From an uncultured Gemmatimonadales bacterium (lineage in GTDB: Bacteria; Gemmatimonadota; Gemmatimonadetes; Gemmatimonadales; GWC2-71-9): a stretch of DNA of 64,000 nucleotides. Every line of letters begins with the position of its first letter. Within the stretch, counting starts at the first letter, position 1. The translations under genes were made by a program, and so were the position numbers. Below, one piece after another: positions 1 to 64,000 of the stretch. Below the pieces are notes generated by a model, which was not told the DNA's origin, did not search any database, and saw only the letters and a program-made list of their open reading frames with translations. The stretch lies in assembly GCA_963828735.1 (NCBI GenBank), contig CAWHFW010000002.1, positions 640,001 through 704,000 on the forward strand. Reading direction: 5' to 3'.

Positions 1-1080
1 GACCCAGGTGAACTCCTTGCCGCTCTGGAGCCACACTAGATCGTCCACCACGTCGACCCAGGTCGAGTCGTGCTCGGTGAGCACCGTGCGCACCTGGCCG
101 CTACGTGCGTCGCCCAGCATGACCTCATCGGTGTTCTGGAGCCGGTTCAGGCGCTGGAGGATGACCTCATTGGAGCTGGCCGCCCAGTCCATGCGCGGGA
201 TGTAGTGGTCGCGGGGGTCGCCGGCGATCTCGAGCCACCGGGTGGTCCCGCCGGCGGCGGCCACGATGCCGATGCGCGCGGCCGAGTTCTGCTCGCCGAC
301 CTTGGGGTACTGGACGGGCACGACCCGGGAGTACAAGGAGTCCGTATTGTTGATGAGGTCGAAGTTCTTCACCTGGTCGGCGTTGAGCTGCCAGTAGGCG
401 ATGCTCCGCCCGTCCGGACTCCATCGCCATCCGTCGGCGTAGTAGTTCATCAGCTCTTCTTCGTACACCCAGTCGAAGGTGCCGTTGATGAGGGTGCGCG
501 ACCCGTCGGTCGTGAGCGCGGTGATCGCGCCCGACGCGAGGTCCTCCACGTACAGATTGTTCTCCCGGACGTACGCCACGCGCCCGCCGTCGGGAGAGAA
601 CTTGGCGAACATGAGCGTCGACGGTTTGGCGTCGCGGCCACCGAGCTGCCGCAGCGTCCCGCTCGCCCGGTCGAGCACCCAGTAGTCACCGCGGGTATTG
701 AGCCGCCAGACCGGTTTGGTGTTGGTGAAGATCAATAGCCTCCCAAGGTCGTCGGTCCAGGCGTAATCCTCGACCTCCAGCGGGCCGTCCCCGCCGCCGG
801 GGGTGAGCTCGCGCTCCGTCACGAGCACGTCCCGTTTTCCGCTTTCGACGTCGTAGCGCACGATGTCCTGCCCCTGGCCGCTCGCCCCCGGCTCGAGCGT
901 CGTGTAGGCCGACCCGTCGCCCAGCCAACGGGAGGGACCGAACGGCTGGGAGGCGAACTCCGCGGAGCCGTAGATCCGGGTCAGCGAGAGAAGGCTCGAA
1001 TCGGCCTGTTGAGCCGAAAGCCCCGCTGGAATCAGAAGGACGAGCGCGGCGAGGGTGCGGACGACGTGGTGACGGATCAC
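1..1080 (-). CDS. S9B dipeptidyl peptidase IV family protein, N-terminal part (runs off the left edge)
   Basis: Manual translation from GTG 1080: signal peptide MIRHHVVRTLAALVLLIPAGLSAQQ, then DPP-IV propeller motifs AKFSPDGGRVAYVRENNLY, INGTFDWVYEEE, WSPDG and YPKVGEQN. Confidence 0.9.
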   Translation of the reverse strand, partial: MIRHHVVRTLAALVLLIPAGLSAQQADSSLLSLTRIYGSAEFASQPFGPSRWLGDGSAYTTLEPGASGQGQDIVRYDVESGKRDVLVTERELTPGGGDGPLEVEDYAWTDDLGRLLIFTNTKPVWRLNTRGDYWVLDRASGTLRQLGGRDAKPSTLMFAKFSPDGGRVAYVRENNLYVEDLASGAITALTTDGSRTLINGTFDWVYEEELMNYYADGWRWSPDGRSIAYWQLNADQVKNFDLINNTDSLYSRVVPVQYPKVGEQNSAARIGIVAAAGGTTRWLEIAGDPRDHYIPRMDWAASSNEVILQRLNRLQNTDEVMLGDARSGQVRTVLTEHDSTWVDVVDDLVWLQSGKEFTWV

Positions 1081-1240
1081 GTGTTTTCCCGGTGATGTGG
1101 TTGGTTGCGGGGCGGAAATGCCTTGGCTATCCCTTTACTTGGGTATGCCCTGGTCGGTCGGAGCCGAACACCTGCAATACTTCGGTCGGCGGGGCTCCGC
1201 GGTTTCATCCGGGCTGCACGAGGCCCTTCGGAAAGGCGGC

Positions 1241-1909
1241 ATGGTGCGGCACCTCAATGAATCCTGTCTCGGTCTCGCCCTCGCGGCTTCCCTTACCCTC
1301 GCGGGCTGTTCGCCCCGGGGCCCGGAGCCGGTCGGCGGCGCCGCGCCCGCCAGCTCGAGCAGCGCGGCTCCGCCGCTCGCGGCAGATTCCGGGGCGCGCA
1401 CTACCACCGAAGGAGCGGCCCCAGCCACGCCTGCCCCGCAGCCGCCGCCTGTCGTGCCGACGGCCACGACGGAAGCCGCCACATCGGATACCGGCTTCGT
1501 TCAGTACGATGCGGCCACCAAGACGGTGACCTTCCGTCTCGTCTCCGGCCCCTTCGAGTTCAACGGGTTCACCAACGGCGGTGCGACGCTCACGGTCCCG
1601 CCTGGCAGCACCAACGTGTGGAACTTCGAGCAGAACGACGGCACGCCGCACAGCGCCGAGATCGCGAGCGGGACGGGACCGGTACCGGACTCGGGCGGCG
1701 ATCCCGCCATCCCGCGCGCATACACCAACAAGGTATCCGAGGGACTGCCTCAGGGCGCCAAGGACGTCCTTCGCTTCACCGCGCCCGACAGCGGCACCTT
1801 CCGCATCGCGTGCGGCGTCCCCGGCCACGCCCACAGCGGTATGTGGCTCTGGCTCAAGGTGGATCCGGCGGCCAAGGCCCCCACGTTCGGAGCGACCCCG
1901 AAGTCCTGA
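1241..1909 (+). CDS. Sulfocyanin (SoxE)-like blue-copper cupredoxin lipoprotein
   Basis: Lipobox LAGC, Pro/Ala/Thr-rich linker, FNGFTNGG motif, type-1 Cu ligands PHS...CGVPGHAHSGM. Confidence 0.8.
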   Translation: MVRHLNESCLGLALAASLTLAGCSPRGPEPVGGAAPASSSSAAPPLAADSGARTTTEGAAPATPAPQPPPVVPTATTEAATSDTGFVQYDAATKTVTFRLVSGPFEFNGFTNGGATLTVPPGSTNVWNFEQNDGTPHSAEIASGTGPVPDSGGDPAIPRAYTNKVSEGLPQGAKDVLRFTAPDSGTFRIACGVPGHAHSGMWLWLKVDPAAKAPTFGATPKS

Positions 1910-1922
1910 GCCCGCCGCTCGG

Positions 1923-1945
1923 GAGCCCTGGGTGCCATCCAGGGC

Positions 1946-1947
<2 letters not shown>
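1923..1947. terminator. Hairpin between the convergent cupredoxin and uvrA genes
   Basis: GAGCCCTGG-N7-CCAGGGCTC inverted repeat. Confidence 0.5.
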
Positions 1948-4846
<2,899 letters not shown>

Positions 4847-4930
4847 AGCCCCGAAAGGTACCCGAAGCCCGGCTCGAGGGTCAACGGGTTCCCGTAGACG
4901 GGGGCGGCACCTTAGCATTCAGCGGCTTCC

Positions 4931-5587
4931 ATGACCGCCTCACCTGACGATAGAGCCGCCGACTCCCCGGCGCCGGGCGATGGGCTGCTCGAGCGGGCGC
5001 ACGCCACGGCTTCCGGCCCGCATCCGGCGGAGGCGGTCGCGCTCTACCGCGAGCTGTTGGCGGCGGAACCGGCTCACGTGGAGGCCCTGCTCCGGCTGGC
5101 CGGCCTTCTGGCGCGCCTGGACGAGCACGAGCAGGCGCTCGGGCTCCTCTCCGAGGCGCTCCGCCACGCACCCGATCAGACCGAGCTCCTCGTGCTGAGG
5201 GGCGGGATCAATGGTCACCTTCGGCGGTACGAGGACGCTGAGGCGGACCTCCGGCGCGTCCTCCGGCTGCACCCGTCGCGCGCGCAGGCGCACCTCGAGC
5301 TCGGCCAGGTGCTGTGGCGAAAGGGCCTCATCGCCGACGCGACCACGCACTTTCGCCAGGCGCTCGAGTTCGAGCCGGACAGCGCGCAGGCCTACGCGCA
5401 CCTGGGCAACGCGTTGAACCAGGCCGGTGACCTCGCGGGCGCGCGGATGGCGCTCGAGCGCGCCGTCCAGCTCGACCCTCGCGACGCGAAGGCCCACCAT
5501 TTGCTCGGCCGGGTTTACGACCGGCTCGGCTACCCTGACGAGGCTCGCGCGATGTATCAGCGTTCTCGGGAGCTCTCCGGCGCGTGA
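4931..5587 (+). CDS. Tetratricopeptide repeat protein
   Basis: Repeated 34-aa TPR patterns (AHLELGQVL..., AYAHLGNAL..., AHHLLGRVY...). Confidence 0.85.
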   Translation: MTASPDDRAADSPAPGDGLLERAHATASGPHPAEAVALYRELLAAEPAHVEALLRLAGLLARLDEHEQALGLLSEALRHAPDQTELLVLRGGINGHLRRYEDAEADLRRVLRLHPSRAQAHLELGQVLWRKGLIADATTHFRQALEFEPDSAQAYAHLGNALNQAGDLAGARMALERAVQLDPRDAKAHHLLGRVYDRLGYPDEARAMYQRSRELSGA

Positions 5588-6072
5588 TCCTGGTGGTGGT
5601 CGGCGATCTGGCGCGGGAACCCGTGGACGCGGTGCTCCGGCCGGCCGATGCGACTCTCGCCCCGGTCGGCACCGCGGCCGTCGGGTTGGATGAAGCGGGC
5701 GGCGAGCGCTTCGCGGCCCAACGGCGGACGACGACACCGCTCGAGGCTGGCGCCGCCGTGGTGACAGGGGCCGGGGACCTCGTGGCGGGGTTCGCGGTGC
5801 ACGTCGTCATCGCTGACGAGCGGGGGCCGGCGCCGAGGGAGAAGATTCGCCGCGCGCTGGTGTCGGCGTGGCAGCGGGCAGGCGACTGGGGGCTGCTGCG
5901 CATTGCGGCCCCGCTGGTGGGCGCCGCGAGCGGCCAGCTCACGGTGGAGGAGTCGGCCGCGCTGCTGGTCGAGACATTTCCGAGCGCCGCCGCGGGGCGC
6001 GAGCTCCGCATCATCGTACACACGGAGGAACGGGGCATGGTCGAGGCCATCGTACGGAGGGCGCAGGCGTGA
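5584..6072 (+). CDS. Macro-domain (ADP-ribose-binding fold) protein with degenerate motifs
   Basis: GDLA...VDAVLRPAD, GAAVVTGAGDL, HVV and IAAPLVG follow the macro-domain pattern; GTGA overlaps with both neighbours. Confidence 0.65.
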   Translation: MILVVVGDLAREPVDAVLRPADATLAPVGTAAVGLDEAGGERFAAQRRTTTPLEAGAAVVTGAGDLVAGFAVHVVIADERGPAPREKIRRALVSAWQRAGDWGLLRIAAPLVGAASGQLTVEESAALLVETFPSAAAGRELRIIVHTEERGMVEAIVRRAQA

Positions 6073-6827
6073 TCCGGCTGCAGGGACTGACAAAACGGTA
6101 CGGGAAGTTCACTGCCGTGGACGGGATCGATCTCGAGGTGCCCCGCGGGGAGCTGTTCGGCCTGTTGGGTCCGAACGGCGCCGGCAAGACCACCTCCATC
6201 CGGATGATTGCTGGCATTCTCCGGCCCACGAGCGGAACAGTGGCCGTGGGAGGGGTGGACATCCAGGCGCGACCCCTCGAGGCCAAAGCCCGCCTCGGCT
6301 ACATCCCCGACCGGCCGTTCGTCTACGACAAGCTGACGGGCGGCGAGTTCCTCCGCTTTGCCGCGGCGCTCTACGGTATGCAGGGTCCGGTGGTGGAGCG
6401 ACGCATCGACGAGCTGCTGACGGTATTCGAGCTGGCGCCCTGGAAGGGCGAGCTCACCGAGACCTACAGCCACGGCATGCGGCAGAAGCTCATCATCGCG
6501 GGCGCGCTGGTCCACCGCCCCGAGGTGATCGTGGTGGACGAGCCGATGGTCGGGCTCGATCCCAAGAGCGCCCGGCTGCTCAAGGACCTGTTCCGCCAGT
6601 TCGTGAGCCGGGGCGGCACGGTGCTCATGAGCACCCACACAATGGAGATCGCCGAGGTGATGTGCGACCGCATCGCCATCGTGTATCGCGGCAGGATCGC
6701 GGCCCAGGGGACCATGGAGGAGCTTCGCCACCAGACCTCGTCCGAGGGGATGAGCCTGGAGGATCTCTTCCTCAAGCTCACCGGCGGCCATCACACACAG
6801 CCGCTCGACACGGTGCTCGACGCGTGA
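6069..6827 (+). CDS. ABC transporter ATP-binding protein
   Basis: GPNGAGKTT, YSHGMRQK, VVDEP, H-loop. Confidence 0.95.
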   Translation: MIRLQGLTKRYGKFTAVDGIDLEVPRGELFGLLGPNGAGKTTSIRMIAGILRPTSGTVAVGGVDIQARPLEAKARLGYIPDRPFVYDKLTGGEFLRFAAALYGMQGPVVERRIDELLTVFELAPWKGELTETYSHGMRQKLIIAGALVHRPEVIVVDEPMVGLDPKSARLLKDLFRQFVSRGGTVLMSTHTMEIAEVMCDRIAIVYRGRIAAQGTMEELRHQTSSEGMSLEDLFLKLTGGHHTQPLDTVLDA

Positions 6828-8524
6828 CCGAAGTCGCTCGCACTCAGCCGAGCCTGTGGACCATTCTCACGCCGAAGCGGCGCGGCGTGGTGGCGCGCCT
6901 GCGCCAGGAGCGCAGCGGCTCCTGGGCCAAGGTGCTGCTGCTGGCAGTCACCGGCGCCGGATTCTGGACCGCCGTCTTCGGGATCGCGTACCGGGTGCTG
7001 CGCTACATCCGGGACGTGCCCGACCTCGGGAGCCTGCTCGCGGGCAAGGTGCTGAGCGTAGTCCTGCTCGCCTTCCTGTCCATCCTGCTGCTCTCCAACA
7101 TCATCACGGCGCTCTCCACCTTCTTCCTCGCCAAGGATCTCGACCTCCTCGTCGGGGCGCCGATCGGGTGGCCGCGACTTTACCTCGCCAAGCTGAGCGA
7201 GACGATCGTCCACTCGTCGTGGATGGTAGGGCTGCTGGCGCTTCCGATCCTCACCGCCTATGGCACGGTGTTCTCGGGTGGTCCGCTCTTCCCGTTCGTG
7301 GCGCTCGCGGCCATCGTGCCCTACCTCGTCATCCCGGCCGTCGCGGGGACCATCTTCACGGTCCTCCTGGTCAACGTCTTTCCCGCCCGGCGGACGCGCG
7401 AGCTACTGGGACTGGTCGGCCTTGGCGCCGTCGCCGTGCTGGTGCTCATGTTCCGCTTCATCCGGCCCGAGCAGCTGGCGCGCCCCGAGGGATTCCGGAA
7501 CTTCCTGGACTACCTCAAGGTCCTGAAGGCGCCCACCAGCCCGTGGTTGCCGAGCGAGTGGTCCGCCGAGATGCTGATGAACTGGCTGACGCGGGTGGCG
7601 GACCCGTGGCCGATCGCCAAGCTGTGGGCGGCGGCCGCCGTGGCGCTGGCGATCGGCGCGGCGGTGCATCGGGCGCTGTTCGTGCCCGGCTACTCGAAGG
7701 CGCAGGAAGGCGCCGAGCGGAAGGTGCGTCGCCCGCTCCGGGGTCCCGCAGCGACGTTCCTCGCCGGCCTGCCGCCGCAGAAGCGCGAGTTCCTGTTCAA
7801 GGACATGCGCCTGTTCTTCCGCGACAATACCCAGTGGAGCCAGCTCATCCTCCTCGTGGTGCTGGTCGCGATCTACATCTTCAACATCAAGTCGTTGCCG
7901 ATACACTCGGGCGAGCGGATCCCCTTCGCTCTGGTCACGATCATCTCCTTCCTCAACCTGGGCCTCGCGGGCTTCGTGCTCTCGGCCGTGGCAGCGCGGT
8001 TCATCTTCCCGGCCATCTCGCTCGAGGGGCGGCAGATGTGGCTGCTGCGCTCGAGCCCACTCGATCCGCGAAGCATGCTGTGGAGCAAGTACTGGATGGG
8101 CACCGTGCCCCTGCTGGTCCTCGCCGTGGCGATCACGACGCTGACCAACGGGCTGCTCGAGGTGACGCCGTTCATGATGATGACGAGCCTGCTCACGATC
8201 GTGTTCTACACCATGGCCGTGAGCGCGCTCGCTCTCACGTTCGGGGTGTTCTATCCGCAGTTCGCGACCGAGAACGCGGCGCAGATCCCGACCAGTTTCG
8301 GGGGGGTCGTCTACATGATGGCCAGCCTGTGCCTCCTGGCGGTGGTGATCATGATCGAGGCGTACCCGGTGACCGCGCAGCTCCGCGCGTGGCAGCGGGG
8401 CCAGCAGCTCGAGGCCACGCCGGAGCTCCTGGGCGCGGGCGCGCTGGTGATCGTCGTCTGCGTCGCGGCAACCATCATCCCGTTGCGGCTGGGCGCGCGA
8501 CGACTCGAGCTGATGGAGTGGTAG
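6824..8524 (+). CDS. Putative ABC-2 type exporter permease (multi-TM)
   Basis: Many hydrophobic segments, ISLEGRQMWLLRSSP motif, coupled to the ATPase by a GTGA overlap. Confidence 0.85.
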   Translation: MTEVARTQPSLWTILTPKRRGVVARLRQERSGSWAKVLLLAVTGAGFWTAVFGIAYRVLRYIRDVPDLGSLLAGKVLSVVLLAFLSILLLSNIITALSTFFLAKDLDLLVGAPIGWPRLYLAKLSETIVHSSWMVGLLALPILTAYGTVFSGGPLFPFVALAAIVPYLVIPAVAGTIFTVLLVNVFPARRTRELLGLVGLGAVAVLVLMFRFIRPEQLARPEGFRNFLDYLKVLKAPTSPWLPSEWSAEMLMNWLTRVADPWPIAKLWAAAAVALAIGAAVHRALFVPGYSKAQEGAERKVRRPLRGPAATFLAGLPPQKREFLFKDMRLFFRDNTQWSQLILLVVLVAIYIFNIKSLPIHSGERIPFALVTIISFLNLGLAGFVLSAVAARFIFPAISLEGRQMWLLRSSPLDPRSMLWSKYWMGTVPLLVLAVAITTLTNGLLEVTPFMMMTSLLTIVFYTMAVSALALTFGVFYPQFATENAAQIPTSFGGVVYMMASLCLLAVVIMIEAYPVTAQLRAWQRGQQLEATPELLGAGALVIVVCVAATIIPLRLGARRLELMEW

Positions 8525-8525
8525 C

Positions 8526-9566
8526 ATGGGCGCCATAGCGGTCGACCTGTACAGCGACACCCTCACGCGGCCCACCGCCGCGATGCGCCGGGCCATGGCG
8601 GAGGCCGAGGTCGGCGACGAGCAGAACCGCGAGGATCCGACGGTCAACCGCCTCCAGCAGATGGTCGCCGAGCTCCTGGGCCACGAGGCGGCGCTCTACA
8701 TGCCATCTGGCACGATGTGCAACCAGGTCGCCTTCGCGGTGCACTGCCGGGCCGGTGACGAGATCCTGCTGCACGAGACGGCGCACCCGCTGCTCTACGA
8801 GGCCGGCGGGCCGGCGGCTCTCGTCGGCGCGGTCATGCGTCCGCTCCCGGGCGCGCGCGGGATGTACTCGGCCGACCAGGTTCGCCAAGCCGTGCGGCCT
8901 CCGGTGCACTACATGCCCCGCACGCGGGTGATTTCGATCGAACAGACGGCGAACATCGTCGGTGGCGTGTGCTGGCCCCTGGCACAGATCGAGGAGGTCT
9001 GCGCGGCAGGGCATGCCGCCGGACTGGCGTGTCACATGGACGGCGCCCGTCTCATGAACGCCGTGGTTGCGACCGGAACGTCGGCCAGCGCGTTCGCGCG
9101 GTCGTTCGACAGCGTGTGGATCGATCTGACGAAGGGGCTGGGCGCTCCCGTCGGCGCGGTCCTCGCCGGCTCGAAGGCGTTCATCGAGGAGGGCTGGGTG
9201 TTCAAGCAGCGCTTCGGCGGCGCCATGCGGCAGGCGGGCATCATCGCCGCCGCGGGCATCTACGCGCTGGAGCATCATGTGGACCGCCTGGCCGAGGACC
9301 ACGAGCGTGCCCGTCAACTGGCGACCGGGCTGGCCGAGCTGCCGGGGCTCGCGGTCGATGCGGCCCGGGTCGACACGAACATCGTGATCTTCGATGTCCG
9401 CGGGGCAGGCATCACCGCCGAGGAATTCGGCCGGCGGACGGAGCGGTCGGGGGTCCGGTTCAACGCGCTGGGCCCCACGCTCGTCCGAGCCGTGATGCAT
9501 CTCGACGTGCCGGCCGACGGCGTCGAACGGGCCCTGAGCGCCGCACGCGCGGCGTTGCGAGGGTAA
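8526..9566 (+). CDS. ltaE: Low-specificity L-threonine aldolase (PLP)
   Basis: DLYSDTLTRPT, PSGTMCNQ, HMDGARLMNA, PLP lysine in LTKGLGAPVG, GGAMRQAG. Confidence 0.9.
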   Translation: MGAIAVDLYSDTLTRPTAAMRRAMAEAEVGDEQNREDPTVNRLQQMVAELLGHEAALYMPSGTMCNQVAFAVHCRAGDEILLHETAHPLLYEAGGPAALVGAVMRPLPGARGMYSADQVRQAVRPPVHYMPRTRVISIEQTANIVGGVCWPLAQIEEVCAAGHAAGLACHMDGARLMNAVVATGTSASAFARSFDSVWIDLTKGLGAPVGAVLAGSKAFIEEGWVFKQRFGGAMRQAGIIAAAGIYALEHHVDRLAEDHERARQLATGLAELPGLAVDAARVDTNIVIFDVRGAGITAEEFGRRTERSGVRFNALGPTLVRAVMHLDVPADGVERALSAARAALRG

Positions 9567-9640
9567 GCCTCCGGCGAACTCCGGGTCCCGCCCCCGCCAG
9601 TGGTGGGGTACTCGAGTACTGATCGGCCAAGACTTGCTGA

Positions 9641-9701
9641 GGGCCGCCGTCTGACGACGGCGGCTCGTTTTTTCGATGGGCGGCCCTTGGCCGCCCTTTT
9701 T
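9641..9701 (+). terminator. Two tandem intrinsic terminators
   Basis: GGGCCGCCGTC-N4-GACGGCGGCTC-G-T6 and GGGCGGCC-N3-GGCCGCCC-T5. Confidence 0.8.
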
Positions 9702-9814
9702 CGTTCCCTCCGGCACCGGGGCGATCCGAAGGCCCCACTTGGCTCCTCCTACGTTGCGCTCGCCGTCGGACCCGGCGCGGCCGTCAGCGCGAGTGACTCA
9801 CTCAAGGAGGAGAC

Positions 9815-11059
9815 ATGTCCCGTCCATCCAGACTCGCCCTTCTCGCGCTGCTCGCTGGAGCCGGAGGCTGCAGCGACCGCGCGGACCCCGGCCCCACGTC
9901 ACCGTCCGAGGAACAGGCGATCGCCATTGCCCCGAGTCCCGACGCCAAGGGCACTGGGGCGCAACGTGCAGCGGAGGAACGGCTCGCCCGCCGGGTCGCA
10001 CTCGCCCTGGCCGATCCGGACTTCCGATCCTACGTAAAGGGCCGTCTCGATGGCTCGACGGTGCTGGAGCACAAGCTCCACTTCCAGCGCTGGCTCCGCT
10101 CGTCGGACCATCGGCTCCTCAAGGCACTGGCCAAGGCCTCGGAGGAGTCCGAGGCCTTCGTCAACGCGGATGCCGATGTGGCCGCCGCGCTCGAGTTCTA
10201 CGTGCCGGTGCCCGCGCACCGGGCAGCCTGGCAGGGCGGCGAGGATGTGCTCGTGGCCACCGCCCGGGAAGATCACGAGCGGCCGATCGCGTTCGACACC
10301 AGGGGCAAGCGTCAGGTGTTGAGCGCCGACGCACCACCGATCACGCCGGTGCTGGCCATCGTGCCGGTGGAGACCGACTTCGACGGGCCGCGCCAGGGAA
10401 ACCTGCTGCCCGAGGATGGCGGCGGTGGTGGCGGCGGAGGCGGTGGCGGGGGCACACCGGCGCCCAGCCCGACCCCGGGGCTGTACCTGACCTCGTCGCA
10501 CTTCGTCCAGGATTTTGAGGGTTGGTTGAAGGGCAGCCCCGAATATGAGATTCACATCATGGGTCAGTCGGGCGCCTCGGACTCGCTGACCAGCTACCAG
10601 TGCGCTGGGGAACACGCCGGCGGCGCCTACGCCTTCGACCAGAACACCCTCGACTGGACCGGCAACGTCCTGCTGTTCTCGCAGGCGCAGCTCAACAGCT
10701 ACAAGACCGCGCACCCCGGACAGAGCGAGCGGATCCTGGTAATCGAAGACGATGATGGGGCGTGCCAGATCCGACTGGACGGAGACCGGTTCAAGGCCTT
10801 CCAGAACGCGCTACAGAACGCCTACCCCAATCTCACCGGCGGGAAGGACAGCACCAGCGGCGTTTCGCGGGTGTTCCGAAAGGCGAACGCTCTGCAGCGA
10901 ATTCTCCGCGCCGCGTACTCGTGGCTCACCTCCCAGGACGACCTGATCGGAAACGCGATCGAGGACACGGTCGTCGGCGAATTCCACGCCGGTGCCAACT
11001 GGATCATTCGCGGTGACGGCAACGTCACCAACGGCTGGCTCAAACTCCAAATGCGGTGA
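9815..11059 (+). CDS. Hypothetical lipoprotein (possibly DUF3103-like) with a poly-Gly linker
   Basis: RBS AAGGAGG, lipobox-like AGGC, G11 linker, coding-like codon usage; family call tentative. Confidence 0.6.
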   Translation: MSRPSRLALLALLAGAGGCSDRADPGPTSPSEEQAIAIAPSPDAKGTGAQRAAEERLARRVALALADPDFRSYVKGRLDGSTVLEHKLHFQRWLRSSDHRLLKALAKASEESEAFVNADADVAAALEFYVPVPAHRAAWQGGEDVLVATAREDHERPIAFDTRGKRQVLSADAPPITPVLAIVPVETDFDGPRQGNLLPEDGGGGGGGGGGGGTPAPSPTPGLYLTSSHFVQDFEGWLKGSPEYEIHIMGQSGASDSLTSYQCAGEHAGGAYAFDQNTLDWTGNVLLFSQAQLNSYKTAHPGQSERILVIEDDDGACQIRLDGDRFKAFQNALQNAYPNLTGGKDSTSGVSRVFRKANALQRILRAAYSWLTSQDDLIGNAIEDTVVGEFHAGANWIIRGDGNVTNGWLKLQMR

Positions 11060-11062
11060 CCC

Positions 11063-11662
11063 ATGAACACCTCTCATGCTCGCGTGGCGCTGATCGCGTG
11101 CCTCTGTGTGCTGGGCTCCGGCCGAGTGGACGCCCAATGGGCCATTTCCGCGGGGATGCGGGCGGCCCGTTTCACGGGTGGCGCGGAGGAGCCGGCCACC
11201 GGCCGTACCCTCAGTCCGTACCGGCCGACGCTCGTCGAGGTGGGACTCGATCACGCGTGGCGCCACGTGGGCGTCGGAGTGCGCTTCGGATATGCCTCGA
11301 GCAGCCTGGCGCTGGAGGGAGATGAAGCCCTGGCAGCGGTGAAGGATGCGCTCAGCGTGTACAGCGCGGAGCCGGAGCTCACCGTTCGGCTCACCCATCT
11401 GGGCGCCGACGGCGTGCTTCGCGCCTACACGGGTGCCTTGATCGAGAACTGGAAACTGCCGGACGCCGGCTCACGGACGCGGGTCGGCGTCGCGGCGGGC
11501 CTGGGCCTGGAGATGTCGTTCGGTGGACGCTGGACGGGAGTCCTTCGCGCGGGCGGCGCGGTCACACCGTCGCCGTTCACGCAGGAGGATCTCGATGCGG
11601 CGCTCGAGCCTCGCACCCTGTGGAGGCGCGAGCTCGGTGGCTCGCTGCGATATCGCCTCTGA
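11063..11662 (+). CDS. Small outer-membrane beta-barrel protein
   Basis: Signal peptide, alternating amphipathic strands, C-terminal GSLRYRL. Confidence 0.65.
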   Translation: MNTSHARVALIACLCVLGSGRVDAQWAISAGMRAARFTGGAEEPATGRTLSPYRPTLVEVGLDHAWRHVGVGVRFGYASSSLALEGDEALAAVKDALSVYSAEPELTVRLTHLGADGVLRAYTGALIENWKLPDAGSRTRVGVAAGLGLEMSFGGRWTGVLRAGGAVTPSPFTQEDLDAALEPRTLWRRELGGSLRYRL

Positions 11663-11741
11663 GGCTGGAGCTGGCGTTGCGCGCCGACCGGACGTGAACG
11701 GATCGCGCACGACGTGATCGGCGGGCGGTGGTGTCGCGGTC

Positions 11742-11794
11742 GCAGCGGAGCGGAGGGCTCGGACCCTGAGAGCGATCATGGCCTCGACATCACC
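11742..11794. repeat. 53-bp diverged copy of 11997-12049
   Basis: 46/53 identical by manual alignment; encodes GDVEAMIALRVRALRSA vs GDAEAMIAARVRALRSV. Confidence 0.75.
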
Positions 11795-11812
11795 CACCCC
11801 GACGTCGCCCGG

Positions 11813-12328
11813 TCAGGCCGCCACGCCCGCCCCGCACTGCGCGCAGAAGCGGGAGCCCTCGCCGAGCATGGCGCCACACCCCGCGCATGCTCCGCCCTCC
11901 GCAATCCGGCGCCCGCACGTGGAGCAGAATGCCGCGTCCGGCTCGGGACGCGGGCCGCAGGAGGCGCATGCAGGTGCCTCTGGTGACGCCGAGGTGGCAA
12001 CGGAGCGGAGGGCGCGAACCCTCGCAGCGATCATGGCCTCGGCATCACCTGTCCCGGCGGCGTCCGCCGATTCGGCGCGCAACGCCTCGAGGGCGGCGCC
12101 CGTGTATTTCCGCTTGAGGAACTCGTAGTCCTCGTCGGAGAGCTTGCCGGTCTCCCGGTCGAACTCGATCTCCTTGAGCGCCGAGAGCGCCACGCCCCTG
12201 GGCGTCTCCTCGGGATCAGGCGGCTCGTAGATCGGGGGTTTCGGCGAACTGGGGAGGAGCAACGGCTGAAGTATCACCCACACCACCGCGAGCCCTACCA
12301 GGGCCGCAGCCACCACCTCGAGCGCCAT
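11813..12328 (-). CDS. Membrane protein with CcmI-N-like region and double zinc ribbon
   Basis: N-terminal TM, LKEIEFDRETGKLSDEDY motif, four CxxC pairs (CASC, CSTC, CAGC, CAQC). Confidence 0.8.
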   Translation of the reverse strand: MALEVVAAALVGLAVVWVILQPLLLPSSPKPPIYEPPDPEETPRGVALSALKEIEFDRETGKLSDEDYEFLKRKYTGAALEALRAESADAAGTGDAEAMIAARVRALRSVATSASPEAPACASCGPRPEPDAAFCSTCGRRIAEGGACAGCGAMLGEGSRFCAQCGAGVAA

Positions 12329-12954
12329 CAATCCTCCACGTCGGCCAGGGCCCGACGCAGTCGCTCCATTTCCTCCGGGCTCGCCTCGAGCGGCTGGGCC
12401 GGCTCCGCCGGTGCCACGGCCGCCACCGCCTGCCGCCGCCGAATCAGGAATATCAGCGCAACGCCGGCGGCCGTGATGGCCGCGCCAGGAACCAGGTAGC
12501 CGGCCAGATTGAAGCCTCGCGGCTTCGGAGCCATGAGCGCTTTCTCGCCGTACTTGGCCACGAACGCATCGAGCACCTGCTGGGCCGTCATGCCCTCGCT
12601 GCGAAGCGCGAGCACCTCGCGATGGAGTCGCGGAGAGTAGGTACAGGAGAAGTCGGTGGTTCGGCAGGTGAAGACGTCGAGGGTGCAACCGCAGTTGCAG
12701 GCCAGCCGAAGCTCGATCGCCTGGATCTCCGCGGCATCCTCCGCGGCGTCCGTGGGCGCCTGGGAGCGCCCCACCGCGGAGGGGTCTCGCAGCGTCCCGA
12801 TCGCGCCGCGGCCGGCCAGCGAGTCCTGGAGCGCGGCCGCCGCCCCGGCTGATATCGCGGATGCGGGCGCGGTCATCGGCTGCAGGAGCGGAACCGCAGC
12901 AAGCGCCAATCCTCGGCGAAGGAAATCGCGTCGGGCGCCGGACGTGTCGCTCAC
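12328..12954 (-). CDS. ccmH: Cytochrome c biogenesis protein CcmH/NrfF-like (variant)
   Basis: LACNCGC...TC...C, GMTAQQVLDAFVAKYGEKALMAP motif, C-terminal TM; directly follows ccmF. Confidence 0.8.
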   Translation of the reverse strand: MSDTSGARRDFLRRGLALAAVPLLQPMTAPASAISAGAAAALQDSLAGRGAIGTLRDPSAVGRSQAPTDAAEDAAEIQAIELRLACNCGCTLDVFTCRTTDFSCTYSPRLHREVLALRSEGMTAQQVLDAFVAKYGEKALMAPKPRGFNLAGYLVPGAAITAAGVALIFLIRRRQAVAAVAPAEPAQPLEASPEEMERLRRALADVED

Positions 12955-14984
12955 TCCTTCCCCGCCCCCACGAGCGAGACCCCATAGCCGCCCTGCGCCG
13001 GGCGCGACGGCGCCACGGCGGGCCCGCCACCCGGCCACATGGTGACGATACCGCCGAATGCGAGCACAAAGCCCCCGAACCACACCCACCACACGAGCGG
13101 GTTGATGTTGAACCGGTACACCGCTTCCTCGGTCCCGTTTACCGCCCCCGCGAACACCATGTAGAGGTCTTCCCGCAGGCCGCTCCGGATCCCGACCTCC
13201 GTGGACGGCTCGAAGGTCGGCCGCTTGAAGCTGTCCACGTGCTGGCGCTTCTCGCTGGTGAGCAGGCCCGCGGGGCGCCCGTCGATTGCGACCTGGACCG
13301 TCGCCGCGCTGACCACCCGGTTCAGCGCCTCGTACTGCGAGATCCCCACGTGCGTGAACCGGTAGGTGTGCCCGAACGGGCTCCGGAGCTCGACCGACTC
13401 ACCCGGCTTGAGCGTGGCCTCGCGCTCGACCCGAAACGCCATGCCGGCGAAGGCCACGAAGTAGATGAGCACGCCCACGTGCACGAGGTACCCGCCATAC
13501 CGGCGGCGGTTCCGCTCGATCAGTCGGAACAGCGCGACCGGTACCGACTCCTGATGCATCCGCCGGCGCGCGCGCACACCGCGATAGAACTCCTGAGTCA
13601 CCGTGCCGGCCACGAAGGCGGCGAGCGCGAAGGCGATCACCGCGTACGAGTCCCGGACCCCGGCGGCGAGGAGCGCGACCAGCGCGACGGACCCCGTCGC
13701 CACCGGCACCACGAACTGTCGCCGCAGGTTTGCCGTCGATGCCTTGCGCCAGGCGATGAGCGGACCGATGCCCGTGAGGCCCAGCAGCAGCAGCCCCAGT
13801 GGCACGTTCACCCGATTGAAGAACGGCGGCCCCACCGTAATCTTGGTGCCCCGCACCGCCTCGGACAGGATCGGGAACAGCGTTCCCCACAACACCGAGA
13901 ACGCGATACCCACCAACAGGAGATTGTTGAACAGGAACGCGGCCTCACGGCTCAGCATCGACTCCAGCTGAACTTCGGCCTCGAGCGCGGGCCACCGGGA
14001 ATACAACAGCGTGAACGACAGCACGGCGGCCACGGTCAGGAACGCCAGGAAGAAGTACCCGACGTTCGACTGCGTGAAGCTGTGCACGCTCGCGATGACC
14101 CCGGACCGGGTGATGAACGTCCCGAAGATGCTCAGGAGGAACGTTCCGATGATCAATCCCAGGTTCCAGCGCTTGAGCATGCCGCGCTTCTCCTGGATCA
14201 TGACCGAGTGCAGGAACGCCGTCATGGTGAGCCAAGGGAGGAAGCTCGCGTTCTCCACGGGATCCCAGGCCCAGTACCCGCCCCACCCCAGCTCGACGTA
14301 GGCCCACCACATGCCGAGCGTGATGCCGATCGAAAGGAAGAGCCAGCTCACCAGCGTCCACTTGCGGATGGCGTGGATCCATCCCGTGTCGAGCCGCCGC
14401 GAGAGCAGCGCCGCCACGGCAAAGGCGAATGGAATCGTGATGCTGATGTAGCCGAGGTAGAGCATCGGCGGGTGAATCACCATGCCGACGTTCTGAAGCT
14501 GCGGATTGAGCCCGCGGCCGTCGGCGGGCGTGAAGGACAGCCGCTCGAAGGGGCTCGACCCGAACAGCATCACGCTGACGAAGAACACGACGACGCTGGA
14601 CGTGACGCCCGCGACGTAGGGCAGCAAGTCGGCGTAGCGCCGCGAGGTCAGGAGCTGGGCCAGGCTGGCGAACAGGGACAACACGACCGCCCAGAAGAGC
14701 AGCGACCCCTTCTGCCCCGCCCAGAACGCCGACACGATGAAGTAGGGCGGCAGGTTCCGGCTGGTGTACGCGGCGACGTACTCGATGTTGAAATCGTGGG
14801 TGATGAGCCCCTTCCACAGCGCGATCGACGCGACCACGAGGCATCCGAAGACCGCGTAGACCGAGCGCGTCACGGTCGCGGCCAGATCGGGCCGGTCCTG
14901 CCACCGCCCCGAAAAGGCGATCGCCGCGCCCCAGAGGCCGACCAGGAGCGCGGCCCACAGCGCGAACTGTCCCAGCAAGGTCAT
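12951..14984 (-). CDS. ccmF: Cytochrome c biogenesis heme lyase CcmF
   Basis: WAGQKGSLLFW, GLNPQLQ, HPPMLYLGY, WWD domain WGGYWAWDPVENAS, SVHSF. Confidence 0.98.
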   Translation of the reverse strand: MTLLGQFALWAALLVGLWGAAIAFSGRWQDRPDLAATVTRSVYAVFGCLVVASIALWKGLITHDFNIEYVAAYTSRNLPPYFIVSAFWAGQKGSLLFWAVVLSLFASLAQLLTSRRYADLLPYVAGVTSSVVVFFVSVMLFGSSPFERLSFTPADGRGLNPQLQNVGMVIHPPMLYLGYISITIPFAFAVAALLSRRLDTGWIHAIRKWTLVSWLFLSIGITLGMWWAYVELGWGGYWAWDPVENASFLPWLTMTAFLHSVMIQEKRGMLKRWNLGLIIGTFLLSIFGTFITRSGVIASVHSFTQSNVGYFFLAFLTVAAVLSFTLLYSRWPALEAEVQLESMLSREAAFLFNNLLLVGIAFSVLWGTLFPILSEAVRGTKITVGPPFFNRVNVPLGLLLLGLTGIGPLIAWRKASTANLRRQFVVPVATGSVALVALLAAGVRDSYAVIAFALAAFVAGTVTQEFYRGVRARRRMHQESVPVALFRLIERNRRRYGGYLVHVGVLIYFVAFAGMAFRVEREATLKPGESVELRSPFGHTYRFTHVGISQYEALNRVVSAATVQVAIDGRPAGLLTSEKRQHVDSFKRPTFEPSTEVGIRSGLREDLYMVFAGAVNGTEEAVYRFNINPLVWWVWFGGFVLAFGGIVTMWPGGGPAVAPSRPAQGGYGVSLVGAGKE

Positions 14985-14996
14985 ATCGCGGAGATC

Positions 14997-15410
14997 TCAG
15001 GCTTTGGGGACGGCCTCGTAGCGGGAGCCGCATTTGGCGAGCACATCGGTGGCGCGGATGACGCCGTCCCTGCCGAGCCGACCCTCGACGACGACTTCGA
15101 TGTCGTTCGCATCCGTGAAGGTATCGGGCACCAGGCCGTGGTAGGTGACCGGATAGGTCTTCACGCCGTCCGAGACCTTGAAGTCGATCGTGCGCGCGGC
15201 GGCGTCGCGGTGGACGGAGCCCGGCACCACCTTCGCGCCCACCTTGAAGCCCACGTTGTCCACGAATGTCGGATCGGCGGCGGTCTTGGCAGCCAGCTCG
15301 GCGGGGGTGAGAAAATACACCCCGGTTTCCTTCACGCCTTCGCCGATCAGGAACCCCACGCTGCCCACGATCAGGGCTGCCCCGAGCAAGAACTTATGGC
15401 CTGCCTTCAT
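14997..15410 (-). CDS. ccmE: Heme chaperone CcmE, Cys variant (CxxxY)
   Basis: YFLTPAEL, YHGLVPDTF, VVVEG, VLAKCGSRY. Confidence 0.92.
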   Translation of the reverse strand: MKAGHKFLLGAALIVGSVGFLIGEGVKETGVYFLTPAELAAKTAADPTFVDNVGFKVGAKVVPGSVHRDAAARTIDFKVSDGVKTYPVTYHGLVPDTFTDANDIEVVVEGRLGRDGVIRATDVLAKCGSRYEAVPKA

Positions 15411-15471
15411 GTCCGGCTCCCCGTCGTAGGTCGCGCCACCCGGCGAAAGCTTCCCCGTCCCGCGCCCGGAT

Positions 15472-16269
15472 TCAAGTGCCCGGCGCTGCCGATTTGGATT
15501 TGAGCGCCTGCTGATGGAACTCATCCAGCGACTTCTTGTGGTCGGCGTATTCCGGGCGCGCCGCCTTCATCTCGGCGTCGTAGTGCTCCAGGAACCCCGC
15601 GTACGCCTTGGCCAGCGCCTTGTCGTCCTTCTGCCACCGGGCCACGGTCCCCCGGATGATGTACCCGAAAAGATGCCCTGGCTGGCGGGTCAAAATGGTG
15701 TCGGCGATGGCGGTGGGCCCGGCGGCGTCGCCGCTGTGCACTTCCAGCAGGGCAGCGTGGTAGCGGGCGTCGGCATCCACGGAATCCAGCTGGTTGTACG
15801 CCATGAGTGCCATCGGCATGAAGCGGTTCACCGTGGCTTCGTCGCCCGCCTGCGCGGCGCTCATCACACGGTTGTACAGCCGGTCGAAGCGCTCGCGGGG
15901 TGACATGTTGCTGATGTCCGGCGGCGTGCCTCCGTCGCCATCCGTCAGTCCAGGCGCGGGCCCCGTGTCCGCCGCGGCGGCCACCGGAGTCGACGGTGTT
16001 CGCGAGACCATGAACAGCAGACCGACCAGCAGCGCGACCAGGGCCGCCCCGGCGATGATCCAGGGTGTGCGGTCCGCGCGGCCGCTCGTGGCGGCGGAGC
16101 CGGCGGCCAGGCCGTGCCCGCACGCCGGGCAGAACTTCGCCCCGGCGGTGACGGCCCCACCGCAGTGGCGGCAGGCAGAGGCGCCCTTGGGCGCGCCGCA
16201 ATTCGAGCAGAAGCGGCCCGCCCCCGAGGCTCCGCAGGCGGCACAGGTGGCGGACGAAGGATCGCTCAT
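15472..16269 (-). CDS. Double zinc-ribbon membrane protein with C-terminal helical (TPR-like) domain
   Basis: CAAC, CSNC, CRHC, CPAC; single TM; helical C-terminus; ATGA overlap with the hydrogenase protease. Confidence 0.75.
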   Translation of the reverse strand: MSDPSSATCAACGASGAGRFCSNCGAPKGASACRHCGGAVTAGAKFCPACGHGLAAGSAATSGRADRTPWIIAGAALVALLVGLLFMVSRTPSTPVAAAADTGPAPGLTDGDGGTPPDISNMSPRERFDRLYNRVMSAAQAGDEATVNRFMPMALMAYNQLDSVDADARYHAALLEVHSGDAAGPTAIADTILTRQPGHLFGYIIRGTVARWQKDDKALAKAYAGFLEHYDAEMKAARPEYADHKKSLDEFHQQALKSKSAAPGT

Positions 16270-16841
16270 GGGCGCCGATCGGGCTGGTCGCAGTGGGAAC
16301 GAGGAACTGAAGGCAAATCTAGCGCAATTGCGCCGGGGCGGGCTCGTTCGGAGGTCCGGTGAACCAGGTGGTGCCCCCAGGCGGCGAGCTGGGTGGCGGC
16401 CGCGCGAACCGCGTCGTCAAGTGCGCGCGCGACCTCATGACTCAGCCCGCCCGGCCGGACGCATGCTGGCTGGAGGCCGATCGCGGCGAGCCGGGGGGGC
16501 AGCGTACCCCGCAGCTGGCCCAGGGCCAGCACCTCGGGCAAGCCGGACTGATGGCAGGAGATCCGGTGACCCAGCATTCGTGGAAGCTGGTCGTCGTTCA
16601 GCCGCACGAGCGATCCGGGCGACTGGCCGGCGTCGATCGCGTCGAGCACCAGGACCGCCTCAGCCCCCTCGATCAGCGGCAGGAGCGAGAGCCCGAGGGT
16701 GCCCCCGTCCACCGGCCGGACCAGCGGCGGCAGCCGCCACCGGCTGGTCAGCCGTTCCAGGGCGACGAGGCCGAGGCCGTCGTCTCCCATCAGCGGATTG
16801 CCTAGCCCGATGACGAGGGTTTCCGCGGCAACTTCATTCAT
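16266..16841 (-). CDS. Hydrogenase maturation endopeptidase (HyaD/HybD family)
   Basis: LVIGLGNPLMGDDGLG, VDGGT, LDAID, SCHQ, IGLQP. Confidence 0.93.
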   Translation of the reverse strand: MNEVAAETLVIGLGNPLMGDDGLGLVALERLTSRWRLPPLVRPVDGGTLGLSLLPLIEGAEAVLVLDAIDAGQSPGSLVRLNDDQLPRMLGHRISCHQSGLPEVLALGQLRGTLPPRLAAIGLQPACVRPGGLSHEVARALDDAVRAAATQLAAWGHHLVHRTSERARPGAIALDLPSVPRSHCDQPDRRP

Positions 16842-17595
16842 CCACAAACCGGCGTCCCGAGGGTACGAACCGCCCCCCGGTAACGATGGAGGAGATGGAG
16901 CCGCCTCGCTCCAGCACATCGGCTCGCATGGCGAGGTAGACGTGGATGGGCACGAAAATGCAGAAGATCCACGTGGAGACGTGGTGAATCAGGCGGACGA
17001 CCTGCATGCCGCCCAGGAGGGGACCCAGCCAGCCGAATGCGCGGAAGAAGAAGCCGCCGGGATCGAATTGCCCGTACATAGCGAATCCGGTCACCACTTG
17101 GATGAAGGCCACCGCATAGATCCCAGTGTAGCTCAGCTGCTGGAGCGGGTTGTGGCCCAGGTAGTGGGGCGCCTCCTCGGGCCGGATCATGAGGTAGAAC
17201 TTGACCTGGCGGACCATGTTGACCAGGTCGCGGGGACGCACCGGGAACAGCGCCGACAAGCGCTCGAACTTGTTGCCGGCCCAGAGCCAGTAGACCCGGA
17301 CGATCGCGGTAGCCACGAGCACGCCAGCGGCTCCGAAGTGCACGGCCCGCATCCAGCCCATGAGGAAATGCGAGCTGGTATCACCCGAGACCATGAAATA
17401 GGGCTTCCCGATGTACAGGCCGGTGACCACCAGCATGACGATCGAGAGAGCGGCGAGCCAGTGCATGGCGCGCACCGGCCACCCCCACAGGTAGACCCAG
17501 TGGTAGTCGCCGGTCGGGGGCGGGACCTGGCGGGACCGCGAGATCCCGGGCCCGCGCCGCGCCGCGGACGGCGGGCTCGAGGCCGAACCGCTCAC
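16834..17595 (-). CDS. [NiFe]-hydrogenase b-type cytochrome subunit (HyaC/CybH type)
   Basis: PVRAMHW, TGLYI, RAVHF, GHNPLQQLSY, RLIHH, HVYLA; four TMs. Confidence 0.93.
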   Translation of the reverse strand: MSGSASSPPSAARRGPGISRSRQVPPPTGDYHWVYLWGWPVRAMHWLAALSIVMLVVTGLYIGKPYFMVSGDTSSHFLMGWMRAVHFGAAGVLVATAIVRVYWLWAGNKFERLSALFPVRPRDLVNMVRQVKFYLMIRPEEAPHYLGHNPLQQLSYTGIYAVAFIQVVTGFAMYGQFDPGGFFFRAFGWLGPLLGGMQVVRLIHHVSTWIFCIFVPIHVYLAMRADVLERGGSISSIVTGGRFVPSGRRFVDE

Positions 17596-19307
17596 TGAAC
17601 CACCACCCGGACGATCTCCCCGCCCGAGGCATCGAGCACGTGCACTCCGCAGGCCATGCACGGGTCGAAGGAGTGAATGGTGCGCAGAATCTCGAGCGGC
17701 TGCTCGGGGTTGACCAGCGGGTGGTTGTCCATCAGCGCGGCCTCGTACGGACCCGACTGGCCCTGCGCGTCGCGCGGCGAGCAGTTCCAGGTGCTGGGCA
17801 CCACGCATTGGTAGCGCGAGATCGCGCCGTTCTCGATTTGCACCCAATGGCCCAGCGCGCCCCGCGGCGCGTCGAGGAACCCGTACCCCTGCGCCTTCGC
17901 CGGCCACGAGGACGGCTCCCATTTCTCGCCGGCGAAGGTCTTGGTGTCGCCGCTCTTGATCCGGTCGACCAGCCGGTCGTACCAGGTGCTCATGCGGCGC
18001 GCGAGCAACACGGTCTCCATGCCCCTGGCGGCCGTGCGGCCGAGCGTGGAGAACAGCGCGGCGGGTCCCACCTGCAGCCGGTCCAGCACCTCCTTCACCA
18101 TCGCGCGAATGTCCTCGTGTCCGCCGGCGAAACCCACCAGCATGCGGGCGAGCGGGCCGACTTCCATCGCCTTGCCGTCATACCGGGGCGCCTTCATCCA
18201 GGTGTACTTCTTGGAATCCTGGAGGTAGGTCCACGGTGTGGGCGGGCCGGCATATTTCGCCTTCGTCTCTCCCTCCCACGGATGCAGCCCCGCCGAATCG
18301 CCCTTGGAGTACTCGTACCACGAGCTGGTGATGAACTCCTTGATCTGCATCTGATCATAGGGCCAGACCTTGGTCAGGTCGCGATCGAGCACGATGCCAC
18401 GCGGGAAGTAGAGCTTCTCGGTGTCTCGAATATCGCCGTCGGGAAACTCGCCTACCGTCATGTAGTTCCGGACCCCGCCGCCGATGGACGCCCACTCCTT
18501 GTAGAAGCCGGCGATGGCGAGGATATCCGGCCAATACACCTGCTCGACGAACAACTGGGCCCGCGTGATCATGCCGTGGATCTGGCTCAGCCGCACCGCG
18601 TTGATGGTCGCGGTGTCGTCGAGGTTGATGGCCGAGGCCATCCCGCCCACCAGGAAGTTGGGATGCGGGTTCTTGCCGCCGAAAATGGTGTGCAGCCGGA
18701 TCACGTCGCGCTGCCAGTCGAGCGCCTCGAGGTAGTGCGCCACCGCGAGCAGGTTGACCTCGGCAGGCAGCTTGTATCCCGGGTGTCCCCAATATCCGTT
18801 CGTGAAGATCCCGAGCTGCCCGCTGCCGACAAACTTCTTGATCCGCTCCTGCACCTGCCGGAAATAGGCCTCGGAGTTGTTGGGCCACGGTGAGATCTTC
18901 CGCGCCAGCGCCGAGGTGCCCGCCGGATCTGCCTTGGTCGCGCTCACCACGTCCACCCAGTCGAGCGCATGGAGGTGGTAGAAGTGGATCACGTGGTCCT
19001 GAACGAACTGCATGCCGTGGACCAGGTTGCGGATCAGATTGGCGTTGGGCGGGATGGTGATGTCGAGGGCGTCCTCCACCGCGCGGCACGAGGCTACGGC
19101 ATGGACCACCGTGCACACCCCGCAGATGCGCTGCGTGAACGCCCAGGCGTCGCGCGGGTCCCGGCCGTGCATGACGACCTCGATGCCGCGAAACTGAGTG
19201 GACGTCGCCCACGCCTTGCTGATCCGGCCGCCTTCGGCCTGAGCCTCGATGCGGAGGTGACCCTCGATGCGTGTAATTGGGTCGACGACGACCTTGGTTA
19301 CGCTCAT
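17592..19307 (-). CDS. Group 1 [NiFe]-hydrogenase large subunit
   Basis: DPITRIEGH, L1 TQRICGVCTVVH, L2 SFDPCMACGVH plus cleavable C-terminal tail. Confidence 0.98.
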   Translation of the reverse strand: MSVTKVVVDPITRIEGHLRIEAQAEGGRISKAWATSTQFRGIEVVMHGRDPRDAWAFTQRICGVCTVVHAVASCRAVEDALDITIPPNANLIRNLVHGMQFVQDHVIHFYHLHALDWVDVVSATKADPAGTSALARKISPWPNNSEAYFRQVQERIKKFVGSGQLGIFTNGYWGHPGYKLPAEVNLLAVAHYLEALDWQRDVIRLHTIFGGKNPHPNFLVGGMASAINLDDTATINAVRLSQIHGMITRAQLFVEQVYWPDILAIAGFYKEWASIGGGVRNYMTVGEFPDGDIRDTEKLYFPRGIVLDRDLTKVWPYDQMQIKEFITSSWYEYSKGDSAGLHPWEGETKAKYAGPPTPWTYLQDSKKYTWMKAPRYDGKAMEVGPLARMLVGFAGGHEDIRAMVKEVLDRLQVGPAALFSTLGRTAARGMETVLLARRMSTWYDRLVDRIKSGDTKTFAGEKWEPSSWPAKAQGYGFLDAPRGALGHWVQIENGAISRYQCVVPSTWNCSPRDAQGQSGPYEAALMDNHPLVNPEQPLEILRTIHSFDPCMACGVHVLDASGGEIVRVVVQ

Positions 19308-20452
19308 GAGCCGCTCCCTGGGGCACCGCCCGAGGGCGGCGGCTCCACCACCGGCAGCGCGCGCCGCGCCCGGACCTGGTGGACGCCGGTGGCGATCGCG
19401 TGCGCCGCGACGCCGGCCGCAGCCCCGGCGGCCAGCGCAGCACCGAACAGATCGAGGTTGCGCTCAACGCCGAACCCGCTGACCCCGGGGAGCCGCTCGT
19501 AGAACGGCGTCATGGTGTCCCAGAAGTTCGGCTCAGTACAGCCGATGCAGGGATGTCCGGCGCCGATGGGCCAGCTGGTGCCTGAGTTCCACTGGAAGAT
19601 CGGACAGGGAGAGAAGGTCGCCGGTCCTTTGCACCCGACATGATAGAGGCACCAGCCTTTTCGTGCCGCCTCGTCGTCGAACTCCTCCACGTACTGGCCG
19701 GCATCGTAGTTGGCCCGCCGCGGGCACTGGTCATGAATGCGTGCGCCGTAGGCGAACAGCGGCCGGCCCTCGCCGTCCAGCGCGGGGAGGCGGCCGAACG
19801 TCAGGTAGTGGACGATGGTGGCGGTGACCACGTCGCCGATCGGCGGACACCCCGCGATGTTCACCACCGGCTTGTCCTTGACGATGGTCGATACGCCCAC
19901 CGCCCCCGTCGGGTTGGGCCGCGCCGCCTGGACGCTACCCCAGTGCGCGCAGGCGCCGATGGCGATGACCGCCGCGGCGCCGGCCGCTGCCTCCTCGAGG
20001 ATGACCTTCGCCGTGCGGCCCGCGATCGTGGTGTAGATACCGTCGTCCGCCAAAGGCACGGATCCGGTCACCACCAGCAGGTACTTCCCGGCGTTTCCCT
20101 TCATCGCATCGTGCAGCGCCCGCTCGGCGGCCCCACCGGCCGCGGCCATCAGGGTGTGCGAGTAGTCGAGCGAGACGAGATCCAGGATCAGGTTGCCGAT
20201 GGTGGGATCCGCCGTGCGCAGCACGCTCTCGACGCACCCGGTGCATTCCTGGAGCTGGATCCAGACGACCGAGGGCCGCGTCATCGTTTCCAGGGCGCGG
20301 GCGATTCGTGGGATGGCCAGACGATCGAGGCCGAATACTGCGGCTAGGCCTCCGCAGAACTCGAGGAACTCGCGACGGGAGACGCCTCGTGACCGGAGAT
20401 GATCACCGAGGGAGTCACCATCACTCCACGGAATGGGATGGGGAACCAGCAT
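19304..20452 (-). CDS. Group 1 [NiFe]-hydrogenase small subunit, Tat-exported, C-terminal TM anchor
   Basis: RBS AAGGAG; SRREFL Tat motif; ECTGC, GAC, GCPP, HDQC, WCLYHVGCKGP, GHPCIGC. Confidence 0.97.
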   Translation of the reverse strand: MLVPHPIPWSDGDSLGDHLRSRGVSRREFLEFCGGLAAVFGLDRLAIPRIARALETMTRPSVVWIQLQECTGCVESVLRTADPTIGNLILDLVSLDYSHTLMAAAGGAAERALHDAMKGNAGKYLLVVTGSVPLADDGIYTTIAGRTAKVILEEAAAGAAAVIAIGACAHWGSVQAARPNPTGAVGVSTIVKDKPVVNIAGCPPIGDVVTATIVHYLTFGRLPALDGEGRPLFAYGARIHDQCPRRANYDAGQYVEEFDDEAARKGWCLYHVGCKGPATFSPCPIFQWNSGTSWPIGAGHPCIGCTEPNFWDTMTPFYERLPGVSGFGVERNLDLFGAALAAGAAAGVAAHAIATGVHQVRARRALPVVEPPPSGGAPGSGS

Positions 20453-20723
20453 CGTGGCTCCTTCGGCTGAGGGCCGAGCGCGAAGCGACGCGCCGAGTGC
20501 GGTCGGGCGGGATACGCGAACAAAATCAAGGATTTGAAGGCGGATCCCCATAGTCAAGCTAGACCATGGTCTCGGCCAGTGTTCGTGAAGGTTTTCTTAG
20601 GGAAGGGAGGGTCTACGAACGTATAGTATTGCGCAAATCGCAGGGATGGATAAAAGTAGTAGCGGTTCTGGCCCGTCCCGTGTCCCACCGCGTCGCTCGA
20701 AAACAGCAGGCCAAGGCGGACCT

Positions 20724-22346
20724 ATGCCGACTGCTAGGGTTCTCCACCGACCCCTTCTTCCGCTGGTCGCGACCGTGGCAGCGTTGCTGCTGGCCTGTAG
20801 CGACACCCAGGAAGTCCCGCGAGAGCCGTTCAATCCACCTCCCGATCAGACCAACAAGTTCCTGGGCTACTTCACTGCCAGCGACAAGCTGACCGCCTGC
20901 GGCAACTGCCACGCCGAAAAGCAGGCGGACTGGGCCAACACCAAGCACGCCCAGGCCTGGGCAGACCTCGTGGCCTCCGGTCATCAGAACTCGGACTGCA
21001 ACAGTTGCCACAGCGTGAGCGAGCGGGGGAACGCCGCCGCAGCGCCGGCGGGGTACACCGCGGTCGCCGACACCGCGTACCAGGACGTCCAGTGCGAGAG
21101 TTGTCATGGATCGGGCTTCGAGCATGCGTCGAGCCCGACGATCGAGAACCGGCCACTCGCGACCATAGCCATCCCGGCCGATCCGGCGCAGTGGGTCGAG
21201 TCCTCCACATGCGGCTCCTGCCATCAGGGCAGCTTCTCGCCGTTCGTCGAGCAGTGGAGCCAGTCGGCGCACGCCAGGACGGTGACGGACGTGATCCAGG
21301 ATATCGTCGACGATCCTGGCACCAGCTGCTCCGCGTGTCACGAGGGACGGCATGTCCTCGAGGCGTGGGGAGTCAACACGAATTACGTCGAGAAGGACGA
21401 GACGGTCACCCTCGAGAACGCGATGCCGACCACCTGCGCGATCTGCCACGATCCGCATGCAAAGGATCACGAGGGACAACTTCGCTGGGCGATCGACGAT
21501 CCCAATCCCGATAACAACTTGTGCATGAAGTGCCACAACCGGCGCACCGAGCCACAGGCGACGAGCTCGCGAGGTCCGCATGCGCCGCAGGGTGGCGTGC
21601 TCCTGGGCACCGCGGGGTACTGGCCGGCCGGCTTCGATACCACGGCTGTCACCGCCACGCACGGGAACGTCGCCGTCAACACCCGGCTCTGCGCGGGCTG
21701 CCACGTCGCGCCGTTCGAGGTCACCGACGCGAGCGGGAACGTGACCTTCCAGTCGACCGGGCACAGCTTCAGCCCCGACCCGTGCATCGACGCCAGCGGG
21801 AAGCCCACGGGCGACACCACCTGCGCGCGGCCCGGTGATCCCACCTTCGTGAGCGGTGTGCGCAAGTTCAACGGCTGCACAGCCTCCGGCTGTCACTCGA
21901 CCGAGGAAGCCGCGGAGAACGCCTTCGAGGCGAACCGCAATATCGTCCGGCTGCTGGCCGACCAGCTCTGGGTCGACGTCAACGGCAACCAGGTGTTGTA
22001 CACGACCGATCCGGTCACGGGCCAGGCCACTGGCTTCGATCCCGGTGACACGGGGCTGCTGACGCAGGTGCCGGTGACCGAGTTCAATGCCACGGACAAC
22101 AAGATTACCGACGCGGAGGGCGTGCTCTTCAACGTGCGGCTCATCGGAGAGAACCGTTATGCCAACGGCGATCGCTCGTTCGGGGCCCACAATCCGTTCC
22201 TGTCGCAGTCGCTGTTGACGGCGAGCATCGACGCGCTGAAGGCCACGTACGGGCTCGCCGTGACGCCGCAGGTGCAGAGGCTCATGGACCAGGTCAAGGC
22301 GCGGAACCCCCGGGCGCGCGCCCAGTTCACGATCAGTCGGAGGTGA
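20724..22346 (+). CDS. Multiheme c-type cytochrome lipoprotein (8 CxxCH + 1 CX4CH)
   Basis: Lipobox LLAC; motifs CGNCH, CNSCH, CESCH, CGSCH, CSACH, CAICH, CMKCH, CAGCH, CTASGCH; C-terminal GDRSFGAHNP..LL..SI helix. Confidence 0.92.
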   Translation: MPTARVLHRPLLPLVATVAALLLACSDTQEVPREPFNPPPDQTNKFLGYFTASDKLTACGNCHAEKQADWANTKHAQAWADLVASGHQNSDCNSCHSVSERGNAAAAPAGYTAVADTAYQDVQCESCHGSGFEHASSPTIENRPLATIAIPADPAQWVESSTCGSCHQGSFSPFVEQWSQSAHARTVTDVIQDIVDDPGTSCSACHEGRHVLEAWGVNTNYVEKDETVTLENAMPTTCAICHDPHAKDHEGQLRWAIDDPNPDNNLCMKCHNRRTEPQATSSRGPHAPQGGVLLGTAGYWPAGFDTTAVTATHGNVAVNTRLCAGCHVAPFEVTDASGNVTFQSTGHSFSPDPCIDASGKPTGDTTCARPGDPTFVSGVRKFNGCTASGCHSTEEAAENAFEANRNIVRLLADQLWVDVNGNQVLYTTDPVTGQATGFDPGDTGLLTQVPVTEFNATDNKITDAEGVLFNVRLIGENRYANGDRSFGAHNPFLSQSLLTASIDALKATYGLAVTPQVQRLMDQVKARNPRARAQFTISRR

Positions 22347-22401
22347 GCAAGCCCAGGAAGGGATCGACTCCGGCCACGTTCACCGGTTAGCATTTTTCGG
22401 C

Positions 22402-24455
22402 ATGATCGGGCTCCTCGCCACGATCGCTTCGGCCACGGCTCCTCTCCCGGGACGGGAAGGGGCCGTGGTCGCTGTGTTGCAGGCCCAGGACACGCTGACC
22501 CAGCACTTCGTCGATTCTATCGTCGTACGCTCGCCGCTGCCCGACCCGCTCGTTCCAATCGTTCAATGGATCTTCCAGAAGCCCGGCTGGGTCATGGCCG
22601 GCGGGATCGTGATCGGCGCGCTGGTGGCGACCGCCGCGATCGTCCTGCTGTGGCGCCACCGCCGGGCCATCGGCACGTGGCTGGTCACGCGGGATCGGGG
22701 CGCGAAGCTCGCCATGCTCGGCGCCGCGGCGCGGTCCTGCTGCTCATGGTCGGGACGGGCGTGAAGGCGTACGACTACATGATGCACGACAACGACTTCT
22801 GCCGTGGCTGCCACATCTTCGTCCCCAGCGGGCAGATCTTCGTCCGCCCCGACACCGGCACCTATCTCCTGGTCAACAAGCTGGAGGGGAAGCACGACAC
22901 GCTCAGTTGCCACAGCTGTCACCCGTTCGAGCTGAAGGCACAGACTAAGGAGCTGTTCTACTGGATCATCGACCGCCCGGATCAGGTTCCGCCTCACGCC
23001 AAGGTACCGCGTCACGTCTGCGAGGGCTGCCACGTCCAGGGCGAGGCCAAGAAGACCTGGGCTCGCATCGCGTCGACGGCCGGCCACCGGACGCACCTGG
23101 AATCCGACTCCTCGGCGCTCAAGGACGTCGCTTGCCTGACCTGCCACGCGCGCAGCGCGCATCGGTTCCAGCCCGCGGACACGACCTGCGCGCAGAAGGG
23201 CTGCCATCTGACGGACGACGTCAAGATCAAGCTCGGACGGATGGCAGCCCGTTTCGCGCCCGCGAATCTTCGCCCGCTGCCCAACGAGGAGAAGCTCTAT
23301 TGCAACTCCTGTCACCAGTTCACCGCCGAGGCGCAGTTCGTGAGCCGGGACTCGGCGACGGGTATCCTCACCCCCGGCTCTCGCCAGTGTTTCGGCTGCC
23401 ATGAGATGCGGCAGCTCCTGGCGGGCTTCGACCCGGCCAGAGAGCCGCACCGGGGCAGCTGCGGGACGTGTCACAACCCTCACAGCGATGTGAAGCCCGC
23501 GGACGCGCTCAAGTCCTGCGCCGATGCCAACTGTCACGCCGACTGGCGAGGTGTCGCGTTCCATGTCGGCGCGGCGCACAAGAAGGTCGCGGAGCGCTGC
23601 CAGACCTGCCACGTCCCCCACGCCGCGCGGGTGGACGCGAGCGACTGCGTCGGATGTCACGAATCGGTGCGTAAGAACGGAGGCAAGTTCCGGCCTCCGA
23701 TGCCGTTCGATACGACCAAGGCGCTGCAGCAGAGCATGCGGCTCATCGAGCCGGGGCGCGCCCGCGGGCGTGGCGGTGACCCGCCGTCAGACGACCCTCC
23801 CGGGGGGGAGCGGACCGCGCGACCCGTCGCCCCCGCTGACACGTTTTCCCACGCGCGCCACCGCCGACTCGCCTGCATCACCTGCCACACGACCTCATCC
23901 CCGACGCGCACGCTCACCTTCGAGCAGCCGCAGGGGATGCCAGATCTGCCACCACCAGCGGCCGGCCTCGAGCAAGTGCACGACCTGCCACCAGTCGTCC
24001 GAGCTCTCCGAGCCGCAGCCGGTCTCCGTCGAGGTGTCCGTGCGCGGACACGCCTGCTCGGTCACGGGAAGTCTCCTTCGACCACGCAAAGCACCCCGAC
24101 CTTTCCTGTATCGAGTGCCACACCGGCGCCGTGACCCTCGAGCCCGAACCTCCAGTGGCGACGTGCACGGCATGCCACGACGACCACCATGCCGCCGGCC
24201 GGGACTGCGCCACCTGTCATCGAAGCACGGACATCATCAACGCGCATGCGCCCCCGATCGACGCCCACCAGGCCTGCGACCAGTGCCACGCGGAGCGCAC
24301 GGTCGGAAGGCTGGCGCCGACGCGCTCGTTCTGCCTGGCCTGCCACGGCAGCGAGACCGATCATCACGCCGAGAAGGAGTGCACGGTCTGCCACCTTCAA
24401 GCCACTCCGGACGCAGTACCGCGTCAAGCTGACCGGCACGGGTAAGGGACCGTGA
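22402..24455 (+). CDS. Membrane-anchored ~20-heme cytochrome c with NapC/NirT-like N-terminus (four apparent single-base frameshifts near 22728, 23931, 24052, 24413)
   Basis: Joining frames gives N-terminal TMs, 18 CxxCH and 2 CX4CH; the reconstructed end QYRVKLTGTGKGP* overlaps the next gene by GTGA. Confidence 0.8.
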
Positions 24456-25960
24456 GATTCGCGTCACGGTGCGCCGTCGCGCTCGGCGTGGGGTGTCTCT
24501 GCCTGGCCGGGTCTGGGGCGCAGGCCCAGGGCTACCGCCTGCGCCTGGACTCGCGGGTGCAACGGGCCAGCTATCGTGGCGTCATGGCGGATAGCATCCT
24601 CGGAACCCAGGCCGTGACCGGCCCGACCGGTGGCTTCGAGACCCCGGACGGGTTCGCGGTCCGCTGCTCGACGTCCAGCGCCTACTGCTTCTACTTCCGC
24701 CCGGGGCCGGAATTGGACGGGGCGCCCCTGGTCTCCTCCGCCGATCTGACCCTCTGGGGGTTTGGCGTTCGCGGGTTGAGCCTCCGTCTAAACGGGCGGG
24801 TCGGCGTCGACCTGGGAGCAAGCGACGTCTGGCCGGGCGTCGAGCCGGCAGTGCAGCTCATCGAGGCTTACGCCGAGTATGCGCAGCCGGTGTTCACGGT
24901 TCGCGCCGGCCGGCAGCTGCTGGCGAATCGCCTGGGGACGCTGGGATTCGACGGGGGGAAGGTGACGATCCGGCCGGGCCGCCTGGGACTCGAGGCCGTG
25001 GTCTATGCCGGTCTCGGGCTCGCCCGCGCGACTGCCATTCCCGTGACGAGCCCGGTCCTCAATCCACTCGACGACTTCCAACCCAGCAGTCGCCAGATCC
25101 TGGCCGGCGCCGCGGTGGGATACAGCCGGGCCGAGATCGATGTCCGAGCGGACTACCAGCGCGAGCTCGACGGGGACACGCGGAATTTCGTGTCCGAGCG
25201 CGCCGCGCTCTCGCTCGACCTGCGCCCGCTGCCGCACTGGAGCCTCGAGTCCGGCGTGGACTACGACCTGGCGAACACCTGGTTCGGGAGTGCCGACGCG
25301 GTGGTCCGGTATACCTCATCCCGGATCACCGTGGCGGGCGGCGTCAGGCAATACCGGCCGCATTTCGACCTGTGGACCATCTGGGGGGCGTTTACGCCGG
25401 TGCCGTACCACGCGGGGAACATCGCGGTCTGGATCCGCCCGATTCGTGGGCTCGAGCTGCGAGGGCAGTGGGAGAGCTACGCGTACTCCGAGACGGCGAC
25501 CGAGACTCCGTTGGTCCAGGTCGACGACGACGGCTGGCGTCTGGGCACGGGCGTGACCTACAGCCCGTCGGCCGCCTGGAGACTGGATGCCGGCTATCGG
25601 GAGGAGAACGGACCCGGCGCGTCGTCCCATGGATTCGATGGCACCGTCACCTTCGTTCCGTTTCCCGCACTCTCGCTCACCGCCTACGGAACGACGCTCG
25701 ACCGCCCGCTCGAGTTCCGCTTCGAGGAGGCGTCGGTCGATGCGCTGGGCCTCGACGCCGAGTGGAGCCCGACGAACCGGCTTCGATTCGCGGTCGGCAT
25801 CGCGCGTTACATGGAGGACCGCAAGCGTCCGGACGCGGCGGCGTTCGACTGGGACCAGACTCGCCTTCATGCCAGCCTGACGCTGCTTCTCCAAAGCAAC
25901 GCCGATGTCGCGCCGCTGCCGCGCGCGCTGCGGACGTACCCCCCGGCGGGCTCGCCGTGA
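24452..25960 (+). CDS. Large outer-membrane beta-barrel (putative porin of a porin-cytochrome complex)
   Basis: Signal peptide ending AQA, no heme motifs, many amphipathic strands (EAYAEY, VRAGRQ, FDGGKV), located between cytochrome genes. Confidence 0.75.
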   Translation: MRFASRCAVALGVGCLCLAGSGAQAQGYRLRLDSRVQRASYRGVMADSILGTQAVTGPTGGFETPDGFAVRCSTSSAYCFYFRPGPELDGAPLVSSADLTLWGFGVRGLSLRLNGRVGVDLGASDVWPGVEPAVQLIEAYAEYAQPVFTVRAGRQLLANRLGTLGFDGGKVTIRPGRLGLEAVVYAGLGLARATAIPVTSPVLNPLDDFQPSSRQILAGAAVGYSRAEIDVRADYQRELDGDTRNFVSERAALSLDLRPLPHWSLESGVDYDLANTWFGSADAVVRYTSSRITVAGGVRQYRPHFDLWTIWGAFTPVPYHAGNIAVWIRPIRGLELRGQWESYAYSETATETPLVQVDDDGWRLGTGVTYSPSAAWRLDAGYREENGPGASSHGFDGTVTFVPFPALSLTAYGTTLDRPLEFRFEEASVDALGLDAEWSPTNRLRFAVGIARYMEDRKRPDAAAFDWDQTRLHASLTLLLQSNADVAPLPRALRTYPPAGSP

Positions 25961-27393
25961 TGCTCCGGGGACTGAGACTCCTCGTCCTCGTCGCGCTCTC
26001 GGTCGCCGCTGGCGGCTGGGCCGTGCAGCACGCGTTGCAGGAACGGTTTGATCACTGGCAACACCGCGCGCTCTTTCCAACGTGCATCGGCTGCCACGCC
26101 GGCGCGGCGGATTCCAGCCGATCGCTCTGGCCCCAGCCGTCCGATTGCAAAACCTGTCACGACGGTGCGGTCGAAAAGGCGGTGGAGTGGGCGCCGCCGG
26201 GCGCGCCTCGCGCGAGCAACCTCCGATTCACCCATCAGGACCACGCTCGCGCACTCGCGCACTCCCGCGGCGCCGATTCCACGCTTCGGTGCAGCGCCTG
26301 CCATACCTCGCAGGGAGCTGATCGCATGCGGGTCAGCTCAGCGGTCGTGGAGAATTGCCTCGAATGTCATGGCATCAGGACCGCGCATCTGAGCGCACCG
26401 GACACGGCGTGCGTCACGTGCCACGTACCGCTGGTACAGGCGGTGCGGCTCACCGAGGAACGGGTGAAGGGCTTTCCGGTCCCCGACTCTCATCGCGAGC
26501 CGGGCTTCGCGTCGACCGGCCACGGGAAGCTCGCACGGGCCGGCGGCGCTCCCGTTGCAGCCTCCTGCGCCACGTGCCACGCCCGGGACTACTGCACCCA
26601 ATGCCACGTGAACGCCCCCGAGGTGCAGGCCATCCAGGCGCTGGGTCCAGACCCGCGATCGCTCGCGATCGAGGCAAAGCTCGAGGCCCCGGAAGACCAT
26701 GCTGACCCGAACTTCCTCCGACGGCATGGAGGCCAGGTCCGGAAGGAGTCAGGCCGGTGTGCGGTCTGCCACACGCAGCAGAGTTGCGTCGCGTGCCATG
26801 TCGGCTCGCCCGCGAGCGTGCAGGCGATCCCGATCGCCGGTCCCGGCCGGGGCCCAGGTGCCACGATCCACCGGGAGCGACCGATCTCTCACGGTCAGAA
26901 TTTCTCCAAGACGCATGCCGAGCCGGCTTCGGCGCGGCCTCAGACCTGCAGCGGTTGCCACGCCCGCGCGGAATGTCTCTCCTGCCACCGGCCGGACGCG
27001 GCCGAGGCGTCGCCGGGCTTCCATCCCGCGGGCTTTCTCACGACCCACCCTTCGGCGGCCTACTCCCGTGAGAGTTCGTGCAGTGAATGCCATAACCAGG
27101 GGCAGTTCTGCACCAATTGCCACGTGAATGCCGGGCTGGTATCGCCCGGTCGCCTCCGAGGTACCGGCTATCACGACGCCAAGCAGTCTTTCCTGCTCAA
27201 CCACGGTCAAGCGGCGCGCCAGAGCCTGGAGACCTGTGTCTCCTGCCACTCCGAGCGTGACTGCCTGACCTGCCACTCCGCGGTGGGCGGCCGCCGCTTC
27301 GACCCCCACGGCCCAGGCTTCGATGCGGCGACGCTCAAGCGGAAAAATCCATCCATGTGCACCGCCTGCCACGGCCTCAACACTCCAGAGTGA
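25960..27393 (+). CDS. Exported 16-heme c-type cytochrome
   Basis: N-terminal signal or anchor; 16 CxxCH, including five paired H..F...H...CxxCH-x4/5-CxxCH modules. Confidence 0.92.
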   Translation: MLRGLRLLVLVALSVAAGGWAVQHALQERFDHWQHRALFPTCIGCHAGAADSSRSLWPQPSDCKTCHDGAVEKAVEWAPPGAPRASNLRFTHQDHARALAHSRGADSTLRCSACHTSQGADRMRVSSAVVENCLECHGIRTAHLSAPDTACVTCHVPLVQAVRLTEERVKGFPVPDSHREPGFASTGHGKLARAGGAPVAASCATCHARDYCTQCHVNAPEVQAIQALGPDPRSLAIEAKLEAPEDHADPNFLRRHGGQVRKESGRCAVCHTQQSCVACHVGSPASVQAIPIAGPGRGPGATIHRERPISHGQNFSKTHAEPASARPQTCSGCHARAECLSCHRPDAAEASPGFHPAGFLTTHPSAAYSRESSCSECHNQGQFCTNCHVNAGLVSPGRLRGTGYHDAKQSFLLNHGQAARQSLETCVSCHSERDCLTCHSAVGGRRFDPHGPGFDAATLKRKNPSMCTACHGLNTPE

Positions 27394-27457
27394 ACAGGTC
27401 TTTCGCCCTGGGGCGCTGCGTTCGCGCGATCAATGCCGCCCGGTCCGGTGACCTGAG

Positions 27458-28957
27458 CTAGGCATTCCGGGCGTCGGCCCGCGGAGCGCGCGCCCACGCG
27501 AGGGCCGCCCCGACGGCTCGCTCCCACGCCTCCCGCAGCGCCCGCCGCTCGGGGCCGCCGAGCGTAGGAACGAACCGGTCGAACCGCCGTCCGGCCAGAA
27601 ACTCGTCGCTCCCCTTCCACACCCCGAGCGCGATGCCCGCGAGCCCCGCCGCGCCCAGCGCGGTGGTCTCCACCATGTCGGGCCGCTCGACCGGCACGCC
27701 CAGCACGTCCGCCTGGAACTGCATCATCCAGTCGTTCGCCGAGGCGCCGCCGTCCACCCGGAGGGCGGGCACCTCGAAGCCTCCGGTCCGCGTCATGGCC
27801 TCGAGCAGGTCGGCGCTGCTGAACGCCATCGCCTCGAGCGCGGCCCGCACCAGGTGCGCGCGCGTCGTCCCGCCGGTGATGCCGGTGATCGTTCCCCGCG
27901 CCTCCGATTCCCAGTGCGGCGTGCCGAGCCCGGCGAAGGCCGGCACGAAGTGCACGCCGCCCGTGTCCGGGACGCTCCGCGCCAGCCCTTCCGAATCACC
28001 CGCCACCTGCAGCAGCCGCAGGCCGTCGCGCAGCCACTGGATCGCCGCGCCGGCGATGAACACGCTGCCCTCGAGCGCGTAGGCCGGCTCGCCCCGCGGA
28101 CCGCAGGCGGCCGTGGCGAGAACCCCGTTGGCCGGGAGGGGCCGGCAATCGCCGGTGTACACCAGCAGGAAGGCGCCCGTCCCGTAGGTGTTCTTCGCCA
28201 TGCCGTCCACGCAGCAGCCCTGGCCGAACAGCGCGGCCTGCTGGTCGCCCGCGAGCCCGGCGATCGGGAGGCTGACGCCCAAGTGGGCCCGGTCGGTTTC
28301 CGCCACCACGCCCGCGCTCGGCACGATGTCCGGAAGCAGGTCCGGCGGCACGCCGAACAGGTCGAGCAGCTCCTCATGCCACGTCCGCTTGGCCAGATCG
28401 TACAGCAGCGTTCGGGACGCATTGGTGTGATCGGTGACGTGAGCCCGCCCGCCGGCCAGCTTCGCCACCAGCCAGCTTTCGATGGTGCCGGCGGCCAGCT
28501 CGCCTCGCGTGGCGCGCCGGCGGAGATCGGCATCCCGGAGCAGCCACTCGAGCTTCGTGGCGGAGAAGTAGGGATCGGCCACCAGGCCGGTGCGCTCGCG
28601 CAGCATGGCTTCGGCACCGCTCGCGCGGAGCTCGCGGCAGCGCTCGCTCGTGCGCCGGTCCTGCCAGACGATCGCGCGCGAGACGGGCTGGAGGGTCCGC
28701 CGATCCCAGAGCACCACGGTCTCGCGCTGATTTGTGATGCCGATGCCCGACGGCGGCGTGCCGGCCTTGGCGATCGCCTCGCGCATCGCCTCGAGGGAGA
28801 CGCGGACGATCTCCTCGGCGTCGTGCTCGACCCAGCCAGGTTGCGGATAGTGCTGGGTGAATTCGCGATAGCCTCGACCCAGAACGGTGCCGTCCTGGTC
28901 TACCAGCAGCGCGGTGCTGCCGGTGGTGCCTTGGTCGAGAGCGAGGATCGCGGGCAT
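27458..28957 (-). CDS. glpK: Glycerol kinase
   Basis: ALDQGTTGS, GITNQRET, WQDRRT, YFSATK, GDQQAALFGQ, KNTYGTG, RVDGG. Confidence 0.97.
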   Translation of the reverse strand: MPAILALDQGTTGSTALLVDQDGTVLGRGYREFTQHYPQPGWVEHDAEEIVRVSLEAMREAIAKAGTPPSGIGITNQRETVVLWDRRTLQPVSRAIVWQDRRTSERCRELRASGAEAMLRERTGLVADPYFSATKLEWLLRDADLRRRATRGELAAGTIESWLVAKLAGGRAHVTDHTNASRTLLYDLAKRTWHEELLDLFGVPPDLLPDIVPSAGVVAETDRAHLGVSLPIAGLAGDQQAALFGQGCCVDGMAKNTYGTGAFLLVYTGDCRPLPANGVLATAACGPRGEPAYALEGSVFIAGAAIQWLRDGLRLLQVAGDSEGLARSVPDTGGVHFVPAFAGLGTPHWESEARGTITGITGGTTRAHLVRAALEAMAFSSADLLEAMTRTGGFEVPALRVDGGASANDWMMQFQADVLGVPVERPDMVETTALGAAGLAGIALGVWKGSDEFLAGRRFDRFVPTLGGPERRALREAWERAVGAALAWARAPRADARNA

Positions 28958-29015
28958 TACGATGGGCACCGTCGAGACGGCTGCACCTCGAAACACGACC
29001 TGTGTCGAGCCAGGC

Positions 29016-30023
29016 TCACATCCCCCTCGCCACGTCCCTGGGCGCGAACACACCGCGATCGGTGATGATCGCCGTCACCAGCTCCGCGGGCGTCACGTCG
29101 AACGCCGGGTTCCACACGGCCGCCTCGGCCGGCGCCGCGGTGTGCCCCCGCCACCCCGCCACCTCCGACGCCGCGCGCTCCTCGATCGGAATACTGCTGC
29201 CGTCCGGCGTCGCCGGATCGATCGTCGACGTGGGCGCCGCCACGTAGAACGGCACGCCGTGCGCCCGGGCGGCCAACGCCACCCCGTAGGTCCCGATCTT
29301 GTTGGCCACGTCACCATTGGCCGCGATCCTGTCCGCCCCCACGATCACGCAGGTCACGTCGCCCCGGCGGAGCCGGCTCGCGGCCATGCCGTCCGCGATC
29401 ACGGTCACCGGCACTCCCGCGCGGCTCAGCTCCCAGGCGGTGAGGCGGCTGCCCTGCAGCAGCGGCCGGGTCTCGTCCGCCACGACTGCGACCCGGCGAC
29501 CCGCCGAGTGGAGCGTGTACACCGGTGCCAGCGCGGTCCCGATCCCGCCGGTCGCGAGCGCGCCGGCGTTGCAGTGCGTGAGGACCAGCGCATCGCCGCC
29601 GATCAGCGCGGCGCCGGCCTCGCCGATCCTGGCGCACATCGCGCGATCTTCGTCCCAGATGGCGCTGGCCTCGTCGCGGAGGTCGGCCGCGAGGCGCTCG
29701 GGCGTCGAAGCGGCCGCGCGGCGCTCCATCCGCTTCAGTGCCCAGTGCAGGTTGACCGCGGTAGGCCGCGTGGCGCCCAGCACCTTCGACGCGGCGCGCA
29801 CCGCGTCGAGTGATGGCGGCCCCTGCCGCAGGCTCAGCGTCACCCCCATCGCCGCCGCGATGCCGATCAGGGGCGCACCCCGCACGCGGAGTGTGCGGAT
29901 GGCCTCGGCCACGGCGTCCACGGTGTCGAGGTCGAGGTACCGTTCGGTGTCCGGCAGGAGGGTCTGGTCGAGGATGCGAACGCCCCCGTCGGGCGTCCAC
30001 GCGATGGGCTGCGGAATGGTCAT
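29016..30023 (-). CDS. mtnA: Methylthioribose-1-phosphate isomerase
   Basis: LDQTLLP, VRGAPLIG, RPTAVNL, THCNAGALAT, ETRPLLQGSRLT, GADRI, NPAFDVTP. Confidence 0.97.
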   Translation of the reverse strand: MTIPQPIAWTPDGGVRILDQTLLPDTERYLDLDTVDAVAEAIRTLRVRGAPLIGIAAAMGVTLSLRQGPPSLDAVRAASKVLGATRPTAVNLHWALKRMERRAAASTPERLAADLRDEASAIWDEDRAMCARIGEAGAALIGGDALVLTHCNAGALATGGIGTALAPVYTLHSAGRRVAVVADETRPLLQGSRLTAWELSRAGVPVTVIADGMAASRLRRGDVTCVIVGADRIAANGDVANKIGTYGVALAARAHGVPFYVAAPTSTIDPATPDGSSIPIEERAASEVAGWRGHTAAPAEAAVWNPAFDVTPAELVTAIITDRGVFAPRDVARGM

Positions 30024-30132
30024 GCGGCAAAGATACCGCGGAAGCGGGTCGTCCGTACTCGGGTATATTTTTGAGCCCGCGTCGGCAACGCGGCCCTCCG
30101 TTCGACCCCTGTCACCTTCACCGGTCCTCGCC

Positions 30133-30915
30133 ATGGCCTACACGACCCTGCTCTTCGACCTCGACGGCGGCATCGCCACCGTGACGGTGAACCGCCCCGA
30201 CAAGCTCAACGCGCTCAACGGGCAGGTCATCGCGGAGCTCGACGACGTCGCGGCCCGCGTCGAGCGCGAGCCGGAGATCCGCGCGGTGCTCCTCACGGGC
30301 GCGGGGACCAAGGCCTTTGTCGCGGGCGCCGACATCGGCGAGATCGGCGAGCAGGGCGCGACGGCGGGAACCGCGCGCGCCCTTGCGGGCCAGCGGATGA
30401 TGCGGCGCCTCGAAACGTGCGGGAAGCCGGTCGTGGCGGCTGTCAACGGATTCGCGCTCGGCGGGGGGTGCGAGCTTGCCATGGCCTGCCATCTCCGCAT
30501 CGCCAGCGACAACGCGCGCTTCGGACAACCAGAGGTGAAGCTCGGCCTCGGACCCGGATACGGCGGGACGGTGCGGCTGCCCAGGCTGGTGGGCCGGGGG
30601 CGCGCGCTGGAGCTACTGCTCACCGGCGCCATGATCGACGCCCACGAGGCCTGGCGCATCGGACTGGTCAACCGCGTGGTGCCGGCGGACCGGCTGATCG
30701 CGGACTCCACTGCCCTGCTCCGGACGATTCTGGAGAACGGTCCGCTGGCCGTTCGGGCCTGTTTGGAGCTGGTGGATGCGGGCCTGGACATGGGCCTCGA
30801 CCGGGCGCTCGGTCTCGAGGCGAGCTGGTTCGGGCTCCTCAGCGCAACCGCCGATATGCGCGAAGGCACCCGGGCCTTTCTCGAGAAGCGAAAGCCTGTC
30901 TTCACCGGGGCTTGA
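30133..30915 (+). CDS. Enoyl-CoA hydratase / crotonase family protein
   Basis: NRPDKLNAL, AFVAGADI, NGFALGGGCELAMAC, GQPEVKLG. Confidence 0.93.
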   Translation: MAYTTLLFDLDGGIATVTVNRPDKLNALNGQVIAELDDVAARVEREPEIRAVLLTGAGTKAFVAGADIGEIGEQGATAGTARALAGQRMMRRLETCGKPVVAAVNGFALGGGCELAMACHLRIASDNARFGQPEVKLGLGPGYGGTVRLPRLVGRGRALELLLTGAMIDAHEAWRIGLVNRVVPADRLIADSTALLRTILENGPLAVRACLELVDAGLDMGLDRALGLEASWFGLLSATADMREGTRAFLEKRKPVFTGA

Positions 30916-30950
30916 GCCTGCAATTTCACCCTGCAACCGGCTATTTTTCC

Positions 30951-31366
30951 ATGATTCCAGGACGGGCGTTTCGGGGGATGTCGGGGTGGGCCGCGGTTGC
31001 GGCGGTGATCGGCTGCGGCACCCGGGACCGGCTGATTTTCCCGAGTGAGAACCCGGGAGATGGAGAGGGCCCGACCACCGAGGTCCTCCAGCCCGCCAGC
31101 CCCGATACGGTCGTGGTCGAAGGCGATCTCCTGATCGTGCAGGGGCGCAGCTTCGACCCCGACGGCGTGGACACGGTCTACATCGCGGTCGGCGGCATAG
31201 GTCAGGGCTTCGCGCCGATCCCGGGCCAGGGGAAGGACACCGTGGAGTTCGCCGTGCAGCTCTCGACCATCAACCACAGCGGCGCGACGGTGCTCGTGCA
31301 GGTCTTTGGCGTCGACGTGTTCGGCGACCAGGGCGGCATCGTCAGCCGGCAGATCCACATCGAGTA

Positions 31367-31367
<1 letters not shown>
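30951..31367 (+). CDS. Hypothetical lipoprotein with Ig-like beta domain
   Basis: VIGC lipobox-like motif, beta-rich; stop overlaps the recF start. Confidence 0.6.
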
Positions 31368-34703
<3,336 letters not shown>

Positions 34704-34771
34704 GGTGTTGTCAGGCGAGGAAGGCGCCCTGGGACGCCCCAGCGCGTCGTCCCCCAACGCTGGAGGCAGTC

Positions 34772-35254
34772 ATGCATCGCATCGGAATCTGTTGTTGTGC
34801 GCTCTTCGTCCTCGCCTGCGGCAAGGCCAAGGAAGAGCCCGCCATGGATCAGGGCGCCGCGGCTCCCGCGGCCGATAGTGCGGCCATGGCGCCGGCCGCG
34901 CCGGCTCCGATCTCGCTGGCGGATGTCGCTGGAAAGTGGAAGATGCGCACCACGAACGAGGCCGGCGACAGCACGCTCGTCGAGTACTCGCTCGACGCCA
35001 CCGCTGATTCGACCTGGGTGCTCCACTTCCCCAAGCGGCCGCCGGTCAAGGCCCACGTCTCCGCGAGCGGCGACAGCATCATCACGGAGGCTGGACCGTA
35101 CGAGAGCGTGCTGCGGAAGGGCGTCCAGGTGAAGACCACCACTGTATTCCGGCTGCAGGACGGCAAGCTGGTCGGCACCATGGTCGCGCACTACACGACC
35201 AAGGGCGCTGACTCCGTACGGAACCTGCGAGCTGAGGGAACCCGCGCGCAGTAA
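34772..35254 (+). CDS. Hypothetical lipoprotein
   Basis: RBS GGAGG, lipobox VLAC, beta-rich domain. Confidence 0.7.
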   Translation: MHRIGICCCALFVLACGKAKEEPAMDQGAAAPAADSAAMAPAAPAPISLADVAGKWKMRTTNEAGDSTLVEYSLDATADSTWVLHFPKRPPVKAHVSASGDSIITEAGPYESVLRKGVQVKTTTVFRLQDGKLVGTMVAHYTTKGADSVRNLRAEGTRAQ

Positions 35255-35307
35255 GCGCCGCGAAGGCCTCGGAACGCCGGCATCCGGAACAGGAATAGAA
35301 CGAACGA

Positions 35308-35338
35308 GGGGCGGCCACTCATTGGAGAAGGCCGCCCC
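35308..35338. terminator. Hairpin between convergent genes at the core/accessory boundary
   Basis: GGGGCGGCC...GGCCGCCCC inverted repeat followed by CTACCTTTT. Confidence 0.55.
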
Positions 35339-35356
35339 CTACCTTTTGGGCAACCT

Positions 35357-35767
35357 TCACTGCACGGGTGGCCCGCTCCGGTACTCGTCGTCGCTCACCT
35401 GCTCCATCCAGTCGACGGCTTTGCCTTCGAGCGCTTCCTGAATGGCGATGTGGGTCATCGCCGTGGTAGCCGTCGCGCCATGCCAATGCTTCTCGCTCGG
35501 CTCGAACAAGACCACGTCCCCGGGTCGGATGACCGCGACCGGCCCGCCGTCGCGCTGCACCCAGCCGCAGCCGAAGGTGACGATCAGCGTCTGCCCCAGC
35601 GGGTGCGTGTGCCACGCAGTGCGTGCGCCCGGCTCGAACGTGACTGCGTTGCCGGCCGCCCGCGTCGGGGCGGTCGCACCGAACAGAGGATCGATCCGGA
35701 CCGTGCCGGTGAACCACTCGGCCGGCCCCTTGGTCGAGGGCTGTGATCCGCTGCGCCTGATCTCCAT
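35357..35767 (-). CDS. Cupin domain protein
   Basis: [27 protein letters not shown]. Confidence 0.92.
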
Positions 35768-35899
35768 CGTTCATCTCCTCAATGATCGACCCGTTGCTGC
35801 GCGCACCCCTGTCGCCTGTTGCGCTGCCCGGTCAACCGTGCCTCAGCCGACCATCACGCCCGCCACTCCGATCCGCTCCACCGTATCGGATGCACCGCG

Positions 35900-36301
35900 T
35901 CATGGAGCGCCCGGCCGCTGAGCCACGGCCGCAATGGCCTCGATGGAAAACAACAGGCCTCGCGGCAGCTGGACCACTGGCGTCGATCGTGCCGGTGGGG
36001 CCACCGGAAAGTACTCCGCGTACAGCGCATTGAGTTGATCGAAGCCTTCCGGGACGGCCAGAAAGCAGGTTGTCTTCACCACCCGATCCAGGCTGCTGCC
36101 GGCGTCCTCCAGGAGCGCCCGGAGATTTTCGAAGGCCTGGCGCGCCTGAAGCTCGAACGTGGCTCCAGCGAGCGCTCCGCTACCGGGGTCCAGCCCGGCC
36201 TGGCCTGCGATGAAGAGCAGATCCCCCAGCCGAACCGCTTGGGAGTAGGGACCGCGCCGCGGCACCCTGGAGCTCTCCACGACCTCATGCAAAGCCGTCA
36301 C
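35900..36301 (-). CDS. RidA/YjgF family protein
   Basis: GPYSQAV, IAGQ, VVKTTCFL, PPARST, LPRG..SIEAIA; RBS GGAGG. Confidence 0.9.
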   Translation of the reverse strand: MTALHEVVESSRVPRRGPYSQAVRLGDLLFIAGQAGLDPGSGALAGATFELQARQAFENLRALLEDAGSSLDRVVKTTCFLAVPEGFDQLNALYAEYFPVAPPARSTPVVQLPRGLLFSIEAIAAVAQRPGAP

Positions 36302-36332
36302 TGTGCCTCCGAGGTTTGGTGGTATCCGCCGC

Positions 36333-36710
36333 TCATACGATGCGCCAGGGCGGACAGCGACGGTTCCGGCCCGCCCAATACAGGCACAGAGAGTTGCCTC
36401 CAGGATCCCGGAGCCGGGCCTCGCGCCAGAGCCATGGCTGATCGGCGGGCACACTGTCGAACTGGATTCCAGCCGAGCTGAGGCGCCGCACGATCTCGTC
36501 GAGGTCCTCGCACTCGAAGTAGACCACCGGGCTCGGCCCTGACCCGCGCTCGGAAACCTGTTCGAGCGACAGGGTGCTTTCCCCATCGGGGCATTCGAAG
36601 CGCGCATAGCGCGGGAGGTCCTCGACGATGAGGCGAAGTCCGAGGCGCTGATAGAATGCCACGGCGGGAGCCAGGTCTAGCACCGGGAGCGTCACTTGGT
36701 TGAGGTTCAT
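36333..36710 (-). CDS. VOC/glyoxalase family protein
   Basis: LNQVT..DL..AVAFY, VVYFECEDLD, WLWREARLRDPGGN. Confidence 0.88.
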   Translation of the reverse strand: MNLNQVTLPVLDLAPAVAFYQRLGLRLIVEDLPRYARFECPDGESTLSLEQVSERGSGPSPVVYFECEDLDEIVRRLSSAGIQFDSVPADQPWLWREARLRDPGGNSLCLYWAGRNRRCPPWRIV

Positions 36711-36895
36711 GGCAGCTATTTCGGGTGACTCCTCCGAAGGCGTGAGCGACTCGCCGCCGAGCATCCTCAGGCTAGGCAGCGCTTGCCAGAGAGGGTCTCG
36801 CTCGCACGGGAACCCCCGCCCGCACGGAGTGCGGACCAACCGCCCCATCCGCTTCCGGTTGTCAGCTGCACGTGCCGGTTTGATGACGCGACCGG

Positions 36896-37573
36896 CTAGT
36901 CGCGCTCCGGGGCGAGCTGACGCGCTCGTCCAACCTCCTGGGGCGCCGGCTGGTAGGGGATACGAAGCAAATGCACCCGCATGGCGACATTGATCGCGAG
37001 TGAGAGCCATGGTGCCACCAGTGCTATCAACGTCGCGGCGACATAGGCCACGAAGATGATCCGGTAGCCCCGGCGGATTTTGCTGACTTCGACCCCTGGG
37101 CGAAAGAGCCGGCCGCGCGTGAGCGTTTCGAGCAGCAGGTTGAATGCGACACTGCCGAAAACAAACGTTCCGCTATAGAAGGCGACTGCGGCGCTCATCT
37201 GCGGCCCTCCGAGGTTCTCCGCAAGTACCGCGGTCGGGAACGGGAGGAACGTCACATAGAGGAGGGTGCAGCCGTTCGCGAGCCGGGCCGGGCGATCCGT
37301 CGCGCGGACCAGCCGCATGAGGTCGTGATGGGTGGTCCACGTGACCAGGATGACGAAGAAGCTGAAGGCAAACGCGAGGTAGGAAGGCCAGAGTGCCGCG
37401 AGGGCACTCCACAGATTGCCCTCGACCCCCGGCGGAAGGCGAACGTCGAGGATCAGCAGGGTACACGCGATGGCGAAGACGCCATCGCTGAACGCGCAGA
37501 TACGGTCGGTGCCTTCCGTCAACGCGACCTCCGGCGTGCCCTCTAGCTCTGGGCTCGCTCCCCTGCGGCTCAC
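36896..37573 (-). CDS. TMEM175/DUF1211 K+ channel-like membrane protein
   Basis: RICAFSDGVFAIACTLL, WTTHH. Confidence 0.85.
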   Translation of the reverse strand: MSRRGASPELEGTPEVALTEGTDRICAFSDGVFAIACTLLILDVRLPPGVEGNLWSALAALWPSYLAFAFSFFVILVTWTTHHDLMRLVRATDRPARLANGCTLLYVTFLPFPTAVLAENLGGPQMSAAVAFYSGTFVFGSVAFNLLLETLTRGRLFRPGVEVSKIRRGYRIIFVAYVAATLIALVAPWLSLAINVAMRVHLLRIPYQPAPQEVGRARQLAPERD

Positions 37574-37940
37574 CGAGCGCGCGGCTTGAGCCTGGAAAGC
37601 CTACCTCCAACCTGGGCAACGATCTTGTGGAGTTCGCTGGTGAACATAGCTCCAACGGCGCTGGCGGCAAACGTCAGGGGCGGGCCCTCCTGGTGACTCT
37701 CATGGCCGTGGCCTGCACGGCTGGTGGGGAACAGCGTTTCTTCAGGAATCCAAGTCGCTCGACTGCGGAAACAGGACGGGCCGATGTGGCGAGGGCCGTT
37801 CGGGCGCCCCGAGGCCCCCAGCGAAAGGTGACGGTCGCGTACCGTCCAACGACATCCTCCTGAAACTCGTTTCACCGCGCGACGTACAGGACTCCGCGAG
37901 CCGGAGAAGCACATCCAGGCTTACGCCCGCGGAGGCCAAT

Positions 37941-38240
37941 AGGATCGACGAACTTCTTCGCTTCCTGGCGCCGCTGACACCCGCGGTACTTCCCGTGGTC
38001 GTGTTCATCTGGTACCGCACGCGACGAGAGCTCCGAGAGATCCGACAGGAGCTCGCAGCCCTGCGTCAGGCGGAGTCGCCGCCGGACCCTCGTTTCGACG
38101 AGCTGCTTGAGGCGGTCGAAGCGATGGGCGGCGATCTGGGACGCCTGGCAGAGGCTCAGCGTGTGACGATGCGCCTGGTGTCTGAACGCGACCCGGTACG
38201 GTCGCGACTCGAGCCGGGGCCTACGACGGAACCGGGTTGA
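37941..38240 (+). CDS. Small membrane-anchored coiled-coil protein; start codon apparently AGG (mutated or error) after a GGAGG RBS
   Basis: TM segment, then RFDELLEAVEAMGGDLGRLAEAQRVTMRLVSE; in-frame GTG at 37995 is the alternative start. Confidence 0.5.
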   Translation, partial: RIDELLRFLAPLTPAVLPVVVFIWYRTRRELREIRQELAALRQAESPPDPRFDELLEAVEAMGGDLGRLAEAQRVTMRLVSERDPVRSRLEPGPTTEPG

Positions 38241-38363
38241 GAGTCGGCCGCGAAAAGCGCAGCGAAGGGACCAGCGCCAGCGCCGGCCGTCTCAAGTCAT
38301 TCCGACTCACCCGGCAGTCGGGATCACACCCCACGACCGAGTCGCTGTTGAGGCATGCGTGGG

Positions 38364-38996
38364 TTAGACCGCGCGCTCTAGCGCTCCGACGTCTCCCGCA
38401 CAGATGATTCTGACGTTCCGGGTGACCTTCTCCACATCCCACTCCCACCACGCGATCGCGCGCAAGCGTTCGACGGTCGTCGGGTCGAACCGCGAGCGGA
38501 TGACAGCGGCAGGATTGCCGCCGACAATCGTGTAGGCGGGCACGTCCCGCGTCACGACCGCGGCACTCGCCACAATGGCACCATCCCCGATGGTCACTCC
38601 AGGCATGACCGTCGCGCGATAGCCGAGCCAGACGTCGTTCCCGACGTTGGTATCACCCCGCATCGGCCACTGCGGCCGCTCCGCCAACTCCCAGCCGTGA
38701 CCGAAAACGGGGAACGGGTAGCTGGTCAGCCATGACGTCATGTGGTTGCCGCCGTTCATGATGAACGTCGTCTCGGCCGCAATCGAGCAATACTTCCCGA
38801 TGATCAGGCGGTCACCGATAAAGTCGAAATGATACAGTACCTGCTCCTCGAAGTGCGCTGGCCCGCGAGGGTCGTCGTAGTAGGTATAGTCCCCCACGAT
38901 GATGGTAGGTCGTGTAATGAAGTTCTTCAGGAACCCGAGACGCTCGACGCCCGGAATGGGGAATGGCCGATCGGGCGAGGGGCCGTGGTCTGTCAT
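38364..38996 (-). CDS. Vat/CatB-family (xenobiotic) O-acetyltransferase
   Basis: [36 protein letters not shown] hexapeptide repeats, VGGNPA, IAWWEW. Confidence 0.92.
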
Positions 38997-39203
38997 TCGA
39001 CGCTCCCAGCGGGGCCTGTCGGGGACGGTGGCGGCCTTCCCTGCGAATGCACATCGCCGTGCCTCGCTTGGCCGTCTGACACGAACCTGCGTTCCGTTAC
39101 GCTCCAGACTCAGAGCACCCACATCAATCGGATGCGTCCCACGAACCGGCCAGGTGCCTTGATGGAGGGCCCTCCCTGCCGAGCACGCCGCCCAGGATGG
39201 CGT

Positions 39204-39599
39204 TCAGCCCGTGGCCGGACGCCCGCCGAAGCTGACGACGTAGCCATCGGGGTCCTCGACGTAGAAGTCCATGGTACCCCACGCGGTCGCGGTCAATGGT
39301 CTGAGGATCTGTGCGCCGTTCGCCGTACAGCGCGCATAGAACGCCTCGATGCCGTCGACGCCGGCCGCGGCGTCGAGATGCTCGTGCTCACGCCGGTGCC
39401 GGCGCTCAGCAGCATTCTTGGGCGCTTCCTTCAGGTGGAGCTCCAGCCCATCGAGTTGGCCGATCGCATAGAACCCGTCCCACGGCTCACCGAAGGTGAA
39501 GCCGAGCTTCTCATAGTAAGCGATCGACCGCGCGAGATCGTCGACCAGGAACTGGGGAGCAAAGGATGTCACCCGGGGTTTCGTTTCGAGAGTCGTCAT
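39204..39599 (-). CDS. VOC / bleomycin-resistance-like protein
   Basis: FLVDDLARSIAYY, WGTMDFYVEDPDGY. Confidence 0.85.
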   Translation of the reverse strand: MTTLETKPRVTSFAPQFLVDDLARSIAYYEKLGFTFGEPWDGFYAIGQLDGLELHLKEAPKNAAERRHRREHEHLDAAAGVDGIEAFYARCTANGAQILRPLTATAWGTMDFYVEDPDGYVVSFGGRPATG

Positions 39600-39628
39600 T
39601 TGGATCTGTGTATTCATAGATGCGGTGC

Positions 39629-39668
39629 CCCTCACGAGATGTGTATCAGCTTGATGTGCGGGTTAGGC
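39629..39668 (-). repeat. Collapsed attC-like site (both ends kept, centre deleted)
   Basis: CCCTCAC-GAGATGTGTATCAGCT joined directly to TGATGTGCGG-GTTAGGC. Confidence 0.6.
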
Positions 39669-39684
39669 CGCATCCGGCACGTGC

Positions 39685-40125
39685 TCAGACCCAGCGCCGC
39701 ACTCGCGATCTGTAGGCCCGATACGCCTCCCCGAACTTCGCCTCCAAATACCTTTCCTCTCGAGCAATCACGCCCCATCGAAGCACCGCCAGCACCGGCG
39801 CGAGCAGGAGCAGAGGCCAGAGCGCATTCACGAGCAGTGCAATGCCCGCGTAGAGCCCGCTCAGAGCGAGGTAGAGCGGATTCCGCGTGAACCTGAAGGG
39901 CCCATCGGAGACAATGGCTAACGTCGGCTGATCTGGACGGATGTTCGTGCCGGCTCGTTTCATCGCCGCCTCTGCCGAGCGAGCCAGCAAGCCGCTCGCC
40001 ATAACCAGCACGACCCCCATCATACGAGCAGGCAGCGACGGTAGCGGCTGAGCCGGACGTATCCAGTGGAGGACCAACCCGAGGGCGAGCGCGCCCGCAA
40101 AGAGAAGCGGCGGGAATATCACCAC
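39685..40125 (-). CDS. Isoprenylcysteine carboxyl methyltransferase / PEMT family protein
   Basis: GPFRFTRNPLYL, REERYLEAKFGEAYRAY..RVRRW; start uncertain. Confidence 0.88.
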   Translation of the reverse strand: MVIFPPLLFAGALALGLVLHWIRPAQPLPSLPARMMGVVLVMASGLLARSAEAAMKRAGTNIRPDQPTLAIVSDGPFRFTRNPLYLALSGLYAGIALLVNALWPLLLLAPVLAVLRWGVIAREERYLEAKFGEAYRAYRSRVRRWV

Positions 40126-40173
40126 GCCCGGCGAATCTGGATTTCGCTGGATACGTCCTCCGGACGTGATGCC

Positions 40174-40313
40174 GCTTCACGACACGGCGCATCGCATGCA
40201 GTCCCTCGAGTCCGTGCCCACATCAATCTACGCTCTACGGCGCACTCATCGAGAGCTTTGTCCGAACGGAGGCCGGCGCCATTCCAGCCTGTCGCGGCGA
40301 GCGCGGGTTGGGC
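40174..40313 (-). repeat. attC-like site (140 bp, degenerate) downstream of the MerB-like gene
   Basis: GCTTCAC-GACACGGCGCATCGCATGCA...CCTGTCGCGGCGAGCGCGG-GTTGGGC; same length as 62194-62333. Confidence 0.6.
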
Positions 40314-40322
40314 GCGCCGGAC

Positions 40323-40997
40323 CTAGAAGGTGTCCGCCTGTGGATCCCAGAACGGATCCTGCAGCCCGAGCCCCGCAAAGATCCTGCGCATCTCGTCGGG
40401 ACCGGGACGCCGCGCGTCGGGCGAGAGCCGGGTGGCGTACCACGTGACTGCCAGCTGCCACAGTTGCTCCATGGTCACGAGCGGCCGCCGCGTAATACCC
40501 CGCGCGCGGCACCACGCATTCACCAGTTCTTCCGACCGGAAGAAGAGCATGGTGCTTCAGGTGAAGACCAGGTCCACCCACCAGCGCACCGCCGGGACTT
40601 GGCAGTGGAAGAGCCATGGGCTGGGCTCAGGCCCGCCCGGACCGACCTGGAGGCGGAGGGGCGTGCCCGACTGCCCGCAGCTCGAGTTGACCACTCCCTC
40701 CCGATGCAAGGCGGCGGGGATACCGAGCGCGTCCCAGGCGCAGTTGGCGAAGTAGGTTTGCCGCCCCACCTCCACGGTATGCGGCGTCGGCACCCCGGAA
40801 AAGGGTGGGGCCATGCGAATGGTCTCGCCATCCGGTTCCAAGAGGAGGACGCGATTCGCGCGCAAACGGCTATAGGCTGCACGAACGTCCTCGTCGGAGC
40901 ACCGAAACTCGGCAGCGACGTGGGCAAGCACGGGTGCGTGACCTGTGCTCGCGAAGTGCTGGTAGACAGCCAGCCGGACGTTGGTATCGAACTCCAT
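40323..40997 (-). CDS. MerB-like organomercurial lyase family protein, probable selenoprotein (in-frame TGA at 40557-40559)
   Basis: CAWD motif (MerB CxxD), SSCGQSG, then DLVFT-TGA-STMLFFRSEE continuing in frame; hairpin immediately after the TGA. Confidence 0.82.
40521..40554 (-). promoter_or_regulatory. Putative bacterial SECIS element
   Basis: Sense RNA CACCA-UGCUC-UUCUUCC-GGUC-GGAAGAA-C-UGGUG; the G-initiated apical loop follows the UGA by 19 nt. Confidence 0.75.
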
Positions 40998-41066
40998 CTG
41001 GGTCTAGGCGCTCCGCGGTGGCGGCCTGCGGTATGCGTAGGTTGGACGGCCTCTTCTACAATACCC

Positions 41067-41864
41067 TCAGCGGAGTACGTCGTCCCGGGGTCCGGGTTTG
41101 CGGGCGTACCCGATGTAGCTCACCGAGGTGTCGGGGCTCTCGCCCAGCTCCATCTCCCGGAAGGCCGCGGCATAGCTCAGGAGTCCCCGCTTGCGTCGGC
41201 GCAGGGCCCGGATGAGACGCAGCGGGCTCGCACGGGGCTTGAGCCCAGTTAGCCCGACCGGCACGAGCCCATGGAGCTCCAATTCCCGCCGGAGCTCGGC
41301 GGGACGAATGAACATGTTCCAGTCATGCAACCGTGACGGCATCAAGGCGGTCCAGCGCCAATCCTGGAGCAGTTTGATCACGATCAGTCGGCTCCGGAGG
41401 GTCCGATTGATGGTCTCATAGAAATAGGTTCCCCCCGGCCTGAGCATGCGCGCTGTTTCTGCGATGACCTGGGGTAAGTCGGTCACGTGTTCCAACACAT
41501 CGCAGCAATACACGATGTCGAAGCTTGCGTCGGCAAAGGGGAGTGCCTCCCCCAGCGCGCGCTGATACCCAATGGTAAGTCCTTGAGTGGCTGCATGTGC
41601 TCGCGCCGCTACCAGTGACTCCTCCGATGGGTCCACCCCGATCACCGCGCATCCCAAGCGGGCGAACTCCTCGGCCAACAATCCCCCACCGCAGCCGATA
41701 TCCAAGACGTGGAGGCCGCCAGGGGCCACATGCAGCTCCTCAACGAGCACCCGCCGCATGTAGCCGAACCGCGCGGGATTGAGAGCGGCAAGCACATGCA
41801 GGCAGCCGCCCTCGTTCCACCAACTGTCGGCCATCCGACCGTAAACGGCATTGTCGACAGGCAC
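41067..41864 (-). CDS. UbiG-like SAM-dependent O-methyltransferase
   Basis: WWNE..LHVL..LNPARF, VLDIGCGGGLLAE, DVLEHV, TINRT, HDWNMFIRPAEL. Confidence 0.85.
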   Translation of the reverse strand: MPVDNAVYGRMADSWWNEGGCLHVLAALNPARFGYMRRVLVEELHVAPGGLHVLDIGCGGGLLAEEFARLGCAVIGVDPSEESLVAARAHAATQGLTIGYQRALGEALPFADASFDIVYCCDVLEHVTDLPQVIAETARMLRPGGTYFYETINRTLRSRLIVIKLLQDWRWTALMPSRLHDWNMFIRPAELRRELELHGLVPVGLTGLKPRASPLRLIRALRRRKRGLLSYAAAFREMELGESPDTSVSYIGYARKPGPRDDVLR

Positions 41865-41969
41865 CGAGGGTTACCTCGCGCGCACGCCGCCACCAACGGC
41901 GTCCCGTACGCCTGCTCTTGGTGTTGCGTCAGCCGCAGGCCAGCAGGCCGCTTCGCGGCACGTCACGGC

Positions 41970-43178
41970 TCACCGTCCGACTCCCTGCACCACAATGGGC
42001 GCCGTCCACCGGAACGTTCCCCACGCCATGGCGAGCGTACCGTGCCTGGTGTCGCTCGCCTCGATCGAGATAGTGAACTTCTCCACCGGAGTGCCCACAC
42101 TATCTGATTTCATCGGCGCCGTGCCCACATCCTGGGCCCGGCTGTATTCCGTTCCCCACTGCCCCGTCTGCCTATTCACGATGAGATCGACGCCCCTGAC
42201 GTGTGGGGCGGTCCACAGGGTGTACGTCCCCGCCGGCAGTGGCAATCCCGCGAGCGTAATCGACGATGAGCTCGTGAACTGGGTCGCGGCATTTGCTCCC
42301 GTGCGCCAGACGCGGTCATAGCTGATCACGTTGCCCAGCAGCGTCCGCCCCCGCGCAAGCGGACGCCCGTAGTCCACTGCAAAGGTGGCGGCGCCGATGG
42401 TGGCCCGTGCGGTATCCCGCACGCTGAGCTGCGACGGGCCGGTGCGTCGCTCGGCGGCAGCGAAACGCTCCCCGATGGCCTCGACGTCGGGAAGTGTCGC
42501 CGTCCGCGCGACGGCGACCTTGTAGGTGCTTCGCATCCCCGAGTAGGTCAGCATGCGCCCGCCGCTGTCGACCGTCGCATCGCCGGTCCCCGACAACCAG
42601 TCGTGCCGGAGCTCTACCTTGCCCCCGGCAAGTGGGTGCACGTAGCCCCGGTGCAGCGTGAAGCTCGGTCCGACGTCCCGATCGGGATAGAACTGCCGGA
42701 ACGGCACGCTGTCGCCCGGCGCGAGTCCGGTCGCCGCGGCGCGGCGGAGCGCCGCCGCGATCTCCAGTTCAATGACGCTGTACATCATCGACACGTGCGG
42801 CACCGTGATCGCTCCCTTCGTCGCGAACGAAGTGTCCCGCACGCCGCCGCTGTCGCGGACCGAGATGGTCACCGCCTCGTTGGAGAAGTCCGCCGTGATC
42901 CGGCGTCCACGCTCCCTCGGCGACGGGCCGTTTGGCGTTCGAACGTCCATCACCATGTGCCGGATCCTGCCGTCCTCGGTCAGATCGAATTCGGTGTGAC
43001 GCTGTCGGACGAAGGGCCATCGATCCACGCCGTCGGCGACCAGCTGGGTGGGAGAACGGGCGATCCGCTCGAGGGAGACGGTGTCGTTTCCAAGCAACGC
43101 GACAAAACCGTAGCGCTCGGGTGGCGTGGCGTTGCTGCAGGCGAGGACGAGGAGGGCGAGGAGTAGCGACCGCTTCAT
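41970..43178 (-). CDS. Lipoprotein with C-terminal DUF2911 domain
   Basis: Lipobox VLAC; VDYGRP..RGR, WRTGANAAT, LPAGTYTLWT, QWGTEY. Confidence 0.82.
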   Translation of the reverse strand: MKRSLLLALLVLACSNATPPERYGFVALLGNDTVSLERIARSPTQLVADGVDRWPFVRQRHTEFDLTEDGRIRHMVMDVRTPNGPSPRERGRRITADFSNEAVTISVRDSGGVRDTSFATKGAITVPHVSMMYSVIELEIAAALRRAAATGLAPGDSVPFRQFYPDRDVGPSFTLHRGYVHPLAGGKVELRHDWLSGTGDATVDSGGRMLTYSGMRSTYKVAVARTATLPDVEAIGERFAAAERRTGPSQLSVRDTARATIGAATFAVDYGRPLARGRTLLGNVISYDRVWRTGANAATQFTSSSSITLAGLPLPAGTYTLWTAPHVRGVDLIVNRQTGQWGTEYSRAQDVGTAPMKSDSVGTPVEKFTISIEASDTRHGTLAMAWGTFRWTAPIVVQGVGR

Positions 43179-43457
43179 CTGATGCCCTTTATGAAGGTGA
43201 GCCCGAGCGGTTCTCCGAGGAAGGGGCGGCGCCGCCCCCGCAGCCGGGACCACGGAAGGGACGACCGAAGGAGGGAATCCTGACACAGGCCGTGCGCGGC
43301 GGGGACCATCGTCGGCACGAAGAAAAACAGGCCCTCAGACCCGTCGCCCGCGCCAGCTTGCCTTCCGCAGCGTCCCAACGGGACCGCGTCTTGACAAGAC
43401 ATGATCATGCTCCCATTTAGGTACCCGGCCGTACCACTTTTCCTCTCGGAGGGACCC

Positions 43458-43739
43458 ATGTACATCATGGTCCAGCACACGATCTCCGAGCCAGCCGTCT
43501 TCTGGAAGGCGGCTGACCCGAGCACCTTTCCCGCAGGACTCAAGCTCCACCACACCTTCCCGACACCTGACGGCACCCGGGCCGTTTGCATCTGGGAAGC
43601 CGCGTCGATAGACATGCTGCGCGACTTTCTGGAGCCCGCCGTGGGGCGGGTCAGCCGCAACGAGTACTTCCCCGTTGAGAACCGGGAGGGCCTCGGCCGT
43701 CCTTCGCGCGTGCCACAGACCGCCGCCGCTGGCTCTTAG
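43458..43739 (+). CDS. Hypothetical protein (dimeric alpha/beta-barrel-like)
   Basis: RBS GGAGG; DGTRAVCIWEAAS motif; TTGACA at 43391. Confidence 0.7.
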   Translation: MYIMVQHTISEPAVFWKAADPSTFPAGLKLHHTFPTPDGTRAVCIWEAASIDMLRDFLEPAVGRVSRNEYFPVENREGLGRPSRVPQTAAAGS

Positions 43740-43876
43740 GCGCGACAGGCAGGAGCGCCTCCGGCTCCAGGGCCTCGGGACTGCACCCGAGGCCCTCCAC
43801 TTTGGCAACGCACCATGAGTGGCCTGGTGGTCATTCGGGCACCGTCTACCGGGACACCGATGGCCGACTCGACGAC

Positions 43877-43907
43877 TTGACAATCCATAAGTATTAGCTT
43901 ATATGTT
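43877..43907 (+). promoter_or_regulatory. Sigma70-like promoter with ArsR-type operator palindrome
   Basis: TTGACA at 43877-43882; ATAAG-N6-CTTAT at 43887-43902, just upstream of the ArsR gene. Confidence 0.7.
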
Positions 43908-43911
43908 CTCC

Positions 43912-44235
43912 ATGCAGACCGCGGCCGAGAACAAGATCTTCCAGGCGCTGGCGGACCCCAGCCGCCGGGCGATCTTCGAGTCGCTCACGCGCGGCGAAGC
44001 GGCGGTGAAGGACCTCACGGCGCGCTTCGACATCTCGCAGCCGGCGGTCTCGCAGCATCTCGCCACCTTGAAAGACGCCGGCCTGGTGAACGGCCGGCGC
44101 GAGGGGCGCTGCGTCTACTACCGGGTGGAGCCGCGCGGGATGAAGCCGCTCATCGACTGGATCGCGCACTACCGCGCCTTCTGGACGGAGCACGTCGATC
44201 GCCTCGAACAACTGCTGGAGAAGATGGACGAATGA
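43912..44235 (+). CDS. ArsR/SmtB family transcriptional regulator
   Basis: FQALADPSRRAIF, ISQPAVSQHLATLKDAGLV, RREGR. Confidence 0.93.
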   Translation: MQTAAENKIFQALADPSRRAIFESLTRGEAAVKDLTARFDISQPAVSQHLATLKDAGLVNGRREGRCVYYRVEPRGMKPLIDWIAHYRAFWTEHVDRLEQLLEKMDE

Positions 44236-44672
44236 CCGCCATCGACACGACCGCACCATCGCAAACCGAATCCATTTCGTTCGAGTTCGATTTGCATCAT
44301 GCGCCGGAGAAGGTGTGGCGCGCGCTCACCGACCCCGCGCTGCTCGCCGAGTGGCTCCTGCCCGTCGTCGAGCTCAAGCTCGAGCCGGGGGCGGCGTTCA
44401 CGTTCAAGACGCAGCCGCACCCCGGGTGGGACGGCACCGTGAACTGCCGGATCCTCGAGATCGAAGCGCAGAGGAAGCTCAGCTACACGTGGGTCGTCGG
44501 CGTCCTGGACACCGTCGTGACCTTCACGCTCACGCCCACGGCGTCGGGCACGCGCCTGTCCCTCGTGCAGTCGGGCTTCAAGCCGGACCAGAAGCAGAAC
44601 TTCGGCGGCGCGCGCTACGGCTGGAAGATGATGGGCGGGAAGCTCGTCGACCTGCTCGCGAGGATCCCATGA
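44232..44672 (+). CDS. SRPBCC/AHSA1-domain protein
   Basis: APEKVWRALTDP.LLAEWL, LSYTW, GTRLSLVQSGF, GW. Confidence 0.9.
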   Translation: MTAIDTTAPSQTESISFEFDLHHAPEKVWRALTDPALLAEWLLPVVELKLEPGAAFTFKTQPHPGWDGTVNCRILEIEAQRKLSYTWVVGVLDTVVTFTLTPTASGTRLSLVQSGFKPDQKQNFGGARYGWKMMGGKLVDLLARIP

Positions 44673-44921
44673 ACTGGAACAACTGGATTCGGCAGACCCA
44701 CCGCTGGCTGTCCATCGCCTTCACGGTGACCGTCATCGCCAACTTCGTCGCCATGACGCAGAGGGCAGCCTCCCGCCTGGGTGACCTACTCGCCGCTGCT
44801 CCCGCTCGCCTTGCTCCTGTTCACCGGTCTGTACCTGTTCGTGCTGCCGTATGCCACCAAGTGGCGCAGCGGGCGACGCGCCGACCGAACGGCGGTCATC
44901 GCAACGAATGAAGAGACGAGT
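44669..44921 (+). CDS. Small membrane protein (frameshift near 44760; end approximate)
   Basis: MNWNNWIRQTHRWLSIAFT... continues in another frame as PPAWVTYSPLLPLALLLFTGLYLF. Confidence 0.6.
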
Positions 44922-45347
44922 CACCCAAAGGCAGCAGGCAAGGCGGCCTCCACGACTCATCAGCGACGAGGATCGCCGAGCTGGGTGACTGGAGGGGCGA
45001 GACGCTCGCGAGGATGCGCACCCTCATCAGAGAGGCCGACCCCGATGTCGTGGAAGAAGTGGAAGTGGATGGGGACCCCGGTCTGGTCCCACGACGGGGG
45101 CATCTGCACGGGCGAGTCGTACAAGTCGATCGTGAAGCTGACCTTCTTCAAGGGCGCGTCCTTGAAGGATCCCGCCAAGCTCTTCAACTCGAGCCTCGAC
45201 GGCAACGTCAGGCGCGCCATCGACATTCACGAGGGCGAGAAGATTGACGCGAAGGCGTTCAAGGCGCTCGTCCGCGCGGCCGTCGCTCTCAATACTTCCG
45301 GCGGAAAGAAGTCCACGAAGCGCAAAGTGAGCGCCGAACGCTCATGA
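44908..45347 (+). CDS. DUF1801/YdhG-like protein (several apparent frameshifts, 44930-45060)
   Basis: Pieces RIAELGDWRG, RMRTLIREADPDVVEE and WKWMGTPVWSHDGGICTGE...NSSLDGNVRRAIDI lie in different frames. Confidence 0.7.
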
Positions 45348-45423
45348 TTGTCGGTCGCACCGTGTCGTTCGGTGCTCCACGTTGGACAGGTCCGCATTGG
45401 CCGGCAGTCCCCTGCCAGGATGG

Positions 45424-45798
45424 CTACCAGAAAGCGTCGTCTTCACGGTCGCGCACCTCCCGGAGACGGTACTCGGCGATCTTGCGAATCAGACCCTCAG
45501 GCAGAGGTTTGTTGTAGGGAATCTGAAGGTAGTTCTTCGTAGTCTTGTACTTCTCCAGTTCCTTGCGACATCGCTCCAGCGCCGACGCCCCTGGCGCGAG
45601 GTTGCAGTGTGCCTTGTGGGCGGAGAAAGCGAACAGGAATCGGGGCTCCACGAAGAAGGGAGTTCCCCACTTCAATGCCTCTTCTGCCTCCGGTGCGACC
45701 TTCTTGAGAATCGCATACAGCCGGCGTAGATGCGGCCGGCCCTCGCGGGGGGCAGTCCGGATATACTCGGCGATCGTCGTCGGACGCTTGCTTGCCAT
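45424..45798 (-). CDS. DUF1801/YdhG-like protein
   Basis: TIAEYI, APEAEEALKWGTPFF, QIPYNKPLPEGLIRKI. Confidence 0.85.
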   Translation of the reverse strand: MASKRPTTIAEYIRTAPREGRPHLRRLYAILKKVAPEAEEALKWGTPFFVEPRFLFAFSAHKAHCNLAPGASALERCRKELEKYKTTKNYLQIPYNKPLPEGLIRKIAEYRLREVRDREDDAFW

Positions 45799-45827
45799 CT
45801 TTCTTGCCACGTTTCGCGAGCGGGACC

Positions 45828-46151
45828 TCAGGTGTGGATCTCTCGCTGAGCCTCCCGCATGTACAGAAATAGCGGCAGCCCGCAAGAGACCCCGACGGTC
45901 AGGAGGGCAGCCAGCGGCGCCCAGCCACGAGCCATACCGGACCGGCGACCCTCAATCCGCACGAAAGCCCACAGCACGACCGAGGACACCAGGACATCGA
46001 GGCCGAAGAAGCTGCTGATCCGATTGACAAACAGCTGCTCCACCATCAGTCGGAGATCGAAGCCGTGGTTTCTGAGAAACGGAAGAAACTGGGAGTACGG
46101 CAGTGCGACGCCCAGTACGCAGAGCCCCAGGTACAGATGCTTCGGCTTCAT
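45828..46151 (-). CDS. DUF2834-like membrane protein
   Basis: LPYSQF, FVNRISSFFGLDV, VGVSCGLPLFLYMRE. Confidence 0.8.
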   Translation of the reverse strand: MKPKHLYLGLCVLGVALPYSQFLPFLRNHGFDLRLMVEQLFVNRISSFFGLDVLVSSVVLWAFVRIEGRRSGMARGWAPLAALLTVGVSCGLPLFLYMREAQREIHT

Positions 46152-46256
46152 GACGCCCTCCGGTGGGTGCCCCCGAACGAGACGACGAGATCGCGGCCAG
46201 CCACGCGGGTTGCGACGGACTGATCCGCGGCATCCATGCCTTCAGGCGCGACTCGA

Positions 46257-47180
46257 TCAAAAGCGTTGGAGGTCCGCACCGATGGCTACCGCCCCCGAGA
46301 AAGAGTGCCGGATATCGGCGAGAATCCGCTCCGCGGTTGCCCGCCGCCCGTTGTGATACACGATGAGGAGCTTCGGCCGTGCTCGAGCTGCCAACACCCC
46401 CAGTTGCGACGCGGTCGTATGATACGCACGGACATAGTTTGCCCATTCCGTGGCGGACCGATTCCCCGGATGCTGCGTGGAATCCGATGGCTGCACCTCG
46501 TGGATGAGGACATCCACTCCCGTCGCCATCCGCACGAGCTCCTCGCTCGGCCGCGTGTCACCTGACAGCACAATGCTTCGGCCCGGCGTGTCGATCCGAT
46601 AGCCGTACGCTTCCCGCCATTCGCCATGAGGGACCAGGAACGCAGTGACACGCACGCCGCCACTGTCGTAGACGACACTCGGTCCGACCTCTCGCACCTC
46701 TACTCGGTAGCCTTCTCGGGATTCATGCTCGAGTCCTTCCGTGCGAATCCGGATGTCTTCGCTGAACGCCGCGTAAAGGTGCTCGGTCATTTGGGCGAGA
46801 CCGTGCGGCCCATAGACCGGGAACGGCCGTGTGCGCCCCATCACCCACGAAGTGAAGATGAGGTCTGGCAGGCCGAGCACGTGATCGCTATGGAGGTGCG
46901 TGATGAAGGCTGCCGTGACGCCGTCGATCGGCAGGCCGGCCGCGGCGAGTCGCCGCTCGACACCGACGCCGGCATCGATCAGGAACACCCGACTTCCCAC
47001 CACCACGGCGGTCGCCGGTCCCCACGCATCCGGCGATGGCCTGGGGGTCCCGGTACCGAGCATCACGACTACGGTACTCTCCCTCGCGGCGGCCGAGGCG
47101 ACTTGCGCGGACCCCACGGCGGCATTCTGACACAGCAGCGAGGCCAGGAGGACCACCGCGGCGCCCAAAGGGTTTACCAT
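46257..47180 (-). CDS. Exported MBL-fold hydrolase (RNase Z/arylsulfatase-like)
   Basis: LGTGTP, IDAG, THLHSDH, SGDT, LIHE, YHT. Confidence 0.9.
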   Translation of the reverse strand: MVNPLGAAVVLLASLLCQNAAVGSAQVASAAARESTVVVMLGTGTPRPSPDAWGPATAVVVGSRVFLIDAGVGVERRLAAAGLPIDGVTAAFITHLHSDHVLGLPDLIFTSWVMGRTRPFPVYGPHGLAQMTEHLYAAFSEDIRIRTEGLEHESREGYRVEVREVGPSVVYDSGGVRVTAFLVPHGEWREAYGYRIDTPGRSIVLSGDTRPSEELVRMATGVDVLIHEVQPSDSTQHPGNRSATEWANYVRAYHTTASQLGVLAARARPKLLIVYHNGRRATAERILADIRHSFSGAVAIGADLQRF

Positions 47181-47257
47181 GGTTCGTCTTTCGTACGCCC
47201 GGCGGGGGCGGTTGGTCTCGTGTTGGGCGGCGAGCATACCACACGCCCAATGCTCCC

Positions 47258-47704
47258 TCAATGCACGCTCAGCACCCGCACCATACCCAAGGCTGCATGT
47301 TGGGGCGCTTTGGTGGAGTCCCGGAGCGTGCACAGTATCGCGTATCGCTGCCCTTTCTGGAGATCGACCGTCATTCGGCCCGCTGAAGTCGCGCCAGGCC
47401 ACGCGAATACTACGCCGTATGGCGGTCCGTCCAGATACCGGTCCGAGAGCACGCGCACTCGGACGTCCTCACGGGCCGCCGCTACCATCTCTCGGATTCC
47501 CATGCCCTGTCGCAGCAACCCGATGACCATTTCGTGGGGGACTTGGCCTCGATTCTCCACCACGAATTGAGTTGCGCCGGCACGAACGGAATCGGGAGCT
47601 TGAAGCGCATAGTCGGTCGTCACGACTCGCACGACGCGGGGACTCCCGGTGCACCCGTAGAGGGCGAGGACCGCAACTACCCATCGTATCGAGCCAAGCC
47701 ACAT
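47258..47704 (-). CDS. Cupredoxin-like lipoprotein
   Basis: LYGC lipobox; ENRGQVPHE...YAILC...H..LGM copper-ligand pattern. Confidence 0.65.
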   Translation of the reverse strand: MWLGSIRWVVAVLALYGCTGSPRVVRVVTTDYALQAPDSVRAGATQFVVENRGQVPHEMVIGLLRQGMGIREMVAAAREDVRVRVLSDRYLDGPPYGVVFAWPGATSAGRMTVDLQKGQRYAILCTLRDSTKAPQHAALGMVRVLSVH

Positions 47705-47742
47705 CTGCCTCTCCTGCAGCGGAACGGAAGGCCTGACAGGTC

Positions 47743-47785
47743 GCCCTAACGACTGGCGTATCAGCTGGAGGCGATCATCCTCATG
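47743..47785 (-). repeat. attC-like half site (core/R' arm)
   Basis: GCCCTAAC-GACTGGCGTATCAGCTGGAGGCGATCATCCTCA, similar to 57835. Confidence 0.65.
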
Positions 47786-47880
47786 CACGGTTTGGCCGTG
47801 CGCACGAGGAGCGCCACCGAGCGCCCGCTGGACGCGAGGCGCTGGAGGGCCGCGAAGCCCCTTCCCCACCCCCGCTCGCC

Positions 47881-48156
47881 CTAAACGAGCGGGCTGGTGC
47901 CGGTGAAGTGCACGAAGGTGGCCTCTGGAGTCCGGCTGTCAAACCGCGTCTCGCTGACGCGCGCCGTCCCCTTCTGCCCCGTATCAAAGGTGAGTGCGAG
48001 TCGCTCATTCGGGAGAATGCCGTCCGCACTCCGCGACATGAACTCTCCGCTCCAGGACTGACGGCCCGGGCTCAGGTCCGTGATGGTGACCTGCACCTCC
48101 ACGTTGTTGAGGTCCTTCCGATTCGAGCGCTCAATGTGGGCCATGTACGCTGCCAT
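47881..48156 (-). CDS. Hypothetical protein
   Basis: Compact beta-rich ORF with RBS-like AAGG, co-oriented with the array. Confidence 0.55.
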   Translation of the reverse strand: MAAYMAHIERSNRKDLNNVEVQVTITDLSPGRQSWSGEFMSRSADGILPNERLALTFDTGQKGTARVSETRFDSRTPEATFVHFTGTSPLV

Positions 48157-48326
48157 ACCGCAACCTGCCTTCTGGCTGACGAGGGGAGCTGCTCCGGGAA
48201 TGTAGGGTGGAGGAACCCCGGTACTGGAATGGTACTCCAACAGCCGGCGCGGCGCTCTGAGCCAAGCCACCCAGGCCCGCGGCCGCCGTTCGCACCGGCC
48301 GCCTCGGCCTCGCGCGGCGGCGCGGG

Positions 48327-48794
48327 TCAGGCCGCGTGCGTCGGAGCCGCCAGGGGGAGGGTCAGGAGCTCGCGGTCGGTGCTGTCGAAGCCAACCGCAC
48401 GATAGACTGCCTGTGCTGGCCCGTTGGTTCGCGCTACCTCGAGGTGCATGGCACGGACCCCGAGGCCCTCACAGACAGCCCTTGCGTGTCCGACCAGCAC
48501 CCGTCCTACGCCGCGATTCCGCAAGAGGGGCCGAACGAACAGGTCGACGACGAATGCACTGCGCCCTCCGTACTCCATGCTGTAGCAAAAGGTAAGCACC
48601 AGGTGACCCGCCACCTGACCTTCGAAGTCGGCCAACCAGACCTGCCCGAGGTCGCCCGGGGTGAGAAGTGGGAGAAAGGCCGAACGAGCGCGATCGGGGT
48701 TGAGCGCGTACCCGGCTTCGGCGTAGAAATCGTGCATCAGCTCGAGGAGATCGCCGAGATCTTCCGCGCCGGCTCGTCGCAGGATCACGGGCAT
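48327..48794 (-). CDS. GNAT family N-acetyltransferase
   Basis: DLFVRPLLRNRGVG, LEV..N..A..VYRAVGF; TGA stop lies within the GCCTGAC inverse-core-like sequence. Confidence 0.9.
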   Translation of the reverse strand: MPVILRRAGAEDLGDLLELMHDFYAEAGYALNPDRARSAFLPLLTPGDLGQVWLADFEGQVAGHLVLTFCYSMEYGGRSAFVVDLFVRPLLRNRGVGRVLVGHARAVCEGLGVRAMHLEVARTNGPAQAVYRAVGFDSTDRELLTLPLAAPTHAA

Positions 48795-48981
48795 TGACTC
48801 TACCTGTCGTATGGGGTGGGACGTCGGCCCCTTCACCGGTCTCCATTGGGTGGGTCGTGGCTAGCGAGGCGGAAGGCCTGGGGAGCTTCGCGACCAGTCT
48901 GGCCCGACACGGCGCGGGTAGAGCAATTCACTTCTGCAAACGCAGGTTGGATAGTTCTGCGCGGTGCCTGGCGCGAATGCT

Positions 48982-49284
48982 TCAGGCGGGACCAGGTCCC
49001 TGACTGGCGCCGGGGCCTAGGGCCGAACGATCCTGCGCCTGGGTCAACAGTCGCTCGGCGAAGTCGACTCGATCCTGGAGCTGGCGGAATTGAGCGTCCT
49101 GGCCTGCAGAGTGCGACTGGACCTCCGCCAACGCTGAAGCCTGATCGTCGCACTGTTGCTGGAGTTGATCGAGATGGGCCTGGAGCCGCGTCGCGCCTCC
49201 GGCCCTGGCCTTTGCGACCCGTATCACCGTCTCGCCAGCGACGGTGGCCACGCCTATGATCATTAGGACGGTCAAGACATCCAT
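48982..49284 (-). CDS. Small TM + coiled-coil protein
   Basis: N-terminal TM; QLQDRVDFAERLLTQ; paralogue of 61918-62163. Confidence 0.7.
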   Translation of the reverse strand: MDVLTVLMIIGVATVAGETVIRVAKARAGGATRLQAHLDQLQQQCDDQASALAEVQSHSAGQDAQFRQLQDRVDFAERLLTQAQDRSALGPGASQGPGPA

Positions 49285-49498
49285 AAAGCGCGGTCCAGTC
49301 GCGAACGATGGGGAGTCAATGAACTACCTACCTCGCTCACAGTGCGGCGGCCACGTCGCTAGCGGTGAAACAAAGACGCGAGCCTCAGGACGTGGCACGG
49401 ACCGTAATCAGCTATAAGATATAGTCGCAGAGGGCAAGTGCTTCAGGACGTCGGGGCTCACACCCCGCCCGTCGAGGCGTCACTGTCGGGAGGAATGG

Positions 49499-50422
49499 AT
49501 GGACAAGCCCCGCATCTTCCTTGGGTCGTCGGGAAAGCAGGCGAAGCTGCTGCAGGCATTGACGCGCGGTCTCGAGGAGGTCGCGCACGTGGACCCCTGG
49601 ACGACGTCCTTCAATCCCGGGACCACCACGCTGGACCGTCTCGTCGAGCTCGCGCATCAAGTCGACTTCGCCGCGTTCGTATTCGCCAGGGACGACTGGA
49701 CGACCACCGGCCCCGCCCCCTCCCCTTCCGCGGACAACGGTCAGGATTCTCCGCGTGACAACGTCGTCTTCGAAGCAGGCCTGTTCGGCGGCGTCCTCGG
49801 CATGCGCCGGACCTTCATCCTCCATGCGCACGGCTCGAAGCTTCCGAGCGATCTCCTCGGCCTTACATGTGTTCGATACGGCGATGCGACGGCCGCTTCC
49901 GAGATAAAAGTCGTCAACCAGAAGCTTCGGGCCGCGATCGAGAACGAGGGGCGTCTCGCGCGCATCGAGGGCCTGTGGTGGCAGTTCTCGCTGACGGAGC
50001 GTGGCCCGCGCGAGCCGTCCGCCGTGAGCCTGCTGCGGATCTCGCGAGACCGCGACGGCGCTCTGGAGGTAAACGGCCGTTCATGGCAGGAGGATGGCAG
50101 CCTGTCCGCGAGGTACTGGAGCGAGGCGGCGAGAGAGAGGAAGGAGCCGTCGGGCGTCTTCTACTTTTGGAAGGGAGAGCGGCCCCGGGATCCGAACGCG
50201 CCGCAGCTCAGTGGGACCGGAGAGATCCGGTTGGAGTCCGCTGATCGCGCCGCCGGGTACTTCACCACTCGAGCGGACGCGGACCCGACGCTGAACATGC
50301 GGACCGCCGGTGTCTACTGGCGCGCCGAGCCCGACGATATGGACACCCTGGACGGAGGGGACGATCGGAAACGCGCCGAGTTGATCTCGGAGCGGCTGAC
50401 GCGCTGGAAGTCGATCTGCTAG
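49499..50422 (+). CDS. Cap12/Pycsar-type TIR-domain protein with C-terminal beta-barrel domain
   Basis: KPRIFLGSS, DFAAFVFARDD, PRDNVVFEAGLF.G.LG..R, LPSDLLG; C-terminal IEGLWW...GYFT. Confidence 0.85.
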   Translation: MDKPRIFLGSSGKQAKLLQALTRGLEEVAHVDPWTTSFNPGTTTLDRLVELAHQVDFAAFVFARDDWTTTGPAPSPSADNGQDSPRDNVVFEAGLFGGVLGMRRTFILHAHGSKLPSDLLGLTCVRYGDATAASEIKVVNQKLRAAIENEGRLARIEGLWWQFSLTERGPREPSAVSLLRISRDRDGALEVNGRSWQEDGSLSARYWSEAARERKEPSGVFYFWKGERPRDPNAPQLSGTGEIRLESADRAAGYFTTRADADPTLNMRTAGVYWRAEPDDMDTLDGGDDRKRAELISERLTRWKSIC

Positions 50423-50505
50423 GGCCAGCATGCTGAGCCACGCGACAGCAGTATGTCGCGGGCGGCCTGAAGCGGCCAGCGGCCGGCGCTGCCAGCGAGC
50501 CTTCC

Positions 50506-51504
50506 TCAGGTCTCCGTCGCGAAGGCCGGGGGCGTAGCACTCGGGGCCGACGGCGACACATCCACGCTCACGACGCCGGGCTGGCCGTCCCGAAGCAGTC
50601 GAGTCCGCACCTCTTCCGCGGGGTGCCGCTTGCGGAGGCGGGCCTCATACTCGAGCAGGACAGCGGGGTTGCCCTCGCCACTGACCCGCGCCCGATGCCA
50701 GGTCTTGGTGAGCGCCTCGAGGAGCGGCTCGACAGCCTGTCGTCCACGCTCGACATCGGTCACCTGGATGCGGAGCAGGACGTCCCGCGAATCGGCGTCG
50801 GCCCCCTCGGGGTCGGCGTGCCGCGGCTTGGTTTTTCCTTTGCCTTTTTTCTTGCCCTTTGCCATGTCCTCCGTCTGGTCGCCTGCCGGCGCCTGATCGG
50901 CGCCCAGATCGGTCCGCCAGGTCAACACCTCGAGCAGCACGAACACCACCGACGCCATCAGCCCGATGTCGAGGGCGTAGATCCCGGCCGCGAATCCGAT
51001 CGCGACCGCCGCAAAGATGTACAGGGCGTCGCGTGACTCCTTCAGGCTGATGCGGAACCGGACGGCCGCGACGATGCCGGCGAGGCTGAAGGCCATCGCG
51101 AGGCTGTTCTGCACCACGATCAGGATCGCCGTGACGATCGACGGGAGGACCAGCACGGTGTTGGCCAGGGACTCGTCGAAGACCGCGTGGGTCCGGGTCC
51201 GCACGTAGACGATCACGATCGGGACGGTCAGGAGGAAAGCGCCCGCCATGGCCAGCAGCGCGTCGACCCATCCCGGGACGCCGAGCACCCCGGTCGTCGT
51301 GCCGAACGCGAGGCCTTCCACCGACCGGGCCCAGACCCGACGGGCACCCGCGTCGGTCAGCGGCGCGACCCGGTCGATGCCGACGACGAACGCGGTGGCC
51401 GCGGCATAGCAGCCGGTCAGGCGCCAGGCCGTGGGGGCGCCAAGCGTTCGTGCCTCACACAACGCTGGGCCGTGACGCAGCAGCCTGTGAAACATGTTCT
51501 TCAT
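50506..51504 (-). CDS. DUF4956-domain membrane protein
   Basis: VQNSLAMAFSLAGIVAAVRFR...DALYIF..VAIG. Confidence 0.8.
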   Translation of the reverse strand: MKNMFHRLLRHGPALCEARTLGAPTAWRLTGCYAAATAFVVGIDRVAPLTDAGARRVWARSVEGLAFGTTTGVLGVPGWVDALLAMAGAFLLTVPIVIVYVRTRTHAVFDESLANTVLVLPSIVTAILIVVQNSLAMAFSLAGIVAAVRFRISLKESRDALYIFAAVAIGFAAGIYALDIGLMASVVFVLLEVLTWRTDLGADQAPAGDQTEDMAKGKKKGKGKTKPRHADPEGADADSRDVLLRIQVTDVERGRQAVEPLLEALTKTWHRARVSGEGNPAVLLEYEARLRKRHPAEEVRTRLLRDGQPGVVSVDVSPSAPSATPPAFATET

Positions 51505-51580
51505 GGATATCCCGGCGCTCGAGGGCAACCTACGCATTTGCGGCCGCGCTCCAGGACGGCGCCCGGCTGGGTGCGCAGGG

Positions 51581-52189
51581 TCAGGCGGCTCCCGGCGCGT
51601 CGCTACGGATCTGCGACTGGGCCAGTATTCTCTCGATCCGACGATCAGGAATCAGCCACATGAGAGCGACCAGCAAGTACAGGGCATAGGCTACGCCGGT
51701 GCCTACATACGCAATCCCGATCGCCAGGGCACACAGCAAGGGCGAGAGCTTCCCTTTGAGGTCGCGCCCCACTGCCGCGGCCAGGATGGACCCCGGCCCC
51801 TCCGAGCGCACAATCTGCCTCTGCAACGTCAAGTATGCGATGCCAGCCATCAGCAGCACCAGACCGTAGAAGGCCGCGGGGGTCGGGGTGAAGGGATGCT
51901 CGCCCATCCACCCTGTCACGAACGGCACGAGCGACAGCCAGAACAACAGGTGCAGGTTCGCCCAGAGAATCGCCCCGGTCGTTCGATGGGTGCAGCTCAG
52001 CATGTGGTGATGGTTGGTCCAGTAGATGCCGATGAATACGAAACTGAGTACGTAGCTGAGCAGGACCGGAAGCAACGGGCGCAGAGCGGCGAGCTCAGGG
52101 TCATGGGGCGTTTGCAGCTTGAGCACCATGATGGTGATGATGATCGCCAACACGCCATCGCTGAAGGCTTCCAGCCGACCTTTGCCCAT
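51581..52189 (-). CDS. TMEM175/DUF1211 K+ channel-like protein
   Basis: RLEAFSDGVLAIIITIMVL, IYWTNHHH, WLIPDRRIE; TGA stop lies within GCCTGAC. Confidence 0.92.
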   Translation of the reverse strand: MGKGRLEAFSDGVLAIIITIMVLKLQTPHDPELAALRPLLPVLLSYVLSFVFIGIYWTNHHHMLSCTHRTTGAILWANLHLLFWLSLVPFVTGWMGEHPFTPTPAAFYGLVLLMAGIAYLTLQRQIVRSEGPGSILAAAVGRDLKGKLSPLLCALAIGIAYVGTGVAYALYLLVALMWLIPDRRIERILAQSQIRSDAPGAA

Positions 52190-52226
52190 CGGTGCCCTCC
52201 CGCATTCGGAGCCGGCGCACACGACC

Positions 52227-52859
52227 CTACCTTCCGCCGGGACCCGGGTCGCGCATTGGCAATCGCCTTTCAACGGGCGCTCGCCCGTCTGAATACCGCA
52301 GCACCAGCCGGGCATTCTGGAGGACGGGGACCGTGTGCCACATCGCATTGACCACCTGTTCCAAAGCATCGGCCTTCGGGGCGGCGAGGTGAACAGCGGT
52401 TTCAGTGGGTCCCGTCCATACTGATCTGGCGTGGCCATCAGCCTCCCGGCCGACTGCCTGGTCGAGCTCACTGTAGAATCCACCGAAGTCCAGGCTCTCG
52501 TACACGTCGGGCGGCAACCCCGTGCCGTCCAGGTAGATCGTCAGCTGTTCATACTTGCCGAACGGTATGGCTTCGCGTCCGGATGCTGCGGCAAACTGGA
52601 TCGAAGAGCCGAACGGCGCGCCCATCGCTTCCAGCTGCTGAACCAGCTTGGTGACGGCGGCGTCGAGGTTCACCAGCTCGAGCTCGACGTCGGCGAACTC
52701 TATTTCCCCGTTTGCGTTCAACTGACTGCCGCCTCCCGTGACTTCCCCGAGTCCATGTTCAGTGAGGAAGGCAGCCAATGGATCCTCGTACCGCTCTCCT
52801 CGCTCGATGGGCTCGACATGCTCGGTGATTCTAGCAATGACGAGTTGACGACTGTTCAT
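52227..52859 (-). CDS. Hypothetical protein
   Basis: Full ORF; EPIERGERYEDPL...GEVTGGGSQ motif. Confidence 0.7.
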   Translation of the reverse strand: MNSRQLVIARITEHVEPIERGERYEDPLAAFLTEHGLGEVTGGGSQLNANGEIEFADVELELVNLDAAVTKLVQQLEAMGAPFGSSIQFAAASGREAIPFGKYEQLTIYLDGTGLPPDVYESLDFGGFYSELDQAVGREADGHARSVWTGPTETAVHLAAPKADALEQVVNAMWHTVPVLQNARLVLRYSDGRAPVERRLPMRDPGPGGR

Positions 52860-53130
52860 CCGGGCAGTCCTGGGATAGGGGTTGGTGCCGCCAGACGACT
52901 TGTGACAACCTGTGGCCTTGTCGCTGCAAGGAGCGACTCAGGTCTGGGGAGACACGGGGTCTCACGAACGTGCGCATCACCCCCGCCACAGAGCTAGTGG
53001 CTGGACGCAAGGGCCGCCTGCGTTCAGGTGCCGGAACCGAGTGCGGCGGCCGCCCCGGCGACGAGTGCCATGCCCGTGCTGGCGGGGCACCGTCGGAGCG
53101 GACGGCCGTCACGATACTTCTGCTTCCCGA

Positions 53131-53685
53131 TCACCGGCTCCCGTAGTCCGTAAAGACGTAGTCTCTCGTCTTCACAACCGTGTGGCACGCGAATCCACAC
53201 TTGGCGTCGTTCCCCTGCGGCGGCTTGTCGGTCGAATTCGCGGGCCTGAACTTCCCGGACGCGGTCTCATACTCGAACGCGGCCCATCCCCACCCGCCGC
53301 TGTCCGCAAACCTCTTGCTGTCCTTTACCATGAAGTCCACGTCATGCAGCGTGCCCGGCACCGTCGCTGCGGGAAACGTCTCCAGCTTCTTCGGGTTCCA
53401 GTGGATCTTCGCCATCCTGGACCCGTCGGGAAACGGCTTGCCGTTGCCAGGAATGCCGGCCCGATAGGCCTCGATCATCGCGGGATTGGCGAGGATCGCC
53501 GCAAACAGACCTCCGTCCTGACTCACCGAGACAAGGTGCCACCCTTCGTATCCCTTGAACTCGGAGAACGCGAGTCCACCCGGCACCTTCACGGTGTACT
53601 TGTCCTGGGCGGACATGGCACTGGCGCCCAAAGCACTGACGAGTACCGTCACGGCGGCAATCGTCCCGATGCCTTTGTTCTTCAT
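53131..53685 (-). CDS. Cytochrome P460 family protein
   Basis: Signal peptide, FPDGSRMAKIHW, MVKDSKRF..SGGWGWAAF, C-terminal heme motif CGFACH, DYVFT. Confidence 0.88.
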   Translation of the reverse strand: MKNKGIGTIAAVTVLVSALGASAMSAQDKYTVKVPGGLAFSEFKGYEGWHLVSVSQDGGLFAAILANPAMIEAYRAGIPGNGKPFPDGSRMAKIHWNPKKLETFPAATVPGTLHDVDFMVKDSKRFADSGGWGWAAFEYETASGKFRPANSTDKPPQGNDAKCGFACHTVVKTRDYVFTDYGSR

Positions 53686-53732
53686 GACGCGTTCCTCCTT
53701 TGTGAAAGCCTGGCGGCCCTGGCTTCTGCTGC

Positions 53733-54152
53733 TTAGCGTCGGAGGGCCGCGAGTTGACCCGCGATGTACCCGCCCACGGGCAGGTCAAACCCGACACAAA
53801 ACAATGCGTACCACGACGGCGCGAACGCAGGGCCACCGGTATAGTGAAAGAAGAGGTCCCAGGCGACGTGGGCGGTCCAGCCGAGCGCCAGGAGAGCGGG
53901 CCAGCGCCGGGTGCCGAGCACAGCAGCAGCGCCATACAGGATGGCGCCGACCAGCTCGAGCTCGAGGTGGTCTCGTGGCGCTCCCAGTTGCAGGCCGAAC
54001 ACCAGATAGGCGACCGCCGTAATGCCGAGTCCGATGCCGTACACCAGCATGTCCCGGCGCGGCGCGAACCGCCGGGCGAGAAGCACTAGTGCCGCCGCAC
54101 CGAAGACACCGACCCCGACGGCAACTGTGGGTTGGGAAATGGCTGCGAACAT
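53733..54152 (-). CDS. Hypothetical membrane protein
   Basis: Several TMs; LGWTAHVAWD..H, P.WY..FC.GFD. Confidence 0.7.
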   Translation of the reverse strand: MFAAISQPTVAVGVGVFGAAALVLLARRFAPRRDMLVYGIGLGITAVAYLVFGLQLGAPRDHLELELVGAILYGAAAVLGTRRWPALLALGWTAHVAWDLFFHYTGGPAFAPSWYALFCVGFDLPVGGYIAGQLAALRR

Positions 54153-54261
54153 GGCGAATCACTGCCTAGTGAGCGTTGACCCCGTGGGGCCGATTGATGC
54201 TGTGTCGATCGGCGTGCTTCTTCCGCTGTTGAGGGCATGAGACGGCATTTCCTTCCGGCCC

Positions 54262-54657
54262 TCAACCCTGCGTGGCGGTGACCATGTTCGCGTCCCGAAA
54301 GATGACCCAGCGGCCGTCCGCCTGCCGTCGCAGCACCGACAATACGGGACCGCTCATCAGCGTCGGGGGGCCGCCGCCGACCGGTTGGGCCTCCAGCTTC
54401 AAGTGATTCCAGCAGTAGGCCCAGTCGCCGAACACCTGAATCTCTTGGATGTCGGCCGTCCCGGTGATCACCCGCTGACCTTCCATGGCCCGTGACGCCG
54501 CGGCAAACCCCTCCCTGCCCCGCATGGGAGCGCGCCCCGGGCCAAGGAACACGACGTCGTCCGCCATCAGCTCCAACACGCGCGACAGCTCACCCTTGCC
54601 TGAGGCCTCGAGCCATGTCGCAACCAGTGTTCGAATCGCTTGCTCGTCCGCATTCAT
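54262..54657 (-). CDS. NTF2-like / SgcJ-EcaC (DUF4440) protein
   Basis: DEQAIR.LV..W, LMADDVVFL, GDWAY, DGRWVIFRDAN. Confidence 0.88.
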   Translation of the reverse strand: MNADEQAIRTLVATWLEASGKGELSRVLELMADDVVFLGPGRAPMRGREGFAAASRAMEGQRVITGTADIQEIQVFGDWAYCWNHLKLEAQPVGGGPPTLMSGPVLSVLRRQADGRWVIFRDANMVTATQG

Positions 54658-54772
54658 GAGTTCATCTCACAGGCGATCATGGTCACGCCCGCACGAACCA
54701 ACGTTTCCACCGTTTTGGCCGCCGGGAAGGATGCGACCGGACGGCGTACTCGCCGAGTCTGTAGGCCGCATT

Positions 54773-55117
54773 CTAGGCTACCTGCTGCCGGAGTTCCAAC
54801 CACACCCACACGGCGCCGATCGCTAGGCAGCCTGTCGCCACCACCCCCGCCAAGAAGAAGAGCATCCCGGGACCGACGGGGTTGGGATCCGGGTCGGGCC
54901 AGAGTCCGACCTTCGCCGCAACGATAATGGCCACCAACGGGGCCGAGCCCACCAGCAGGACAGTCAACCCAGTGCGTACCCACCGCGAACGCAGATAGGC
55001 ACCTCGCTGCGATGGATTGCCGAGCACCCAGGCCAGCAGTCCCAGAGGTGGGGCCAGGAAGCACAGGAGAAGCACCAGGGCGTTGGGCCACGCGGGGCTG
55101 GAACGAGACTCCGGCAT
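54773..55117 (-). CDS. Hypothetical membrane protein
   Basis: Three TMs, DPNPNPVG-like loop (DPDPNPVGPG). Confidence 0.65.
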   Translation of the reverse strand: MPESRSSPAWPNALVLLLCFLAPPLGLLAWVLGNPSQRGAYLRSRWVRTGLTVLLVGSAPLVAIIVAAKVGLWPDPDPNPVGPGMLFFLAGVVATGCLAIGAVWVWLELRQQVA

Positions 55118-55166
55118 ACGCCGTTTCCTCCACGGGGGTCGGGGTGACGTCCAGCCGGGCTGGTGT

Positions 55167-55219
55167 CTTGCGCATCAGCTGCAAGACCTCAGGCCCGCGC
55201 CCACACAAACCTACGTTCC
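55167..55219 (-). repeat. attC-like half site
   Basis: CTTGCGCATCAGCTGCAAG...AAACCTACGTTCC. Confidence 0.65.
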
Positions 55220-55226
55220 ACTGCAC

Positions 55227-55651
55227 TCAACCGGCCCGTTCAACGAGCGGCAGCAGCCGGGAGTCCTCCAAGGCGGCCAGCCGGTGCCCGAGGCCCTCGA
55301 GATAGCCTGCATTCGTCTCGAACGAACGGAGGCTCGCTGCGCTTTGATGTCGAACCAGCAATACCAGGTCCCACCGTTCCGCCGGCGGACCAATGAGATA
55401 CTCGGCTCCCTGCCCAAGGAACAGGACCTCACTCCCGGCCGCTGCGCATGGGCGACGTACCGCTCGTAGGCTTCAGCCCCGGTGATGGCTTGCGGTGGAA
55501 CCAGCGCGGGGCTCGCGAAATAGTCGGCCACCGCACGAAAGCGAAGCAGATTGAGCAGGACCACGGGGCCAGGCTGCGCTTGCGAGAAGTAGCGCCGACC
55601 TGCCTCCTGCGTGACCTCGAGAAAAGGATATAGTGGAGCATTGCTCGTCAC
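55227..55651 (-). pseudogene. DUF1330-like protein with frameshift or deletion near 55440
   Basis: GPVVLLNLLRFR...GAEAYERY then, in another frame, LIGPPAERWDLVLLVR...HRLAALEDSRLLPL. Confidence 0.7.
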
Positions 55652-55756
55652 GAAGGTTCCGATCTGAAGGTGTGGTGAGTGCCCGCGGCCATCGACACGC
55701 GGATGAGCCGCAGAAGACCGGCTCTCGACTCGCCCGGCTAGGCGCGCGCGCCAAAC

Positions 55757-56971
55757 TCACAGGCGTGGTCGAAGTTGCAGGACCATGCGTCGTTCCCTCC
55801 CTCGGCGCATCACAACCAGCTGCACGGTTGCGCCAGGTTGGGAGAATCGCTCCCGAACGCCACTCAAGCCCAATCGCGCCGGTGATTCCCCGTCGATCGC
55901 CAGGAGCGAATCACCCGCCTGAATGCCTGCGACATCACCAGCGGAGCCGGGGGTGACGCTCAGCACGATAACGTCTTGAAAGGTTGCGCCGCTGGTGGCC
56001 AGCAGAAGGCCGCTCGCATCATACTCGAACGGGCCATGGGTTCGCGCGGTTGGCTCCAAGATCGCACGCCGCCTGCCATAATCGAACACGAGGTTGAAGC
56101 GACTCAGCAAGCCCATCCCTACCGTGCCGGCATCGCCGCGACGCTCGGTCTCTGCCGAATAGGCCGCAATCGGCCGTGTCACCGTGCTGCCTCCGATTGT
56201 CACGCTGTCGAGCCGGATCAGGTACGCCGCCACTTTGCCGCCAAGCGCCGCGCCCAGCGCGGGGGCCCGGGAGCTACCTCGGGCTAACTCGGTCTGCCGG
56301 ACGAATGAGCCATTCAGGCCGAGGATATCGAGGCTTCCCGTGTCCAGCTTGAGCTTGGCTGGGATCGCTCGCCCGTTCACATAGAGAAGCCCGAGGGCAA
56401 ACGGCTCATTCGCCTCGATCCACAGGGGCAGTATGTGGCCCGAGCCCGAGTACTCGAAGGTAGTGGGCGCGAACAGCTCCACGACACGTCGATCGTAGTC
56501 GATTCGCGTCACGTACTGCATCAGGAAATCGTGGCCGAGGATCCCCGCGTAGGGCAGGCCAAGCAGCGGCTCGACGTTGCGGAGGTCGATGACCGCCAGG
56601 CTCTCGGGTCGGAATATCAGCCGACCAATGTGGAGCCGGATCCCGGGAACGACGCCGACCTCCGCGTGCCCGCCAGGGACCACCAGCTCTCGGTGGGCGT
56701 AGCCCGGCAGGCGCAGGGAGTCCGCATAGCGACGGTTCACGACACTTGTCTCGAACCCAGAATCGAGCAGCCAGAGGCGAGCGGGGGCGCTGTCGCTTCC
56801 CACCGCCACGAAGACCATTCCACCCGCGCTGATCAGCGGCAGGGTGGCGAGCGGGCCCACGGAAGCCGTTGGCGGCGCATGAACGGCGGGGCTTGGTCGG
56901 CACGCGCAGATCAAAGTGAGTGTCGCGACCAACACCTGATCGCCACAGCGGCTAGCAGCACCTGATGGCAT
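55757..56971 (-). CDS. Aspartyl protease (tandem retropepsin-like domains) with PDZ domain
   Basis: LLDSG, GILGHDFL, LDTGS, GTVGMGLL, PGSAGDVAGIQAGD; start uncertain. Confidence 0.85.
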   Translation of the reverse strand: MPSGAASRCGDQVLVATLTLICACRPSPAVHAPPTASVGPLATLPLISAGGMVFVAVGSDSAPARLWLLDSGFETSVVNRRYADSLRLPGYAHRELVVPGGHAEVGVVPGIRLHIGRLIFRPESLAVIDLRNVEPLLGLPYAGILGHDFLMQYVTRIDYDRRVVELFAPTTFEYSGSGHILPLWIEANEPFALGLLYVNGRAIPAKLKLDTGSLDILGLNGSFVRQTELARGSSRAPALGAALGGKVAAYLIRLDSVTIGGSTVTRPIAAYSAETERRGDAGTVGMGLLSRFNLVFDYGRRRAILEPTARTHGPFEYDASGLLLATSGATFQDVIVLSVTPGSAGDVAGIQAGDSLLAIDGESPARLGLSGVRERFSQPGATVQLVVMRRGRERRMVLQLRPRL

Positions 56972-57236
56972 CGAGCACCTGTTCGGTACAATTGCTGATG
57001 GGGTTGGTCGCCCGACGGAATGCACGTCAGCTGAAACGACCCGAGAAACCCTGGGCCCTTCATCGGCCTCTGGGCGACTGAAGCTCACTGGCGCGTGGTC
57101 CAACCGGAGGCGCCGTCGACGTGCTTCCGGCAGCGCAGGCCAGGGCGACGCTGACCAGTGGGGAGAGCCGACCGAAGCCTCCGACCGTTCGACGCGTATT
57201 CGTCAGAACACCGTTCTCCTTGACTTGTGCGTTGGC

Positions 57237-57377
57237 GCCTGGGGATGGCAATCAACTGCAGGCGTTCAGCCTGCCGCCCGCACGATGTCAACGCCTTTGC
57301 TTGTTGGCGGCGAGGAGCGTCGCGGCCTCAGGGAATCCCGGCCCGTCTCGGCCTGTCAGCTGCATTGCGGGTTAGGC
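57237..57377 (-). repeat. attC-like site (141 bp)
   Basis: Arms ATCAACTGCAGGC and GCCTGTCAGCTGCAT pair with two extrahelical bases; GTTAGGC at 57371-57377. Confidence 0.75.
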
Positions 57378-57759
57378 TGCTGGCCCGCGCGATCTCGTCA
57401 GCGTCAACCTGTACCGAGCTCTGGGTCAACAGCGTGTGCGTCTTGGCCGTAGCTAGCGTGATCTGCGCGGTCCCTGCCCCGATCGCCGTGACGCGGCCTG
57501 TGAGCGCATCGATGGTCGCCACCCCGGGGTGATCACTCGTCCATCGGAAATTGGCAGGCTGGGCGTCAGTCGGTAGACAGGCAGGGGCCGGCGTCAACTG
57601 CGGTTCAAGGGTGACGGCCTGACCGACCGCGAGCCTGGCAGAATCCGGGCTGATGGCGGCGAGTCGGATGTTGCACCGATCCACGCTGAGCGGCTCCGCG
57701 CTGCACGCACCCGCAAGCAACGCGGCGGCGTTCACGACGAGGCGAACATTCCGAGACAT
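57328..57759 (-). CDS. Ig-like (Big_2) domain lipoprotein
   Basis: AGAC lipobox-like motif; WTSDHPGVATID..TGRVTAIGAGTAQIT. Confidence 0.8.
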   Translation of the reverse strand: MSRNVRLVVNAAALLAGACSAEPLSVDRCNIRLAAISPDSARLAVGQAVTLEPQLTPAPACLPTDAQPANFRWTSDHPGVATIDALTGRVTAIGAGTAQITLATAKTHTLLTQSSVQVDADEIARASSLTRNAADRPRRAGIP

Positions 57760-57834
57760 CGGGTCAACTCCTGGCATCCTGCAACTTGGAGAGGCCCCTC
57801 CCGGCCAACTTCCGTCACTCCCGCCTCGGGAGTT

Positions 57835-57890
57835 GCCTAACGACTTCGCATCAGCTGCAAGCGATCATGCTCACGCCCGCCCTTAACCTG
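57835..57890 (-). repeat. attC-like half site
   Basis: GCCTAAC-GACTTCGCATCAGCTGCAAGCGATCATGCTCACGCCCGC. Confidence 0.7.
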
Positions 57891-57916
57891 TTGGCTGGCG
57901 CTCCGCACTGACTCCT

Positions 57917-58252
57917 CTAGCGTTGCTTCGGAGGCAGGGAGCTAGCGTACTTCGCGGCACGATCTACCCACTTCTCGAGCTGCGCACCGGTGGCGACCCC
58001 GCTCGGTTCTACCAGCACCCAGGCCTTCATCGGACGCCCGGTCAGATCGAATACTCGCGTGTGCGGCTCCGTCAGGGCTTGGCCGGCCGCCTCAGGACCG
58101 AGGCGAGCAATCAGAGCATCGCGATGCACGCCGCAGCACATGTTGCCTTGCAGCATGAAGGTGATCCCGCCAAACATCTTCCGTTCGGCTACCCCTCTAT
58201 GCCTGCTCAGGTGTGCTCGAATGCGTGCCGCCAAGCTCTCATCGAATGCCAT
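57917..58252 (-). CDS. TfoX/Sxy N-terminal domain protein
   Basis: MAFDESLAARIR, ERKMFGG, GRPMKAWVLV, LPPK. Confidence 0.9.
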   Translation of the reverse strand: MAFDESLAARIRAHLSRHRGVAERKMFGGITFMLQGNMCCGVHRDALIARLGPEAAGQALTEPHTRVFDLTGRPMKAWVLVEPSGVATGAQLEKWVDRAAKYASSLPPKQR

Positions 58253-58283
58253 CGGGCCTTTCGCTTGGTGGAAGAGGATGTCG

Positions 58284-58407
58284 GTGCATCCGACTGCAGG
58301 CTATCACGGTCGCGCCCGCACAAACCTTCGTTCCATACCGCGCCCGAGGTGCCGCCCGTCCGCGCGCCGCGCCTCCCGGTCTATCGGCCGCATGCGCCGG
58401 GTTAGAC
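58284..58407 (-). repeat. attC-like site containing the stop codon of the upstream gene
   Basis: GTGCATCCGACTGCAGG...AAACCTTCGTTCC...TCGGCCGCATGCGCCGG-GTTAGAC; TAA at 58402-58404. Confidence 0.7.
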
Positions 58408-58958
58408 GGCGCGTCGGAGCGCCAGGCCGCGAATATCGGCCGCAAGTTCCGGGAACTGGGCCTGATTGAACTCGTGGCCCCGACCATCCAGAACGCGCAC
58501 CGTGGCGTGCGGGAGGAGACGCCGATAGCGCTGCAGATGCTTGATCGGAACGTCGGCGTCGTCCAGGCTGTGGTATAGAAAGATCGGGGATAAGTCACGG
58601 AGGCGCACCCCAAAGTCGGGCGGTAGCGCAAACTCCGGAAAGTCCGGCCCCCAAAAAGGCATCGCGACAAGAAACAGGCCCGCCGGAGTCGGGCGCCGCA
58701 CGGTCTCCGCGAGATACTTCAGAAGCACCGAAGCTCCGAAGGAATGACCCACAAGAACAGGCCGGCGAGTCCTCCTGATCAGTTCATCGATACGGCGACC
58801 CAGGTCCAATACTGTGGGTGCTCGGGCCGGGGCATGCGCGGCGCCAGGACACGATACCCCCGCCCCAGCGTATCGCCGAGTAGCGGCTCCCAATACACTC
58901 TGCCTTGCCGCCGCCGAGGCTTTCCAGCACCATGAATCACGAGGATTCTCCGCGCCAT
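58402..58958 (-). CDS. Alpha/beta hydrolase (RBBP9/YdeN-like), frameshift near 58800
   Basis: ILVIHGAG...APRMPRPEHPQY in one frame; GHSFGA, HSLDD..VP and GHEF in another. Confidence 0.75.
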
Positions 58959-59067
58959 GAGTGCAAGGTCGCTCCGTCAGCACGGGCGAGCAAGAAGTGT
59001 GTCGGCTGCATGCGCGGGGTAGCCGGCGCTCGCTCGACAGCGTGCGCGCGACCGTGGCGAGACCCAT

Positions 59068-59580
59068 CTACCGGCGCCTCAAGGTGACACGGGCGAACGG
59101 CCGCCGGACGCCCGCACTGTCATTATCCATATGCCACTGCCAGGAATCGGATGGCCGATGGTAGACGAACGTGGTGTGGAAACTGGCCGTCGCGGTGTAC
59201 CGGAAGAGAAACGGGATCGAATCGCCCGCCACGGTCCCGCGGCCAATGCCGGCCGGATCGAAGGCCGTGGCGCCCGTATTATCCATCCAGAGGCAAGCGT
59301 ACTCACCGGACCGTGGATCGCGGCCAAACAGGACGACGGCCTCATAGGCCGGCGTGCCATTGGAGGCTCGCTCGCGGGACACCTCGTGCATCTGAACGTA
59401 TTCGCGCCCGAGCACCCACTCGAACGTTACGTCATGCGTCGTTTCCCGGCGGGCGATGGTGCCTGCAAGGACCCATCGGCCGATAAGACGGTCGAACAGG
59501 GAGTCTGGCGGCAGCGCCTGAGCCTGCAGCGGAGCGGCGGCGAGTACGACGATCATGAGAACGCGAGAGCAGACCTTCAT
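59068..59580 (-). CDS. Exported hypothetical protein (DUF1579-like beta-barrel)
   Basis: Signal peptide LQAQ; DRLIGRWVL.G, WMDNTG; followed by attC-like arm 59001-59024. Confidence 0.65.
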   Translation of the reverse strand: MKVCSRVLMIVVLAAAPLQAQALPPDSLFDRLIGRWVLAGTIARRETTHDVTFEWVLGREYVQMHEVSRERASNGTPAYEAVVLFGRDPRSGEYACLWMDNTGATAFDPAGIGRGTVAGDSIPFLFRYTATASFHTTFVYHRPSDSWQWHMDNDSAGVRRPFARVTLRRR

Positions 59581-59622
59581 AGCCTTCCTTGGCCCCTGCC
59601 ATGTAGGTCATGCACGTTTGCC

Positions 59623-59682
59623 ACCTAACGAACGGCGGATCAACTGCAGGCGCTCAGGCCCGCGCGCGCAAACCTGCGTTCC
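59623..59682 (-). repeat. attC-like half site
   Basis: ACCTAAC-GAACGGCGGATCAACTGCAGGCG...AAACCTGCGTTCC. Confidence 0.7.
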
Positions 59683-59689
59683 ACAGCGC

Positions 59690-60115
59690 TCACACCGGCG
59701 CGGGTCGGGCCGCGTCCTGCCGTTCGTGGAGAAGCATCCAGGACGTGCCGAACTTGTCCCGGAGCATGGCAAAGCGAGACGCGAAAAAGGTCTCCTCCAT
59801 TTTCATGAAGATCTGACCGCCGTCGGACAGCAGAGCATAGAGGCGCTCCGCTTCCTCGGTACTGTCGACAGTGAGGGTCAGATAAGCGCTCCGCATCGGC
59901 TCGGACCCCGGAATGTCGGCTCCCATGAGCACGGTCCTGCCAATCTCGATCCGGGCGTGCAGGATGGCCTTCTTCCAATTGGCCGGCACGTTGGCCTGAT
60001 TCGGCTGTTGATCGTGCGTCATCATCATCGTGATCTTGCCGCCGAGGTGCTGCTCGTAGAAGCGGAACGCCTGCTCGCAGTCACCCGCGTAGTTGAGATA
60101 GACGTCGAGTTTCAT
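59690..60115 (-). CDS. PhnB-like VOC family protein
   Basis: YLNYAGDCEQAFRFY, ILHARI, ETFFASRFAMLRDKFGTSWM. Confidence 0.9.
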   Translation of the reverse strand: MKLDVYLNYAGDCEQAFRFYEQHLGGKITMMMTHDQQPNQANVPANWKKAILHARIEIGRTVLMGADIPGSEPMRSAYLTLTVDSTEEAERLYALLSDGGQIFMKMEETFFASRFAMLRDKFGTSWMLLHERQDAARPAPV

Positions 60116-60244
60116 CGGATCCTTCCTCATGAGACCGTTTGTCCCCAATCAGCCTAAGGAAGCTGCAGCAAGGCGACGGGTTCGGCCCGGCGAATGGCGC
60201 CTCAACGGCAGGCCCTCCGGCGTGTACCGCAGACCTACGTTCCG

Positions 60245-61423
60245 CTACCCGGGACGTCTTCCCAGCGTCTCGAGATAGAACGCCTCGACCCGACGCGCGT
60301 GTCCCCGGATGTCGAATGTCTCGCGCGCCCGCTGGATGCCCGCAGCCCGCAGGGCCGCGAGCCGGTCGGGCGACGCGGCCATGAGCTCCGACACCGCCCG
60401 GGCGATCGCCTCGGGAGTGCGCTCGGGGACGAGGAAGCCGGTCTCCGGTGAGAGCGCCTCCCGATTGCCGCGGATGTCTGTTGCGACCGGCACCACCCCG
60501 CAGGCCATCGCCTCGAACAACACCCGCGACAGCCCTTCGGTATCCTGGTGCGAGCCGCTCAACAGCACGTCGGCGGCCTGCAGCCACCGCTCGATATCGG
60601 ATTGCTGGGGCAGCACGCGCACGTCCTTCGTGATGTCCAGTGCCCGACTGCGGCGCGCGATGTCCACAATGATCGTCGGCGGGTCAGGTGTGCCGATGAC
60701 GAGCAGAAGCGGACGGGCAGGCGGAGCGTGTGCAGCGGCGAGCGCGCCCATCGCGTCCACGATGTCGAGCACGCCTTTGGCTGCCTTGACTTGCCCGACA
60801 AACAGCAGGACGAAACCGTCTACGGGGAGGTCGAGCGCGCGGCGCAGCGCTGCGCGGTCGTCGGGCGGGCGGAAGCGCGTCATGTCCGCCCCATCCCTGA
60901 TCGTCCGGTAGCGCGCCGTGACCCGCGGCGAAGCGGAGAATCGTTGCCGGGTGGCCTCGGACACGCCGATCATCCCATCGGCCAGGCGCTCCAGGATCGG
61001 GTCGAGGTGGTGTCGGGTGGTGAGGCGGACGAACCAGACCATCCTGGCCGGTGTGCCGAGCTTGGCCAGCCCACAAGTGAGGGCGTCGCGAGCTGCGTCG
61101 GGTGCGATGATGTCGATGGCACGTTCGCGCAGCAGGGCCCGGATGCGGCGGCTCGACCGCCAGACGGCGCGCAATGTGCGCGGCTTGATGTGGTGCAGCG
61201 GGATGTGCACGACAGGGCAGCCGAGGGCGGTGAGATGATCGCTCAGCTCCCCCGGGCCGGGACAGATCGCCAGGGGCTCGACCACGGCACGGTCGAGGTG
61301 CTCGATCAGCAGCGCCATGCTGCGCTGCCCGCCCATGCGCAGGTGCCGATGATGGCTCACGAAGGCTACGCGAATCGGGCGAGGCGGGCTCATCTGGGAC
61401 GCCCGATCCTGGGACGTGGCCAT
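60245..61423 (-). CDS. Glycosyltransferase family 4
   Basis: GGQRS, FVGQV..AKG, EGLSRVLFEAMACGVVPVATD..G..E. Confidence 0.9.
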   Translation of the reverse strand: MATSQDRASQMSPPRPIRVAFVSHHRHLRMGGQRSMALLIEHLDRAVVEPLAICPGPGELSDHLTALGCPVVHIPLHHIKPRTLRAVWRSSRRIRALLRERAIDIIAPDAARDALTCGLAKLGTPARMVWFVRLTTRHHLDPILERLADGMIGVSEATRQRFSASPRVTARYRTIRDGADMTRFRPPDDRAALRRALDLPVDGFVLLFVGQVKAAKGVLDIVDAMGALAAAHAPPARPLLLVIGTPDPPTIIVDIARRSRALDITKDVRVLPQQSDIERWLQAADVLLSGSHQDTEGLSRVLFEAMACGVVPVATDIRGNREALSPETGFLVPERTPEAIARAVSELMAASPDRLAALRAAGIQRARETFDIRGHARRVEAFYLETLGRRPG

Positions 61424-61597
61424 CAAGCAGGGTTCACAGACGCCCCGCCGCGGCCTTCAACAAGGCAATCCTTTGGGGAAAGGAGGTGCGAGTACTGATC
61501 ATGAACGCTCCTCCATGGAGCCGTCGCCTGGTCAGGGATTCTCGCTTTGACCGAAGCATCGTGCCGGTCCCAGGCGCCCCCACGTATGCGATGGCGC

Positions 61598-61885
61598 TCA
61601 GTCCCGGCCCTTCTTGTCCGGAACCTCGCTGCTGTCCGCGATGAGGTACGGGTCGCGCCCGGTCCGGGCGGCGGACAGAAGGATCCAGCCGATCCCAAGG
61701 TTGCCCAACCCTAGCCAGAGGCCGGAGTGAACGCGTCGCGACCAGGTGGGCCAGCTCGCGGCACCGACGCCGTGGAAGTCCAAGATGATCATGAGAACGC
61801 CGGCGCCCAGGAGTAGCGGGCCAAATATCCAAGCGAGCGCACGAAAGACGGGGTGCACTGGGCCGGGACGCAGGAATCGCAGCAC
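61598..61885 (-). CDS. Hypothetical membrane protein
   Basis: Two TMs; RBS GGAGG before the GTG. Confidence 0.55.
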   Translation of the reverse strand: MLRFLRPGPVHPVFRALAWIFGPLLLGAGVLMIILDFHGVGAASWPTWSRRVHSGLWLGLGNLGIGWILLSAARTGRDPYLIADSSEVPDKKGRD

Positions 61886-61917
61886 TCGCCCTCCGATCCT
61901 ATTCTGAACTCGCCGCG

Positions 61918-62163
61918 CTAGCCACCTATGCGCCGGTCTTCCCGTGCCTGGCTAAGTAGACGCTCTGCAAAATCGAGCCGTTCTTGTGTTTCCGCCAACT
62001 CCTGTTGGACGTCCTGGAGACTACGTTCAACCGCCTCGAGCCGCGCAGTGACCTCGGGCGATGCCGATCCTGGGAGAGTGGCACGCAAGCGAGCTATCTT
62101 GACCGCCGCGAAAGCAATAATCGCCGCGATCGGTACGAGTGGGCCAAGAAAAGCAGGGTCCAT
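61918..62163 (-). CDS. Small TM + coiled-coil protein
   Basis: RBS AGGAGG; TM; ELAETQERLDFAERLLSQ. Confidence 0.75.
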   Translation of the reverse strand: MDPAFLGPLVPIAAIIAFAAVKIARLRATLPGSASPEVTARLEAVERSLQDVQQELAETQERLDFAERLLSQAREDRRIGG

Positions 62164-62193
62164 GTGGCCTTCCTCCTGAGACTCGTTTCCCCT

Positions 62194-62333
62194 GCCGAAC
62201 GACTTGCGTATCAGCCGCGCGCCTCGGGCTGGCGCTCGCACCACCCTACGTTGCGCTGACCTCCATCGGAGGTCAGCGCCCGGGCGGAGCCCGGCCTCCC
62301 GTTCGGTCCGTCGGCCGCATGCGCGGGTTAGGC
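62194..62333 (-). repeat. Best-preserved attC-like site (140 bp)
   Basis: Sense strand GCCTAAC-CCGCG-CATGCGGCCGACG...GCGCGGCTGATACGCAAGTC-GTTCGGC, with a central 12-bp perfect hairpin GCGCTGACCTCC/GGAGGTCAGCGC. Confidence 0.8.
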
Positions 62334-62358
62334 CGCACGCCGGCTCGATCGCCACGCC

Positions 62359-62676
62359 CTAGGGTGCTCGATCTGGCGCGGCCAGGACTTCGTAGTGATG
62401 GACCGTGCTGTCGAACCGCACCAGGGCCGCTCGGGCCTCGGGTTCCACGACCGCGAGCTCGGGCTGATCGCCGGCGAAAGCGCGGATTGCGTCCATCGAC
62501 TCCCAGAGGGTAAGCACAAGGAACTCGATTTCCTCGAGCCCCTGACGGCGTAACAGGTACAAGCCTTTGAAACCGGGCAGCTGCTCGAGCTTCGGCCGGA
62601 CCGTTTGAAGCAAATGCTTGGGGTATGTTTCTCCCGCTGTAACCGCCCCATACCCACGCCACGCTCGCACGACCAT
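62359..62676 (-). CDS. Antibiotic biosynthesis monooxygenase (ABM) family protein
   Basis: RAWRG, PGFKG..LLRR, LTLWESMDAIRAFAG, AVV, V.HYEV. Confidence 0.88.
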   Translation of the reverse strand: MVVRAWRGYGAVTAGETYPKHLLQTVRPKLEQLPGFKGLYLLRRQGLEEIEFLVLTLWESMDAIRAFAGDQPELAVVEPEARAALVRFDSTVHHYEVLAAPDRAP

Positions 62677-62742
62677 ACGGCTCCCAGAAGATCAATCAGG
62701 CGACTCTCGCTGCGAGCAAGGGTGACCGGGTGACGTCGGACT

Positions 62743-63357
62743 TCACCGACTAGCAAGACCCGCCGGAGGGATCAGCAGCTCGAACATCCGCGCCACATCG
62801 TCCGCCGAGAGGGACTTCGGGTGCAAGGCCATCTCCTGTATCACTCCTCGGCCCACGATATTGAGCAACCGGAGAAAGCGCTCCTCGGACATCGGCAATC
62901 GTTCACCGTTCGCTTGGTTCACCTCGCGAAAGCGCGCCGCGAGGCTCGCGACCTCCTCGTCGAAGGCTTGGCGCCCGGCCTGGTCCCAGCGATCGTTCCG
63001 CGCCGCATAAATCACGTACTCCAGGTCGAGCAAGACAACCTGACGGCTCGCTCTCGTCGACGCGACCCGCTCCGCGAAGGCCTGCAGCCGCTTGGGCAGC
63101 GGGACGCCCGGCTCCAGTAACGCGTCGAAGGCGGTTTGAGGCGAGGAATTGGCCGCCGCCACCGCAGCCACCAATGCCCCCTTGCTCGGGAAGTTGGCGT
63201 ACACCGCGCCCTTGGTGAGCCCGAGCTCGGCCGCCACCGCGTCGAGCGAGGTGTCCTCGATCCCGGATCGGAGAAACATCCGGGCGGCGGTCCGGAGGAT
63301 CGCTTCCCGAGTCTCCGCCGCGCGCGCGGTCCGGGTTAAGCTCCGCTGTTTCGGCAT
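62743..63357 (-). CDS. TetR/AcrR family regulator
   Basis: TREAILRTA.RMF..G...TSLDAVA..LGLTKGAVYANFPSK. Confidence 0.92.
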   Translation of the reverse strand: MPKQRSLTRTARAAETREAILRTAARMFLRSGIEDTSLDAVAAELGLTKGAVYANFPSKGALVAAVAAANSSPQTAFDALLEPGVPLPKRLQAFAERVASTRASRQVVLLDLEYVIYAARNDRWDQAGRQAFDEEVASLAARFREVNQANGERLPMSEERFLRLLNIVGRGVIQEMALHPKSLSADDVARMFELLIPPAGLASR

Positions 63358-63373
63358 CGGCCTCCGCCTCGGG

Positions 63374-63409
63374 TTGACATACCAACGGTATGTAATATAC
63401 TTATGGTAT
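63374..63409 (+). promoter_or_regulatory. Promoter with tandem TetR-type operators
   Basis: TTGACA (63374)-16 nt-TATACT (63396); palindrome ACATACC-N3-GGTATGT and a second ATAC-N5-GTAT. Confidence 0.75.
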
Positions 63410-63457
63410 CTATGCTGGGGCAACGGCTCCGGCACTCCTCGAGCCCGGAGCCAGCCC

Positions 63458-64000
63458 GTGCCTCTCGTGACCCGACTCTCGCTCGCCCTCGTTGCCGGCT
63501 CGGCAGCGATCGGTCCCATCGCGCTGGCCCAAGCCCGCCCGGCCGAGCCACGCGACTACTCCGCTCCCGCCGGCGCGCCCTATCGCGCGGAGCTCGTGGC
63601 CGTCCCGACACCGATGGGCCACACGCTCGCCGGCACGCTCACCATTCCCAAATCGGCCACCGGGACGTACCCGGTGCCGGCGGTGGTGACCATCAGCGGC
63701 ACCGGTCCCCAGGATCGGGATGAGAATTTGGGGATCGGTGACTACCGACCGTTTCGCCAGTTCGCGGACTCGCTCGGCCGCCGCGGCATCGCCGTACTGC
63801 GGATGGACGACCGAGGCGTCGGAGCGTCGACGGGCACTTTCAAGGGCGCGACTCCGATCGACTTCGTGAAAGATATCCGTGCCGGCCTGGCATATCTCCG
63901 CACCCGTTCCGAGGTCGACCCGAATCGGCTAGGGCTGCTCGGCCATAGCGAAGGCGCCATCGACGCCCCGCTGGTGGCGCTCGAAGAGCCGTCACTCAAA
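63458..64000 (+). CDS. Exported alpha/beta hydrolase, partial (runs off the right edge)
   Basis: GTG after GGAG; LAGTLTIP, ISGTGPQDRDE, VLRMDDRGVG.S.G, GHSEG nucleophile elbow. Confidence 0.88.
   Translation, partial: MPLVTRLSLALVAGSAAIGPIALAQARPAEPRDYSAPAGAPYRAELVAVPTPMGHTLAGTLTIPKSATGTYPVPAVVTISGTGPQDRDENLGIGDYRPFRQFADSLGRRGIAVLRMDDRGVGASTGTFKGATPIDFVKDIRAGLAYLRTRSEVDPNRLGLLGHSEGAIDAPLVALEEPSLK

Follow-up and report, generated by a model that had tools for sequence, protein, structure and literature searches.

Within the window, the 64,000-nucleotide stretch of the Gemmatimonadales contig that we analysed, positions 11813 to 27393 carry two divergent units: a nine-gene run on the minus strand and four genes on the plus strand. 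The orders and strands of all 13 genes were confirmed, as were the haem counts of 9, 20, and 16 first given for the three cytochromes, with the count of 20 holding only when cytB is read across broken frames. Read in this way, the plus-strand genes hold 45 haem motifs in total. The features, listed for each unit from the spacer outward, are as follows.

20456..20723, no strand: divergent spacer between hydS and cyt9, 268 bp
19304..20455, minus strand: hydS, [NiFe] hydrogenase small subunit (PF14720 and PF01058; TIGR00391, 447.8 bits, cut-off 179.5)
17592..19307, minus strand: hydL, [NiFe] hydrogenase large subunit (PF00374, 775.6 bits, profile positions 1-508 of 508)
16834..17595, minus strand: hydrogenase b-type cytochrome subunit, HyaC/HupC type (PF01292; TIGR02125, 189.8 bits, cut-off 121.5)
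16266..16841, minus strand: maturation endopeptidase of the HyaD/HybD family (PF01750; TIGR00072, 131.3 bits, cut-off 47.45)
15472..16269, minus strand: ZnR1, Zn-ribbon protein (PF13240/PF12773)
14997..15410, minus strand: ccmE, haem chaperone (PF03100, 86.9 bits, cut-off 24.6), 61-nt gap after ZnR1
12951..14984, minus strand: ccmF, haem lyase subunit (PF16327 and PF01578), 12-nt gap after ccmE
12328..12954, minus strand: ccmH-like protein (PF03918, 49.8 bits, cut-off 25), GTGA overlap with ccmF
11813..12328, minus strand: ZnR2, Zn-ribbon protein (PF12773, E 3e-8), TGATG overlap with ccmH
20724..22346, plus strand: cyt9, 9-haem lipoprotein (8 CxxCH and 1 Cx4CH; lipobox LLACS; PF22113, 32 bits, cut-off 30)
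22402..~24455, plus strand: cytB, 20-haem two-helix cytochrome (18 CxxCH and 2 Cx4CH when read through)
24452..25960, plus strand: predicted outer-membrane beta-barrel, 502 aa (AF2 model; signal peptide ending AQA)
25960..27393, plus strand: cyt16, 16-haem cytochrome (16 CxxCH; N-terminal signal or anchor)

The leftward genes overlap or nearly abut, as first described, their junctions either overlapping by ATGA, GTGA, TGATG, or 8 nt or leaving gaps of 12 and 61 nt. The spacer measured 268 bp rather than the 271 bp originally claimed and contains, at 20586-20599, one copy (TGAAGGTTTTCTTA) of a 5-4-5 palindrome-like motif, TGAAG-N4-CTTCA. Among the 13 divergent-type loci, 9 have this pattern between hydS and cyt9, against a genome background of 35 matches in 4.78 Mb. 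Genome-wide, all multihaem ORFs (at least 4 motifs) lie in this cluster, bar one 5-haem ORF that adjoins a molybdopterin/FeS protein. A sulfocyanin-domain protein is encoded elsewhere in the window (1490-1888). Our search of the literature found no published description of this cluster.

Hydrogenase and haem-attachment genes

The hydS product bears a Tat signal of the RRxFL type (SRREFLEF) and a C-terminal hydrophobic anchor, and its nearest PDB entry was 3myr_A (E 1.5e-103). Its proximal-cluster motif is CTGC, which marks the standard type, not CTCC, which marks the O2-tolerant enzymes. The hydL gene overlaps the end of hydS by ATGA. In its product, 15 residues come after the C-terminal DPCxxCxxH as a tail for the protease; this product was nearest to 3myr_B (782.7 bits), with Hyd-5 and Hyd-1 scoring lower. 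The b-type cytochrome gene starts with a GTG within the hydL stop (GTGA overlap), overlaps the protease gene by 8 nt, and was retained in 20 of 20 further loci. Its product is predicted to be the quinone-reducing membrane anchor of the hydrogenase.

ZnR1, whose start overlaps the protease stop (ATGA), begins with a double zinc ribbon, continues with a single hydrophobic helix, and ends in a helical domain; in relatives it always stands next to ccmE, and it adjoins ccm genes in six loci. ZnR2 has a C-terminal double zinc ribbon and an N-terminal helix that is faintly CcmI-like (TIGR03142, E 0.0056, below cut-off). The C-terminal sequence of CcmE is LAKCGSRY, with Cys in place of the His of the classical motif. 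The ccmH-like protein, read in a frame different from that of the 418-aa ORF in the ORF list, contains the motif CNCGC and, in ARRDFLRRG, a signal of the RR type. Searching the own genome with PF01578 returned two matches, ccmF and a 255-aa CcmC-sized ORF on C5, ccmF being the sole CcmF-type match. The ccm genes therefore probably have a housekeeping role rather than one reserved for this cluster. Hence, of the haem-attachment genes that the preliminary description had made part of the locus, ccmEFH are indeed present, but their dedication to it is doubtful.

Cytochromes and barrel

The cytB product joins two N-terminal membrane helices and an NrfH-like head to c7/c3-type repeats. As assembled, the gene contains four single-base indels, at about 22726, 23931, 24055, and 24415. 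The first three were seen in the GC3 frame plot and in DNA alignment to four relatives, and the fourth in short-read contigs and through an alternative frame matching the C termini of the relatives, in which cytB is one intact ORF of ~650-720 aa. At each of the four breaks, the base that restores the frame is present in short-read contigs of three independent metagenome studies, so the breaks are most likely assembly consensus errors; were the indels real, the conduit of this strain would be dead. The motifs and helices of the 20-haem membrane-anchored cytochrome described earlier are thus in place, but not in one open frame in this assembly, a point left unmentioned at the time; the count of ~20 haems must have been read across the broken frames. 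The NapC/NirT likeness suggested for cytB stood only in part: PF03264 did not match at E ≤ 1 in a Pfam search, whereas the top PDB match of the family profile was the quinol dehydrogenase NrfH (2j7a_C, E 7.2e-10), over only ~60 residues (profile positions 77-142, the second helix and first haems). The next matches were GSU1996-type 3ov0 and then 16-haem cytochromes.

In cyt16, the 16 CxxCH motifs and 14 further His were invariant in 23 sequences, as expected for bis-His wire haems. Its best PDB matches were HmcA-type (family profile against high-molecular-weight cytochrome c 2e84, E 1e-9). Because nearly all haems of cytB and cyt16 have a conserved second His, both proteins look like pure wires, cyt16 being a candidate for a periplasmic or in-barrel one.

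The start and stop of the barrel gene overlap both neighbours, cytB, barrel, and cyt16 being joined by GTGA and TGATG. The AF2 model (pLDDT 77, pTM 0.70, 23 strand elements) gave a VIA Z of 19.8 to 22-strand receptor barrels, with Z 19-20 over 350-380 residues, and the alignment to the barrel part of the receptor leaves no residues for a plug. Failure to form a wide barrel had been named beforehand as possible grounds for rejecting the original reading; the modelled fold is a wide barrel of ~22 strands without a plug. A search for kinship with the MtrB/PioB porins came out otherwise, as none of the 26 barrel family members matched that Pfam family at E ≤ 1, and the barrel had no family in Pfam or NCBIfam.

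All 9 haem motifs of cyt9 were conserved among 24 sequences, with only 7 invariant spare His for the 9 haems. Its family profile matched 6qvm_A (E 2.7e-19), OcwA (6i5b_A, E 2.4e-15), MtrA (6r2q_A, E 9e-7), c554 (E 1e-5), and HAO (E 6e-4), and we assigned it to the OcwA/NrfA/c554/HAO superfamily. We take 6qvm to be OmhA, described, like OcwA, as a terminal reductase. These likenesses make cyt9 an OcwA-like candidate for a terminal reductase at the surface; surface exposure is not the default for lipoproteins of diderm bacteria, which counts against its facing outward. OcwA is described as the cell-surface terminal reductase of Thermincola, with two open haems, slow nitrite reduction (~1 per minute), and turnover of hydroxylamine (PMC6703420). 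A soluble substrate for cyt9 is thus conceivable. The supposed absence of catalytic sites for such substrates fits the wire-like cytB and cyt16 but is less secure for cyt9, given the open haems of its relative.

Linkage in Gemmatimonadales

Among 301 Gemmatimonadales genomes, the barrel occurred in 160 and hydL in 94. The barrel was present in 89 of the 94 genomes with hydL versus 71 of the 207 without it (absence called at E ≤ 1e-60), counts that overstate significance, as related genomes are not independent. Of 41 pairs on the same contig, 24 were separated by at most 7 kb and 37 by at most 25 kb; the remaining 4 were 200-315 kb apart. Three gene orders were found across two families. In one the units diverge; in the other two they share a strand, either with cytB present or with cytB missing and cyt9 present twice. 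At one locus, eight genes share one strand with a 124-bp gap. Adjacency of hydrogenase and cytochromes is thus conserved in relatives, as the preliminary description had expected. Because the four-gene order is kept in 14 of 20 further loci (a variant occurs in the other 6) and all 20 haem motifs in 19 of the 19 cytB orthologues examined, the arrangement appears to be more than chance. Six loci have no cytB at all, which means that not every locus has the quinol step. Hydrogenase was missing from 71 of the 160 barrel genomes, and two close relatives have their cytochrome genes directly next to the ccm unit, with no hydrogenase between; the hydrogenase is therefore an optional neighbour of the conduit.

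These exceptions, along with 5 hydrogenase genomes devoid of the barrel, the 4 distant pairs, a genome with a truncated hydrogenase and the cytochrome genes kept, and a small opposite-strand gene between the two units in one order (S1), would suit two independent respiratory modules that share one variable island of the genome, next to the ccm genes. We regard such a lack of functional link as unlikely, since the barrel accompanies nearly every hydrogenase, 37 of the 41 pairs are close, and the pairing survives three rearranged orders in two families, which common island ancestry explains poorly.

Candidate electron routes

Judging from the sequences and the barrel model, the plus-strand genes on balance probably encode a trans-envelope conduit of the porin-cytochrome kind, to which the neighbouring hydrogenase would be one donor; H2-fed outward electron transfer ranked best among the readings. 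The quinone reported for Gemmatimonadota is menaquinone rather than ubiquinone (PMC9426454). Tat-exported HydSL would oxidise periplasmic H2 and pass electrons through the b-type cytochrome subunit to menaquinone. Anchored in the inner membrane by its two helices, cytB would oxidise menaquinol at the NrfH-like head and carry electrons across the periplasm on its 20 haems; the 16 haems of cyt16 would take them through the plugless ~22-strand barrel, and cyt9 would hand them to an external acceptor, which may be Fe(III)/Mn(IV) minerals, humic quinones, or a partner. Splitting H2 outside, reducing quinone with cytoplasmic protons, and oxidising quinol outside would form a proton-motive redox loop, and the neighbouring ccmEFH would attach the 45 haems. 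We infer the contacts between the proteins, the outward face of cyt9, the acceptor, and which way electrons flow. The anatomy, barrel, and conserved linkage thus favour the path from H2 through quinone and periplasm to the surface proposed at the outset, but only in part, because the hydrogenase is optional, the superfamily of cyt9 allows a soluble substrate, the ccm genes probably serve the whole cell, and cytB is broken as assembled, probably by error.

Electrons might instead flow inward, as in MtoAB/PioAB, with a cathode-like partner, reduced humics, Fe(II), or Mn(II) feeding the quinone pool and the hydrogenase as a second lithotrophic donor in the same respiratory island. Passing electrons from Fe(II) up to menaquinone is energetically expensive, descriptions of OcwA, the relative with a solved structure, make it a terminal reductase, and the tight, repeated linkage, including the same-strand eight-gene run, fits a donor and an acceptor better than two donors. 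Nevertheless, porin-cytochrome systems of known bacteria are described as running both ways, and quinol enzymes of the CymA and CbcL types as serving reducers and oxidisers alike (PMC6295460); for most Gemmatimonadales, an aerobic life or N2O reduction is reported, with high-potential acceptors at hand (PMC9426454), and a study of marine Gemmatimonadota presents iron oxidation and reduction as indistinguishable from annotation (PMC11316326). The sulfocyanin-domain protein of the window also agrees with inward flow, which we hold to be improbable. Quite unlikely is a periplasmic or outer-leaflet reductase of a soluble substrate (nitrite, hydroxylamine, sulfur species, peroxide, or O2), with H2 as the reductant and the barrel only admitting substrate or anchoring the lipoprotein: the superfamily of cyt9, its invariant spare His two fewer than its haems, the open haems and nitrite and hydroxylamine turnover of OcwA, and the role in oxidative-stress defence reportedly played by a Geobacter Hya hydrogenase speak for it, but 36 more haems on two long wires and a coupled plugless ~22-strand barrel are hard to justify, the cytochromes have no CxxCK motif, OcwA turns over nitrite about once per minute, and no catalytic Pfam/NCBIfam family scored above cut-off.

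A common soil bacterium thus encodes a candidate 45-haem cable back to back with an H2-oxidising enzyme. If the reading of H2-fed outward transfer is true, the bacterium may respire minerals or other extracellular material with H2.

Gene content of the divergent locus

The genome carrying the window (G000) comprises 7 contigs and 4.78 Mb; the window, on contig C2, has a G+C content of 68%, and the protein relatives of its genes are labeled Gemmatimonadales or Gemmatimonadota. Translation together with Pfam and NCBIfam searches bore out the gene list of the preliminary description. The genes, their order, and the heme counts reported there for the locus all stand, but cytB is out of frame as assembled. 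The minus-strand unit encodes the hydrogenase small subunit with a Tat signal (hydS), the large subunit (hydL), a HyaC-type cytochrome b, a HyaD/HybD protease, a zinc-ribbon membrane protein, the ccmE, ccmF, and ccmH products, and a second zinc-ribbon protein. Start and stop codons overlap at six of its eight junctions, the remaining two being gaps of 61 and 12 nt. A spacer of 268 bp separates this unit from the plus-strand genes for a 9-heme lipoprotein (cyt9), a 20-heme two-helix cytochrome (cytB), a 502-amino-acid protein (barrel), and a 16-heme cytochrome (cyt16), the last three of which are joined through GTGA and TGATG overlaps. A sigma-70 promoter scan of positions 11000 to 28000, which is uninformative for this phylum, found nothing. 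Outside the cluster, the genome holds one single ORF with four or more heme motifs; it has five and, with the fused molybdopterin/FeS protein next to it, presumably represents the ActA/ActB pair of alternative complex III. Further features of the window and of contig C5 of the same assembly (L048 is a locus cut from it) are the following:

Window 1490-1888, plus strand: sulfocyanin (SoxE) domain protein
Window 40557-41003, minus strand: fragment-sized ORF of alkylmercury lyase (MerB)
Window 49418-50422, plus strand: protein with a CAP12/Pycsar-type TIR effector domain
Window 53131-53784, minus strand: cytochrome P460
G000:C5:260500-267500 (L048:3020-3724): five-heme ORF, adjoining a 1001-aa fused molybdopterin/4Fe-4S protein (L048:8-3013)
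G000:C5:822300-825400 and 830494-831545: second [NiFe] hydrogenase and hypD, the latter being the genome's only copy

The window hydrogenase passed the models of group 1 membrane-bound [NiFe] uptake enzymes (PF14720, PF01058, PF00374, PF01292, and PF01750), scored above the cutoffs of TIGR00391, TIGR02125, and TIGR00072, and carries the RRxFL motif of the Tat signal as well as a standard CTGC proximal-cluster motif; its scores were below the cutoffs of the equivalog models for Escherichia coli Hyd-1 and Hyd-2. As in HupSLC/HyaABC-type systems, a Tat signal is present and both subunits, a b-type cytochrome, and a specific protease are encoded in one operon. The nearest hydrogenase structure is that of the Allochromatium vinosum membrane-bound enzyme (3MYR; 783 bits). 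The partners of that enzyme are Isp proteins, unlike the HyaC-type cytochrome b that forms the third subunit here.

Profiles of System I cytochrome c maturation proteins matched above cutoffs: PF03100 for CcmE, PF16327 and PF01578 for CcmF, and PF03918 for CcmH. Since ccmF is single-copy in the genome, these genes are probably the cell's general maturation system rather than a dedicated one. The C terminus of CcmE (14997-15410), LAKCGSRY, has a Cys at the classical heme-binding His site, a feature presumably of the System I variant found in Desulfovibrio and archaea. In the CcmH-like protein (12328-12954), the signal is of the twin-arginine type (ARRDFLRRG), and CNCGC stands where CxxC is usual. 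Zinc-ribbon membrane proteins (15472-16269 and 11813-12328) flank ccmEFH, in relatives too, and the N terminus of the second is faintly CcmI-like (TIGR03142, E value of 0.0056, below the cutoff); possibly, both are accessory factors akin to CcmI whose zinc ribbons are cytoplasmic.

The outer-membrane barrel and its multiheme cytochromes

An AlphaFold2 model of barrel built on a 26-row alignment (pLDDT of 77, pTM of 0.70) has 23 strand elements over residues 27 to 481. Foldseek searches with this model retrieved outer-membrane barrels only, with MtrB (6r2q_B) at rank 24 (TMq of 0.43). In a second aligner, the top matches were the barrel domains of 22-strand TonB-dependent receptors (Z scores of 19.8 to 18, 345 to 381 residues, rmsd of 4 to 5.8), the comparison with the barrel part of one receptor yielding a Z score of 19.8 and an rmsd of 5.0 over 361 aligned residues. 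Because the β-barrel uses up the whole protein, no plug is left. Barrel is thus modeled as a wide, plugless outer-membrane β-barrel of ∼22 strands, a structural hallmark of the porin-cytochrome class. Its gene is clustered with those of a periplasmic and a lipoprotein multiheme cytochrome, in an order that is kept in 20 of 20 further loci (in 6 as a variant). Single-sequence Pfam and NCBIfam searches assigned barrel to no family, and its nearest protein-atlas clusters are unnamed Gemmatimonadota proteins. Membership in the MtrB/PioB family was considered and rejected, PF11854 being absent from the window protein (E value of ≤0.01) and from all 26 relatives (E value of ≤1); the sole Pfam match was to the generic PF13505, in 20 of the 26 family members. 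Prediction of a complex between barrel (residues 26 to 502) and cyt16 (residues 23 to 477), both supplied as alignments, gave a median score of 0.24 against a mark of 0.32 and is uninformative either way.

The cyt9 family profile (24 sequences) matched the PDB entries 6qvm_A ("multiheme cytochrome cf"; E value of 2.7e-19), which we take to be OmhA of Carboxydothermus ferrireducens, and OcwA of Thermincola potens (6i5b_A; E value of 2.4e-15), with weaker matches to MtrA (6r2q_A; E value of 9e-7), cytochrome c554, and HAO. Single-sequence searches against 6qvm/OcwA-type structures returned low identities, with E values of 1e-7 and 2e-4. The alignment with OcwA (6I5B) takes in a C-terminal helical region with a GvHN motif that is common to both proteins, each of which has nine hemes. 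Nine heme motifs and seven invariant spare histidines are conserved across the 24 sequences, i.e., cyt9 has fewer conserved distal His residues than hemes, as does OcwA with its two open hemes. According to the available part of one report, OcwA is a nine-heme cell-surface terminal reductase with six bis-His, one His-Met, and two open hemes that also reduces nitrite, slowly (PMC6703420); the available text of another places it in a subclade of nonaheme proteins from Gram-negative bacteria (PMC7829351). OcwA resides on a Gram-positive wall, with neither outer membrane nor barrel, whereas cyt9 is a diderm lipoprotein encoded with a barrel. The AlphaFold2 model of cyt9 (24-row alignment) was poor (pLDDT of 57), and Foldseek put OcwA first (E value of 0.014, TM of 0.3) with nothing at an E value of ≤0.001; hence, we make no claim about the fold. 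By homology and its nine hemes, cyt9 nonetheless appears to belong among the OcwA-like multiheme cytochromes of the NrfA superfamily.

All 19 cytB orthologs retain 20 heme motifs, 17 to 19 of which are CxxCH in each protein. The best PDB match of the cytB family profile (A4) was NrfH (2j7a_C; E value of 7.2e-10, 41 bits), confined to profile positions 77 to 142, which span the second helix and the first hemes; c7/c3-type wires, e.g., 3ov0, and 16-heme cytochromes came next. Like NrfH, CymA, and other NapC/NirT proteins, cytB has a membrane helix followed immediately by FCxxCH and a second heme, and its placement corresponds to the role of CymA for Mtr. NapC/NirT enzymes have one helix and four hemes, whereas cytB has two helices and 20 hemes, and PF03264 (NapC/NirT) had no match at an E value of ≤1 in an intact ortholog. 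ImcH was a further candidate for cytB. As defined in the accessible portion of a survey, it has three N-terminal helices, an adjacent Cx3CH motif, and 5 to 9 CxxCH motifs (PMC6295460), to be compared with two hydrophobic helices, no Cx3CH in any of the 19 orthologs, and 17 to 19 CxxCH; the candidate was rejected.

Across 23 sequences, cyt16 invariably keeps its 16 CxxCH motifs and 14 other histidines. Its best PDB matches were HmcA-type proteins (E values of 3e-6 by sequence and 1e-9 by profile). HmcA, which accepts electrons from hydrogenase in the Desulfovibrio periplasm, likewise has 16 hemes, but the match is limited to ∼120 residues, and the genes of the HmcB-F membrane complex are absent from the window locus, which has an outer-membrane barrel. 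Equivalence to HmcA was rejected, since cyt16 scored 18.4 bits with the equivalog model NF045713 against a cutoff of 400, heme number and those ∼120 residues being all that the two have in common. The Pfam model of MtrC/MtrF domains II/IV (PF22113; cutoff of 30) was exceeded by both cyt9 (32 bits) and cyt16 (49 bits).

As in MtrCAB of Shewanella (6R2Q) and MtoAB/PioAB, a lipoprotein cytochrome (here a candidate surface protein), a periplasmic multiheme cytochrome, and an outer-membrane barrel are encoded together. The heme counts are 9/20/16 rather than the 10/10 of MtrCAB, the barrel has ∼22 strands instead of the 26 of MtrB, and, unlike in Mtr, the putative quinol enzyme is fused to a 20-heme wire and encoded inside the operon. 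The window cytochromes fell far below the cutoffs of the DmsE/MtrA and OmcA/MtrC NCBIfam models. Geobacter has porin-cytochrome clusters (OmaB-OmbB-OmcB; ExtABCD and relatives), which Shi et al. reportedly described in 2014. They follow the same logic of a porin-like protein with periplasmic and lipoprotein cytochromes of variable heme number, a likeness at the level of cluster logic. Faint NCBIfam matches of cyt9 to the GSU2203 family (E value of 5e-8) and to ExtKL-type proteins (E value of 3e-6) were far below cutoffs, and a dodecaheme protein of Geobacter, 3ov0, resembles cytB in its c7-type repeats (E value of 2e-9). The Geobacter quinol enzymes ImcH and CbcL are encoded elsewhere, and small soluble PpcA-type shuttles are used; the membrane-anchored, 20-heme cytB could bridge the periplasm by itself.

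The broken reading frame of cytB

A plot of third-position G+C indicated that the coding frame hops three times within cytB, which is a single open frame of 690 to 720 codons in four relatives. By DNA alignment, one base is missing close to 22726, and bases are inserted close to 23931 and 24055. The alternative frame implies another break, the fourth, close to 24415: it reads a C terminus like that of the relatives and ends in the GTGA overlap with the start of barrel. We then checked the frame by aligning Logan contigs of four public sequencing runs on positions 11800 to 27400. In run X1, every contig covering any of the first three sites carried the frame-restoring change; its pieces differed from the window by 0 to 5 letters per 500 to 770 among the matches listed. 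Runs X5 and X6, from other studies, agreed with X1 wherever they cover cytB, and the fourth frame-restoring change was present in X6 and in the RNA run X16. Across these 15.6 kb, the only other indels reported were at 15419 (X16 only) and 22393 (X6 only).

Away from cytB, the large genes of the window look whole (uvrA, gyrB, those for an ABC protein and glycerol kinase, ccmF, and hydL). On contig C5, the second hydrogenase, whose small subunit starts with MPATVPYGRK...EVHVLWITAGLGCDGDSVS and presumably resembles the high-affinity group 1h type, and hypD change frame many times with conservation still good, a pattern suggestive of indel errors that affect the assembly in patches. Most likely, the breaks in cytB are consensus errors of this patchy kind. 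That cytB is instead a strain-specific pseudogene is less likely, because amino acid conservation and third-position G+C are undiminished, near-identical environmental contigs read in frame, and the C5 patches of the assembly frame-hop too.

Faults were also seen in relatives. In a few-contig genome (G020; L013, 8355-8765), hydL ends after ∼140 residues and the cytochrome b and protease genes are missing, with the cytochrome cluster remaining; in another (G031; L017), hydS, hydL, and cyt16 are divided between frames. Such faults reflect decay or, alternatively, assembly errors like those described above. As a practical warning, patchy indel errors can make the cluster look like a pseudogene in few-contig assemblies.

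Linkage to the hydrogenase, habitat, and a proposed route for H2 electrons

In the first ten loci compared, a constant zinc-ribbon-ccmE-ccmF-ccmH-zinc-ribbon core is divergent from cyt9-cytB-barrel-cyt16, and only some of them have the hydrogenase between the two. An order-wide survey of 301 Gemmatimonadales genomes with barrel and with hydL (threshold E value of ≤1e-60) detected barrel in 160 genomes, spread over 56 of 90 genera and, by family, 96 of 136, 40 of 137, and 23 of 27 genomes. HydL was found in 94; six of these matches were just 49 to 60% identical and may be another hydrogenase. Both proteins occurred in 89 genomes, hydL alone in 5, barrel alone in 71, and neither in 136. Among the matches listed, the two were on the same contig in at least 41 genomes, with distances of ≤7 kb in 24 of these 41 pairs, within 25 kb in 37, and 200 to 315 kb in 4. 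The 24 close pairs listed comprised 14 divergent, window-like arrangements at 5.0 to 5.6 kb and 10 with the hydrogenase downstream on the same strand. Linkage is reported as counts, without a probability, because related genomes are not independent.

Gene orders in 20 further loci were divergent (10), on one strand with cytB (4), or on one strand with two cyt9 copies and no cytB (6), the cytochrome b subunit being present in all 20. Only 124 bp separate cyt16 from hydS in one same-strand locus with cytB. In the six loci without cytB (L024, L025, L028, L029, L030, and L032, of family f2), a small gene for a TPR-like lipoprotein lies on the opposite strand between cyt16 and hydS, and direct electron handover from the hydrogenase to cyt16 is conceivable there. 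In two families the pairing has outlasted rearrangement, which speaks for a functional link. Among the best 80 of 464 relatives, there were only uncultured metagenome-assembled genomes and no cultured strain with the cluster.

The shared spacer contains a 14-bp palindrome-like sequence, TGAAG-N4-CTTCA (5-4-5), in 9 of 13 divergent loci, one of them that of the window (20586-20599; further copies at L033:11200, L035:10869, L036:9599, L038:9986, L039:10245, and L040:9667), and two loci with no hydrogenase at this place likewise carry it upstream of cyt9. Its geometry is that of CRP/FNR-type operators, and the pattern has 35 matches in the whole 4.78-Mb genome. Six perfect copies elsewhere lie near genes for a porin and permease, a Kelch-repeat protein, a multicopper oxidase, a two-component system, kdpA, and a TetR regulator. 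The perfect copy at L045:2986 is directly upstream of the gene for a two-domain multicopper oxidase of ∼360 aa, possibly NirK. The genes near the six copies are unrelated and form no coherent regulon.

Near-identical DNA of the locus is present in rhizosphere and soil metagenomes of several studies (runs X1 to X15), with X1 contig pieces 99 to 100% alike to the window among the matches listed, which identifies the organism as a soil and rhizosphere resident. In the soil metatranscriptome X16, short contigs 95 to 99.7% alike cover parts of ccmF, ccmE, the first zinc-ribbon gene, hydL, cyt9, and cyt16. They hint at transcription of the cluster, saying nothing of level, strand, or cotranscription; DNA carryover is possible, and uncovered parts are meaningless.

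The preliminary description interpreted the locus as an H2-driven conduit. This interpretation gains from the barrel fold, the family likenesses, and the repeated hydrogenase linkage, but not from the Pfam families of MtrB/PioB and NapC/NirT, which gave no matches. Along such a route, H2 would reduce quinone via the HyaC/HupC-type hydrogenase, an established activity of these enzymes. Quinol would be oxidized by cytB, as suggested by its NrfH-like head; electrons would cross the periplasm and the outer membrane, in keeping with the wire-type heme ligation, the barrel model, and translational coupling; and cyt9, with its OcwA likeness and lipobox, would act as the surface reductase. We infer the contacts, orientation, direction, and acceptor of the conduit.

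A full-text literature search found no published description of the cluster or of its link to a hydrogenase, although supplements of the nearest papers may list parts. In the available parts of these sources, marine Gemmatimonadota are credited with FeGenie matches to DFE_0461-0465 and Cyc2, three MtrABC operons, and widespread Hya hydrogenase (PMC11316326); one estuary bin has a putative mtrABC (PMC4411801); two ImcH homologs and one CbcL homolog are counted in the phylum (PMC6295460); and the portion available of a cave-genome survey of porin-cytochrome clusters does not single out Gemmatimonadota (PMC13264449).

Judged by its genes, the cluster appears to be of the porin-cytochrome kind, differently built, widely distributed across a soil order that is abundant, and in repeated cases coupled to an uptake hydrogenase. 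Its build departs from known ones in a candidate surface cytochrome of the OcwA type (otherwise characterized in Gram-positives), a putative quinol-dehydrogenase head fused to a 20-heme wire, an HmcA-like 16-heme protein, and a barrel without known family. Gemmatimonadales, regarded as aerobes, rank with the most common bacteria of soil, and about half of the genomes sampled (160 of 301) carry the cluster. Tentatively, and with more doubt than confidence, we propose that these bacteria possess a lineage-specific, shuttle-free 45-heme wire, in which the NrfH-headed cytB, anchored in the inner membrane, would reach across the periplasm and dock onto a 16-heme/barrel/OcwA-like outer module. Paired with the uptake hydrogenase, it might permit H2-fed respiration in anoxic microsites of soil and rhizosphere, with Fe(III), Mn(IV), humics, or partner cells as acceptors, which would be a large unrecognized soil H2 sink and driver of mineral reduction. 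Extracellular electron transfer is known mainly from Shewanella and Geobacter. If true, the proposal would supply new parts for bioelectrochemistry and would link the cycling of H2 in soil to the redox chemistry of iron, manganese, and humics in a group that is not considered electroactive.
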